Source of the DNA: Fimicolochytrium jonesii
Lineage: Eukaryota
Assembly (NCBI RefSeq): GCF_025526975.1
Contig: NW_026515680.1
Coordinates: forward strand, 496,001-560,000
Direction of reading: 5' to 3'
Length of the DNA: 64,000 nt
Shown here: positions 1 through 64,000 of the stretch, in pieces
How the letters are laid out: each line of letters starts with the position of its first letter
Position numbering within the stretch: the stretch's first letter is position 1
Position numbers and translations under genes: made by a program
The notes under the pieces: model-generated
The model's input: only the letters and a program-made list of their open reading frames with translations
Database searches by the model: none
Told to the model about the DNA's origin: nothing

Positions 1-3000
1 CACGACAGGAGTAGCCGAATGGTGTCGAACTTGGCCACTGGTGCGAATGTTCGTTGTAGTCAACTCCCTCTTCTTGTGAGAACCCTTGGGCGACTAGCCT
101 GGCCTTGTAGCGTTCGATACTGCCATCAGCATTCGTCTTGATCTTATAAATCCACTTGCATCCGACAAGGTTGCGATCTTTGGGTGCTGGACAGAGCTCC
201 CAGGTGCCGTTCTTGACAACGGACGCGTATTCAGCATCCATGGCTTCCTTCCACTTGTCTGAGTCGTTGGAGTTTAGAGCTTGCTTGAGGGCTTTGGGCT
301 CGGTGTGCAGTACTTCGGTAGCCAGGGCATAGGCAAGGTTGCTTTGACGTATTCGAGTGCTCTGGGAGCGTGTGATGCGTCCGTAGTGCACCAAGTCGTC
401 ATCTTCCTGGTCTTGCTGGTCGTCTAGGTCCTCTGGGGCCTCTGCCCATTGATCAGTGTCAGGTTGTGGGTTGGGAGACGCGTCAGGAAGCTCCGAATCC
501 CCCTCGGCAGCGTGAGGGCGTGATTTGGTGTTGTCTGTGGGCTTGGGTGCGCGTGAAAGGGGGTCAAATTCAAAGCTCGCTAAGCTGTGGTAGGAGCAAG
601 CTGACATGTCTGCATGCGTATCATCATCTTCCAGGCTGTTGGAGAACTTATTCTCATTGAACTGAACATCTCCGGATTCGATAATGGCACCTTGGTCATT
701 AGGTTCGAGTGACTGGCTTTGTTATGATCTCGACGACTGAGGCGGAAGCGAAGTAGAGAAGACAAGGCGAGAGCGATGGGCGACAGGAGATTGTATTGGC
801 GAAACAAGAGACAAGGACCAGAACAAGAGATGAGAAGAACTGGTGTTGATCTGCTGGGGAGGAAGGCAATGGACGAAGAGAGGCCGGCTATTTATAGATA
901 GACAACCCAGCAGATCAAAGAACAACAACAACAACAAGAGAGGACTGGGGGGGGCGCCAGCTATGCTCCTAGAGTGGCCGTGGCGAGCGTAGAGGGCATT
1001 GCTACAGCTGCTGGTTATGGAGAAGTAGTGGGAGGTGTGGAGAAGCCGTGGGGGGATTGGCAAAATGAAAGGAGAGAGGAGGAGTGGCGAGTATTGCGGG
1101 AGGATTGGCGAAATGAGAGGAGAGAGGAGGAGTGGCGATATTGCGGGAGGATTGGCGAAATGAGAGGAGAGAGGGGGAGTGGCATTGACATTGACATTGA
1201 CACTGACATTGACACAGACATTGACACTGACATTGACATTGGCGTTTGACATTGGCGGCTCTCAGTGTGCTGTCATGAGGTAAGCTTATGGTATGGGCGC
1301 GTCGTCCATAACAGGCTATGCTGGAGGAGCTGTAGCCAAACCTTTCCTCGTCTTTTCTTGAGAACCACTGCATAGGCTATGTATCCAAGCACTCTGAGGT
1401 GAAGACGGGTGGGCTTGCGACCAAAGAATGCTTCATATGGTATCTTGAAGTTGTCTTTCGAATATGCCCGGGTGCAAGGAGGGCGTCTGCCCAATATTTA
1501 TGTCCAAGACCAGCCTGGGTGAGTAGGCACCGTGCAACCTCAGTCAGAGTGCGGTTCATGCCTTCCGCTACACCATTCAGCTGTGGAATGTTGGTAGCAG
1601 CGCGCTGGTGTTGTATTCCAGCCCTTCTGAGGGCGATGGTGAACTGGGTGGATTTGTATTTGCGTCCTTTGTCAGATCTGAGGACTTTGATTGGCATCCC
1701 AGTCTGCTTCTGTATAAGAGCCTTGTACTGTTCCCATGCGTCAAAGGTTCTTCACTTGTTATCAATGAGTAATGCAAAATAGGTGCAGCCGCCAAAGGTA
1801 AACATCCTTATGGGCCCACAGAAGTCAGTGTAGATGAATGCCAATACTTCTGTGGCTCAGGTAGCTTGTTTCTTTGGAAAGGGAGCTCTGGACTCCTTGG
1901 AACGCGTGCAGACTTTGCAGATGTGACCATCAAGGTGTCCGGTGACTCTGATGTCATGTTGGTAGCAGTTGGTGAGCTTCTGAACATCTTGGGCATTCAC
2001 ATGACCGAGTATCTGATGTCAGATATGGAGCTCCAATCTCAGGCAGCTGGGCTACTGAGACGAGGTTCTTCGAGTTCAGGTACAAACCAGACTTTTGAAA
2101 GGATGTGTGCTCCCCGAGTGTTCTGATGGTAATGGAGCCTGTTCCGATGGCCAGTACTGACTGGTTGTCAGCTAGCTGGACCTGGATCTCAGTTTCCAGC
2201 GTCTTGCTGTCGTGCAGCCTTTCCTTGACCTGTGTCATGTGGGAGGAGGATCCTGAATGGATAATCCAGCATTCTGCGCTGACTTCGGTGCGCTTAGCAG
2301 CTGCCATGAAGAGGAAGCCACTCCCCTGCAGCCGGAAGAGGAAGCCGGCTTGATTCGCATTGTTGGCTTGAGCTAGCTCTCGTTTCAGCTTCTTACACTT
2401 GTTCTTCCAATGTCCTAAAATGCCTCAGTGATGGCACTTTCCCTTCTTCCTGGCGAACCTGGCTGAACCCCCAGCCTCCTGCTGGTGCCTACCATCCCCA
2501 ACGAAGGCGTTTCCAGTCGATCTGACAGGTTTTGAGTTCTCCTTGCACTCAGCTTCTCCATTCAGAAACATGGCTGTCAAGAACTCCATTTCTAAGTTGT
2601 CCGCCCTGCTTTCCAGGTGCATAATGACTTGTTTGTAGCTGTTCGGTAAGCAGTATATCAAGGTCGTCATGGTATCGTCCTTGGGTACTGGTGCGCTGAT
2701 GCCTCCAGCTGCTGTACGAGCTGTCTGACTTTGTTGATGTGGTCTGTGATCAAGTCTGACTCGTTTATAGTGATGGTAAGGAACTTTTGATGTAGGAAGA
2801 GCTTGCTGGTGAGTCCTTTTCGTTTGTGCACCTCAGCAAGCTTAGACCAGGCTTCCCAAGCTGTCTGAGCTGTATGCACGTGCATAAGCTGAGTGTCGTT
2901 CAGACTGAGGCAGACGTATGCCAAAGCCTTTTCGTCCTTCCTTTCCATCGATTCCTCCATGTTGACCTCAGCACCCTTCCCTTTTGACGTGCTTGCTGTA

Positions 3001-3152
3001 GCAGCACTTCCCTCCTTCTCCTTCTCCCCAGCCTCCACTGCTAACAAAGTCCCTTCGCCTTTAACGTCATCATCATCCTGAACTTCCATGATGATGGTCT
3101 CCCCTTTAAACTTGTCCACCATAAGTTTCGAAGTCTCTGAGTCTTCAGCCAT
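1..3152 (-). pseudogene. Copia gag-pol polyprotein, frameshifted and interrupted by a solo LTR
   Basis: Domain fragments are spread over several frames (ORFs 2667-3152, 2425-2670, 1954-2307, 1377-1697, 1273-1494); RT motifs lie at about 1-340. Confidence 0.9.
720..1313. mobile_element. Solo LTR inserted into copia A just after the integrase core
   Basis: Starts TGTTATG and ends CATAACA (inverted termini). Flanked by GGCTT (715-719) and GGCTA (1314-1318), a 5-bp TSD with one mismatch. It splits the copia GYS..KA..ESGDVQFNE region and has internal tandem repeats and a GACAYT microsatellite. Confidence 0.8.
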
Positions 3153-3423
3153 CGTGTGTGTGTGTGTGGTTGACCTAGATTCATCTGTTTTGATTGTATG
3201 GACACGTTTCTGATGATGTTGTGTCGTTGGACACGTTTTTGGATGTCAAGTAGTGCATATCTCGTCGAGTTGAGCACTTTGGCGCGTTTTTGGTCGAAAA
3301 TTGGTGATTTGCGAATGGTATATTGAGGACAGGGCGAATGTAGCAACCGTAGGGGGTTGGGGACATCTTGAATAGGATTGGCAAAGACAGTTTTACTGAT
3401 GATGAAGGTCAGGGCTCATAACC

Positions 3424-4032
3424 TATTGAAACCTTAGCTAGTATAGGTGTATCTGAGAGGTCACTAAGACTGAATTGCCGATGACTGAGAGACGTGGGCG
3501 CCCAAAGGGCAGTAGTGTGATGTAGAAGACAGTGTTGTAGCTAGAGTAGTGCAGTAGAGAGCGGTGTATTGAAGGGAATAAAGTGAAGGGAGGGGATAAG
3601 CAGCAAGACTGCCTTCCATAGGATTCTGGAGCTACTTTTCTGTGAATCTAGCTATGTGCTAGGGCATCCAAAGCACCCTCTGAGACCCCCTCAAGTTGCC
3701 CAAGGCGTCTCTGAGTGACACAGTTAAGGTTGGTAAGGTTGGTAAGGTTTTGCGAAGTCTGTGTACCCCAGAGTCTACCTGCTGATGCCCCATAGGCTTC
3801 TGCCAAGTCTGCGGAGTGCCCAAAGAGCGTTCTGGGCCATCACAAGCCGAATCTAGCTACTACAACTCGACCACAGGTCCATACAGTCACACCTGACCGC
3901 TATAAGCCCTAAGAACATCATGAAAGCGCAGTTCTGATGCCTGGATGTCTGGTAAACGTTCCAGACATCTTCAGAGCCTTTCCAAAGTCTCGCAGAGCCT
4001 TCCAAGTGCCGCATCTTGATGTTATCTCGATA
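3424..4032 (-). repeat. 5' LTR of copia A
   Basis: Homologous, in inverted orientation, to the split LTR at 4625-5009 plus 13562-13705; abuts the PBS. Confidence 0.85.
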
Positions 4033-4055
4033 GTCCAACAACCTCTCAAACTCAT

Positions 4056-5009
4056 ATGATGCTCAGACTCAGACTGGGGACCAAAAACCACCAATTTCAA
4101 CTCGGTGCGATCCAAGGACCTCTGAAACTCGTAGGATGGTCAGACTCAGACTGGGGAGACTGCCTAGATACTCGGAGACGACCACAGGATACCTCTTCAC
4201 CTTCTGCGGTCCGGTTAGCTGGAAATCACGCAAACAACGCACTGCAGCACTCTCCAGCACTGAAGGCGCTTACATGGCACCCACAGATGCCTGTAAAGAA
4301 GCCATGTGGCTCAGAAACCTACTTGAGGAACTGAGCGCACACCAAGACAAAATGGAGCTTGTCCAAGATCCCACAGTCATCTGGGAAGATGAGCAAAGTA
4401 CCATGGCTCATGCCATGAATCCAGTTCACCATGGAACCAAGTAGATCGACATCAGATACCACTTCATTCGTGAACAAGTTGCACGCAAAACAGTTATCCC
4501 CAAGTACCGCCCAGCAAAGGAGATGATAGCTGACACGCTCACCAAACCCCTGTCCATGCCAGGCTTCACACACCTGAGAGCCGGGATGCACTTGGAGGCT
4601 GCAGAGCCTTCAAGTGAGAGGGAGTATCGAGATGACATCAAGATGCGGCACTTGGAAGGTTCAGCAAGGCATAGGACGCGTCTGGGAAGGCTCTGAGATG
4701 TCTGGAATGTTTATCAGACATCCAGGCATCAGAACTGCGCTTTCTTGAGTTGTTAGAGCTCATAGTAGGCTGGGGTGACCGTATGGAGCTGTGATCAAGT
4801 TGTGGTAGATAGATTAGGCTTGTGATGGTCTGCAGCACTTTCCGCAGACTCAGCAGACCTCTTAGAAACGCATAGGGCATCAGCAGGTAGACCATAAGGC
4901 TACACAGACTTGGCCAACCTTAGTAATGCTGTTGCGGCACTCCAAGACGTTTTGGGCATCCTGAGGGGGTCTCAGGAGTGTCTTGGACACCCCAGGCATG
5001 GTTAGAAAC
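4056..5009 (+). mobile_element. Copia fragment B: RNase H, polypurine tract and first part of the 3' LTR
   Basis: LVGWSDSDWG..DTRR, TTGYLF..VSWKSRKQRTAALSSTE and MIADTLTKPL motifs; purine tract GTGAGAGGGAG; LTR from 4625, homologous to 3424-4032. Confidence 0.9.
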
Positions 5010-5544
5010 ACTTATCAGTAGTCGGCAGAGGAAGCAGATGACTGAGCGAATTCTATGTTGTGTGAGATGTACTGTGAAGTATGTAATGAAGTCTGAAGTA
5101 GAAAGAGGACGCGAGGTCCGGAGGGGAAGAAAAGAGTGAAGTCCCGTACGCGGAAGCGTGGCGTAAGCGGGAGGGAAGTCACGTGAGGAAATCAACAAGT
5201 CTACCTAAGTGAAAGATAAATCAAAACAATGAGTAGAATGTGATCGTACGCAAGAAGCGGGCGGTCGCGGGATGTTTATGATACGCCGGTATGGTAGCGA
5301 AGACCTTGATTACCAGATGTATGGGTAAGCGCGACGGTGCGGGTTCCTTGAAGGTAACACATTGATGTGAAGTACATCATTCCAGTCGGCTTGGATTCGG
5401 AGCTGAGACCCGACGACGAAGCGGAGCCGACGGCAGTCGAATTATCCCAGCGCCGGGATGCCCACATGAGGGCCCCACTGCTTCCGGGTAGTAGAGGAGC
5501 GTGTTGAAATGGGGAACTCAGAGGCGGGTCGGTTACGCACTGAA

Positions 5545-5670
5545 ATGGCGCATGGCGTGGAAGCCGGGGTATGCTGGAATGGCGCATGGCGCGGAAGCCG
5601 GGGTACGCTGGAATGGCGCATGGCGTGGAAGCCAGGGTACGCTGGAATGGCGCATGGCGTGGAAGCCGGG
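5545..5670. repeat. ~28-33-bp tandem repeat (GCTGGAATGGCGCATGGCGTGGAAGCCGGGGTAC-like), about 4 copies
   Basis: Directly visible; lies inside element C. Confidence 0.85.
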
Positions 5671-6090
5671 GTAGCGTTGTGTTGTCCAAATCGGGCGGGT
5701 AATCCGTTGATTGGGTAACGTCGCTGATTCACTTTATCAGTGCATTTTGCAATTAATATAAGAGGTTTGCCTTATCTGTGCATTTTGCAGCTGATGTACG
5801 AGGCTGGGTAAGACCGGGAGCCGATAACATGTCGCGCAGAGCGAGCGCGTTGCCGCCGGACGTAGGGTGCATGAGAATACCCGCGAGTCCAATAAGGCGG
5901 TGGTGGTCTTAAGCGAAGATGGATCCAGATCCGCAATATATGGGGTCTTGTAATCCGTACAGCCCGAAGTTCGCCTTTCGCTTTGCAGAGGTGGACGTCG
6001 TGTGTGGCTGGTACCCCGATTTGAACATACATGACGTGCGCCACGGAAGGGGCAGCGAAGGCCACCTTCTTATTGTTTGATGGGGATGTT

Positions 6091-9000
6091 TGTGATGTGG
6101 ACTACCTTCCACACGGGTTGTTCAACTGATGTTCGTATACAATAAATACTTTGCTGTAAGGTATTGTAAACGGACTGGGTGTTCGTCGGCTCTGCTATGC
6201 GATATGTAGTAAAAGAACTACTTGTTGTGCATAGGAACGCGCTACGAGCACTGTTAAACTACCCATCAGGTCGGAGTCCACTGGAGAACACGCTCCAGTG
6301 AGGCATTAAAAGAATTAAAACCTCGAATCCACTGGAAAACACTGTCTGGGACATGTCTCGCACTCCTAGCAAGACATGTCTCGCCGACACGACGTTCTCC
6401 AACTAGACCTGACAACCCACATTACACCCCCCCCCCCAGATTCTACGACGCGAACCTGCCAGCAAGCTCAAGCAGAGTAGAATATGAAGGTGTCCGGGAT
6501 CGCACCCAGCGCAATCCTTACTGGTCCTTGTCATCGTCAGTCCAAATAACCATGGTTGTGCAGCGAATAACCATGGTTATGCAGCAAAATAACCATGGTT
6601 CTGCCACTGGACGTCAGAGTAGTGTGTCGTTCAGGAAAGCTTTCCAGAAGACCGTCGTGGGTAGCGACGCTTGCAAACCATTCTAAATTAATGGTATTTG
6701 CCATCCACGCTACCTGCTACCGGCAGCGGATATCCCAGCTGTGAATGCAACGGGTGTGCTGTATCGCACGTTGCCTAATACAAGTTGTCGGGCAATGGAT
6801 GTACACAACCATCGAGCCAACGACGCTCTGTCGCTCAGAGTCAACGCCTATGTGTATCTCCGGGCATACACACCATCGAGTCTCCAGGAGAGATCAGTTC
6901 CTGCTTAGGGTTAGGGTTAGGGTTACGGACGGCAGCCGTAAACGCATTTACCCTATGCGGATGTCGTTTACCATCAAGGGGTCATGTTAACACTTGTTTT
7001 GTGTAGCACGTTGCAATCCCTTTCACAGCTTTTGACTTATGTCCAACGATATCATGAACGAGAGTTGCTCTGCTGGATTACAGCGATATCCGATGTTTTT
7101 TATGGACAGAAGGTCCCATCCAGCTACAGATCATTCATGGCCCTCAGCCAACCGTGCACTCTTGCATCGCAGAGCCTCAAGTCCCTTAGAGCGCTTCCGC
7201 TTTCGCTTATCTGTAACGGATTCTACTTCACCATGGACCAAGATGAAATCGTCTAACGCAGCGCAGTCTTTCACTCGCTCGTGCGTTTCCCACGTTGTCT
7301 GCTCAGGTGGGTAACCAACCCACTGAACGAGATACTCAGGTTTTCCATGGACCAACCTACATCCGATAATCTTATCGACATAGTATTCTTCCTCGCCTTC
7401 GACTTGGACGGGCCCTGGGTTAGAGTCCTCTACATCGTCGATGCGCAGCGGATCTGAAGTCGGCTCGTGCGAAGGCTTTAAGATATCCATATGGAAGACC
7501 GGGTATAAAGCGCCCATCAAAGCTGGCGGCTCTAACTCGTACGTTTCCGGGTGTGGTCCTTCCTTCTTCACGATGAAGGGTCCTAGCCAGCTCTGTCTAA
7601 ACTTGAGCGGCTTCTTATTGAAAGCAGGGATCGTTATCCCGTCGCTGTTCAACAGGACTTTATCTCCTGGACAAAAGCTCTGTACACGACGTCCACAATC
7701 GTGATACTTTGCTTGTTTGTCCTGGGCTTCCCGCAGTTTCTGCTGCACTATGAGTTCAATGGATCGGTATGCCTCAGCACGCTCCTCCATCTGTTTGATG
7801 AGCTCACGTGGTGACTTATGCAAGAATGGGATCGATATATCGTCCATACGTTGCAACACCTTTGCGTCAACTTGCCAATGCATCGGCACATGCGGAATTC
7901 TACCCAAATCAACCTCGAAAGGGCAGTATCCAGTGCTGTTCTGCGTACGGTTGTAGGCAAACTCCAACATCGGCAGTTTGTCAACCCAATCGTCTCCCGT
8001 TACATTAAGGTACGGTTTAATCATCTTCTTCAAGATAGAGATACACCGTTCGACCTTTCCGTCCGTCTGTTGGTGTCGTGCCGTGCTCAAGCTCTGCTTG
8101 GAGCCCAACAACGATTGAAACGCCTTCCAGAAGTCTGCCAGGTAGCGGGGATCTCGATCTCCGACGATCACAGCTGCAGTACCTGTATGGGGCCATACCT
8201 CACGGAAGTAAAGATGGGCCAACTCCTCGGCAGATATTGTGGATTTCGCAGGTATAAAGTATGTGCGCCCTGACAGATAGTCGATGAAGACAATAATACT
8301 GTCGTAAAACGCATCACTACGCACCTTCCCCCCCCCACGACCGTGTTATTGGCATCGAGACAGGATCCATACCCATCGTGTGCCAACGTCGGTCGGGAAC
8401 TGGGAGCGAACGAAGTAAGCCAACGCGCTTATTGTTCGGCGACTTGAACCTTTGGCAAGACCCACAAGTCTTGATGTACCCTCTCACATCTGCGTCAATA
8501 TCGGGCCAGTAAAACTCACGTAGGAGTTTGCCCAATGTACCTTGTACCCCCGTATGCGAGCCAGAGAGCAACGAGTTGTGGTACGCCTGCAATACAGTCC
8601 CTCATAAAGCAGCTGGCACATAGAACTTATCGTGGTACAGTAAACGACCATAGTCATTGATCGAAAAACGGCGATCGAATGTAGACTGTCGTTCGTTCGG
8701 CTGTGACAACGCCTCTTTCCGCAAAGTGAAGTTCTCATCAGCCTCCAAGGTTTGTATCCAATCCTCAAGCGTAACATTCCCCAAAGGAATATACTCGACG
8801 GACATCCCCATGGCCGCAGCGATTTCCACTCGCTTGTTACACTCGGCGCAGCGAGGAGCATAATAAGGATTACGACTCAACACATCCGCGACGGTGTTCC
8901 AACAACCAGGTTGATATTGAATATCAAACTTGAATTGTTGCAGGAATTCAACCCATTGTGCTTGGCGATGGCTCAGGAAGAGCTGTGTCTGCAGCCAGAC

Positions 9001-12000
9001 CAAACTAGCGTGATCGGTGAACGCACGAAACGGGCAGTCATTCGTCCGATCCTGCAAGTAATGCCTGTTCGCCTTGCATATGCTAACCAGAGCTAATAGC
9101 TCTTGTTCGTGCACGGGGTAACGTGTTTCAGCGGGTTGCATCTTCCGCCCAAAGAAAGCTATGGGCTTTAACAGTGGCAGATTCTTAAATCCCTTCACTG
9201 AGGTAGGCAACGGTGATGGGTACTTCTCCGATGGATCCGCCGGCTGGGCGAGCCATCTTCCTATTGCAAAACCCGATGCATACGTGAACACGTATAAATC
9301 TCGCTCCGGGTCGTAAGACACAAGCGTAGGAGCTGTAATAATAGCTTCCTTCAGCTCAGCAAAAGCCGTCTCTTCCACATTGCCCCAGTGCCAAGGCCTT
9401 TTGCCCGCATCGTACATCTTCCCTCATATCTTATTGATTAACCGTTGGAACGTTGCTGGCGCATTCGTCAACCCAAATGGCATAACCAAATACTCAAAAT
9501 GACCAAACCGCGTCTGAAACGCTGTTTTGTCTCTATCAGCCTTGCGAACCAAGAGGCAGTGATACGCATCTTTGATATCCAACAAATACTTGAACTTCTT
9601 TCCACGTAAACGAGCCCGCATCTCTGCAAGATTTGGTAACGGCGTACGATCCTTTATCGTTGCTTTATTCAGCCCACGATAGTCGATGCACATACGGAGA
9701 CTGCCATCCTTTTTCTTAGCGAATAACACTGCGGCGCCCCACGGGCTCTGCAAGTGCTGAATCCAACCGCGCTCAAGCATGAGGGTCACCTTCTCATTCA
9801 GCTCTTTGAGTTCGGCTTCGCTCATATGTCGTAAAGGATTAAAGACTGGTTTCGTACCAGGCTCCAGCTCGATATGGAAGTTATCCTCTCCTCTATCAGG
9901 CGGCAACTCGGCGTGCTCGACAAACAAACTATCCACGTACTTCTCTACCGTTGGATAAAGAAGGTGATCCGATGGCATGCCCAAATCAACCTTCTGTCCT
10001 GCAGCTTCGCTCATTTGAACCTCTGGCTCTGGTTCGGCGCAATCGCGCTCATCTGCGGGGACATAAGCTGGTGACGCATTCACTGCAGCTTCTATGTCCA
10101 TAGCGTACGCTCTGTAACACTTCCCATACACCTTTTTTCGAGATAAGCAAGTGAACTTCTGATAAGTTACATCCTACACTCGAGTCTTCTTGTTCAGGCA
10201 TCGCCGCCTTGAATCGTTTAGACTTCTTTCTGATGTCAAAGGACCGCAGATCGGTCGCATTACAGGATGACTGGGATTCCCACTTCCTAGTTACTGGTTT
10301 GGCAACCAGGGTATGTTCAACTTCATCCGAACGGAATTGTAGAACAGGAATCTCGTCTTCTATGTGCTCGAAACGAACATCGTTTGTAGATCGCCACAAA
10401 ATAACTTGTGGGCGTTGAATGTATGGCCGTTGTCGCCCCAGGCGACATCAATGGGCATTTTAGGGTTACAGGTTTGGAAACCATGTTTCGACACCCATCC
10501 CTGACGTACCATCAGTGTTGTGCATCCCGTATCGATCAGAATACGACAAAACTTGCCATTCAACTTGCCATGAACTACAAATGCACATCGTGCGATCAAC
10601 GCATCGGGTTGCAGTTGCAGTGCTTCAGGCCTAGTCTTCAAAACGGTTTCAGTGTCGTCTGGCCGGCACAGGCGCGCCCCCGCAGCAGACGTATTGCCAC
10701 AATCAACCAGTATACCATCAGCGCACGGAGATCGTCAACATCGCTGTAGCGGGGGGGTTACCAGCAGGAGGTGGAGGAGGTCCACCGAACTGGATACCCT
10801 CCATTTGGACAGGGCCCGTCGTTCGAGGAGGAAGGCGAACTTCAACACGAGGTTCGTCCACTGAAGTCTCCGACTCCTCAACAATCTCAGTAATAACAGC
10901 TGTATCTCCAGGAGTAGTTTCCTCACTGCTGGTAACTGTACTACCCGTTGACGTACTCATGACGACCTTCTGGCTAGTGTAATCCCGTTTTCAGGTTGAA
11001 GAACCTCAAACAACGACGAAGACATCCAGAATGCGGACAGAAGTACTCCGTTGATGTTGTATAGCTCAGTACCTCGAGCAAGTACACACAAACAACTAGG
11101 TTTCGAATCGGGTATATGCTGTATGCAATAACCAAAATTCGGGCATAGATTTTCCCTCTTTTTGAGCAAAAAATCCCCAAAATCCACCGTGTCCGATGTC
11201 AACGGGTTTTGGCTGCGTTGATCCTAGACAGGATCTGAAGCTATTAGTTTAAAGAGGCCTTTGAGAGGATCAAGAAGAACCTTAACCGCTTAGCTCTGTC
11301 CCAAAACTGAAAGACTTTCTCTATCTGCCCGTTTTCGCTTAAGTATCGAATTAACGACGAAGGCGATGACGGATAACTCGTTTTGCAGTGATTCAAAAAT
11401 CCCAAAACGTTCAGGTAGATTCAAGATAATTCTATAGATTGGGAAGAACCTTATCGGGGGTCGTTTCGGTCAAAACTGTGATAGTTTTGCTATATGGAGG
11501 TTATAGTGGCGACGATTTAGCGCGTTTTTTGATATCTCCGTATCTGTAGGTCGAATCTCTTTGAAACTTTCACAAGTCTTCAAGGTCAGTGTGCTCTACG
11601 AGGTTTCCGAGTTTGAAGGGGATCCAATTACTGGGGTAGATTTTCGATCCGTGGACGCATTACGAATTGGCTACTAGTAAACACGCGTTTATGTCGACTA
11701 CGTGTCGACCGTTGAACGTATACTCTCAAGATGTTGATATACCGCAAGAGTAACGTGTGGATGGCAAACTGTGAGTTACGGAGGTTTGTTTAACCATCCA
11801 GGTACAAAAAGCGAGGTGGTTGCCACGTATCGATCGTTCCACTAGGTAAATAACCTAGAGGTCGGCGCTTTTCGACTATAGCGCACCAGGGGCTTCAGGA
11901 GTTACGGTGGACGTTATCCTGGACGTCCTGAAGATTTGAATCGTCTAGAATGATTGTATCGACGTTCTGTGACGATTGCTACGTCCGCAATTTCGAGATG

Positions 12001-12399
12001 CTGAAGTTGCCGACGTGTTTATCTACTAGGAAGCTCGTTTTGTTTGAACGAGTGGTGCTACCATGTGATGTGGACTACCTTCCACACGGGTTGTTTAACT
12101 GATGTTCGTATACAATAACTACTTTGCTGTAAGGTATTGTAGACGGACTGGGTGTTCGTCGGCTCTGCTATGCGATATGTAGTAAAAGAACTACTTGTTG
12201 TGCATAGGAACACGCGACGAGCACTGTTAAAGTACCCATGAGCTCGGAGTCCACTGGAGAACACTCTCCAGTGAGGCATTAAAAGAATTAAAACCTCGAA
12301 CCCACTGGAGAACACTGTCTGGGACATGTCTCGCACTCCTAGCGAGACATGTCTCGCCGACACGTCGTTCTCCATCTAGACCGGACAACCCACATTACA
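6091..12399 (-). mobile_element. Ty3/gypsy chromovirus-type LTR retrotransposon, nested in element C
   Basis: 336-bp TG...CA LTRs at 6091-6426 and 12064-12399; perfect ATGTT TSD (6086-6090, 12400-12404); PBS-like TGGTAGCA next to the 5' LTR; poly-G purine tract next to the 3' LTR. Confidence 0.95.
7131..10960 (-). pseudogene. Gypsy gag-pol remnant: protease, truncated RT, RNase H, integrase, chromodomain
   Basis: ILIDTG protease; LRMCIDYRGLNK and MPFGLTNAPATFQ RT, deleted at ~9420 before YxDD; EQELLA and TDHASL RNase H; H-H-C-C, GDRDPRY and QTDGKVER integrase; WLGPF; chromodomain YYVDKII..EYLVQWVGY..TWE. Confidence 0.95.
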
Positions 12400-13561
12400 A
12401 TGTTACTGGAGTAACTTTCCTCAGAGGTTCACTTCTCTGAGGGATTCTTGCGAAAGGAGGGCCCTGAGTACCGTATGGCTGACGTTCTGGGGCTTGATAA
12501 GCGTATGGAGCAGTGCAGGGCGTTGCGCGCTGAGAAGGCGCATGGGGTGCCGGTGACAACGGGGTCATATATAGCGCATGGGGTGGCCTCCGAGGTTCAC
12601 TTCCTAGATAAAATCTCGCGAAAGGACGGCCTTGAGTGCCTGTTTGAATGGGTGGCTTTTGTTCCGGGGCTCGATAAGCGTATGGGACGGAGCAAGCCGG
12701 AGCGCGCAGAGAGCGCGCATGGGGTGGCCTTAGAGGTTCACTTCCGTGATCAGCGGAAGGAGGGCCTTGAGTGCCAGGTTGAGGTGCCAAGTAATTAGAA
12801 CAAGGGCTGAATACCGGCGATGGGGTGAGCGGGTTCACGGGGGGGACAGTAGGTCCGCCTCGTTGAGGCACTCGCTCCTGATTCAAGAGATAGGTAGTAA
12901 CTAGTCCAGTCACAGCAGCGTAACTAGTCCAGCCAAAGCGTTCCTCTCGGCGAAGAAGCCTGTCCTGCTTGATTGGAATATATCCTGCCTGACTGGGATC
13001 CATTGTGGGTCCGTCAGGAGGGGGTTGTCGGTTTCCGTGCGTCCGCGCGATTCGGGCGCATCCACATAAGGCGTGGTTGCATCCTTCAACTCTGCCAAAG
13101 TCGCAGAAAACTCCTCCTTCCTCTTCCTCTAGTAGCCGGCGGGAGTGGGTTCAGGAGAGCTCTCCCTTGAGAGCGCAAATTAGGGGCGGAGGGTTTGCCG
13201 GATGCTAATGCAGCAGAGCGTGCTTTCTGAGTTTGGTTTGTTGAACCAGTGACGGAAGACCGACCAAGAGTTCTTTATCTATCCTGACCCACCCGCTAGT
13301 AGCGGGCGGAGCCAGGGCTCATAACCACTTAGCAGTAGTCAGCAGAGGAAGCAGATGACTGAGCTAACTCTATGTTTTGCGAGATGTAGTACTGTGAAGT
13401 ATGTATTAAAGTCTGAAGTAGAAAGAGGACGCGAGGTCCGAAGGGGAAGAGAAGAGTGAAGTCCCGTACGCGGAAGGGTGGCGTAAGCGGGAGGGAAGTC
13501 ACGTGAGGAACTAAACTACGGGAACCCTAACCGGGGACTTGGGAGGATGATACCTCCAACA

Positions 13562-13705
13562 GAAACCACTCTAAAAGGCAGTCCTGCTGCATATCCCCTC
13601 CCTTCACTTTATCCCCATCAATACACATCTCTCTACTGCACCATTCTAGCTACAACACTGCAACACTCTAGCTCAGATACACCCATATCAGCTAAGGTTT
13701 CAACA
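13562..13705 (+). repeat. Remainder of the copia B 3' LTR, split off by an 8.5-kb nested insertion
   Basis: Continues the homology to the element A LTR and ends GCTAAGGTTTCAACA. Confidence 0.8.
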
Positions 13706-13759
13706 TGATGTCCTTTCCGATGTCATTTCGCCGTTGGCGGTTGAAGAATCTCATGTCCT

Positions 13760-15260
13760 AAAGTGTGTGCGCATCTGCTTTACGGATTGGTAGTGGAGGA
13801 AATCAAATCATGCATATGGCTGCTCTACTCTCCTCAAGGCCATCAGCACCCCTGCACATTATGCACTGGTCGTCGTCATCCTCTGCAGGATCTTCCCTGT
13901 CGCAGCTTGCAATCACCATCATCGCTAATCCCACGGTGTCATCTGCACCACTCACATAAGGTTGCCAGCATACCTCTGCACCATGCCCAGTGAAGGTCGA
14001 TTTCATCCTCTGTAAATTTGCCCCCAAGCACTATTCACGCGGTTCGCTTGGCACGGCGTCATTGGACCCACGATTTTGCTCAATCCCAAGGTCTTTGCTC
14101 ACATGAGGAGTCATCTGCATCTCATCACTCAAGGTCGTCATTATACTTCTGCAACTCTACCCACTCACACCGTCAGCATACTCGGTGCATGAAACACATC
14201 TTCCAAATCAATGCCCTGGGCCCATGGAACATGGGAACAAGGGCTTTCACACGCAAAGTTTGTGAATACTGTCGTCACGTGAAGTACCATCTTTTCCACG
14301 TGGTGAAATAAATAATGCTGACCACACCATTTCATCAACGTTGTGGTGAAGACCACATCGCCAAGGACGTCAACGCGGGGCAGGATGTGGCCAACCACGG
14401 TCTATCAGTTATCGTGGTCCAAACCCCACCCACTTGTACCAGAACGCTTGACCTCCACCGCCTACATCCCTCTGTCATCTCCTCTCCTGGATGGTGGACG
14501 TGGACGGAGAAATCAAATGGATGATGTGGACGACGACGTGGACGTGGAGCAAGTGGACCAAGCGGACGAGAACCACGTGGACGATGTGGATGTGGATCAT
14601 TATCGTGGTCCAAACCCCACCCACTTGACCTTCCACCACCTACATCCCTCTGTCATCTCCTGGATGGTGAACGTGGACGGAGAAGTCAAATGGATGACGT
14701 GGACGACGACGTGGACGTGAACCAAGTGGACCAAGCGGACGAGAACCAAGTGGACGACGTGGATGTGGATCAAAGAATCTTGCCGTGCTCACATATTATA
14801 GCCCGAGGGCCACATGTCCAATCTGCGTGTGGACGTCCTGGAAACAGCATCCCTGGGGCCCAAGATGCGGGTACCATAGCTATGCAACAACATGCACACA
14901 TATCTTTGTTTGTTGACGTGGTGGAGGCACCCTGTGTGGTGCGGCCGCAGTAGATAAAGGTGTTGGGGAGGCAGCCCTTTGGATGGCATATGATGCCGAC
15001 CACACCATTTCATCAATGTGGTGGTGAAGACCACATCGCTGTGGCAAACGTGGATGGTGGGGACCTGGACAAGCATGAGGACGTGGATGAGGACGTCAAC
15101 TTGCCGCAGGACGTGGCCAACCGCGGTCTATGAGTTACCATGGTCCAAAGCCCAACCCACATCTCCGACGCCCAAGATTCAAGTTCGTCCCATCCCAAAG
15201 AGAAGGATTGTCATAACTGACGTCAACTCGTGGACGGAGAACGTGGACGGCAACTCATTT
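13760..15260 (-). pseudogene. Decayed, internally duplicated sequence, probably transposon-derived, with Cys-rich remnants
   Basis: Duplicated blocks (about 14500-14640 vs 14665-14770, and 14320-14420 vs 15000-15150); one minus-strand frame is broken by many TGA stops. Confidence 0.35.
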
Positions 15261-16369
15261 TTTCTCAGTGTTCCATGGTGAGCATGGTGGCACCTCACCA
15301 CGATGTGGATGTGAATCAAAGAACTCTTTTGAGCTATCGAGTGCTATGTCAAGCTACGGTAGGAGGGAGGGTCCCTGCGGCGTGTGTCTGCTTACCTGCG
15401 CTGTGGTGAAGGCTTTTAGAGATTGGTTGGGGGTTTGCCTTGATGTGCAAGGGTGCAAGTGTGCGGAATTGTGAGAAGGATGTCGGTCTCGGTTCAGGTC
15501 CTTCTTCTCGCGGCGGCCCAGGGCTCCAAAGCCACGCGCGAGAGTGCGTGGCCCCTCTCTAAGTTATATCCTTGGAGATCGTCCGTTCATCGTCTCGACC
15601 GAGCTTCATCCGCCGGACATCTAACCGCATGCTTTCGACGCCGCACCACATCATCATTGACACATCGTTGTCTCACCTCGCCATTGGACGAAACATACCT
15701 TACCTTCCCTTCCGTTCCCTTCCCTACGAGAACGCCATCATTTCTTGCTTCTCACCGAGTCCTTCCTCTGCTCGTCACCCGTTCTTTCCCCTCTTCCTTG
15801 CTCGTCACCGACTTGTTACCAGCTTGTTCATCCCCCCTTCCTTGCTCGTCGACTTGCTCGTCACCCTTCCTTCCCTCGCAATACATCTTCACAATACCCC
15901 TTGCTCTCATACACAATCCCCTTCCCTGCTCATCTTGCTTGTCGTCACCCGTTCCTTCCCTCGCAATATCTATACATCTTACAATTGGAATCATATCTTC
16001 TGAGAACCTTACAATTTGGCTCTGCTGTTGCGATGTTGCTTGCATTGTCCGGTCCAAAACGTCTCTCGCTTGGGCATGCGCTCTATCGGTGTAACCTGGA
16101 TAACACAGGCGAGGCCCAACCTGTATGCGATATCCCTCACGGGGCGGCTTCTTCAGCGAGCGAGAAGGTGTGGGGCCACTGAAAGATATTTCCTTGGCAA
16201 AGGAGCACATTTTGCGGCATCAAACGCTAGTGGAGGAAACCAAGCGCACACAAGAAACCGATCTATAAAACTATGGTACAATCTGAGCTACTATACAACC
16301 TGATGAGCTTCATAGCTTGGAGCTTGGGACATGACCGATGACCTCACTTCCAAGCTCCCAACCGATCGC

Positions 16370-19300
16370 TCAATAATCCTCAAAATCCAACAAGGCATCA
16401 TCATCCCCTCCATACTCATGCGCCCCTCTCCCACCCGGGAACCCACCCGCAAACGGGCCGGAGGCGAATGAATCACTGCCTCCATGGTCGCCGCCCACCG
16501 GTTGGTATCCGTGGTCGCGGCGGCCCAGCCAGCGAACTCGCACCCATTCCCAGGCGTGCCCGGTTTTCTCAGCAATGATCTCGGCGATGCCGACGCCGAC
16601 GGAGACGACGGTGAGGAGGGCGCCGTTGAGGCCTGAACCGCGGGAGCGGCCGAATGTAGAAGTTTCTGTATTGTCGTCGGCGGGAAGTCTGTAATGCGGT
16701 GGAAAGAATGAGCATAAGGGTACAGTTTCGGGACGCAGCATGAGACAAAAAACAAACTGCGAACGTACCTGATCCGGCCAAACAACCTTTCGCGATAGTT
16801 GACGAATCCCCACGTGATAAAACCGGCACCCCCAACAGACGTCAAGATGACCAAGAACCAGCTGCCAAACCCAAGCGACCTATTCCCGCAGGACGCGCCT
16901 AATGTTCCCTTGTGGAGCTCAAGCCCACCGTGGCACTTGGATTCCGTCTTCAACCGGTAAGCCGTAGACCACAACCGGCCGTCCTTGCATTCCTGAGGGA
17001 CGAGACCGCCAGCGCTGGCGGAAAGCACGCACTTTCCGTCCACTCGCTCGTGGTTATACTCGCACTCGAAATCAGCTTCTGTGCACTCGCACTGTTTTTT
17101 TGCGGGTGCGATCGGCGTGTCGCCCATGCGGCAAACAGCGTTCTGCTTCCGACGGTATCTTATAGTCTTCTCGCCAAAGAAGCATTGGTCGGTAGGGGCA
17201 GGGGCGTTCGGCTGGCTCAGGCGTTGAGGGGCCCAGGCTTCCACATCCGAATCGCCGGCGCCCGGATCCGTCTTGCACGCGTTGAGCGAGTTCATTTGGT
17301 CCGTGAAATCCAGAGTAACGACCGCGCTTTCCCCAGTCGCCAGCTCGCCGACGAGGACAAATACGGTGCTGGTACCGCTGGGCTCCGAGAACATATAATG
17401 TACGGCCATTTTGCCTCCGGCCTTGATGGTGATATCCTGCTCCTCGAACGTGCGACCGTAATCCCGCGAAAGCTGCACCCTCGAGATCGGCTTCATCTGG
17501 CCCACCAGAAGGATAAGACCTCCCTGGTCGCCAAACTCCCACTTATGAGGTCCCATGGCAATTTCCGTCCAGGTGTGGCCGGCGTCACTACTCAGGTAAG
17601 TGTTATGTAAGCTCTTGGCCGTGTTCAAAGATTTGCCCACATTGCCATTTCCGATGATGAGGCCAGGCGCTGTTTTGGCGGAAAACTGGTCGCGAACGTC
17701 TTGCCGAGAAGTGTACGAGCTGAGATGTAGAGCGCAGTCGTCCAATGACTTCGAGTCCTTGCAGTAAGCCTGGTGATCCTTGCTTTCTGCTGGGGGCTGC
17801 AGAAACGACCAATGAGCACCTAATACGGTAAATCAAAGTCAACATCAATTTGTGGGCCGCCATTGTGGTTGAAGAACCGAACAAGCATTCATACCATCGT
17901 CCAACGTAAGCTGAGTCTGCAAGGCGTTTTCACCACCACCGCTATGGATACCGAGGTTGACAATGTTCATGAGTGCAATACCCTCGACGCCAGCCATCTT
18001 CTCGAAATCGGTGTAGCTAGACGAAAGCTGTTAGCAGCAGTTCCGTCGTTCCGCCTTCCTTGTATGCCGCCAGTTGTACATACCCTTTGCTATTCATATG
18101 CAACATGCTCTTGCGTTTCTCATAAACGGTAGCATTTCGGTTCCCAACAAACAACGAAGCGTACTCCTTTCTGCTCGACGCATCATCATCCTCAAACACT
18201 GCCAGAAACAGACTGCCAGACGAGCTGTCCAAAAGGGTGTACCCCCGCTTCAGCACCGTGTCGCCGGGGAACTGCGCACGAGCCCAGTTGTTTCCGTCCT
18301 CCGAGACGTAAATCAGGACCTCTTTTCGAATAGGGTCTTGTTTGACGGCCAGGATGTACTTTTCAACCACGGCGAAATCCGAGACGGCATCCATGGCGGT
18401 TGAGACAATCTTTTTATCGGATATCTTCATCAGGACGCTGTGGCCAGCGGGCTGGGCGACCCTGTCAACGCAAAGAACGGCGGACTTGTCCTGCATCCCG
18501 GAATCTTTCGTATATGCCCACTCGCACTTATAAACGTCGTGCAGACCTTCAATCTTGTCCCAATGCGATCCAAAGTTTTTCGTGTACCATGCCTGACGCT
18601 TGGCTTGGCCCTTCTCCGCCTCTTTGTTGAGCCAGAGCAACCACCCCTTCTCGGTGGGGTGGGTGCGAAGGGGTAGGTACGAATCGATCTCTTCGACATT
18701 GAAGGGCGCCTTGATCTCTTTGACCTGTGAGCCATCCGAGATGTCAAAGACGTAGAGCTCTTGCGCGGGTGCCTCGGAGCGGAAAAATGCACGCTCTGTA
18801 TGGAAGGGATCCTGGGCAACCGCGGTGATCTTCTTACCGTCCAGAAGAGGCTTCCAGACCTTGCCGCCGTCTTCACTCAACCAGTGAGATGACTTGCCTC
18901 CAGACACCAGTTGGATCATCACATGAGTTCGGTCGAAATAGAAGTATTGCCTGTAAGTTCCCGTGGTTTTCAGCACCGATATCGAAACACCGCTTCCGGT
19001 TTTGCCGTCCCACTTCTTATTGACTGGGTCGGTCTTCCCCTTGAGTTCGGGTTCGCATTTCGAGGCCAGAATCTTGCGGTAACCTGACGAAGTTTTGTAC
19101 TCTCCATTACTGGGTCGCGTCAAAGGTTGATTGGGGTCGGGGTGTCCGTTCAGATCGCATTTCCCATCTTTCAAAAGTTCGAAGCCAAAGTCGCTATGAT
19201 GTTCGAAAAAAGTGTCAGATATTCGTCTCCAATAACGCCCTCGCAACAGAAAGGTAATCATCCCCACCATTCGTAGTCAGCGTCTTCACAAGGACACGTT

Positions 19301-21285
19301 TTGGCAACCCTGAAGACTTCGCTACCCTTCGTAATTTTGCAAATCCCTTTCTTCCTGCGGAACTGAAGGTCCTGACCCAGAGTGCATTTAGACGCTGACG
19401 ATGCCCACCCTTCAAAGTCGCCATCGGAGCAGTCTTTCCCAACTGTATCGGCGAGTTCAAAGGAGTAAACGAGCGTTTTCTTGTCAAAGGAGTTCGTGGG
19501 CGACCCGAACACTGCGAATCTGACCGAGTCCAATGTCGGGGTGGTGGTCAGCAGTTGTAGACGGATCGTTTGGTCGAATATTTTGGTCTTCCACGTCTGT
19601 CCGTAGTCTGTAGTATACTCCAGTTTATTGGTCGGCCCTTCATCGTTTACAAGAACAATAGTGCCACCATGATTTCCCACCGCCCACCGGTGGGCGTCCT
19701 TGTGAATCTCAGCCCACGTTCGGCCGGCATCAGTCGTGAGGTACACATTTCCATCCCGGTACTCATCAAGACGCTTCCCGACGTTGCCTACGGCAATCAT
19801 GAGCCCTGGAGCGTTCGGATCGGAGTGGATGGCGGAGGCGACCCTGTGGATCGGTGTCTGCATGTTGCCTTGGCAGTACAGGTGAAGATTACAACCCTGA
19901 TCGGCCTTACAGTCGGAGTCCTTTGCGGGAGCAGCCAGGGCAGACCAGGTGGCACCATCGTCAAAGGACATGCGACTGGCGACCGATTGTGAGAATGGGT
20001 TCCTGTCTGTAACGACGTTGGCGAGGATGGTGCCGTTGATCCCCTGCATCCGCTCGTAGTCGACACGCCCTTTCGTTCGGTGAGTATCATGCAGAATCGG
20101 CTGGAACGTTTCGCCACCTTGATCCGATTTCAGCAAAGTGCCCTGAGTGTTGACCCGGCCTTGAACAACATCGAGGAAAACGGATTTGTCAGATTGCAGT
20201 AATGTGAATTCCTGTAAGGAGCAAAACAAATCAGTATCTCTACCGCGACGGAAAAAATCACAGAATGGTAAACTTACGCCTCCTTGAATAGCCATATCAG
20301 GTGGATACCGCGCTGCCTTGAACTCCTTGCCGTTTTTCGACACCATGAGCTTCAGCTCATGGTTGTCTTCCACCGCCACGACGAGCGTTCCAGCGACGAC
20401 GAAGAACTCCCTTACACCTCGTTCGATAAGCACGCGACGCGTGGGAACTTCCGACTTCTCGTAATTGGTGATCTCCACCAATTGCAGGGCATTCTCGCCA
20501 GGTCCAAAGTGAGACAGGATGTCCTGCCCCACAGTGCCGTGTTTGTTCTTATAACTCAGGCAGTACACGGCATCTTCCGGAATGCTCGCGTCGTTGTACC
20601 CAACATCCCGAGCGAAAATACATTTGTTGGCCCAAGTCTCGATGGGGCGCGGTTGACCGCCAGATCCCCACGTTTTTCCGTCGTCTTTTGTGACATAGGC
20701 CGTCGTGAAACAGGGCTTTCTGAGATCCTGCCCGCATTGGCGGGCACCCCCTAGAAATGTGTACCATTCGGCTTTTTCGGGATGAAAGTCGATGAATGGC
20801 ATGCCGAGGCCGTTGTATGGTTCTGGGGTGTTGATCTGTTTGACGGACTTTGCTTCGTCTTGTGACAAATAGATTTCCTTATCCGTGAACAGGAAAGCCC
20901 ACCGGTCCTGCGTTTCGTGCAATCCCATTCCGAGGACAGGTCCTTTTCCTTCCATCACGGCTTCATTCCACGTGGCGCCGAGGTTCTCACTGCGCGAGAT
21001 TTTGCCGTCAAACGTTTGCGCCAGCATTACATCAGACTTGCGAAACTGTAATAGGCTGGCAACCCCAGCACTGAAGCTAGCTGCTGGCTTTGCTTCATCG
21101 GCGCGGGAGTGGAGCGGTGGGACGTTTTCGGGGTTTGACAGCCCGACAGCGCTAGCAGTCCTAGCCCACACACTTAGCAGAGCTAACGACCCCGCTATTT
21201 TGAACTTGCCCAACGCCTTTGAGCATGTTCTGCGAGCTACGGAGTTCGGAGAGTCCTGCTCGGCAGGACGCAGTATTGACAGCAT
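16370..21285 (-). CDS. VPS10: Vacuolar protein sorting receptor Vps10/sortilin, multi-exon
   Basis: Signal-like N-terminus; two Vps10 domains with Asp-box repeats (SENLGATW, SFDDGATW, TTDAGRTW, SSDAGHTW, SRDYGRTF); Cys-rich CPCEDADYEC and CECTEADFEC modules; transmembrane segment and cytosolic tail. Confidence 0.93.
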
Positions 21286-21864
21286 TCCGTCAGTCGACTT
21301 TGACGAAGCGTATGCTCGATCTTTGCGAAGGTCTACACGGGTTGCCGGGGTGTCGAGACAGCTTAGGGCCCTGAATACGAAGCAATCCGGACCCAATAAG
21401 AAGGTCTGTCTGGGGGTTTAGACCGGTGAGACGGTTGGAACTTTAGTGGTGCAAAATGCGGAGATTGCGGTGATAGATCATACCTCAAGTCTATTCTGAG
21501 CTTCCCGAACGACTCGAGGTCTGAGCAAGCTGCGGACCCTAGATCTGGACTCCCAGTTTGCAAAGCGAAAGCTTCTCAAAGTGAGTGGGTGGGGTGGGTG
21601 AGCACAGCAGGTGTTTTGGCTTGACGGTGGTGACCGCTGAGAAAGCACACAGAAATGCCAAGACGACGCATTACGTACGTAGTCACCGTGTGGGGCCTTC
21701 TCATCGAGAGTTAGAAATGAGAGTCCTACGCGTTGGCTGTCCGAAGACTCCGAATTCACAACTAGAGTGGAAAGGACAGTTTCGCATACCCTCGCATACA
21801 CACGCACACATCCGGTCAACCGCAACTGAGAAAGGTGGGAACTTAGAGACACGAGTGAGCGAAA

Positions 21865-22648
21865 ATGGTAAGCGTGCACGGGTCATTCGGCGTCCTTGGG
21901 CGACCTGTCGCATCGGGGGTAAATCTAAAGCTCACCTCGCATTCCATTTACCAGGCAACAACATCCTATCGCCCGAAAGCGAACCTCGCAGCCTCCAAAC
22001 GCGCAACTAACCCGGTATCCTCCAAATCCGCCCAGCCGGCACACGACCTCACCGCCGACCAAAAGCAGGAGATCCGCGAGGCCTTTGATCTCTTTGACAC
22101 CGATGGCAGCGGCACGATCGATACAAAGGAGTTAAAGGTGGCGATGCGCGCGTTGGGGTTTGAGCCAAAGAAGGAGGAGCTCAAGAGGATGATTGGGGAG
22201 GTCGATCGGACTGGGAGTGGGGTCATTGACTTCAACGACTTTTTGGGATTGATGAGTGTCAAGATGGTAGGAATGGGTGTTTTAGGAATCTGACCTCGTA
22301 AGGTCGATATCTGACCCTTCCCTTTGGAATATTGCTAGTCCGAGAAAGACACACGCGAGGAAATTATCAAAGCATTCCGCCTATTCGACGACGATGGCAC
22401 CGGCCGAATCTCGTTCAAAAACCTGCGGCGGGTCGCCAAGGAGCTCGGCGAGAGTCTCACGGACGAGGAACTGCAGGAGATGATCGATGAAGCCGATCGG
22501 GATGGCGATGGCGAGATTAACCAGGAGGAGTTCCTGCGAATCATGAAGAAGGCGGTATGTATTGACCCTTGAGACGCTCAATGCATCCCACACAACGCTT
22601 TGGTGACCGACTACTAATATTCATGTCCTGTCGCAGAACCTGTATTGA
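21865..22648 (+). CDS. CETN: Centrin/caltractin (EF-hand), 4 exons
   Basis: ATG followed by intron; [71 protein letters not shown]; ends MKKANLY*. Confidence 0.95.
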
Positions 22649-22829
22649 ACGCCTGAGGAAACTGAGAACAGAGTGTACATAGTTTTTTGGATAGGATATG
22701 GATCCGCCCCTGGCGCGGAAAGACGGTCATGCCGAAAGGGAAGAGAGGCGACAATTGCTGTACAAGGCTTTAGAATATATTTATGAAGTATTACATGCGC
22801 TACAGTTCGCAACAACAGAATACAACTGA

Positions 22830-22967
22830 TCCTAGGCCATGGAATAACCCGTCAGTCGGTCCCTAGCTATGTATACCCTTTTGAGGCCAGAAAGCAAATA
22901 GAGCTCCACCCAAGCCCACTCTACTACTCCCTTCTTTGATACTTTCTAGGAACAAGGTGACACTACT
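22830..22967 (-). ncRNA. Candidate omegaRNA scaffold of Fanzor locus 1
   Basis: Lies immediately 3' of the Fanzor stop; short complementary segments (TAGAG/CTCTA, CTAGG/CCTAG). Boundaries are inferred only. Confidence 0.35.
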
Positions 22968-24110
22968 TCAGCGTCGAAAGCAATGAGGTCGTTCTCCATT
23001 GAATGTATTCATGTGGAGGAAGATTGTTCGGATATTGCGAGCCGCATTGGTGTCTCTATTCCAAGCAGTCAAACATAAGTCTGGGCAGACCTAAGGGCAA
23101 GAAGTCAGAAACGCAGTTGTGTGTGGTTGAGAAGCCTCCATCACGTACCTTGACTTGCCAGAATGTAGTCTTTCTAGGAAGCTCTCCATCGCACAACGAA
23201 CATGTCACCGAAGTGCGGTACTCGTCTATCTTTCTCAAACGACATTTCCCCCGAAGCCGCTGCCCCAGCGCTTTCGTTGGAGTGCTAGCGTGACCTCTTG
23301 AGTTAAGAGCAAACTGCCCATTACCGAAGGCGACGATGGTACGTGGATTGTTCTGAGTAATCCGCTTCACCAGCACGTCCCAAGCTTTTTCTTTGGCAAT
23401 GTGACTTTTCCAACGCAGACGCTTCCATCGTCGTTGACCGTAGAAGTCGATTAGGGTGAGCATGTGCTTCAAAGCATGATGAAGGTGGCGACAGAAGGAA
23501 ACGACCGATGCGGTCTTGGCCGTAGGCATAGACCCGTTGATTTGTTTGATCGCGGGATGGTTCTTGTGCCACTTCTCTCTGTGCTTGCGACCGTGGTCAA
23601 AAGCAGCCCGCTGGTAGTAGTCCTTCTTGCTACACCCTTTCACGCGTCCCTTCTCATCTCCGTCAACGACCGCAAAGATATCGATACGTCCAGGATCCAA
23701 ACCCACAACGGGGTCATCTTCGCGGACATCCAAAGCGTGGTGATTCCCCTCCTCATCGAATCCATAATCATCCAACTCCGTCGCGACGTTGTATCCTCCC
23801 TTTCGATACCTTTCCGCATCTCTCTTGGCCCTCCTTCCTCCAACGCTTGCAGCCAACCCGTCCGTCGAGAAACGAAACGCAAATCTCCTTTGCCTTGTCT
23901 TGTTGTGCATCACATCATCCATCGTAACCACTTTCTCCGTTCGACAGGCCCACTTCCACCAATATTGGTATATCGGGATGTCCGGTGACGCAAAGGGCGC
24001 ACATAGTGGTTCGTATTCTTCAACAGGCGGAAGTAGTCCATCGATGTTGCTTGGAGGCGGTGGTAATGGGTCTCTGAACTTATCCAATGCAGGTACAGCG
24101 ATTCATGCGC
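22968..24110 (-). pseudogene. Fanzor1 (TnpB-like RNA-guided endonuclease) locus 1: RuvC and zinc-finger half intact, N-terminal half disrupted
   Basis: FSTDG; RuvC-I VVGLDPGR; VAFGNG; IDEYRTS followed by CSLC; a 58-nt GT-AG intron (23148-23091) joins to VCPDLC..WNRDTNAARNI..RPHCFRR*. In-frame TGA at ~24103; a possible start (MNKRKRD..) near 25021. Confidence 0.88.
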
Positions 24111-25277
24111 TCCTGCGAATGATGCAAAGAGCGTGTACTTAGATGAGTGGGGAGAAATCGAGATGGAAAGTGATGAGTCCGCGGGAGGAGGGATGAGCTC
24201 GGCGGCGGAGAATCGGGATGTAGACGCTGTTCGTTTGCGCGATCGCATTGCAGAGGAGATCTGGACGGGAAATACGGCGGTTCCCGCTATCGCCGCGTTG
24301 TGATGTTTATTTAGAAATGCAATCAACGAAAAGCCAAAAAAAAACCACTCAATGTTCAAGTGTTTGTGGTTGTGGTTGTGAGCAGGGGGTCTGCACGACC
24401 TAGGGGTTGCGAAAGAACATGTGTATGATGATCAATCGACGGCGAACTTGGAGGATTTGAAAGGTATGAGCAAGTTCCTTACCAGAATACGTTCATTCGT
24501 AGAAATCGCGCTCGTCGGCGGCTTCATCCTCTTCCATCTCCATCGCAACATCCTCATCCTCGTCATCCCACGATGCAGCAGCCCCCTCATCCGTCAAATC
24601 CGCACCCTCTGTGTCTCCGTGTGAGGACGCCGCCTCCCCTGACTCCGTCTCCATCTCATGTCCTCTCGTCGTCCTCGTGGAAATCCGCAATCGCCGCCTA
24701 CAGTAGGTGCTCAAAACAGAGTTTGCGCGCGGGCACACCCTCTGGTTTGCCCACCTACTGTCCGTTTAGTTGATGTGCCGATACTGCCCACATAGTGTCC
24801 ATCAACAACGAAGTCTCCGCTCGCTCCCCCACCGGCGTCGTCATCAACAACAAGAACCACCTTCTCCATATTCCCCGCGCTCTCCGCATTCCGATGCTTA
24901 GGTTGATGATGTAACCTGCCTAGTTCAATGAGATGGACAACCAACCTTGCCGGCGGGCCACCCTTTGGGTTTTCGTGAGGTCAACCGCGTTCTCTTTGTT
25001 GTCTCGTTTCCGCTTGTTCATGGCTAGCGTGCTGTACGTAATAGGAAACAATGAGGCGATGGCACCATGATACCCGGTTTAGATGGATCATAAAGCTTAA
25101 CCCTTACAAGTTACGACACAATGCTCCACCCTTGTCGGTTATACCTCCTTCTCCTTCTTCTTCTCCTTCTCCGATCTTGGTCTTGATCTTAAAAAGATGC
25201 TGGGGGGAAGGGTCCGAGCCGTCACAAGGCGTAACGCGGATGTGTGTGTTCACGTGTTCACTGTTGCTTGGTCGCGG

Positions 25278-25575
25278 AGGGCCGTAGTTCGCGCTGAAGG
25301 AAGGCTTTAAGTGCGCGCTGAAGGCAGTAAGTCCCACAGCGAGGCTGTAAGTTCGCGCTCAAGGAAGGCTGTAAGTGAGCGCTGAAGGCATGTAGTGTGC
25401 GCTGAAGGAAGGTTGTAAGTTCTCGCCGAACGCTGTCAGTGCGCTTTGAAGGCTGTAAGTTCAAGCGTGAAGGCCGTAAGTTCGCCGTCTTGAAGGTTGT
25501 GGTTTCGCCGTTTTGAACGCGATAAGTTCGCGCTGAACGCTGTAAGTGCGCCCTTGAAGGTCGTAGGTTCGCCCA
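25278..25575. repeat. Degenerate ~20-24-bp tandem array (CTGTAAGTTCGCGCTGAAGGAAGG-like), about 12 units
   Basis: Directly visible, upstream of Fanzor locus 1. Confidence 0.85.
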
Positions 25576-27107
25576 GAAGGGTGAGGGGGGTTAGGGTCGG
25601 CGGAGGAAGACAGCATAGCCCGCGTGCGATTCAAAATTCACACTCATCGTCATTGAATTCAATTAGAAGCAGAGACAGCCAGGAGACAGCTTTTTGTCCC
25701 CTGACTGTACGTACATGTACATGCAGCAACAGCGAAGGGAAGACGAAGAAGCCAGTGCACATTACCAGTGTCAAAACCAGGAAGGAATGTATATCGATCA
25801 TTGTAAATAGGATCGTCTCACCATTATACCATCAAATATACCATCGAATGAATGCCATGCAGTCAAGTGCAAATTTCACTCCGGTAACAGCTCAGAATGT
25901 TCTGCTTGCTACTCTACTCTAATGGTATGGGCACTGCTGTGCACGCATTGATTCACAGAGGTGTGAGTAAACATCCATTTCAAGAGGGGGAAGAGGGGCC
26001 TGTTCGAAGAGTACCTCTCGATTATGGCGATGGGGGCGGAAGGGGAGGAACGCTCAAAACGAGCCGTCGTCGTAGACAAGCGTCAATGGACACGGATGCT
26101 CGCCTTGCGTGCCAAACCGGCTGTGTAGACTCCGCCGGCCTCACTTTCTCGCCCTCCTCGAGCAACTGCCGCGGTGTTTTGCCGTCATGGGATGGGTGAT
26201 GGGATGTGTGGCGGTGTTTTGCCGTAATGGGGATGAGTGATGGAATAATTATGTGGGCCCTGAATAGGAGTGTTGTTCCACTTCTCCTGGAAATCGGCCA
26301 GCCATGGGTTTATGAGTGCAGACCTCTGTTATGATGGCGCTTATGGCCCGGCGAGGGTCGTCGCACGGGGTACCTGTCATGTCGAGATACTGTATGTCGT
26401 TCCTACATGCCCGGATGGAGTAGGCAATGCGCCAAGGGCCAATGAGTGGTCGCAGTGGCAGAAGGCCCCAGCGTCTCGAGCGTCTCAGAGCTCTCAGAGC
26501 CCAGAAATCCACCAAGTCGAAAATAAGAACGATGCCACGTGACCGGGGAACTTTTTCCTAGGGAAATGTTGTCGAAATTCTCCATGATTGAAACTTGGCC
26601 GAAAAATGTTGAAGTCTCGTGCACAGTCAGCAAAATGTTTGTCTCTCATGGCCAAATGTTGACTTCTCGTGCGCATGATCAAAATGTTTGCATGTTGTGA
26701 GACAAAAAAACGAAAAAGTTCACCTCCCATGTATTTTTGGCAGAAGCGGTGGCCCATAGCCGGTGAGAGCAGTGGGAGAAAGAATTGAGAATACCCCACA
26801 TCTTGAAAATATAACGGATTTTATGGACTGCCAGTAATTCTACAACTCTCACGTCTCCATAATTGCATCCATATGAGTAACTTCACGTCTCCATAATTGC
26901 ATCCATATGTACGTCTCCACTTTATGAAGTAATGTTTCCCGACCGCACACATATCTCTTTCTATGGGTATACGTAAATGGATATGGAACTATATACACGC
27001 GCCAGAATAATGTGGTATGGAAGCAACGCGTTCGAAAATGTTGTTGTGCGGGAAAAGCGATGGGAGCTCCACTTCATGTGGACAGCTGACGCAATCTTGC
27101 CACGTCC

Positions 27108-28495
27108 CTAACCGCGCTTCTCAGCGACAGAAGAATGCGTCTCCAAGCCCGGCTGCGCTTGGGCACTCCCATCCGCCTTGTCGCCCGTCCCTGGCCTCTC
27201 TCCAGCGGCACCAACCGCGGGTGCCGGCGGAGTCATACCCATCTTGCGATGCTTTTCCCTCAACGAATCCACATCGACCTGATCAAAGATATCGACGCAC
27301 AGCCGTGCGGCTGCGCCTTGGGCGATTCCAAACGCCATTGGCCCGATCCATGGGATGGAGACGAGATACCAGAAGGGGAGTGTGAAACCGGCAATGAGCG
27401 CTTCGTTGCGATTGAACCAGGCTCGGCGCTGTGAGATGGAAACGGTCCGTTAGCAACCTTTTCGGAGGTATGCTTGAACGAGAATAGGCAACGCACCTGT
27501 GCATGCCCCATGCTGGACCGACACAGATATGGCTCAATCAATTCCCTCTCCAACGACCTGAACCCCCATATTCCGCGCAAAAGCGGCCCCTTCACAAATC
27601 GCCACCACGGGGGCGATATAACTCCCACTGCACATGTATACGCCGCACGCCTCCACCCTATCGCCATGCCCAGATAGAAGAACGTCGCTCCCGGCCATAT
27701 CAAGAGGCCCACGACGGGTATCAGAGAGATTATGTACAAGGCGCCCAGTAACATCAGTCGTTGAGCATAGCGGCGCAGATACGCGAGAAGTCGCAACGTC
27801 CACTTTTTCCTCCCGCCGATGATACCCAGTGTGGCTTGACTATACGATCTTAAATCTGCTGACGATGTGGATATCTTGCGATCCTCCTTTTCGTCCATCG
27901 TCCGCGCAAATCGCAATGCGAACCGCGCCTTACCATTCGGTATCGCCATCGTCAGTGTCAAACCCCGCAATGTTTCAAAGAACACCCGATCCAGCGGTTC
28001 CGGATAGATGTACCGAATCAGATACATTCCCGCATCCGGAGTCACTCTCACAAACCACCTCATGACGGCATCGAATGTATCCACCACCCAATTCAGCCAT
28101 CCGACGAGCCTTTCGCCGACAATCGGCCGGATAAGAATGTGCGCGAACCAGTGTATTATGCGGAGAGGTAGGAACGCGGCATGAGTGATTGTAACGAGAA
28201 TTAATGTGGCGAAAACGAGGTAGAAGAAGGCTCGGAAAAGAACGCTTCGTGCGCGTGGGGCGCGAAGAGTGAACGCTGACCCTTCGTATGCGAGGTGCAA
28301 GCCTTGCAAGACGGATTCGGTTGACCATGTGGCCAAGTGGGGTGGATTGAGGAGAGGTAGGGATGTGATGCGGTCGATAAGGGATTGCACTGGGGCGGGT
28401 AATGTTGGCCATGGAAAATTTATATCTGGTGCTGTTTCCGTAGGTGCTGTTTTGCTCTGCTTTTGCTCGAGCTCATGCTCCCCGACCGCTGCCAT
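27108..28495 (-). CDS. UsgS/EI24-like multi-pass membrane protein, one intron at ~27431-27496
   Basis: Several hydrophobic helices; RELIEPY..RRAWF..GF..IPWIGPMAFGIAQGAAA resembles fungal UsgS proteins. Confidence 0.7.
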
Positions 28496-28963
28496 TGTTG
28501 ATAGGCACCGTGGCTTGCGAATGAGACAGTCCTATGGCAGTGGTATCTCCACGTTACGCGAGCCGGGACTAGCACGCTCGCCCGGTCGTAAGACAGTCGC
28601 CGAACTCTGGCAATGCGGACACGCAAGAACTTCGGATATCGCACGCGAGAATGGATAAGGAGAGACCAGCGGGCGCAGCCGTCCACTCACTGCCTATGAG
28701 CAATCCTACGGTAAATTCTACATACACAGAGATAGTGATGCCTATCGACGTCTTGAGAAGGGAAGCGGGCTGAGAGCGAGACAGCCAAGGACCAAAGGCC
28801 CGCCTGCCTCCGTGACGTGGACAGTAGGGAGCACAAGCCACAGCGGCGCCACGTTGGGCGCCACACGTCTGGACTGCACTTTCCCAGCTCCTCTGCCAAA
28901 TCGCGTTGTGCTCGCTTTGGAACCCACAAACTGCAAAAACCGCCCCTTCGCAAACGTGCAAAC

Positions 28964-31146
28964 ATGACCGCTGACTCCACAACTGCGGCGACAGGCGGGT
29001 CTCCCCCTGCCCTCGACTCCAAAGTGGAGGTGCGACTAGACGATCGTCCTACTGGTGTTGCTCCCGTCAAAGCCGAATTCCGAAAAGGTAGACCAACCGG
29101 CAAAGTAGGCATCCTCCTAGCCCCTAAACCGGAAGTCGAAGACGCAGCAGAGGAAGACAAACTTTACAACGAAGGGAACTCGGAAGTCTCTGTGAAGCGC
29201 GAAAGAGACGAGGGCGCTGACGATGACGATAGCCCTGCGACGGCGGGCCCGCCTACTAAACGCGGACGAGGCCAAAACAAAAACAGAAGCAGGGCACCTA
29301 TCAAAGACGAGATCAAGCTTTGCAAAGAAATTGCAGCTGGGAACGAATGCTCGTTTGGCGTGAATTGCAAACACTCTCATGATGTAGAAGCGTATCTCGC
29401 CGCCAAGGGACCCGATTTGGGGACGGAGTGTCCCGTATACTCTCTGTTTGGGAAATGCAAGTACGGCTATAAATGCCGATTTGCAGGTGCACACATGACC
29501 CCCGACGGGAAGTTGACCGAGGACACAGCGAAAGTGGCAGCCGTCTCAGAAAAGGAGATTTTCAAAAACATAATCGATGTTGACTTTCAGCGGAAGTTCC
29601 GCGGCAGGAAATTGCAGACGCCGAAGTCCGACAGATATGCTCGGTTTGTCGAAGCTGCGAAAATATTGAGGGAATACAACGTAGCGTTCGAGGTGGCTCA
29701 GGGCCGGGAGCGAAAGGCTGCTGGGCTGGTGGAAACTATGCCAGAAGGGAACATCGGGGAAGGCGTTGGTAGCGATGTCGTCGACCTTACGTCTGAGCCT
29801 GCGGCCGTTGACCTTACGAATGAGCCGCCCGTCGAGGCGCTTCCGATAAATTACCCGAAGAAGAATGAAAAATATTTAAAAGCGGAGAAAGTCCTGGAGG
29901 AATTCGAATACGACCCTATCAGCCTAAGATTCAAATGCGATAGATCTCGTAAGAAGACAATCGATTTCCGCGGAAAGACGTACTTGGCGCCTCTGACTAC
30001 CGTCGGAAACCTCCCCTTCCGCCGCGTGTGCAAGGGCCTCGGTGTCGACATCACATGTGGCGAGATGGCGATGGCACAGAACCTGATGCAGGGACAAAGG
30101 CATGAATGGACGTTGACTCGTCGCCACGCGTCAGAAGACATCTTCGGTGTGCAGATTGCGGGCAACAGCGTGCAGATCATCACAAAAGCGTGTGAGGTCC
30201 TAAAAGACAGCGGCATGGAGATCGACTTTGTTGACCTCAACCTAGGGTGTCCCGTGGATGCTATCACTCGTATGGGAGCAGGAAGCGCTCTGATGGACAA
30301 CCGCGGTAAACTGCTCGACATCATCGGCGGCGCGCACTACACGTTGGACGATATACCCATCACCGTCAAGTTTCGCAATGGGATCTTTTCCAACAAGCCC
30401 ATCGCGCGGAAACTCGTTCCCAAATTCATCGAATGCGGCGCATCCCTCCTGACGCTGCACGGCCGCTCCAAAGAACAACGCTACACCAAACTAGCCGACT
30501 GGGACTACATCGCCCAATGCGCCGCGGATGCACGCAACACATGCGCCCAACTCAACATCCCCCAAGTCCCCTTCTTTGGCAACGGCGACGTACTCTCCTC
30601 GCAAGACTACTGGAACCACCTCGACCAAGCGAACATCGATGGTGCACTTATCGGCCGCGGCGCGCTCATCAAGCCATGGATCTTCACAGAAGTTAAGGAA
30701 CGCCGCGTATGGGATATTTCGTCCCGTGAGCGGCTGGATATCCTGAAAGACTTTGCAAAGTTCGGGCTGGAGTATTGGGGTTCGGACACGCAGGGCGTGA
30801 ACACTACCCGACGGTTCATGTGTGAATGGTTGTCGTTCCTCTACCGGTACATCCCTGTTGGGTTGCTGGAGGTACTCCCGCAGAGAATCAACGACCGTCC
30901 GCCGGCGTACTTTGGCCGTGATGAGTTAGAGACGCTGATGGCTAGTCCGAACTCGAAGGACTGGGTCAAGATATCCGAGATGTTGTTGGGCAAAGCTCCT
31001 GACTCGTTTTCTTTCATCCCAAAGTAAGTCTTCGTGCTGATCTGACTATCGGGTACCCGATTCTCATTCAACTGGCTTCCTTGGTTATCCTTCGTCTTTA
31101 CAGGCACAGATCGAACGCGTACGAGACCGACGACTTTGAAGGATAA
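28964..31146 (+). CDS. DUS3: tRNA-dihydrouridine(47) synthase
   Basis: Two CCCH fingers; LAPLTTVGNLPFRR; DLNLGCP; HGRSKEQRYTKLADWDYI; GRGALIKPWIF; the last exon gives PKHRSNAY. Confidence 0.97.
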
Positions 31147-31449
31147 GGCCGAAAAACATTCACATCCCGTCTAGAATCATCCCTCGAACACGTTAACTTA
31201 AACAGTTTACACTGTTGTACATACAATTCTTGTCTGCTCGGTTCACCAGCTTGTTTGCATCTCAGGCAATGAAGGACATCTGTCATGTACATTATATTGT
31301 CCTTTACACACAACCCGCTGTTCTCGCCCGCCTACATGCGTATCCATCGCGGTGTACAGAAGGGGTATCACACTGTCATACTGGCCTTTAAGCCCAGACT
31401 TCTATTCCAAGAACTGGTAGGGATTCACTTCCGAAGCACAATAAAGGTA

Positions 31450-33349
31450 TCACTCAGAAAGAATCTTGTCAATGCTCTCCTTGATAAACATCTTTTTATC
31501 GTCCATATTGGTGCCGAAATGGCTCTGCAGCTTCTCACGGATGGCTTTGGGTGTGAGTTCGTCCAGCTTACCATCTGCGATTGAGAGGTCAGAAAAATCC
31601 CGTCGTCCGCGCGTTACTTGACGTGAAAAGGGACAGTCTCTCTTACCATCCAGAATATCCTTAATGGCTTTTACGATGTCAGCATTGCTCGGCCCGCCCT
31701 CCTTCTCCGCAACCTTTTTCGTCTTCAGCGGCTTCTCATCCTCGCCCGCATCTTTCTCATTATCTTCCGCATCCGACGCTTCGTCCTCAGTCGTAATGAG
31801 TGCCGCTGATTTGATCTTGCTGCCCTTGCGCTTTGGCTGGAAGTGGCGGTGTTGTGTTTTCAGCACGAGAACGAAACTGTTCGCTCTGTGTAGAAGCCGT
31901 GATGGGTTACCTTCGTAGCAGGTTTCTTCAACTCTTCCAGCTTATCCTCATAGGATTTTTTCTCCTTCTCGCTCAGGGCTTCGTAGAGCTGCTCCAGCTT
32001 CGCCTCCAGCTTCTCACCCTCCTCCAGTTTCTTCTCAACGTCTCCCGTCTTGTCCTTTGCGAACACTTCGAACGCAGATTTCGGTTTTGGTTTCGGGCCC
32101 CGCTTTTTGGGCTCCTTGGGTGTGGCAATCGTTCGTTTCGTGTACTTTCGCTTCTTTGGTTCCGGGGAACCCTCGTCATCTTCATCCTCATCCCCTTCAA
32201 CCTCATCTTCGTCCTCGTCATCCTCCGTCTCTGCTTTTGCCTTCTTGCCCTTCTTCTGTGGTGTCTTGCTTGCCTTTCCGATGCTGTTGCGTTTCTAGAA
32301 GGGGATAAACGACATATTGAGCGCTTCTTTTTCGGCCCATTGATTCTTTCCGAAGTATGGTCGTACGTACCCTTTTTCCTTCCTTGATCCCATCCTCCGA
32401 CGGGCTCTGCAGGAATTTGAAAATCCGGTCGATTACGACGTCCTGCACAAAGGTGTGAGTAGAAAGCTTCGTGTATCGCGTCTTGCGAGGTCCAGGCGAA
32501 CCTTTGCTCCTGCACTCTCCAGATGAAGTAGCGCCGCGAACTCCTTCAAGCCGTTCATCGTCCACTTCCCCAACTTCGCTAAAGCGGCATCATGTTCTTT
32601 CTGAGTATCGAGATGATTAGCCCAGATGTTCAAAAAGCACAGAAGCTCCTCTACATTGGACTCACGTCGGACTTGAAGTCAAATCCGTTGAACTTCAAGA
32701 TATCCGCCTTCATATGCTTGTGCTGGTGTCAGCCGGAGTCAACGTATATGTGAGATTCTTCCCCGATTCAAGTGATTTGCGTCAGCAAGAGCGTGCATAC
32801 CTGCGCCCTTCCCCAAATGAGGGTGTGGAATCCGTGCAGCAAATCATCGGCCGTTGAAACTTTTGCTATGGATTCGGCAACTAGGAAAGGTGGATACGCA
32901 TCATCAGTAAGAGAGAACGCCATGTAAGTTTGAGAATCTCATCACTCACTCGGCTTGATGTCCTTCAACGGCGTGCCAGATCCCTAACAAACATCAAACA
33001 AGGGTCAGCTCATAAATTCCCTACAGTTCTTGCTGCTGCATTTCCCACCAACCTCCGGGATCGTGATAGTCCTGCTCTGCTTGACCGGTGTGGCTACCGT
33101 GTAGTGTTCCACCTGCTTCCGGTCTCTTTTCACGCGTCCTCCTTCGACCGCGTCCGCCTCTGCTGCGGGGTCCTTGGCATCGTCCGACTTTACTTGCAGT
33201 TTTCGGCCGCGTTTTTTCGGCTCGGGTTTCTGTGATGCAGCCTCTGCATCTTCTCCTTCTTCGGCGCTAACTCCTGCCGTTTTGACTGCCTGGGGTTTAA
33301 CCTCCTCCGCTTTAACATCCGACGTTACTTTGGCTCCCTGGTCGCTCAT
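31450..33349 (-). CDS. DEK-like chromatin protein with C-terminal DEK_C domain, multi-exon
   Basis: KRDRKQVEHY, GSGTPLKDI, ILKFNGF, LKEFAALLHL, RIFKFLQSP; acidic/basic linker; C-terminal IVKAIKDIL..LTPKAIREKLQSHFG..KKMFIKE. Confidence 0.82.
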
Positions 33350-34080
33350 CTTGGAAGGGTGAGCAAAACTGACGATTAGCCACTCCTTGTAGAGTGTGGC
33401 TTTCAACAAGCTGCCATTCCTTACCTTGAACTTCGATCGGCCGCAAAGCGCTGAAGTCGCCCACAGAACGGTAGTGGATTCTGGCCCCTGGGCAGTGGCC
33501 GGGGGAATGGGCTTATGCGGCTGTAAACTCGCAAGATCCTGGGGAAATCGAAAAGTAGGAGCCAAAGGACCCTTCCCAAGTTCCGCCTTCGGACATCCAT
33601 GTCCAAGTGCGGCTTGACTTGCCAACGCGTTATAAAACCCAAGTCGGCCATGGTTTCGACAGTACTCAACACCATGAATATATCCGTGACCTCCACACTG
33701 GGGCGAGTGGACGCTTCGAGCGAACAAGCTTTGTCAACAGAACCTCTGTTTACTTCGCACAAACCTCGACAAGTACCATCGTCGTGGGATTTGCGTAAGT
33801 TAAGTTTACCTCCCTCCTTTACAAAATCTAGACCGTGCTAATGACGTCTTTTTCGGGTCCCTAAACTCTTTTGGTTCAAATGTCGTCACCAGGAACCCTG
33901 CCCTTGTGAGAAAGGAACAGATAGTGAGAAGCATTCGGAAGGAAGCTCTATAAAATGAGCAACAAGTTCTTCACAACCCAAGTTGGTTCTGCATACCGGT
34001 TACTGCGAGAACATTTCAGATCCACCTATCGTTCGCAAAACAATATCCATAACTAAAAACGTCCTCTCCTCACCACCAAA

Positions 34081-35303
34081 ATGTCTTCCGAAAACCCCCC
34101 TTCCTATGAACCCAACCGCCGCTTCGTCTCGAACTTTGACGCCAAGAACCCGCAACATACCGCGGACTACAACGTCGGTCCCGCTGGAGCGCAGAGCTTC
34201 TACCCATCGGCGAACGAATACGTGCCCCCGACTGCCGAACCCTCGCAGGCCCACACCAGCTACCCCAACGTTGGCAACAGCACCAGCTACCCCAACGCTG
34301 TTGAACAGCACAATGGCAACTACCCGACCGCCCCGCCCGTCTCGAGCGCGCCGCTGCCTACTCCGCAGCAGCAAAGTACATACAATGTCCCGACTACAGT
34401 GCCCGCGACGCAGGCTGTGGTGTATGGAGAGACTGTGAATGTGAGTAATGCATATCTTCGTATTTCCATTAGGTTTCAGATGTTAACTCTCGTTTTGCCT
34501 TCGCCAGCTCCATTTCTACCGTGAAGGGTATGTCTGGCAAATCACATTACACTATCCTTTACTTTTCCTAGCTCCCCTCTTGACGAGCTCCATGCATTTT
34601 TAGATGGGTATCCCGCGACTGCCGTATCCTAGCTGGTGACAAGAAGAACATGGCGTACCATATCGAGGTAAGTTTTCGCTGCTCCGAAATCGTTACGACA
34701 AACCAGCCTAAACACGCTGTCGCTTTTTTTCCTTTCTCCAAAATTGACAGTATCCATACAGCTTTTTTGGCAGCTGGCATGTGAATATGCGCCGAAGCGG
34801 CCCGAAAGGTCCCACCATATTCTTGATCAAGAAGTCTGCGATTGGATCCGATTTCACCATTGAGGATCCCGTCAACACGAACCAGAGGGTTAAGCTGATC
34901 CGCTCTGGGGGTGTGATTGGGAAAAGGAAGCATGGTAGGTCTATGGTTCGCTACGTTCTTTAAAGATGTTCGGCGCTTTGGTAATTTTATTTCCTCTAGC
35001 TTTTATGGGTTCTGATGGCAAGCAGTATGCTTGGAAAGGGAACAATTTGGGGTAATAATTGCCATCACGAGGACTTCTTCAGTAGGAAAGACACTGACCG
35101 CATTGTTCTATTGTCTTGCTTTCAGTGGCGATCTCAAGCTCGTCTGCTACCCTCAGAAGACAGTTGCCGCGTTCTTCAATCGTACGAAGCACGCTTGGGC
35201 GAAAGAAGGTCGCTTGGAAATCTTGCCCTCCGGCCAGCACATCATGGATCTTATCGTAGCGACAGGGTTCTGTGTGGAGGAGTGGGAGCGCCAAAACCGT
35301 TAG
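34081..35303 (+). CDS. Pro-rich N-terminus plus tubby-C-like/DUF6593-like domain, multi-exon
   Basis: Spliced reading ..KHAFMGSDGKQYAWKG..DLKLV..VAAFFNR..GRLEI..MDLIVATG. Confidence 0.6.
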
Positions 35304-35635
35304 TAGGTGTTCAGTGTCCACCCGGTAGGGTAGTAGCTTTTGGGGGTTGTGATAGGATCGCCGGCTTTCTTTGTATGTAGCTGGTGCATGTCGTAATAAA
35401 AAATGCATGCGAAACTTGCTCCTGATTAGCACTAGCTGTTAAGATATCCTTGAGCGAGCAGTTTGTCGATGGGAAGAGGACAATCGAATTGCTTTGTGGG
35501 CATCCTCCACGGGGCATGTCCAAGAAAAGTTCTCCCCGTTAGTTCCCGGGCGGTGTGAAACAACACATTTGCTCTATTTGCAAAAACTGCGAGTCTAAGG
35601 TATATGCTATTCAATCTACGCCCTATGACCTCACT

Positions 35636-36858
35636 CTACAACGCCTTTGTGAAAGGCTTCCCAGGTGTCTGAAGCCAGTTGTCCGCAGGGTAATCGGCAG
35701 CTCCATCAATGATATGGAAGGTATAAATCCATCGGCTCTTGTCAGACCGATTTGCCGTGGACTCATGCAGCACCGATCCGTGGATCTAAAACAAGAATGT
35801 GGTTAGTTCCGCTCGTTCGGAAATCCGAGATCCGGGAAATCTGATCCCCGCTCCTTCGCAACTTACCAAGACAAGGGTACCAACAGGCGTTGGCTCGCAC
35901 ACATATTCATCCTCCGACGGCAGGGATACTTCTTTGTTATCGAGATTCACAAAATCCGTTCCGCCGCCCTCCTTTCGCACGAACCGCTTGTGTACAGGTA
36001 CGCCTGGATAAATGAGGTGCATCAGCTGCAGGCTCCAATCGGCGGTGTTCGGGGAAGCAATCGAAAGAGCCTACGCTTATGGGATCCTGGGGCAAAATAC
36101 ATGCACCCGTTTTCTGGGTTGCAATCCTCTAACGCAAACCACAGTCCAGTCGCAGATAACGGTTGTGTGTACAGGAAGGTGGAATCCTGGTGCGGGGGCA
36201 CCTTTCCACCGATTTTGGGTTGCTGCATATGGATGGTGAGGCGATACATAACGGAGGCTTACTCAAAACACATTCGACGTACCTTGAAAATCATCATGCT
36301 TTGCAGGATGCGTGGATCCTTGTAACCTAGACTGCGGACAACACCTTGAACTTCAGGTCGGGAGGAGAATGCCTTAAATGCCGGTTCAAGCTCATGCAGG
36401 CCTAAATAAGGGCATGTTGTGTCAGTTCAAACGGCATTCGCAAGGAGGCGCATCGAACAGCACCCAGCACCCACCATGTCCAATCTTGTTGATCGCTCGC
36501 GTTTTGTCTACAAGCAGGTTTCCGTCCTTGTCGAAAGCATCCTCTATTCAAGGCCAGCAGGTCAGAACCGTGACCTCCCAGTTCTGTCCTCCCAATGTCC
36601 ACGTATCTCACCCTCAAAGAAAAATCGAACTTTGTCCCCGCTGCTCAGAAAGTAGTCGTCCCCAACATGTGCAGACGTCTCTCCTGTTGAAAATTTGGTT
36701 CTGGGATGGCTGTCCAAATCCATCTCCTTGAGCAGGACTGCCGCTCTGTCCCGCAAGATCTGGGCATCCTTCGGCGGGAAGAAGTTCGGTAACACTAGAT
36801 AACCATTGTCGTCGAAAGCCTTTTTCTGTTCTGGGGATAGACCATGTGCTTCGACCAT
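35636..36858 (-). CDS. PHYHD1: Phytanoyl-CoA dioxygenase family protein (PhyH)
   Basis: [69 protein letters not shown]. Confidence 0.92.
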
Positions 36859-37629
36859 ACTGTGCGTATGTAAGTAAGTACTTCGGGGATGATGAATATG
36901 TTGTTTCTCACTCGCCTCACTCTTCTGGACGGCCGGGAAATCATGTTACAGTATTTTACCCCATGCGTTGGCGACGTACGGCCGCTCTAATGACTCTCCA
37001 GCCGTGCAATTGGACGCGATCGTCATGGATCACCCACCCACCACCTGTAACGGGGTTTGACATATATTCACAGCAATCTCAGGCCTCCCCCAGCCGTACT
37101 CGATTCTTCGCATCATCATCGTTGTAGAAATGGGCTGGAGAGGAAGCAGAAACCCCACGGCCCGTATGCCACATGTGTACTGTACATTTATGTGGGGAAG
37201 GACAGCTAGGGTTGAATTCGAAACCGCCAGAAATGATTTGATGCGGATCTTGGAAGCTTCGGAGGGTCCCGGATGGTTCTTTCGAGGGTCGGTCTGTGGT
37301 ATGGGCCCATACGTGGATCCCAAGACGATCGTGCAATTTACCAAAACCCCCCTCTCCGAGTCGCCGTGACCTGGTTTGTGCAAAAACGCACAATCTTGAA
37401 GATCAAGTTGCCGTTGAATGTTGAACGCGCTGGCCGCTCTCTCCATACAGAAATATGTAAACCCGCCGCAGAGACGGACGGAGGCGTTCCTCCACTCCAC
37501 TCACAACCACACGCACCTCCATTCGCTCTATTCATCACCGATCTACTGTATACAGCATCAATTCAGTCAGTCGCCGCCGCATATAACGCCAGAGAGATTG
37601 GCACTCGTTCTCCACTGCTATCAAACAAC

Positions 37630-39507
37630 ATGCCTGTGGTAGTGGGCCAGCCCGCGTGGGAAGGAGGCGCTTCTAGTCCAGGCGCGCTATCAGCCAGCTT
37701 GGTTCTGCCAACAACGGACAGGGATGCAAGCTCAAGGAAGCGGCACTTATCTTGGAGCAACAACGGCGAGTATCCTCAGGCACCCCTGTCTATTCCGCAG
37801 AGAGTCGAGTCTAGAGGTACGAATTCCGCACACGATCATCAGCTGTAGATTTTGCGCCGCAACTCCTGCTCACAATTCCCACTGGCCCCGCTCAGATCCG
37901 TTGAACGCAAAGAGCTATGCGGAGCTGACACCTAGGGAGCTGACGATGCTGCAGCAGGCTGCGTTTGCGAGGTTGAACGCCATTTTCAAACATTACAAAA
38001 TGAAGCCCATGCCTGGGGCAATGCTGGACACAATAGCCGCAGAAACCACGGGCGGCACATCAAAGAGTAGCCGGAAGCTATTCTTCTGGAACAAATCCCG
38101 ATCGAAAGACGCTGATTATATCCCAAAGGAAAACGAAAGTATGTGGCCTTTGGACCGCTTCTCAGCCTTGAACTTATCTCACGGAGATTTCCTTACATCC
38201 TACAGCGCCTTCCATAACCAATACCTATCTAGTGAGATCGCTGGACACAGCTTCGGCTGCTCGAGACTCGAATCAACGGAATGGCAAAACTTTGCAAATT
38301 CCGGTGCTGATACACGAATGCGTTGCCTTTCTCCGGAGAAACGGTCTCCAAGCCACCGGTGTATTTCGCGTGAATGGTTCGGAGCGGCGCATGGGTCAGC
38401 TGTTCGCCTCGTTCAATACACCACCAGACTACGGCCGCGCAGAATCATTAGATGGATACTCTGTGTATGATGTCGCGGGGGTTCTGAAAAAGTACCTTCG
38501 GAGCATCCCCGAGCCACTGTTGACCAGAGAGCTCTATCCTCAATTCATCAAATGCCTGGATATTCCGGCGGAAGGAGGCACACGGATCCGGGCTTTCCGA
38601 TTGCTCATCATGCTACTGCCCGCGGCGCATCTGGTGTTATTGGAAACTCTCCTTGACCTGTTCAAGGAGATACTGGCAAATTCGAGTTATAACCAGATGA
38701 GCGCACACAGCATCGCTCGCATCATCAGTCCGAATATATTACGGCCACGGGAATCCAACTCGAAAAAGCAAGGGCTAGAAGAGTACGAACGCGGGACCTA
38801 TATTCTGGAATACTTGATCCAGAACGAACAGCATCTGAGGATAACCAACTGGAGCGTACAACCGTTCCAAATCCTTGACATAGGGTACTATCAGATCATT
38901 CCTCAGGAATCGATGGGAATCAGCACACTCCCGCGCCAGGGTAGCTCGGAGAGACTGCGCCAGAAGACGGAGCCTGCACGACGCAGCGCTCGAGATTTTG
39001 AGGTTGTGCTGCCAGGCCCCGAACTGGCAGACTATCCCACGCATCACGAGGATCAGGAAAATGTGGTAGCGTCAGGGACCCGGATACGGCGGGTCAAGAC
39101 TGTGCCATCGAAAAGGAGTCGAGCTACCCCAACAATAGGTTTGTTGATTTGTATATGTATACGTAATGCTTTTCCCCTTTGAACAGAAGGTCTTACGTGC
39201 AGTTATCTTACTAGATCCTGCACCAGTAGAACTCCCGCACACCGCGTCATCACAGTCCTTACAAGATCTCCAGCACTATCGACGGAAACACACGTATGCA
39301 TCTCACAAACTAGTGAAGCCAACACCCCCTCCCATAGAACCGCCCCAACTACAGCGGCGTGCAATGACGGTCGCGTCCACTCCGTCGAAATCTTCGTTGG
39401 GAAGTGCGTCACTCCGACGGCAAATCTTAGTTCCGCCCCGGATGGAAGAATGGGAGGTTGTCAACGCACAGCTGCTTGGTGCTGAGATCAAATCTCGGCG
39501 TTACTAA
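37630..39507 (+). CDS. RhoGAP-domain protein, multi-exon
   Basis: IPVLIHECVAFL..GVFRVNGS (arginine finger), DVAGVLKKYLRSIPEPLL, NQMSAHSIARIISPNIL. Confidence 0.92.
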
Positions 39508-39905
39508 AGTTAACCGCAAAAGTAATGGCCATCAATAGCATTTTACTGGGATACTGCCTGGGCAATGTAACCCCTAGCCTAAGAGGACTTCCCACATTTT
39601 GTTCACATGACGTGATCGTCTTCAACCATTGATTTTGTCGATATGGAATCTTCTGAATCACCTGCGCGGATGTCGAAGTAGATAAGTGCGCTGCGAAAAG
39701 CTTGAATCCAACAGTGCCCGGAGATCTCGTTAAGGGCTCCTATATCGTGGCTTTCTCAACGCAATCTGACGCCCGAAAGCGTACAGCACGAGAGTTGCCC
39801 GGAAGCGGAGTTTGGCAGCTCCAAGATTTGTACCAGAGCGCAGTCACGGGGGTAAATCAGGGCGTACTACGTAGTAAAGGTGTTCCGGAAGGCCGTGCAA
39901 TCCCT

Positions 39906-40019
39906 TGCAATTATTTCGAATAGTGACGGGCTCCGCTTTCCGAATTACAAGTTGCCTTCATCGGCGACGCCTCAGGCGGAGGTACAATGATGTGGATGGC
40001 AGATAACCACCACGGAAAA
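39906..40019 (-). ncRNA. Candidate omegaRNA of Fanzor locus 2: scaffold ~40019-39921, then a putative guide
   Basis: Begins about 20 nt after the stop. Possible pairings: TTTCCG/CGGAAA, GTGGTGG/CCATCCAC, CTCCGC/GCGGAG, CGCC-TGA-GGCG. Ends ..CACTA, with a possible TA target duplication. Confidence 0.5.
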
Positions 40020-40040
40020 TGGGATGGGGTGAAATCTAGA

Positions 40041-42808
40041 CTACCGGTTACGGGAGAATGCGTCTGGTCTGCGGCCATTGCCAAACACCACCGAACGCAC
40101 AATCAAGAGGAAATTCTTGGTGCTTAGGACGTCCCGATTGTGCAGTCTCATCCGTAGTCGTAGTGGTCGTCTTCCAGGAATCTCAAATGGTGTCCAGTCT
40201 TGGTTGATACATTCGGGTTTGGGGCAACCCACCAATCCATGGACGTATTCCATTCTTCCCTTTCTAGCTTGCCATGGCCGAGATGACAGCTGCTGTCGGA
40301 TGTTTTTCTTCACACGGCTGTGGCAGTCGGGGCACACGGACGACGTTCGATACTCATCCAGCAAGTAGCATGGAATGCCGTTTCTCGCAAAGAGTGTGCG
40401 AAATCTGTTCCATGATGAGTTAGCATAATAGAATACATAGTAGATACCGCCAATCATGGTCACTCACCCCTTGGTCTTTGATGACTCCTGAAAGCGCATG
40501 GTCTTTCCAGCGTCGCTCCAATCACCCAAAATGACCGAAAAATGCTTTCCATACAGGCGTCGCATGTTCTTGATGAGCTTGCTCTCAGACTTTTGCTGGA
40601 GTGAGAACGCCTTGAATCTGCGAGCCACGTGAATCTCATCCTGGTAAAACCCATCCAGGGTGGGATCTGGGATATGGATGGATGTCAGCCCATGTGTTAC
40701 CAAAGTTGAAAATCAAAGTTGAAGTAGAACATCATACCCGCATGTTCGTAATCCACAATGAACGCTGAGAATGCCTCGATGTTCATGCTCCTGTGCGACG
40801 GAATATGTGATTCCATCTCAGCGATGCCGGCATTGATCTTTCGCTCTCTCATGTCTCTTTGGAAGTACCGAGACTTTGTCTCGACCGCCTGTTGATTGGA
40901 TGTGTATCTGATATGGGGTGGTGCATTGTGAGGACGCTGCAACGGAATGTCGCCGCAACGGGGATGGCGGAGACGGGGGGCTGGCCGGCGGAGACGGGGG
41001 GCTGGCGGGCGGAGACGGGGGGCGGGCGGGTGGAGACGGGGGGACTGGCGGGTGGAGACGGGGGGCTGGCGGGCGGAGACGGGGGGCTGGCGGGCGGAGA
41101 CAGGGGGCTGGCGGGCGGAGACGGGGGGCTGGCGGGCGGAGACGGGGGGCTGGCGGGCGGAGACAGGGGGCTGGCGGGTGGAGACGGGGGGCTGGCGGGT
41201 GGAGACGGGGGGCTGGCGGGCGGAGACGGGGGGCTGGCGGGCGGAGACGGGGGGCTGGCGGGCGGAGACGGGGGCTGGCGGGTGGAGACCGTGGGCTGGC
41301 GGGCAGAGAGGGGGGGGCTGGCGGGCGGAGACGGGGGGGGGGGGTAGCGGGGACAGCAGGGCAGTAGTAATCAACTGAAACGTACCGAAACAGCCGCTCC
41401 TTCTTGATGTCTCGACGGAACAAGAGGTTACGCTTGTTTAGATCAATGCTGACGATGTTTGGAGCATCCCTTAGTTGACCGAACAGATGACTGGATTCGA
41501 GATTTGCGCAGCGGGATAGCGGAAAACAGGCGCATTCCACGGCGCTCATAGAGGCGCGAGAGCTCACAGTAGGCGCCTATGACGAGGGCAGGTGCGGACC
41601 ATGATTAGACAAAAGAGGAAGCCGCGGGGGGGGGGGGGGGGGGGGTAAATGTACGGGACATAGCTCACCTAAATATGGCATTGCGTCCACCGCAAGGCTG
41701 TATGCAAGCGGCTCAATCTGGGGAGGAAACAGAGCCCATAACTCGTCGAGGATGGTCCGCTCAAGTCGTGTGAGGCGCGCAAGCTCCTCTTCGGTTGGGT
41801 ACTCTTCAAATGTCGCGTACTTTGTAAATTGACGGACACAACGATAATAGCGTCGCCGCTGCGCTCTCCGGAGATGCCGTTTGACTTGCTTCAAACCAAG
41901 CCTTTCATTGACGTAGCGCAGAAACATTTGCATGAAATGCTCTTGTACGTTAACTTTGAGGTTTGTGAGGATGCTCGTAGCCGTGTACGCTGCGGTCTGT
42001 TGGCAATTTCGCATGCGGATGGGGGCAAATCCGTGAACATTACAGTAGTCTTAATCCCATGGACGCAACTCTTGCGCGATGAGCGGATTGCCATTGTAGC
42101 CTGGATTGTTGAGCAGCTCAAACATCACACTGATGTGCTTGTCGGTGATGTCCGGGAAATCGTGTAGAGGATGATCAGCTGTGGTGGGGTGGGCAGATGT
42201 AGCAGTCAGGACATTGTTTTATGGGAAATATACAGTATAGTGTACCTCAAAAACTCACCAAGGTAGTACTTGATAAAGAAGGTGGTGTGGCGCACAAGGA
42301 CGTGAACATCGGCGATGAACGTTGCCAGGCGCTCCCTTTGAACTTGATTTCGATTATGGATGATTCAGTGAAGCAAAACCTTGGTGCTGGCATGTGTTTG
42401 CGGGCGGGGTCGTTGAACTGGTGGTGGTGGTGGTGGCGGGGGTTCATACACCAGGGATCCACCCGGTGTGCTGGGAAAACAGAAAGGGATGGGCGCGGGG
42501 AGGTTCAGCGGGCGCTGCAGACCCCTGTCCACAGGTGAAAGCCCTCGCTGCTGCTGGTGCTGTTGCCCGTCTTCATCGCTGGAACTCTCGCTAACCATGT
42601 CTGCAATTGCTTGGGGCAAGTGGCGATGGACAGAAGGTGGGAACTCGAATCGCGGGGGTGGTTGCAATGGTGTCTGCACAGCGGTTGGCAGACGTATGGG
42701 CAACCGCGGGGTAACCGGAGCAACCTTCCTCCTCTTCCGCCGTGGTGTGGTTGCTCCAGTAAAGATGCCGCACCACAGGTGCCCCTGGAGCGCCTGGTGT
42801 GATGGCAT
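40041..42808 (-). pseudogene. Fanzor1 locus 2, multi-intron, with in-frame stops and an internal deletion
   Basis: HVLVRHTTFFIKYYL; ILTNLKVNVQEHF..RYVN; FSAIPLRKS; RuvC-I IVSIDLNKRNLL; VILGDWS; LLDEYRTSSVCPDC; VHGLVGC..C; HNRDVLSTKN..GRRPDAFSR*. Confidence 0.9.
40966..41345. repeat. 21-bp GC-rich minisatellite (GGCGGGCGGAGACGGGGGGCT), about 17-18 copies, in a Fanzor intron
   Basis: Directly visible; lies between a GTACGT donor (~41385) and a GCAG acceptor (~40938) on the minus strand. Confidence 0.92.
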
Positions 42809-44183
42809 GATGGCAGTGCTGTGCCTTTTGCGTGCCTGCTAGAGATGAGGTGTTGCAGGTGATTGCCGTGATAGCTGTGTGTCAAAGAACTCGCGTCAGT
42901 GCTGTGGTAATGAAGCTGAGAACGGTGAGGAATTGCGGTTGTTACCTGGTAGCGGCTGAAGGTGAAAACGGGGATGCTTACTGCCCACAATTGCGTTGGG
43001 AAGGAAGGGGGTTGGGAAGGAGGTTTGGTATGTAATTGGGGGCCATGATGAGGTGCAATCAAGAGCGTGAGTTGTGGGAAGAGTGAGGAAGAGTAGAGTG
43101 AGGATTGTCCTTTACACGCGTGTAAAGGACGTGGAGTAGCTTCCAGGGCAGCTAGCTGGGCAGCTACCTGGGCAGCTAGCTGGGCAGCTATAAACAAAAA
43201 CACACCCAAACATGACGGCAGTGGCAGTGGCTGGAGGTAAGGAGTAAAGAGTAAGGAGGGTCCGAAGCCGATGATGGCGCAGTATATCTATACAAAAAAG
43301 GCACGTATGATCGCACTGGTAGCACTACCTTCATTAATACCCCTCTCTCCTCAGGCATCAACGATGCGCAAGGGTTTTTCTACATCAACTACTGGAATTC
43401 CGAAAAACGCACACTACTCAGCCAGTTTCTTTCTTTAGTGTAATCCGAAAACACCATCTGGCAGCCCAGTGGATGCAGATGTAGGCCGCAATTTGCCATA
43501 GCTGGAAAAAATCGATGTGCAGCGCACAAGCCGGTTCTTATCCACAAACGGGCACTGCCACAAGAAAGAGCACCCAAAAAGACGCTGCCAGTGGGTGCCT
43601 GTGGTCCTCTGCGCCATGGAAAAACTCACACCCAACCGCTTGGGGCGGTGTTGCAGGTCCCATAATGACACCGCTTTTTCTCCCGCTCTCAGCTAGGCCA
43701 CTTGTGGCAAAATGCCGGAATATGCAAACGGCAGGTGTCAATCCTCATGCGGGCCTGCAAATGTTCTCCTCGACCGCAGTCAAGTCTCACGTCCCATGCG
43801 TTTCCATTTTGCAGCGGTCGTTTGCAACCGTGGGGATAAAGAGGAGGAGACCTCTACCGGCAACGAGGTGCCCAAGTATGATGCCGCTGGGACGTAGGAA
43901 TGTTCAGTATTCTTCGCTTTCTTTGCTGACAATTTCGGTGTCCAGCCAGGATATGTAAATTTAGACGTCATTATTATATGCCTACACTGTCAAAATACTG
44001 TCAAACCTACCTACTTTTGCTGTCTCTGAGACCTCTTTCTCGCTCTCTCTTCTTCCAACCTCAGCACACGCCGAGATCCACACCCCGACACAGCAACAAC
44101 AACAACGACAACACAACAACAACAATGACAACACAACAACAGCGACAACAACGACAACAACCATGCCCAAAGCACCCCCACGC

Positions 44184-44232
44184 TGGATCAGTGCATAGCA
44201 TAAACCAATGGTTTATGCTATGCACTGATCCA
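44184..44232. repeat. 49-bp palindrome (24-bp perfect arms, 1-nt centre)
   Basis: TGGATCAGTGCATAGCATAAACCA-A-TGGTTTATGCTATGCACTGATCCA. Confidence 0.97.
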
Positions 44233-44246
44233 CTATACAATTGCAC

Positions 44247-44416
44247 TGTGCATTAACCGTACTGACTCCACTCAACACTGTGCATTAACCGTAACGGCTG
44301 CTGAAAGTGTAATGCATTAACCGTACTGGCGGGTGTATGGTGTAATGTATTAACAATGTACCCTACACCTTCGGTGTTATGCATTAACCGCACAAGCCTT
44401 TCAGCCATTAACCATC
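44247..44416. repeat. Spaced direct repeats (TGCATTAACCGTA-like), about 6 copies, ~32-34-bp period
   Basis: Conserved core with different spacers, directly after the palindrome. Confidence 0.85.
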
Positions 44417-44426
44417 CTTCCGCAAT

Positions 44427-44990
44427 TTGGGAAAGGGGGCAAAGTCAAAATTCCCCCCTACATGCGTCGAGTCCAACCAACCTTTCTATACTTCCCCATT
44501 CCGTGTTCCATGTAGGGGGGCAAAAAGGCAATTTTCGAACCAACTCTCACCACCAAAAAGAGACATCCTTTTCTCATTCTTCTTTTCAAAACTTTTCATA
44601 TATCCTCTCATAGGTTTAGAAACTGCCAAAATGCCCCCCCTGTATCTTTTTCCCGTCTGCGGGGGCATTTTTGAAAAAGGGGGGCAAAACAAAATGCCCC
44701 CCTACATGCGTCTAGCCAAACCACCCTTCCTATCTATTCGCCCATACCATATTTCATGTAGGGGGGCAAAAAGGCAATTTTCAAACCCACCCTCTCCCAC
44801 ACAAATCACACTTCTTTTCTCATTATTGCTTCTCAAATACTTTTAATATATTCTCTCATAGGTTTTGAAACTGCCAAAATGCCCCCCTACATCTATTATC
44901 CCGTCCTCACTCTCTCTTTTCTTTCCACTTCTCTACATTCCTCTAGGGGGGCATTTTCACTTTGCCCCACTTCTCAAAATGCCCCCCGCT
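44427..44990. repeat. Composite direct/inverted repeat block (TIR- or MITE-like)
   Basis: A ~243-bp unit is duplicated (44427 onward and ~44670 onward); 44427-44460 recurs inverted at ~44943-44978 and partly at ~45748-45790. Confidence 0.75.
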
Positions 44991-45144
44991 TATTCTGAGA
45001 AAATAGATTTCCCTACTTTATTAGTCGACCCCGTTACAGTAAATGACAAACTCATACTCTACTGTGACATCCACCAATACGAACATTCTTTCATTTTTCA
45101 AAATTACATTACATTGAAACCTATCATTACTTTCCCTCAGAACT

Positions 45145-45531
45145 CTAGTCTGCATTATCACGCACGGCATCGGTAGTGGTTTCTGAACTATTTTCTTCAA
45201 CTTTGCCAGTGCCAAAGGCCCACTCGTTGGGCATGGAGATACTCTCTGTGACAGCGTTATTCTTGACAAACTCTAATTTTCCCGGCTTGTCAAAGCAAGC
45301 CCATTCCTTCTTCTCGTTTTCAATCCAACGGTCGTATAGTTTTCGCCAGACAGGTTTCATGATGGAATTGAATCTGCAAAAGTCCCGTTCGTATTCTTTG
45401 CATTCCCAACCTGAACCCATTATCGTACCAGTGATGAATCGGCAGCGAGTTATGAAGTCCTCGTCGGAGATCTTTTCGCGGTGCGAAACTGCCATTAACC
45501 TTTTGACAAGCGGTTTACTTAAAAAAGACAT
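45145..45531 (-). CDS. Hypothetical protein, 128 aa
   Basis: ATG-initiated intronless ORF with globular composition, in the virus-like block. Confidence 0.55.
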   Translation of the reverse strand: MSFLSKPLVKRLMAVSHREKISDEDFITRCRFITGTIMGSGWECKEYERDFCRFNSIMKPVWRKLYDRWIENEKKEWACFDKPGKLEFVKNNAVTESISMPNEWAFGTGKVEENSSETTTDAVRDNAD

Positions 45532-46051
45532 GTTTAATGCTCACGTCTCCAATCTGCACCTTGTCGCTTCTATATAAACCTTGGTGTGGGACCGAAACCA
45601 AATCCGATAACAACTTACATTCGATATCAACTGTCAAGAAATGAGGTTATATGACATGATCAGCGGTCATTGAACTCGAAACAAATCTATAAACGGTCAA
45701 GTAGGTATCTGAATACTATTCATTCTCCGAATTCTCTACGTTCCTCTAAGGGGCATTTCCCTTTGCCCCACTTCTCAAAATGCCCCCGCCGTTCGTGTGA
45801 TGGGCTTTGTAAAATCGCCCACCCCCAACGTAAAGAGGTTCGTAAAAATCGCCCCCACTGGGGGTGTTTTGTTCCGGACGCCTTGCATAATTTTGGAGTG
45901 GGCGATTTCGAGACGTAGTTCAAATTTGTGGGGGTGATTTTGTTGAGACAGGTTCAACAGTGGTGGGGACGATTTTGTTGCTTCATCCCGAAATACTGTG
46001 GACGCATTTTCTCCAACAGCCAAAGTCAATTTCTTGAGTAAATTCAAACCA

Positions 46052-46384
46052 ATGCCAAACGTTTTTGAAATCAGTTCGGATATCAAGTGTATAGAGGGAG
46101 TTGTTGTTATTCGTTTTTTCGTAGCAGACCTCGATAGTCTGGAACGAATATGTCGGTCTATGTTAAACAAACCCGGTTACATGGCATACATCAAAGTAAA
46201 TGACGAGAATTGGGAGATTTTTAAACAGATCTACAACATTTTTACAAAGAAAAATAATCGTCTCCGTAAAGATTTCATTTTTCAAAGCGGGTATTTAGGT
46301 ATCACAGATGATAAGGGACAACTGAGAATGCTATGTGGAACAGACAAAGACCATCGAGCGTGTGTTCTTGATATTGATACTTAG
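46052..46384 (+). CDS. Hypothetical protein, 110 aa (paralogue of 56117-56449)
   Basis: Near-identical duplicate with synonymous changes; its stop overlaps the fibre stop by 4 nt. Confidence 0.75.
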   Translation: MPNVFEISSDIKCIEGVVVIRFFVADLDSLERICRSMLNKPGYMAYIKVNDENWEIFKQIYNIFTKKNNRLRKDFIFQSGYLGITDDKGQLRMLCGTDKDHRACVLDIDT

Positions 46385-49300
46385 TAGCATTGCGTCCAAA
46401 AGTTGAGGTAGGAATTAGACAACGTTATAGATGTTGGTATGACAATCCTTGCGCTTAATTGAGTATTTGTCGAAGAGAAGAGCAATGGAATTTGGAAACT
46501 GAACGGATACTTTGTGTTATACGTGTTGATATCGCAATAATACGATACCCCTCTCGCGGCGATAACAGTAGAAGATTGGTCTAATATTTGAACAGTTATT
46601 GTTACCCGTGAGTTCATAGCGTTCATGGCCCCAACAAACGAAACATGCGCAACAACTCCGGACATCCCGACTTTCCAATTTATGGGACCAAAGCCTCCCG
46701 TATAGCCGTTACCATTCGTCAACAACGTATCAACCACACCGTCTTTGATACAAACAGCAGATTGAATGATTTGTGAAGCATAGATGTTTGTAGAACAGGT
46801 CAAATCATTCTTGACCAAGGCTGTTGAATTACATGTAAGAGTGTTTGTGGTTGTGGCAAGAGAAACATCCAGAGTATTTGCAGAAGCGCTAACAAGGGTC
46901 GCTTTGGGAACAGCCTGATTATATTGAATATTTCGGATAGCGACCCCTCCGGTTGTGGTTTGATTTGCGTATGCCCATGCGATACCCCATACTACATAAG
47001 GCGTGGTATTTGCAAAAATAAATGAATTCCCATCTGTGGTCCAAGTCGAACCAGATATATTCGAAAACGTTGCGATTGTTACCATAGCCGACTCGGTTGT
47101 TCCGGCAATCACGGAGAAAGTAGTAGGCATCGCCACGGCGTCCATCAGGTAGGCGGTGAGTTTGATTGAACTCATAGCAATGGCCGACGGGAGTCTCAAT
47201 AACGAGTAATGAACAGACTGTGTTGTTCCATCTAAGCCTAAATTGGCTGTTGAAGTGCTTGCAGTTGCCCACCGCAGTCTGGAAGCGATTGTTGCGTTTG
47301 AGTAAGCGTCCCACGGGTGCCCTGTGTAACCATCACTTCCATTTCCATTTGCATACGTGTATTCGCTGGAGGCTGTAACTGTATAACCGTTCCAAGATGA
47401 AGAACCTGTTGCTGGCGTCTGTGGATATGGAATGAAAGTGGTTTTCGATGTTAAGGCAGGACTGTTCAAATCACCGGTCACATTGAGATTTGACCCGACA
47501 TATAAAGATTTCGCTACAGATGCGCCTCCACTCACCTGAAGAGCGCCTGATGCGTTAGAAGTGGCATCAGTAGTGGTCAAGATCGATACAGTACCACTGT
47601 TGTTCAGATTTCCCCCAACATATAAAGATTTCGCTACAGAAATCCCTCCAGAAACTTGGAAAGAACCGGTTCCTACTCCTGTAGAATCCGTTGTGGTAAA
47701 GACCGCGACGTTACCACTGCTGGTGTAGACTTTAAACCAAGTGGTATTTTCGGCCGAATTCCACACGGAAAAATCTCCTACAGTTCTCAAGTCGTCCCAT
47801 ACTCTGACATAAGGATTGGAAGACTGATTTGGGTCTATGGAGAGAGGACCTTGTGAACCTGTAGCAGAAATTGTTGCTAAACTCCCGGTGAAAGTCATGT
47901 TTCCTGTAACTGTCAAACTGCCGATAGAACCATTAGGAATAATAACCTTTCCCGTACCATCAATTGTAAGACCTTGTGGTGCATTCCATAATCCCAAACC
48001 CAACGTGTTTGTCGCAAGACCTGCTCCAGCATAATTGAAGTACAATCTGGCCATATTATTAGTTACTGCTCCTACTCCAATTTGAAGTGTTGAGAAACTC
48101 CCCGCTGCCAAGTTCGGTGTCCCAAGATGGCTGCTAACAATAGGTCCGGTGGAGGAGATATTGGAGTAGATTGTGCCGTTAACAGTCAAGTCTTTACCAA
48201 AATTGACATTCCCTGCAATACCCGCTCCACCTCTCACCTGAAGGGAACCTGATGTTGTCGTAGTAGAATCTATAGTGGAAAGAATCTGTACAGATGGCAG
48301 ATTAGAGTTGATTATGAAATTGGCATTCGAACCGGAATAGAGAAAAAAGTTCCCAGCATTTGGAGCGGTCGTATTGACTCCTGCGTAACCAAAAGCCCCC
48401 ACCACCGTTCCTGTGTTGTTAAGGAAACCGATAGTAGAAAATCCAGATGCCGAAAGACTCTGAAGTTTCAAAATATCAACGGAAGTTGAGTTTACTTGCA
48501 GTGTATGACTTCCCGTGGCGGCTGAACCAGCAAATAGAGATTTTCCCACACCTAGACCTCCAGCAACTGTTAGAGCGCCAGTTGTTGTAGAAGAGGAGTC
48601 GGTTGTTGTATTGATTAGAACATTTCCATTTGTCAATATATCAAGGTTTGATACGCCGGGTCCGTTAGCGAATCGTAAGTTTGTCGGTGAATTATTGTAC
48701 TGAGCCCGAATTACCATATCGCCAATAGCCGAATTTGAGGAAAAATACCCTGCTGCTGAAACGTTGCCCGTTATGCTGCTTCCAAATGTGGGTGTTGATA
48801 CCGAACCGTTGTACCAAAAGATACTTTGATTTGACCCGACAAAACTCGCATCACTTCCTACCGTCAATTTCTTGGCGATACCAACACCTCCGGCGACCTG
48901 TAAAGCGCCAGCATTTGTAGCGTTGGAGTCGGATACCGAATTGATAGTTAGTGCATTCGTTGTCACATTCACCGATAACGCAAGATTTGCGGCAGTATTG
49001 TTGTATAAGCCGAAATTATTAGTTCCAAGGCCACTAGTTTGACCTATATGCCACAAAGTCCAACCTCCACCGTTTGAGTTTATAAGACCTACAGAAGGTC
49101 CATTTCCGGCTGTAGATTCTTTTATGATTCCATATCCACCGACGTATAATGATTTAGCAATTCCAACGCCGCCTGCAACTTGGAGAGAACCAGCATTTAT
49201 AGCGTTGGAGTCAAGAGTAGAGGTAACTACAGTCGATGCAGCGTTATTTATATTCAAAGTCTGTCCTGTTGTGGTATTCAGGTTCGCTGTTGTTCCTCCT

Positions 49301-52300
49301 AGGAATACGGTGCCGCCAACCACCACACTTTTCCCCACACCAACTCCTCCAACAACTTGGAGCGCACCTGATGTGGTCGAGGTAGAATCAGTCGTTCCGG
49401 CAATTTGAACATTGGATAAGTTCGCATTTCCACCAACATTCAAAGATGATAGAGTTCCAACGCTTGTAATTTGAGGCTGAGCAGGATTTACGCTGAACGC
49501 ATTTCCACTACGTGTCAATCCTGTTCCAGCACTAAGAAGCGTATCAACATATGTCTTGTTTGTAAGATGAGTTGCTAAGGTCGGTGCTGTTGAGACGACA
49601 GCGTTTCCTGACACCGTGACATCTCCAGCAAAGTTCGCATTTCCATTAACGTTCAATGATGATAAAGTTCCAACCGATGTTATCTGAGGTTGAGCCACAT
49701 TGACAGAGAAATTGTTTCCTGTACGTGTTAAACCGGTTCCTGCACTTAGAAGCGTATCAACATAAGTCTTATTTGTGAGATGTGTATCTGCTGTTGGGGC
49801 TGTCGAGATGATGGCATTCCCTGATATGGTCACGTCGCCTGTAACACTCAACCCCTGCAGAGTTCCAACTTTGGTGATAACAGCCGACTGGTCCGTGTTG
49901 ACTGAAATGGCCGTGCCTGACTTTGACAATCCTGCGCCAACTGTTGTTGTCTGAGCGTCAACATATGCCTTGGTACTCACCTGCGCGTCAAGGTTCGCAA
50001 GAGGCAAGTTACCAGTCACATCTGTTGTAAGCGTGATGGTGTTCTTTAACGCCATTGACCCGAGCCCTAATGCCGTTCTAGATGCTGATGGAGTCGTTGA
50101 GATATAATTGGTTCCATCTCCTACAAGGAAATTATTGAGAGTTGGGGTAGATGCGGAAATAGCGGTCAATTTGGGATTAAGAGGTTGAGCATTTCCGGAT
50201 GTTGTAGAAATCAATCCATCCACATATGATTTTGTTGCTGGGTTTGATGCGACGGTGGGAGCAGGAATCGTTACCGCTCCAGTAAATGTAGATGCACCAC
50301 TAACTGAGAGGGAAGTAAGGGTTCCGACCGATGTGATTTGTGTCTGTACAGAATTGACACTTAAAGTTTGAGAATTTTTAGTCAAACCGGTTCCAGCAAG
50401 CACAATGTTAGGATCAATACTGGAAGCGGGAAGGACCCCACTTACATCACTTGCAAGATTGATAACGGATTTAGCCGCCAAACTGCCAAGAGTAGGCTTG
50501 TTTGTAAGTGAAGCCGAAGTGTAATCGAGGACATTAAGTGCTGCAAGAGAACCAAGCGTAGGTTTTCCTGTTATGTATGTACTTGTATAATCGATGCTAT
50601 TTAGCGCGGCGAGACTGCCCAGAATCGGTTTGTTTGTTAGGGCGGTACTTGTGTAGTCTAACGTATCGAGCAAACTCAGATTCTTCAAAGATAGATTCGC
50701 TCGAACGTCTGCAGGGGAATACTGAATGAAGTTACCGCCAGATGCGATAAGCATGTAGGTATTTGTAGGGGCGATGTTTCCAAAGTTTGTGAGTCGAGCG
50801 TTAAGCGGTTGCAATGTTGCTACAAGGTTATCTACATATCCTTTGTTTGCGGCGTTTCCCGCTGCTATCGGGGTAGGACAGAGTAGAACAGATGAAACGG
50901 TGACGCTTGTAAAAGTTTGACCGGAATTCAAAGAGATGACATTTGTAGCAGGGTTACGAACTAGACCTGTTGTAAAAGTAGGGGTTCCGCTTATTTGGGA
51001 ATAAGGCAGAGTGCCAGTTTTATCAAACTTGGTGTCGATGCTACTTTGGAGCAATGATGTGTTCTGGGCGATAACATTCATGTATGCCGGTTGCACAACT
51101 TCCTGGTCGTATTGTCTCAAAAGCGACAGAGATATCGCAGTTTGGGGAACCTCGTTTTTGATTCCTTTGAAGGCACAAGGCGGAATGTCATCAAGCAGCA
51201 AACGGGTCACATCACACGATGTATCATCCGTCTTGGGGAATGTCGCGATAATCACTTGACTTCCATTCGGGTCTGGGACCGGATTTCCGTTCGAGTCAAC
51301 CACATTATTACCATTCGCATCCTTCTGATTCTTCCTTTCCCTCCCACTTGCTGCGATAAAACCACCTAACAAGCCGCCGATGGCTGCAGGCCCACCCAAT
51401 AACGAGCCCAACCCCCCTACCGCACTAGTAGCAAATGGAGCGCCAGCCACAGGACCAACGAGTCCAATCGCACCGCCTAATATTGTAGATAGCGGACCAG
51501 TAACTGAAACCACTGGATTAGATCCAGATGCTGTTAAAGGATCAGATTCGCCACTGGGCTCCGAATCCTCATTTTTCTCTTCTGGATCATCATCTTCTTT
51601 CCGGTTTTTGTAGGGCTGAATCGAAGAGATATTGAAACCGGTTTCCTCGGAGCCAACAACGAGGATTCCAGAGCCCCCTGTTATAACCAAAGGCTGCTTA
51701 GACACGTTGAATTCCTTATCCGCTCCAGTAACAATGATAGGTAAAGCGCCGGTAATTACCGTTGGCGTTTCTGGTTCTGGTTGGTATGTACATGATATTG
51801 TCGATCCACTTATACTGATATTGTTTCCAACCGTATAGGCGCCGGAAATATTATTCCCTGTAACGGTTACTCCATTTGATCCAGTATAGGCACCTTTTAT
51901 TGAATTGCCTGCTACCGTAACAGTCGAATAACCAGCCTGTAAATCCAACTGCAAATCATTTTCTATGCGTTTGACTCCATTACTTGCTGTGATTTTCTCA
52001 CCGAATGTATTGTTACCATCGAATGTGATAGCACCGCTAACAGATGGAGCGAGTTTGACTTGGTTCGAATTCTCTAATTTCATTCCGCCATTTCCAGGTT
52101 GAAAAGTTAATCCTATCGCAATTTTATCATTGACGATGCGAACACCTTTATTGTCGACGATAGCCGACGGATTTACTGAAAGATTTTGTGAAGAGTCAAT
52201 TGCTAAAGTTGCATCTGTTCTAACATCGATAGTACGCCGACCATTGGACACTCCGGATATGTCTATACCTGACCCTGCTTGGTACAATTGCTCTACGTAC

Positions 52301-53397
52301 CCGGATGTCACCACTTCATTATTCGAAGGGTTGAAGTTGCTGTTAACGTATATATGCGGAACGTGTAATTCGTTCAACGTTTCATTATACGTAAAACTAC
52401 TGTCTCCATTGAATCCGCTTAAAGCAGAGTAGAATGGAACCTGTCCCATGCCTTTCGAGCGGATAGCCAATTTGTTCCCAGTCTGTTGAAAATCATCAGA
52501 TGTCTTTAAACGCACAACAGTTGTATCAACATCAGTTTCTGATCCCAAAAAGTCCGCTAGAGAATCGAAACCGGTCTCTAGAAGGTCATCGAGTGCAAGA
52601 CTTCCTGCTTTATCATTCGAAATAGCCCCTCGTCCAACAATCACTGTATCAACGTCAGTTTCCAAGTTCCCTTCATCATTTACTTTCAAACCCTTTCCAT
52701 AATCAAGATGAATTACCTTGTCTGCATCTTTCGAAAGCGGTTCTGCTACCTTCACTACTTCGTCAACAGTCGCTTCGATGTTCTCCTTAACGACCGAAAG
52801 TTGCCCGTTTTCAACTGTCAATGTGGAGTCAATATCCAGAGAGATTCCTTGTACGTCACGCGTCAAAGGACTGATCAAAGATTCTTTCACAACTGCTAAC
52901 TTACCATTATTCGCCTCCAATGAATTCTCATCAAAGTCCAACTTTATTCCTTTATCGTCTCTTGACAAGGGCTCTTGAAGATTTTCAACAACCGTTTCCG
53001 GAAAATTAACAGTCAAACCTTCATCACTTACTGAAAGCGATTTGTTGTGGAACAATGTCAGACCGTTTTCGTTGACTCCGAGAGGCAAGTTTGTCAAAAG
53101 GGAGACAGTTCTGCTTTCATCGTTCCTTTCGAGTGGAAATTCCATAATGTCAGGGATTACTTCAATAGATGCAATTCCGTTGGTTTTGTGAATAATCGCG
53201 TCTTCGCTATCGACAAGGTCGTTCAACAAAATTGGTCCGTTTTCATTAGATATCTTTTGAAAGCCTGCTGAATGAAAATTATCAATTGATACGTTCTCTC
53301 CATTAGCACGAAGACTATTGGTCACTAAAGGAGAAACGAGATTGGTTCGTTCAAGCACTCTGATTCCGCTTGATGTTCGGGAATTTAGACCGCTCAT
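46381..53397 (-). CDS. Giant fibre/adhesin-like virion protein, copy 1 (2338 aa)
   Basis: Uninterrupted 7-kb ORF; adenovirus-shaft-like repeats (PLSRDDKGIKLDF, GLKVNDEGNL); NKxYVD/TKxYVD motifs; ITSVGTLSSL repeats; DSxxxxxGALQVxGGxGIxKS repeats; discoidin-like NGYTVTASSEY domain. Confidence 0.85.
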   Translation of the reverse strand: MSGLNSRTSSGIRVLERTNLVSPLVTNSLRANGENVSIDNFHSAGFQKISNENGPILLNDLVDSEDAIIHKTNGIASIEVIPDIMEFPLERNDESRTVSLLTNLPLGVNENGLTLFHNKSLSVSDEGLTVNFPETVVENLQEPLSRDDKGIKLDFDENSLEANNGKLAVVKESLISPLTRDVQGISLDIDSTLTVENGQLSVVKENIEATVDEVVKVAEPLSKDADKVIHLDYGKGLKVNDEGNLETDVDTVIVGRGAISNDKAGSLALDDLLETGFDSLADFLGSETDVDTTVVRLKTSDDFQQTGNKLAIRSKGMGQVPFYSALSGFNGDSSFTYNETLNELHVPHIYVNSNFNPSNNEVVTSGYVEQLYQAGSGIDISGVSNGRRTIDVRTDATLAIDSSQNLSVNPSAIVDNKGVRIVNDKIAIGLTFQPGNGGMKLENSNQVKLAPSVSGAITFDGNNTFGEKITASNGVKRIENDLQLDLQAGYSTVTVAGNSIKGAYTGSNGVTVTGNNISGAYTVGNNISISGSTISCTYQPEPETPTVITGALPIIVTGADKEFNVSKQPLVITGGSGILVVGSEETGFNISSIQPYKNRKEDDDPEEKNEDSEPSGESDPLTASGSNPVVSVTGPLSTILGGAIGLVGPVAGAPFATSAVGGLGSLLGGPAAIGGLLGGFIAASGRERKNQKDANGNNVVDSNGNPVPDPNGSQVIIATFPKTDDTSCDVTRLLLDDIPPCAFKGIKNEVPQTAISLSLLRQYDQEVVQPAYMNVIAQNTSLLQSSIDTKFDKTGTLPYSQISGTPTFTTGLVRNPATNVISLNSGQTFTSVTVSSVLLCPTPIAAGNAANKGYVDNLVATLQPLNARLTNFGNIAPTNTYMLIASGGNFIQYSPADVRANLSLKNLSLLDTLDYTSTALTNKPILGSLAALNSIDYTSTYITGKPTLGSLAALNVLDYTSASLTNKPTLGSLAAKSVINLASDVSGVLPASSIDPNIVLAGTGLTKNSQTLSVNSVQTQITSVGTLTSLSVSGASTFTGAVTIPAPTVASNPATKSYVDGLISTTSGNAQPLNPKLTAISASTPTLNNFLVGDGTNYISTTPSASRTALGLGSMALKNTITLTTDVTGNLPLANLDAQVSTKAYVDAQTTTVGAGLSKSGTAISVNTDQSAVITKVGTLQGLSVTGDVTISGNAIISTAPTADTHLTNKTYVDTLLSAGTGLTRTGNNFSVNVAQPQITSVGTLSSLNVNGNANFAGDVTVSGNAVVSTAPTLATHLTNKTYVDTLLSAGTGLTRSGNAFSVNPAQPQITSVGTLSSLNVGGNANLSNVQIAGTTDSTSTTSGALQVVGGVGVGKSVVVGGTVFLGGTTANLNTTTGQTLNINNAASTVVTSTLDSNAINAGSLQVAGGVGIAKSLYVGGYGIIKESTAGNGPSVGLINSNGGGWTLWHIGQTSGLGTNNFGLYNNTAANLALSVNVTTNALTINSVSDSNATNAGALQVAGGVGIAKKLTVGSDASFVGSNQSIFWYNGSVSTPTFGSSITGNVSAAGYFSSNSAIGDMVIRAQYNNSPTNLRFANGPGVSNLDILTNGNVLINTTTDSSSTTTGALTVAGGLGVGKSLFAGSAATGSHTLQVNSTSVDILKLQSLSASGFSTIGFLNNTGTVVGAFGYAGVNTTAPNAGNFFLYSGSNANFIINSNLPSVQILSTIDSTTTTSGSLQVRGGAGIAGNVNFGKDLTVNGTIYSNISSTGPIVSSHLGTPNLAAGSFSTLQIGVGAVTNNMARLYFNYAGAGLATNTLGLGLWNAPQGLTIDGTGKVIIPNGSIGSLTVTGNMTFTGSLATISATGSQGPLSIDPNQSSNPYVRVWDDLRTVGDFSVWNSAENTTWFKVYTSSGNVAVFTTTDSTGVGTGSFQVSGGISVAKSLYVGGNLNNSGTVSILTTTDATSNASGALQVSGGASVAKSLYVGSNLNVTGDLNSPALTSKTTFIPYPQTPATGSSSWNGYTVTASSEYTYANGNGSDGYTGHPWDAYSNATIASRLRWATASTSTANLGLDGTTQSVHYSLLRLPSAIAMSSIKLTAYLMDAVAMPTTFSVIAGTTESAMVTIATFSNISGSTWTTDGNSFIFANTTPYVVWGIAWAYANQTTTGGVAIRNIQYNQAVPKATLVSASANTLDVSLATTTNTLTCNSTALVKNDLTCSTNIYASQIIQSAVCIKDGVVDTLLTNGNGYTGGFGPINWKVGMSGVVAHVSFVGAMNAMNSRVTITVQILDQSSTVIAARGVSYYCDINTYNTKYPFSFQIPLLFSSTNTQLSARIVIPTSITLSNSYLNFWTQCY

Positions 53398-53417
53398 TTA
53401 CTAATTGCTAAAGAAAA

Positions 53418-53714
53418 TTATCCGATTGGAGTTTGCTGTAAATGTTCTAAGAATTGATCACCGCCTTTATGGAAATCTTCAACCCTCTTTATTCCTAGGT
53501 CTGCAAACTGTTGCCCTTTTCGCGCAGTTTCTTTGATTTTATCGTGGAAGACGTCATTCTGTTGAATACCTTTGTTTACATGGCTTGCTATCGCATATCC
53601 CTTTCGAGTAACGGAAACCGCTTTGTCTAGAAAATTCCTCGCCTTTCCGATATTTTGTGGCAGTTCGTTGAAAAATGTGCGCGCTTTTCCTCTCGCTTTT
53701 TGAAAGAATCCCAT
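53418..53714 (-). CDS. Small basic amphipathic protein, 98 aa
   Basis: MGFFQKARGKARTFFNEL..; co-oriented and ends 20 nt upstream of fibre copy 1. Confidence 0.7.
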   Translation of the reverse strand: MGFFQKARGKARTFFNELPQNIGKARNFLDKAVSVTRKGYAIASHVNKGIQQNDVFHDKIKETARKGQQFADLGIKRVEDFHKGGDQFLEHLQQTPIG

Positions 53715-53762
53715 TGAATATTCTTTTTCTTAACATGTACTAAAGAATATATATTCCATTCT

Positions 53763-54557
53763 ATGTTGGTTCTTGACGACAAGTTTGCTCGATTGCCAAA
53801 CAATACTTTTCCCTCCCCTCCAGTGTTGAATATCCATTCAAATCAGTTCGGTTACATACAGGGAAAGCCGGAAGAGACCTTTGACCGTTTATTCAAAACT
53901 CCCTTCTTCGTTCCAGGCAAAGGGAAAATATCGGATGCATTCTCCATAAAAAAGACTGTAGATCAACCACTCAAACTCCGTGAAGGAGAGTACCAGTCTC
54001 AGATTGGAAAACAGGCTGTGCAAGCACTCCATGCTATCGATAGGGAACGTGCAAGACAAGCATACTTTGATGAATTGGATAAAGACAATCTTTTCCCTCG
54101 ACAAGGTCGAACGGTTTCTTTGACCAAAACCACAGCGTCGAAAGGCGATACAATTTATCATCAGCCGAGTTACATTCGCGCTCAACAGAATCAATTCATC
54201 GGAGATGCCTCATCCAATGTGCAACGAACCGGTGATAATCACCTTCCGGAAAAAGCAAACATGAGTGAAGCAAATACGATACTTGGTAACAACAAGGTGG
54301 TAACAAAAATGAACGATCGTGAAACAATGACGGACGAAATTGGTAGAATCGGTTCTGCTGAAAAGATAAGCATGTCAAATAGCCGCACACAGACAGATAT
54401 TCCTCTCCATCGGGTTCGAGATCTTAGAACAGTCGAAACGCAGAGTACAACACCGGATCTAGACAGCGATACGTTAGATCTCATTTTCTCGTCTGGAGGA
54501 ACATTTCAACATTTTATGGATGCAGTGTCACAGTCCACCCTATGGTATATACCATAG
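53763..54557 (+). CDS. Hypothetical protein, 264 aa
   Basis: Long intronless ORF divergent from the 98-aa gene; its stop lies inside a perfect palindrome. Confidence 0.65.
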   Translation: MLVLDDKFARLPNNTFPSPPVLNIHSNQFGYIQGKPEETFDRLFKTPFFVPGKGKISDAFSIKKTVDQPLKLREGEYQSQIGKQAVQALHAIDRERARQAYFDELDKDNLFPRQGRTVSLTKTTASKGDTIYHQPSYIRAQQNQFIGDASSNVQRTGDNHLPEKANMSEANTILGNNKVVTKMNDRETMTDEIGRIGSAEKISMSNSRTQTDIPLHRVRDLRTVETQSTTPDLDSDTLDLIFSSGGTFQHFMDAVSQSTLWYIP

Positions 54558-54571
54558 GGTGGACTGTGACA
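54526..54571. repeat. Perfect 46-bp palindrome followed by CCYATAGT repeats (to ~54655)
   Basis: TGTCACAGTCCACCCTATGGTAT|ATACCATAGGGTGGACTGTGACA. Confidence 0.97.
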
Positions 54572-54964
54572 GATCCTATAGTAAAAAAGAAGACTCCCAT
54601 AGTAGAGAATGGACTGACCCATAGTTCGAAACTGCTCTGCCGGATCCCATAGTAAAAGAATTGTCACATATCACCTTATTCAACATTTAAACATCTCCCT
54701 TCACGACATCGGATCACGTGACGGCACATGACTTCTCTCCATTCATTTCGAGTCACATTGCGTCATCTTCTGTCATTCCGCCGCTGTCCTGTCAACCGTC
54801 AATCCGTCACGCGTTCCCTCCATTCCGCTCATGACCGCCGCCATTCCTCTCAAACCTCTTTAACTTAACCTTCGCCTCCGTCCACAGCCGTAGACACTTT
54901 CTTCACATCGTCCCTCTACATCCACCTCTTCATTCACTTATTCGTTTTTGTTAACGTCAAATCT

Positions 54965-55305
54965 ACCTAGTTGTTCTCCGATTGGTGACAAAGTGAAATA
55001 AGTTATACGACTTTTACACGTTGTCACCTTTCGGAGAACAAGAATGCTTCTCACACGTTTCTCTCCGTTCCTCTTGGAAAAAAGAGGGAAAATAAATGAC
55101 GCCTCCCCACCCACCCCTCCATTCACTCTTTCGTTTCTGCTACAGTCACATTCTACCCAGTTGTTCTCCGCAAGGTGACAAAGTGAAATAAGTTATACGA
55201 CTTTTACACGTTGTCACCTTTCGGAGAACAACAATGCTCTCACACGTTTCTCTCCGTTCCTCTTGGAAAAAAAAGGGAAAATAAATGACGCCTCCCCACC
55301 CGCAC
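54965..55305. repeat. Two 190-bp-period direct repeats, each with a ~71-bp imperfect hairpin
   Basis: TTGTTCTCCG..GGTGACAA....TTGTCACC..CGGAGAACAA at 54971-55041 and 55161-55231. Confidence 0.92.
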
Positions 55306-55387
55306 CTTCATCAATCCAATGAAGACCATATCTTATTCACAACAATACAACATTATTTACAAGATTTTGCGCTGCGGTACAATGCAA

Positions 55388-55792
55388 TCATCGAAGTCCA
55401 ACGGGAATGCCCTTCCAGATTTTGTAAATTGTAGTTTCCTTTGGTGCCTTTTGCGTCCTAAATACCACATTCCCTTCTCTTCGCTTCAACCTGAATCTCT
55501 TCTTGCTCCTTGTGTCTCCCGGAACGTATTTTCCTACTCTATAATCGGTGGTTTTGAAATCCTCTGGCCTCGCCTTACTGGCATGAATCTCGCTAAACGT
55601 GCAAAACGTCTTGCCAATGGATTCGAGTTTGATGAATTCGTAACTACTGTAGAAGATATTGCCGATAATGCATCCTGGCATAATGACGTGAGTGCGAATC
55701 ACGTTATGAATCCATCGGCAACTAAGGTCAAGTTGTTTCTTATCGTCCAGCGAGAGGTATTTACACATCGCTAAGAACACTTCAATATCCAT
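55388..55792 (-). CDS. Small F-box-like protein
   Basis: N-terminal MDIEVFLAMCKYLSLDDKKQLDLSCRWIHNVI fits the F-box pattern, though it lacks the LP start. Confidence 0.6.
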   Translation of the reverse strand: MDIEVFLAMCKYLSLDDKKQLDLSCRWIHNVIRTHVIMPGCIIGNIFYSSYEFIKLESIGKTFCTFSEIHASKARPEDFKTTDYRVGKYVPGDTRSKKRFRLKRREGNVVFRTQKAPKETTIYKIWKGIPVGLR

Positions 55793-56116
55793 TGTGATAA
55801 TGGAGTTAACGTTCATGATTATCAAAGTGTTGTCCCGGTGGTTGAAAGTGCTGTCCTGGAAGACGGAAAGTCCTTTCCGAGAGGAAACAAAAATTCGATC
55901 CGTTTATACGATTTTGTCTTTTCCCGGAAGCAAAAGGGAATGCCCAGAAATTTGGTTCTTCTCGATAGAACATATGATCAGCGGTCATCCATCTCGAAAC
56001 AAATCTTGGTGCGGGACCAGAACCAAATCCGATAACATGAACAGCGGTCATCCATCTCGAAACAAATCCTTGAACGGTCAATTAAGTATTTGAATACTAT
56101 ACTCTAAACACTAGCC

Positions 56117-56449
56117 ATGCCAAACGTTTTTGAAATCAACTCGCATATCAAGTGTATCGAGGGAGTTGTTGTTATTCGTTTTTTCGTAGCAGACCTCGAT
56201 AGTCTGGAACGAATTTGTCGGTCTATGTTAAACAAACCCGGTTATATGGCATATATCAAATCAAACGATGAGAATCGGGAGATCTTTAAGCAGATTTATA
56301 CGATTTTTACAAAGAAGAATAATCGTCTCCGTAAAGATTTCATTTTTCGGAGCGGGTATCTAGGGATCACAGACGATAAGGGACAACTGAGAATGCTATG
56401 TGGAACAGACAAAGACCATCGAGCGTGCGTTCTTGATATTGATACTTAG
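56117..56449 (+). CDS. Hypothetical protein, 110 aa (paralogue of 46052-46384)
   Basis: Duplicate ORF with the same convergent overlap with the fibre gene. Confidence 0.75.
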   Translation: MPNVFEINSHIKCIEGVVVIRFFVADLDSLERICRSMLNKPGYMAYIKSNDENREIFKQIYTIFTKKNNRLRKDFIFRSGYLGITDDKGQLRMLCGTDKDHRACVLDIDT

Positions 56450-59400
56450 TAGCATTGCGTCCAAAAATTCAAGTAACTGTTCGAGAGGGTGATACTTGTC
56501 GGTATAATTATCCGAGCGGAAAGTTGCGTATTCGTCGAAGAAAAGAGCAACGGCACTTGAAAACTGAATGGGTAGCGAGTCTGATAATTGTTTATATCAC
56601 AGTAGTACGAGACTGCTCTAGAGGCGACTACGGTAGAGGATTGATCCAATATTTGAACAGTTATTGTTACCCGAGTGTGATTCGAATTCATATAGCCCAT
56701 AAAGGTACAATGCGCAACAACCGCGGACATACCAGGTTTCCATCCAATGGGTCCGAAGCCTCCCGTATAACCGTTACCATTCGTCAACAACGTATCAACC
56801 ACACCGTCTTTTATGCAAACTGCAGATTGAATGATTTGTGAAGCATAGATGTTCGTACTACAAGTCAAATCATTCTTTACCAAGGCTGTTGTATTGCATG
56901 TCAAGGAATTCACAGTTGCTGAACCACTTGATGAAACGGTTCCCGTAGTTATCGCACCCGAAACATCTATATTGTTTGCAGAAGCACTGACAAGGGTCGC
57001 TTTCGGAACAGCCTGATTGAACTGAATCTGGCGGATAGCGACCCCTCCTGTTGTTGTCTGATTCGCGTACTGCCATGCGAAACCCCATACTACATAAGGC
57101 GTGGTGTTTGCAAAACTAAACGTATTTCCATCAGTGGTCCAAGTAGAACCAGGTATATTCGAAAACGTTGCGATTGTTACCATAGCCGACTCGGTTGTTC
57201 CGGCAATCACGGAGAACGTAGTAGGCATCGCCACGGCGTCCATCAGGTAGGCGGTGAGTTTAAGAGAAGCCATAGCAATGGCCGACGGGAGTCTCAATAA
57301 CGACCAATGCAAACTCTGTGTTGTTGAATCGAGTCCTAGGTTTGCTGTTGAAGTGCTTGCAGTTGCCCACCGCAGTCTGGAAGCGATTGTTGCGTTTGAG
57401 TAAGCGTCCCAAGGGTGCCCTGTGTAACCATCACTTCCATTTCCATTTGCATACGTGTATTCGCTGGAGGCTGTAACTGTATAGCCGTTCCAAGATGAAG
57501 AACCTGTTGCTGGCGTTGTGGGATATGGAATTAGAGTCGTAACAGAATTTAATGCCGGACTTTTCAAATCACCGGTCACATTAAGATTTGACCCGACATA
57601 TAAAGATTTTGCTACAGATGCGCCTCCATTCACTTGAAGAGCGCCCGATGCGTTAGAAGTTGCATCAGAAGTGTTCAAGACCGATACATTACCTCCAACA
57701 TATACATTTTTCGCTACAGATGCGCCTCCAGACACTTGAAGAGCGCCTGATCCAACGCCTGTGGAATCGGTTGTGGTAAAGACAGATGCAACACCATTAT
57801 TTGTAAAGACTTTAAACCAAGTAGTGGTCTCGGCTGAATTCCACACGGAAAAATCTCCTACCACCCGTAAATCATCCCATACCCGTACATAAGGGTTGGA
57901 ACTTTGGTTCGGATCTATGGAGAGAGGACCTTGTGAACCAGATGCAGAAATTATTGCTTGATTTCCGGTGAAATTCATGTTTCCTGACACTGTTAAATTG
58001 CCAATAGAACCGGTAGAAATAACAACCTTTCCCGTACCATCAATCGTAAGCCCTTGAGGTGCATTCCATAATCCCAAACCCAACGTATTAGTTGCAAGAC
58101 CCGCTCCAGCATAGTTAAAGTACATTCTGGCCATGTTGTTTGTAGACGCTCCTACTCCAATTTGAAGTGTTGAGAAACTCCCCGCTGCCAAGTTCGGTGT
58201 CCCAAGATGGCTGCTAACAATAAGTCCGGTTGAGGCAATATTGGAGTAGATTGTGCCATTAACAGTCAAATCTTTACCAAGATTGACATTCCCTGCAATA
58301 CCCGCTCCACCTCTCACCTGAAGGGAACCTGATGTTGTCGTAGTAGAATCTATAGTGGAAAGAATCTGTACAGATGGCAGATTAGAGTTGATTATGAAAT
58401 TGGCATTGGAGCCGGAATAGAGAAAAAAGTTCCCAGCATTTGGAGCGCTTGTACCGGTTCCACCATACCCGAATGCCCCAACTATCGTTCCTGTGTTGTT
58501 AAGGAAACCGATAGTAGAAAACCCAGATGCCGAAAGACTCTGGATCTTGAGAACATCAGTTGTAGTGGAGTTTAGTTGCAGTGTATGACTTGCAGTGGCC
58601 GATGAACCAGCAAATAGAGATTTTGCAATTCCAACGCCACCCGACACTTGCAAAGCACCGGTTGTTGTGGAAGATGAATCTACTGGAGATTCGGCGATAA
58701 CTGCTCCATCCCCGCGTACACTCAAACCATATGATTGATTGGCTATCTGCAGTTTGATATAATTGTTTGCAGAGCCAGCACCTGTCAAGACGAAACTCAT
58801 CTGTCCACAGTTCATGAATGTGGTGCTCTGTCCAAGGCTTATCCAGTTGGAGAATCCAGCAGCCATATTGGGTAGAAGAAACGTGGCAGCGTTTGTATAG
58901 CCCGTACCCGCCATAGTTGAGGTGAGAACCCCCCCAATGGATACGCTTTTCCCTATACCAACTCCTCCGGCAACTTGGAATGCACCGGTTGTTATGGAAG
59001 TAGAATCCGTGGTGGTATTGACGATTACGCTCCCAGAGGCAAGAACATCTATAATGGAAATTCCCGGCGAATTCCCTATTCGCAAATTGGATGGTGCGTT
59101 GTTGTATACCGCTCGAATACACATATCTCCTATGGACGAATTACTTGAATAGTATCCGGCCGTACTTGAGTTTCCGCAGATAGTGCTTCCCGTATTACCA
59201 GTTGCATTGGATGTGTTGAACCATTGGATTGTTTGGTTAGTCCCAGTCATGTATAGGTTGGCACCTCCTACCGTCAGCGATTTTGAGATGCCAACTCCTC
59301 CAGCAACTTGGAAGGCACCGGCATTTGTGGCGTTAGAGTCAATAGTAGAAGTAACTACAGTCGATGCAGCGTTATTTATATTCAGAGTCTGCCCTGTTGT

Positions 59401-62400
59401 CGTATTCAGGTTCGCTGTTGTTCCTCCTAGGAATACGGTGCCGCCAACCACCACACTTTTCCCTATACCAACTCCGCCAACAACTTGGAGCGAACCTGAA
59501 TTTGTCGACGTAGAATCAGTCGTTCCGGCAATTTGAACATTGGATAAGTTTGCATTTCCACCAACATTCAGAGATGATAGAGTTCCAACGCTTGTAATTT
59601 GAGGCTGAGCGGGATTTACGCTGAACGAATTTCCACTACGTATCAAACCTGTTCCAGCACTAAGAAGCGTATCAACATAAGTCTTATTCGTAAGATGATT
59701 TGCTAAAGTCGGTGCTGTTGAGACGACAGCGTTTCCTGACACCGTTATATCTCCAGCAAAGTTCGCATTTCCACCGACGCTCAATGATGATAAAGTTCCA
59801 ACCGATGTTATCTGAGGTTGAGCCACATTGACAGAGAAATTGTTTCCTGTTCGTGTTAAGCCCGTTCCTGCACTTAGAAGCGTATCAACATAAGTCTTAT
59901 TTGTGAGATGTGTATCTGCTGTTGGGGCTGTCGAGATGATGGCGTTCCCTGATATGGTCACGTCGCCTGTAACACTCAAACCCTGCAGAGTTCCAACTTT
60001 GGTGATAACAGCCGACTGGTCCGTGTTGACTGAAATGGCCGTGCCTGACTTTGACAATCCTGCGCCAACTGTTGATGTCTGAGCATCGACGTAGGCTTTC
60101 GTGCTTACTTGGGCGTCTATATTGGCGAGAGGCAAGATACCTGTCACATCTGTTGTGAGCGTGATGGTGTTCTTTAACGCCACGGAACCGAGCCCTAGTG
60201 CTGTTCTAGATGCTGATGGAGTCGTTGAGACAAAATTACTTCCATCTCCTACGAGAAAATTATTAACAGTTGGGGTAGATGAGGAAATAACAGTTAATTT
60301 AGGATTAAGAGGTTGAGCATTTCCGGATGTTGTAGAAATCAATCCATCCACATATGATTTTGTTGCTGGGTTTGATGCGACGGTGGGAGCAGGAATCGTT
60401 ACCGCTCCAGAAAATGTAGATGCACCACTAACTGAGAGGGAAGTAAGGGTTCCGACCGATGTGATTTGACTTTGTGAAGGAAGAACTGCCAATGTGACCC
60501 CTGTCTTCGAAAGTCCTGTACCGGCGAGAACAGTTTGTGCATCAACATAACTTTTCAAAGCCACGCTCTGATCAATATTTGCATATGGAAGAATCCCCGT
60601 AACGTCAGTCGTTAGCGTAACTGCGTTTTTGCTCGATAATGACCCCAATGTGGGCAGTCCACTCAAATTCGAGTAAGCAACTGCATTCAAGAGGGCGACT
60701 GAGCCTAGTCCTAAAGCCACTCTAGCATTGGCTGGAGTGGTGCTGATAAAATTTGAATTATCGCCTACAAGGAAATTGTTGAGCGTGGGAGTAGATGCGG
60801 CAAGCGAACTTAATTTGGTGTTTAAAGGCTGATACGTTGTTGCAGCAGCACTCGATAAGAGGTAGTTATTCAGAGTGGGACTGCTAATACTTCCTGATGT
60901 CAAAGCGCCTGTGACATTGAGAGATGTGAGTGTTCCAAGACTCGTGATACTTCCCGTGTTAACAGAAACGGCATTAGATGTGTCCCTGGAAAGAATTGGT
61001 CCTGTAAATGTCAGTTTCTTCTCATAGATGCTGAGATCTGGAGTGCCCGTCAATCTCGTATATGAGATAGTATCTGTCTTTCCGACTTTGCTATCGATAG
61101 AGGATTGCAAGGATGTGGCCGTTTGTCCGATCAGACCTGTTGTAAACGGCTCGATCGTCGTCGCGTTGTATTCCTTGAGCATTTGAACGTTTATTGCCTG
61201 CTGTGGGACCTCTCCTGCAATACCCAGATACGAACATGGAGGTGGAGTGTCAAAAAGTAATCTCGTAACATCACAGGATGTATCATCCGTTTTAGGGAAA
61301 GTTGCGATGATAACTTGTGAGCCGTTTGGATCTGGAACCGGGTTTCCATTTGAATCCACTACATTGTTACCATTTGCGTCTTTCTGGTTCTTTCTCTCTC
61401 GACCGCTTGCAGCGATGAAACCACCAAGGATTCCTGCTGCTGCAGCAGGTCCTCCAAGAAGACCCCCGACGCTACCGATAGCAGATGTGGCAAATGGAGC
61501 GCCAGCCGCAGGGCCAATGAGACCAATTGCGCCTCCAAGTATTGTAGATAGCGGACCAGTGACTGAAATAATTTGATTCGTTCCACTGGCAGTTAACGGG
61601 TCGGATTCACCAGATGGTTCCGAATCCTCATTTTTCTCTTCCGGATCATCATCTTCTTTCCGGTTCTTGTAGGGCTGTATGGAAGAAATATTGAAGCCGG
61701 TTTCCTCTGAGCCAACTACCAAAATGCCACTTCCGCCCGTTATGACTAAAGGCTGTTTTGCGATGTTATACTCCTTATCCGCTCCAGTAACAATGATAGG
61801 TAAAGCGCCGGTAATTACCGTGGGTGTTTCCGGTTCTGGTTGGTATGTACATGATATTGTCGATCCACTTATACTGATATTGTTTCCAGCCGTGTAGGCG
61901 CCCGAAATATTATTCCCTGTAACGGTTACCCCATTAGATCCAGTGTAGGCACCTTTTATTGAATTGCCTGTCACCGTAACAGTCGAATCACCAGCCTGTA
62001 AATCCAACTGCAAATCATTTTCTATACGTTTAACTCCGTTACTTGCTGTGAGTTTCTCACCGAACGTGTTGTTACCATCGAATGTGATTGCACCTGAGAC
62101 AGATGGAGCGAGTTTGACTTGGTTCGAATTCTCTAATTTCATTCCGCCATTTCCAGGTTGAAAAGTTAGTCCTATCGCAATTTTATCATTTACGATGCGA
62201 ACACCTTTATTGTCAACGATAGCCGACGGATTTACTGAAAGATTTTGTGAAGAGTCAATTGCTAAACTTGCGTCCGTTCTCACGTCAACAATACGCCTTC
62301 CGTTACTCACGCCAGAAATGTCTATACCAGAACCCGCTTGATACAGTTGCTCTACGTACCCGGATGTCACTACTTCATCATTCGAAGGGTTGAAGTTGCT

Positions 62401-63453
62401 TGTAACGTATATATGGGGAACATGTAATTCATTGAGTGTTTCATTATACGTAAAACTACTGTCTCCATTGAATCCGCTTAAAGCAGAGTAGAATGGAACC
62501 TGTCCCATACCTTTCGAGCGGATAGCCAATTTTCCTCCTGTTTGTTGGAAATCATCAGATGTCTTCAAACGCACAACGGTTGTATCAACATCAGTTTCTG
62601 ATCCCAAAAAGTCCGCTAGAGAATCGAAACCGGTCTCTAGAAGGTCATCGAGTGCTAAAGATCCTGCCTTGTCGTTGCTAATCGCCCCCCGTCCAACTAT
62701 CACTGTATCAATATCCGTCTCAAGTTTGCTTTCATCGCTGAGTTTCAAACCTTTTCCATAATCAAGATGAATTACCTTGTCTGCATCTTTCGAAAGCGGT
62801 TCTGCTACCTTCACTATTTCGTCAACAGTCGCTTCGATGTTCTCCTTAACGACCGAAAGTTGCCCGTTCACAACTGTCAAGGTCGAATCAAAGTCCAAAG
62901 AGACTCCGCTGATGTCACGCGTCAACGGGGCTGTCAAAGGCTCTTTGACAACTGCCAACTTACCATTACTCACCTCCAATGAATCATCAAAATTCAATTT
63001 AAGCCCTTCATCGTCTCTTGACAAGGGTTCTTGAAGATCTTCTAGATCCGTTGGGGGAAAGTTAACAGTCAAACCTTCGTCGCTCACTGAAAGGGTCTGA
63101 TCGTGGAACAAATTGAGACCGTTTTCATTTACTCCAAGAGGCAGGTTTGTTACAAGGGAAACAGTTCTGCTTTCATCGTTCCTTTCGAGCGGAAATTCCA
63201 TGTTGTAAGGGATTACTTCAACAGATGCAATTCCGTTGGTCTTGTAAATAATAGCATCTTCGCTGTCAACAAGGTCGTTGATTTTTAATTCACCATTTTG
63301 GTTGTAGAGCGTCTTCACCTCGGCTGAATGAAATCCGGAGAGTTTTGTGTCTCCACTAAGGGCTTTCATATTTCCGGAAACATACGGGCTGTTCAACAGC
63401 GTATCGTTTAAATTTCGCAAACCGCTCGAATTTCTGCTGTTTAATCCAGACAT
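56446..63453 (-). CDS. Giant fibre/adhesin-like virion protein, copy 2 (2335 aa)
   Basis: Intact paralogue of 46381-53397 with the same repeat types and exchanged internal cassettes. Confidence 0.85.
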   Translation of the reverse strand: MSGLNSRNSSGLRNLNDTLLNSPYVSGNMKALSGDTKLSGFHSAEVKTLYNQNGELKINDLVDSEDAIIYKTNGIASVEVIPYNMEFPLERNDESRTVSLVTNLPLGVNENGLNLFHDQTLSVSDEGLTVNFPPTDLEDLQEPLSRDDEGLKLNFDDSLEVSNGKLAVVKEPLTAPLTRDISGVSLDFDSTLTVVNGQLSVVKENIEATVDEIVKVAEPLSKDADKVIHLDYGKGLKLSDESKLETDIDTVIVGRGAISNDKAGSLALDDLLETGFDSLADFLGSETDVDTTVVRLKTSDDFQQTGGKLAIRSKGMGQVPFYSALSGFNGDSSFTYNETLNELHVPHIYVTSNFNPSNDEVVTSGYVEQLYQAGSGIDISGVSNGRRIVDVRTDASLAIDSSQNLSVNPSAIVDNKGVRIVNDKIAIGLTFQPGNGGMKLENSNQVKLAPSVSGAITFDGNNTFGEKLTASNGVKRIENDLQLDLQAGDSTVTVTGNSIKGAYTGSNGVTVTGNNISGAYTAGNNISISGSTISCTYQPEPETPTVITGALPIIVTGADKEYNIAKQPLVITGGSGILVVGSEETGFNISSIQPYKNRKEDDDPEEKNEDSEPSGESDPLTASGTNQIISVTGPLSTILGGAIGLIGPAAGAPFATSAIGSVGGLLGGPAAAAGILGGFIAASGRERKNQKDANGNNVVDSNGNPVPDPNGSQVIIATFPKTDDTSCDVTRLLFDTPPPCSYLGIAGEVPQQAINVQMLKEYNATTIEPFTTGLIGQTATSLQSSIDSKVGKTDTISYTRLTGTPDLSIYEKKLTFTGPILSRDTSNAVSVNTGSITSLGTLTSLNVTGALTSGSISSPTLNNYLLSSAAATTYQPLNTKLSSLAASTPTLNNFLVGDNSNFISTTPANARVALGLGSVALLNAVAYSNLSGLPTLGSLSSKNAVTLTTDVTGILPYANIDQSVALKSYVDAQTVLAGTGLSKTGVTLAVLPSQSQITSVGTLTSLSVSGASTFSGAVTIPAPTVASNPATKSYVDGLISTTSGNAQPLNPKLTVISSSTPTVNNFLVGDGSNFVSTTPSASRTALGLGSVALKNTITLTTDVTGILPLANIDAQVSTKAYVDAQTSTVGAGLSKSGTAISVNTDQSAVITKVGTLQGLSVTGDVTISGNAIISTAPTADTHLTNKTYVDTLLSAGTGLTRTGNNFSVNVAQPQITSVGTLSSLSVGGNANFAGDITVSGNAVVSTAPTLANHLTNKTYVDTLLSAGTGLIRSGNSFSVNPAQPQITSVGTLSSLNVGGNANLSNVQIAGTTDSTSTNSGSLQVVGGVGIGKSVVVGGTVFLGGTTANLNTTTGQTLNINNAASTVVTSTIDSNATNAGAFQVAGGVGISKSLTVGGANLYMTGTNQTIQWFNTSNATGNTGSTICGNSSTAGYYSSNSSIGDMCIRAVYNNAPSNLRIGNSPGISIIDVLASGSVIVNTTTDSTSITTGAFQVAGGVGIGKSVSIGGVLTSTMAGTGYTNAATFLLPNMAAGFSNWISLGQSTTFMNCGQMSFVLTGAGSANNYIKLQIANQSYGLSVRGDGAVIAESPVDSSSTTTGALQVSGGVGIAKSLFAGSSATASHTLQLNSTTTDVLKIQSLSASGFSTIGFLNNTGTIVGAFGYGGTGTSAPNAGNFFLYSGSNANFIINSNLPSVQILSTIDSTTTTSGSLQVRGGAGIAGNVNLGKDLTVNGTIYSNIASTGLIVSSHLGTPNLAAGSFSTLQIGVGASTNNMARMYFNYAGAGLATNTLGLGLWNAPQGLTIDGTGKVVISTGSIGNLTVSGNMNFTGNQAIISASGSQGPLSIDPNQSSNPYVRVWDDLRVVGDFSVWNSAETTTWFKVFTNNGVASVFTTTDSTGVGSGALQVSGGASVAKNVYVGGNVSVLNTSDATSNASGALQVNGGASVAKSLYVGSNLNVTGDLKSPALNSVTTLIPYPTTPATGSSSWNGYTVTASSEYTYANGNGSDGYTGHPWDAYSNATIASRLRWATASTSTANLGLDSTTQSLHWSLLRLPSAIAMASLKLTAYLMDAVAMPTTFSVIAGTTESAMVTIATFSNIPGSTWTTDGNTFSFANTTPYVVWGFAWQYANQTTTGGVAIRQIQFNQAVPKATLVSASANNIDVSGAITTGTVSSSGSATVNSLTCNTTALVKNDLTCSTNIYASQIIQSAVCIKDGVVDTLLTNGNGYTGGFGPIGWKPGMSAVVAHCTFMGYMNSNHTRVTITVQILDQSSTVVASRAVSYYCDINNYQTRYPFSFQVPLLFSSTNTQLSARIIIPTSITLSNSYLNFWTQCY

Positions 63454-63498
63454 TCTGTTATATTCAATGCATTACAAAATAAGATGTTGAACATTATT

Positions 63499-63612
63499 GG
63501 AGGCGTCATTTATTTTTTCACTTTTTTTTCCAACCGAAAATTCGTGTTCTCCGCAAGGTGACAACATGTAAAAGTTGTATAACTAATTTCACTTTGTCAC
63601 CCGTCGGAGAAC
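63499..63612. repeat. Third, inverted copy of the hairpin repeat
   Basis: GAGGCGTCATTTATTTT plus GTTCTCCG..GGTGACAA..TTGTCACC..CGGAGAAC; reverse complement of the 55-kb units. Confidence 0.88.
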
Positions 63613-63649
63613 GACGAATGTTTTTTTAATTAAAGCATTATATAAGGAC

Positions 63650-64000
63650 TTAATCGCAATTCAAGATATCGAACTCTTCGAATGATAGCAACGCTTCTGC
63701 TATCTTACCAAGTAACAATCCATTTGTGTCCCATGTGTACCGTTTCTTATTCTTACGTTTCTCTTTCGTTTTAACAATAATTGGTGCACAAAAATAAGCA
63801 TTGATGATCTTTGCGTATAGGTCCATTCTGTACGTTTTCGGTCGGTGAAACATTTTAAAAGATCTTTGTATGTCTCCAAAAGGTGAGTTACAGACATGCT
63901 CTGGTCTGATTTCCCCTTCGATTGTTAGATTATTGTCCTTGTAAAACTTGTGGACTATTGGGGCGCATTTTATGTCGTGATACAGTTCTTGACCTCGTTC
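63650..64000 (-). CDS. C-terminal 116 aa of an ORF starting outside the window
   Basis: Frame is open from 64000 (ERGQELYHDIKC..) to the stop at 63650; function not recognisable. Confidence 0.6.
   Translation of the reverse strand, partial: ERGQELYHDIKCAPIVHKFYKDNNLTIEGEIRPEHVCNSPFGDIQRSFKMFHRPKTYRMDLYAKIINAYFCAPIIVKTKEKRKNKKRYTWDTNGLLLGKIAEALLSFEEFDILNCD

Follow-up and report, generated by a model that had tools for sequence, protein, structure and literature searches.

Polinton-like viruses (PLVs) are already known from chytrids. A group has been described in Spizellomyces punctatus (Bellas and Sommaruga 2021, PMC7805220), and additional PLV ATPases from chytrids have been reported (bioRxiv 10.64898/2026.06.19.733378). 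The S. punctatus group shares with the two probable viruses analyzed here (elements 1 and 2) an endogenous, small dsDNA nature and the same fungal order. However, the S. punctatus element has pPolB and a 154-bp terminal inverted repeat (TIR), whereas our element 2 has a primase-superfamily 2 (SF2) helicase and palindromic tips, with no capsid gene in the window, i.e. the 64,000-nucleotide stretch of Fimicolochytrium jonesii contig NW_026515680.1 under study. Endogenous virophages and PLVs of subtype 4 occur in Halocafeteria seosinensis (bioRxiv 10.64898/2026.07.28.741278), and share with the present elements ∼50-nt terminal palindromes, replication genes other than pPolB, nesting, a GC content below that of the host, and gene sharing between co-resident elements. 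That host is a stramenopile though, and its palindromes lie inside TIRs next to target duplications, whereas here there are left tips only. In cryptophyte PLVs, as in the present elements, the fibres are modular and very long, combining PF06536 with domains that bind carbohydrates, and a primase-SF2 helicase fusion is found in 20 of them (PMC12220804). Chytrid PLVs, giant fibres, primase-SF2 helicases, palindromic ends, and nesting have each been published separately. According to a 2026 survey, no dsDNA virus of fungi has been isolated, and such regions are present in 0.89% of fungal assemblies (bioRxiv 10.1101/2025.04.19.649669), and a large survey of protist PLVs omitted fungi (PMC10120064).

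The left flank of the window contains ordinary eukaryotic genes (Vps10, an EF-hand protein, Dus3, DEK-C, and RhoGAP), and pieces of copia and Ty3 retrotransposons broken over several ORFs. Region 44184-64000, hereafter the island, consists of two virus-like elements, represented by their left ends, and a perfect palindrome stands at the start of each (Table 1). GC content drops from 0.520 in 1-44183 to 0.440 in 44184-64000, and at third positions it is 0.38-0.39 for the fibre genes versus 0.60-0.66 for three host ORFs. A change point in GC fits best at ∼43,900, and moving it to 44,000 or 44,500 costs just 3.9 or 6.2 log-likelihood units. The step is therefore placed at most a few hundred bases from 44184, and palindrome P1 coincides with it. 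A first-pass annotation had described an abrupt change from intron-rich host DNA to AT-richer intronless ORFs; the drop in GC bears this out, host introns being seen in the form of genes divided among several ORFs. Nine ORFs make up 85% of the island. In the assembly, from which alone the junction is known, the elements are integrated, multicopy, gene-dense, and lower in GC than the host. It is extremely unlikely that this junction is a chimera fusing a free virus or a contaminant to fungal DNA, considering that the join falls exactly on a palindrome and that several genera have homologues on fungal contigs, the longest of which reach 1.8 Mb. Moreover, a prokaryote genome scan gave a single 44-residue match and a phage collection gave none, and a prokaryotic origin was rejected.

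Table 1. Features of the island, in window coordinates
Feature	Position	Strand	Description
Palindrome P1	44184..44232		perfect; 24-nt arms, 1-nt loop, TG...CA; z -10.8
Element 1 subterminal region	44233..45144		non-coding; iterons, tandem repeat, G-run/C-run motifs in both orientations
ORF A	45145..45531	- (tentative)	128 aa; ORF
ORF B1	46052..46384	+	110 aa; convergent with F1, overlaps fibre stop
Fibre F1	46381..53397	-	2338 aa; ORF, Pfam, structure matches
ORF s98	53418..53714	-	98 aa; directly upstream of F1
ORF C	53763..54557	+	chytrid-restricted family
Palindrome P2	54526..54571		perfect; 23-nt arms, no loop, TG...CA; z -9.4
Element 2 subterminal region	54572..55311		short iterons and 189-bp tandem repeat
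Antisense alternative to D	55319-55774	+	151 aa; ORF
ORF D	55388..55816	-	142 aa; F-box-like start by eye only
ORF B2	56117..56449	+	110 aa; second B copy
Fibre F2	56446..63453	-	2335 aa; ORF, comparison with F1
Third copy of 76-bp hairpin and flank	63499..63615	-	inverted; repeat comparison
ORF E	63650..64000	-	last 116 aa of 991-aa protein; runs off right edge of window

P1 and P2 are the sole perfect palindromes with arms of at least 13 nt in the 64 kb, the longest arm in 10 simulated windows being 11 nt. We infer that they are the left tips of elements 1 and 2, respectively. Of any TIRs, the window would show these palindromic left tips, the right ends, and with them any target-site duplications, lying beyond. 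The usual agent behind TG...CA ends is an integrase of the retroviral type, at which both tips hint. The subterminal region of element 1 contains four 10-nt iterons (44249-44380) and a 246-bp tandem repeat (44435-44905), and the 7-mer of the G-run/C-run motifs occurs 11 times in 44184-46051, four times in 44 kb of host DNA, and not at all in the rest of the island. In element 2, the 189-bp units each contain a 76-bp imperfect hairpin (54970-55045 and 55160-55235). The copies at 54970-55295 and the third, inverted copy bracket a block formed by D, B2, and F2. An IMG/VR scan with the P1 arm gave no match.

How the two elements are arranged is suggested by ORF C, which tracks its homologues to approximately residue 253, then enters P2 and terminates inside it. 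Four longer homologues run on past the point at which P2 interrupts gene C, so sequence comparison suggests that element 2 was likely inserted into gene C of element 1, although four C homologues are themselves just 240-296 aa, so short forms or models exist. One of the 11 C matches (P0028, a bacterial pilin-type repeat protein) was dropped as spurious, and a JGI metagenome scan with C gave no match. Every named homologue comes from a chytrid fungus. Elsewhere in Fimicolochytrium, a C homologue (KAI8822074) and a gene model joining s98 to fibre (KAI8822075) are consecutive, and the C/small ORF/fibre order is kept. What had been annotated as one apparently intact island, and as the structural arm of one virus, is two elements, the first likely interrupted in gene C by the second. 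The window shows the left parts alone, and these include no gene for a capsid, penton, or ATPase.

The blocks containing F1 and F2 are arranged head to tail, ∼10 kb apart. Homology between the units is limited to B and the fibre, whereas the ends, A/D, s98/C, and E differ, and a simple tandem duplication was rejected because the ends of the two units differ. A domesticated family of host surface adhesins that underwent local tandem duplication, with no virus involved, would fit the head-to-tail blocks, the low dN/dS, and the annotation of every named homologue as a fungal gene. However, it fits neither homology that stops at B and the fibre nor a gene broken by a second unit, and low GC, absence of introns, and a viral-type replicase are not host-like. 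We give this explanation hardly any weight.

Both 7-kb fibre ORFs are indeed stop-free up to the terminal stop, as originally noted, the other five frames containing 68-168 stops. F1 starts with a β-spiral-type shaft (residues ∼88-245), which matches PF06536 above cut-off (E 6.7e-11), followed by a long repetitive β-rich stalk, a discoidin/CBM32-like domain of galactose-binding type near the tip (∼1983-2167), and a final β-sandwich. When a model of residues 1-500 was compared using Foldseek, all five PDB matches at E ≤ 0.001 were reovirus sigma1, and adenovirus fibres represented 45 of the 50 BFVD matches listed. This model is a low-confidence monomer (pLDDT 46.6, pTM 0.17, TM-scores 0.08-0.15). 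The repeat pattern and the matches of this model, a monomer only, fit a trimeric β-spiral. F1 and F2 are predicted, in part from this model, to be virus fibre proteins with an adenovirus/reovirus-type shaft. The likeness to adenovirus fibre and sigma1, an N-terminal repeat shaft detected by both Pfam and Foldseek, does not extend beyond the initial few hundred residues out of 2,338, and no adenovirus core gene is seen in the window. The discoidin/CBM32 fold match has a Z of 12-13 and an rmsd of 2.5-3.0 over 128-141 residues; among the matches listed, which all went to one domain, there was none to the final β-sandwich. Cryptophyte PLV fibres have laminin G and Peptidase_S74 domains, whereas the distal domain here is discoidin/F5-8-like and no S74 is found by Pfam. 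A long modular fibre gene is a common, not a defining, trait of PLVs.

F1 and F2 are 80% identical overall, with patches ranging from 32 to 97%, and there is patchwork exchange of fibre segments with other copies. The fibre dN/dS (0.05-0.39) reflects selection in lineages, not on present-day copies, and the earlier suggestion that the island may be still selected goes beyond this. Among 7,983 candidates scored, 17 are fibre homologues, of which the 12 named ones are all from Spizellomycetales (five each in two species). The N terminus is conserved within this family and the distal domains are variable. Neither IMG/VR scans with the fibre nor a JGI metagenome scan with a fibre alignment gave a match. 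The profile and structure matches of the fibre, its homologues, and the viral-type replicase support the initial view of an endogenous dsDNA virus that carries giant fibre genes and has a chytrid as its host.

B1 and B2 show a dN/dS of 0.09, with 17 of 25 differences at third positions. B is incorporated antisense in a Fimicolochytrium fibre gene model, indicating the same arrangement at another locus, and has no homologue among proteins of 60-193 aa. The s98 protein, which is basic (net charge +7) and amphipathic throughout (hydrophobic moment 0.35-0.55) with a Met-Gly start, shares 56% identity with an N-terminal extension seen in fibre gene model P0003, and is a candidate small virion protein. 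A and D show no likeness to each other, and there is no family match for A, D, or the antisense alternative to D. PHROGs gave weak matches only, all of unknown function.

The full-length E protein (P0030) consists of a primase-like N terminus and an SF2 helicase of the herpes origin-binding type, which matches PF02399 above cut-off and herpes origin-binding protein structures with an E of 5e-13. The N terminus, which no library searched names, has primase-like motifs and is a putative primase. The SF2 helicase domain resembles those of herpesvirus UL9 and plasmid CyRepA1 but, unlike in these proteins, is fused to the primase-like region. The top two Atlas clusters are 94 and 100% viral, with Preplasmiviricota commonest, a look-up with the 116 aa of E alone being uninformative. 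Because some phage Atlas clusters and the cyanobacterial plasmid CyRepA1 (score 91.8, below the cut-off of 200) match too, the helicase is not exclusive to PLVs. Element 2 carries a replication gene of a sort that also occurs in PLVs, and shows it within the window instead of the canonical Polinton pair of pPolB and RVE integrase; no replication gene is seen in element 1's part of the window. Four copies of the E protein, 98-99% identical, lie on contigs of four different lengths. Some may be broken, judging from their alignment: P0032 is identical to E over all 116 aa, yet is missing residues 1-123 and with them the first primase motif, and there are internal gaps in P0034. An IMG/VR scan by alignments of P0030 led to one contig, 16 kb long with a PLV-like layout, which carries a full-length relative (25% identical); scans with E alone or P0030 alone gave no match. 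The fibre, C, s98, and B of the window are absent from all 16 IMG/VR loci gathered through locus L001. The capsid and penton calls in L001 have no match in Pfam, NCBIfam, or PDB, the capsid call resting on gene order.

Genes for a capsid, penton, packaging ATPase, protease, or integrase are absent from the window, past whose right edge both elements run after ∼20 kb of island, and none could be linked to these elements. The lack of a capsid gene in 20 kb would suit capsid-less, hairpin-ended satellites or transposon-like derivatives, which replicate by primase-helicase, carry only a fibre cassette, and use helper-virus capsids. It would also suit them that inverted repeats bracket the D-B2-F2 block like a movable cassette, and that B and fibre are common to two elements with differing ends. 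Nevertheless, we consider this very unlikely: absence of a capsid is uninformative when both elements run off the window, a 7-kb fibre under purifying selection is most simply a virion part, and s98 and C keep their order beside the fibre in another genome record. The chance is similarly slim that the elements belong to another virus class (virophage, mriyavirus-like, or giant virus of Mycodnaviridae type). Palindromic ends are mostly found in virophages, in four subtypes versus one PLV subtype (bioRxiv 10.64898/2026.07.28.741278), virophage clusters include origin-binding-type helicases (PMC7805220 supplement), and Spizellomycetales contigs carry giant-virus capsid genes (PMC13533422). However, the spacing of two complete terminal structures by 10 kb fits small elements, as do the many copies scattered over separate contigs, the Atlas neighbors of E are Preplasmiviricota and not Nucleocytoviricota, and chytrid A32-like ATPases are placed among PLVs. 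No NCLDV capsid, family B polymerase, or other core gene is found within the 20 kb seen.

Taken together, these findings suggest that the island contains two related but distinct mobile elements, nested, which are probably endogenous PLVs of a soil chytrid fungus. Each would have integrated as linear DNA with TG...CA ends. Upon excision, the palindromic tip might prime or resolve replication as a hairpin, the iterons and 76-bp hairpins serving as loading sites for the primase-SF2 helicase, a scheme like that proposed for the Halocafeteria elements. Three copies of the 2.3-kaa protein would assemble into a fibre at the capsid vertex, the discoidin-like domain binding a host surface glycan, and recombination between co-resident copies could generate the fibre mosaic. 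We predict that the genes for capsid, ATPase, and integrase lie farther right, beyond the window. A bolder version, which we think rather unlikely, is that these are hairpin-ended small dsDNA viruses confined to chytrids and still mobile, whose primase-UL9-like helicase acts on their own iterons, and whose giant fibre, binding glycans and encoded on a cassette bracketed by repeats, is traded among different viruses of one nucleus.

The constituent parts are all known already from protist PLVs and virophages. The first-pass annotation had called the virus possibly undescribed, which is right for the lineage, absent from the literature searched (loci may be tabulated in subscription journals, bioRxiv supplements, and six of the 10 PMC13533422 supplement files, which lie outside it), and wrong for the kind, chytrid PLVs having been published. 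Fungal dsDNA viruses are barely characterized. Because copies that are 98-99% identical point to recent spread, a culturable chytrid could serve for a particle search and for a test of the hairpin-priming model, so far a proposal. If the bolder version holds, a cultured host would yield particles of a small fungal dsDNA virus, possibly a parasite of Mycodnaviridae.

The GC content falls from 0.520 at positions 1-44183 to 0.440 at 44184-64000 (the island), with the best change point near 43,900 and a likelihood that is flat up to about 44,500. Of the island's length, 85% is taken up by nine ORFs. Two of these, the giant fibre ORFs F1 and F2, are open from end to end, and every other frame over their span contains 68-168 stops. 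Left of the island, the host DNA carries genes for Vps10, an EF-hand protein, Dus3, a DEK-C protein and RhoGAP, together with copia and Ty3 pieces that are each broken across several ORFs. A Pfam scan of this left part assigned a family to 10 of 19 ORFs. The first-pass annotation, which had described a GC shift, two giant stop-free ORFs and decayed neighbouring transposons, is thus borne out on these points. As assessed by eye (RuvC-type motifs and Cys pairs), the host side also contains two broken Fanzor/TnpB-like remnants. Neither has a match in Pfam, and the second, which contains a minisatellite, has a weak NCBIfam TnpB match (E 0.04).

Coordinates of features in the host DNA and the island
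Feature	Position	Strand	Description
Retrotransposon region	1-13660		copia pieces and chromodomain Ty3 element, apparently nested
Ty3 direct repeat	6091-6426 and 12064-12399		336 bp, 96%; likely LTRs
Fanzor/TnpB-like remnant 1	23056-24102	-
Fanzor/TnpB-like remnant 2	about 40041-42050	-
Minisatellite	40966-41338		21 bp, 17.7 copies
Tract left of P1	43990-44183		(ACA)n-rich, then ATG and six more codons ending at the palindrome
P1	44184-44232		perfect palindrome, 24-nt arms, reads TG...CA
F1	46381-53397	-	2,338 aa
s98	53418-53714	-	98 aa, upstream of F1
C	53763-54557	+	chytrid-restricted ORF
P2	54526-54571		perfect palindrome, 23-nt arms, reads TG...CA
Hairpin repeats	54970-55295 and 63499-63615		inverted, flanking D-B2-F2 on both sides
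F2	56446-63453	-	2,335 aa
E	63650-64000		right-edge ORF, 99% identical to final 116 aa of P0030 (991 aa)

The island had also been regarded as one apparently intact element, which did not hold. When its halves were compared with each other, homology was confined to the fibre and the 110-aa gene B beside it (B1 and B2). P1 and P2 are the only perfect palindromes with arms of at least 13 nt in the whole window; in 10 simulated 64-kb sequences, arms reached at most 11 nt. Beyond each palindrome comes a separate set of iterons and tandem repeats, and the terminal regions of the elements starting there (element 1 from P1, element 2 from P2) are alike only in the ∼100 bases preceding B. P1 coincides with the GC step, and P2 lies within C. 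A full HMMER search with C gave 11 matches, 10 of which were retained; all eight with a named host are from chytrids. C tracks its homologues until about residue 253 and then runs into P2, with its stop inside the palindrome. Past this break, P0018, P0019, P0022 and P0027 share further sequence for at least 200 residues. Four other homologues are only 240-296 aa, so short forms or short gene models exist. Because the break in C and P2 coincide, it is likely from the sequence that element 2 inserted into gene C of element 1, which would therefore be interrupted rather than intact.

The codons left of P1 raise the possibility that the site where element 1 inserted was the beginning of a gene or of a transposon ORF. 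The repeats around D-B2-F2 (D is an unassigned small ORF) each consist of a 76-bp imperfect hairpin and a 13-nt motif found in these three places only, and could be origin boxes, promoter/terminator or cassette ends. Counts of the first six bases of P2 are seven in 54526-55387 and two in the third hairpin (63499-63615), against eight in 44 kb of host DNA.

F1 matches PF06536 above cut-off; the Pfam scan gave no match for F2. A search with the fibre N terminus, in which 7,983 candidates of 1,285-4,092 aa were scored, found 17 homologues, of which seven match PF06536 at E ≤ 0.01 (five above cut-off) and eight have an F5/8 type C match. The 12 with a named host (Fimicolochytrium, 5; Gaertneriomyces, 5; Powellomyces, 1; Spizellomyces, 1) are all from Spizellomycetales. 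A chytrid of this order is therefore likely to be the host of the elements. Short repeats starting with Pro/Gly-Leu span F1 residues 88-245; beyond them come several families of longer repeats. When residues 1-500 were modelled as a monomer, with low confidence (pLDDT 46.6), the model matched reovirus sigma1 in five of five PDB matches at E ≤ 0.001; against viral structures, adenovirus fibres were 45 of 50 among the matches listed, with low TM-scores. Phage hyaluronidase was a weak match to a profile of nine fibre sequences (E 1e-4). In a model of the final 400 residues (pLDDT 54) there is a domain resembling discoidin/CBM32 (Z 13.0, rmsd 3.0, 141 residues; Z 12.2, rmsd 2.5, 128 residues), through which the fibre would bind glycan.

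Of 16 windows compared between F1 and F2, 15 have a dN/dS of 0.05-0.39 and the remaining one is saturated; dS lies between 0.15 and 2.8. The low dN/dS values point to selection in fibre lineages and give no indication that the F1/F2 copies are in use. In 120-residue blocks, F1 1321-1800 is 98-100% identical to P0016 but only 47-96% to F2, and F1 841-960 is 92% identical to P0017 but 32% to F2. Identities thus shift between partners, and the fibre gene is a mosaic exchanged among copies. In one Fimicolochytrium gene model an s98 homologue (56%) and the fibre are joined, in another the antisense of B is attached after the fibre, and the C homologue KAI8822074 directly precedes the s98+fibre model KAI8822075. 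Judging from these records, the order C / s98 / fibre is kept at other loci. The s98 product is small, basic and amphipathic, with a Met-Gly start, and its position directly upstream of the fibre is kept in another record; our guess is a putative membrane-active internal virion protein.

The P0030 cluster, to which E is nearly identical, comprises four sequences at 98-99% identity; their contigs are 573,532, 786,645, 799,348 and 29,056 bases long and may represent one or several genomes. Thoreauomyces has a relative at 52%. P0030 matches PF02399 above cut-off. As a single-sequence query it found no structure match, and its three-sequence profile matched herpes origin-binding protein structures in PDB (E 5e-13). 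Viral members make up 94% and 100% of the two Atlas clusters nearest to it, Preplasmiviricota being the commonest. By eye, its N terminus presumably carries three archaeo-eukaryotic primase motifs. P0032, identical over the E stretch, is missing its N-terminal 123 residues, and gaps interrupt P0034; either could be a broken copy or a poorly modelled gene, and these defects count against full intactness of the replicase copies.

One 16.4-kb IMG/VR contig (L001/L002) encodes a full-length P0030 relative (25%) beside a P-loop ATPase with a weak Pox_A32 match (E 0.04). Its two ORFs in penton and capsid places recur in 15/16 and 16/16 loci, with no confirming match in Pfam or PDB. Fibre, C, s98 and B were sought in the 16 loci of this family, and none is shared with the window. 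The contig is free and PLV-like, with the same primase-SF2 helicase type; in the remaining 14 contigs of this capsid-like family, the long replication-type ORFs are different ones.

Taken together, we think it fairly probable that these are two nested endogenous viruses, likely Polinton-like (PLV); since the capsid module that defines the group lies beyond the window, this membership is unproven. In published accounts, Spizellomyces punctatus has an integrated PLV with pPolB and a 154-bp TIR (PMC7805220), whereas element 2 is of the primase-SF2 helicase type. Halocafeteria elements, for which hairpin-priming was proposed, have terminal palindromes, non-pPolB replicases and nesting (bioRxiv 10.64898/2026.07.28.741278), and cryptophyte PLVs carry giant PF06536 fibres and primase-SF2 fusions (PMC12220804). 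A32-like ATPases from numerous chytrid genomes have been placed among PLVs (bioRxiv 10.64898/2026.06.19.733378), and giant-virus capsid remnants are reported in two of the fibre-family host genera, with no mention of our elements in the text or supplement entries covered (PMC13533422). Related surveys are one of protist PLVs leaving out fungi (PMC10120064) and one of dsDNA-virus regions in fungal assemblies (bioRxiv 10.1101/2025.04.19.649669).

What was observed comprises palindromic tips, iterons, two fibre genes that are intact, a replicase gene that has recently multiplied, and fibre segments exchanged between copies. In the life cycle that we propose, an integrase would insert the element, resident element copies being among its targets, and the integrated element would later be excised. 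Replication would be primed by a hairpin, with the primase-helicase working on subterminal repeats; the DNA would be packaged into a capsid encoded right of the window, and the predicted trimeric fibre would mediate attachment to the host.
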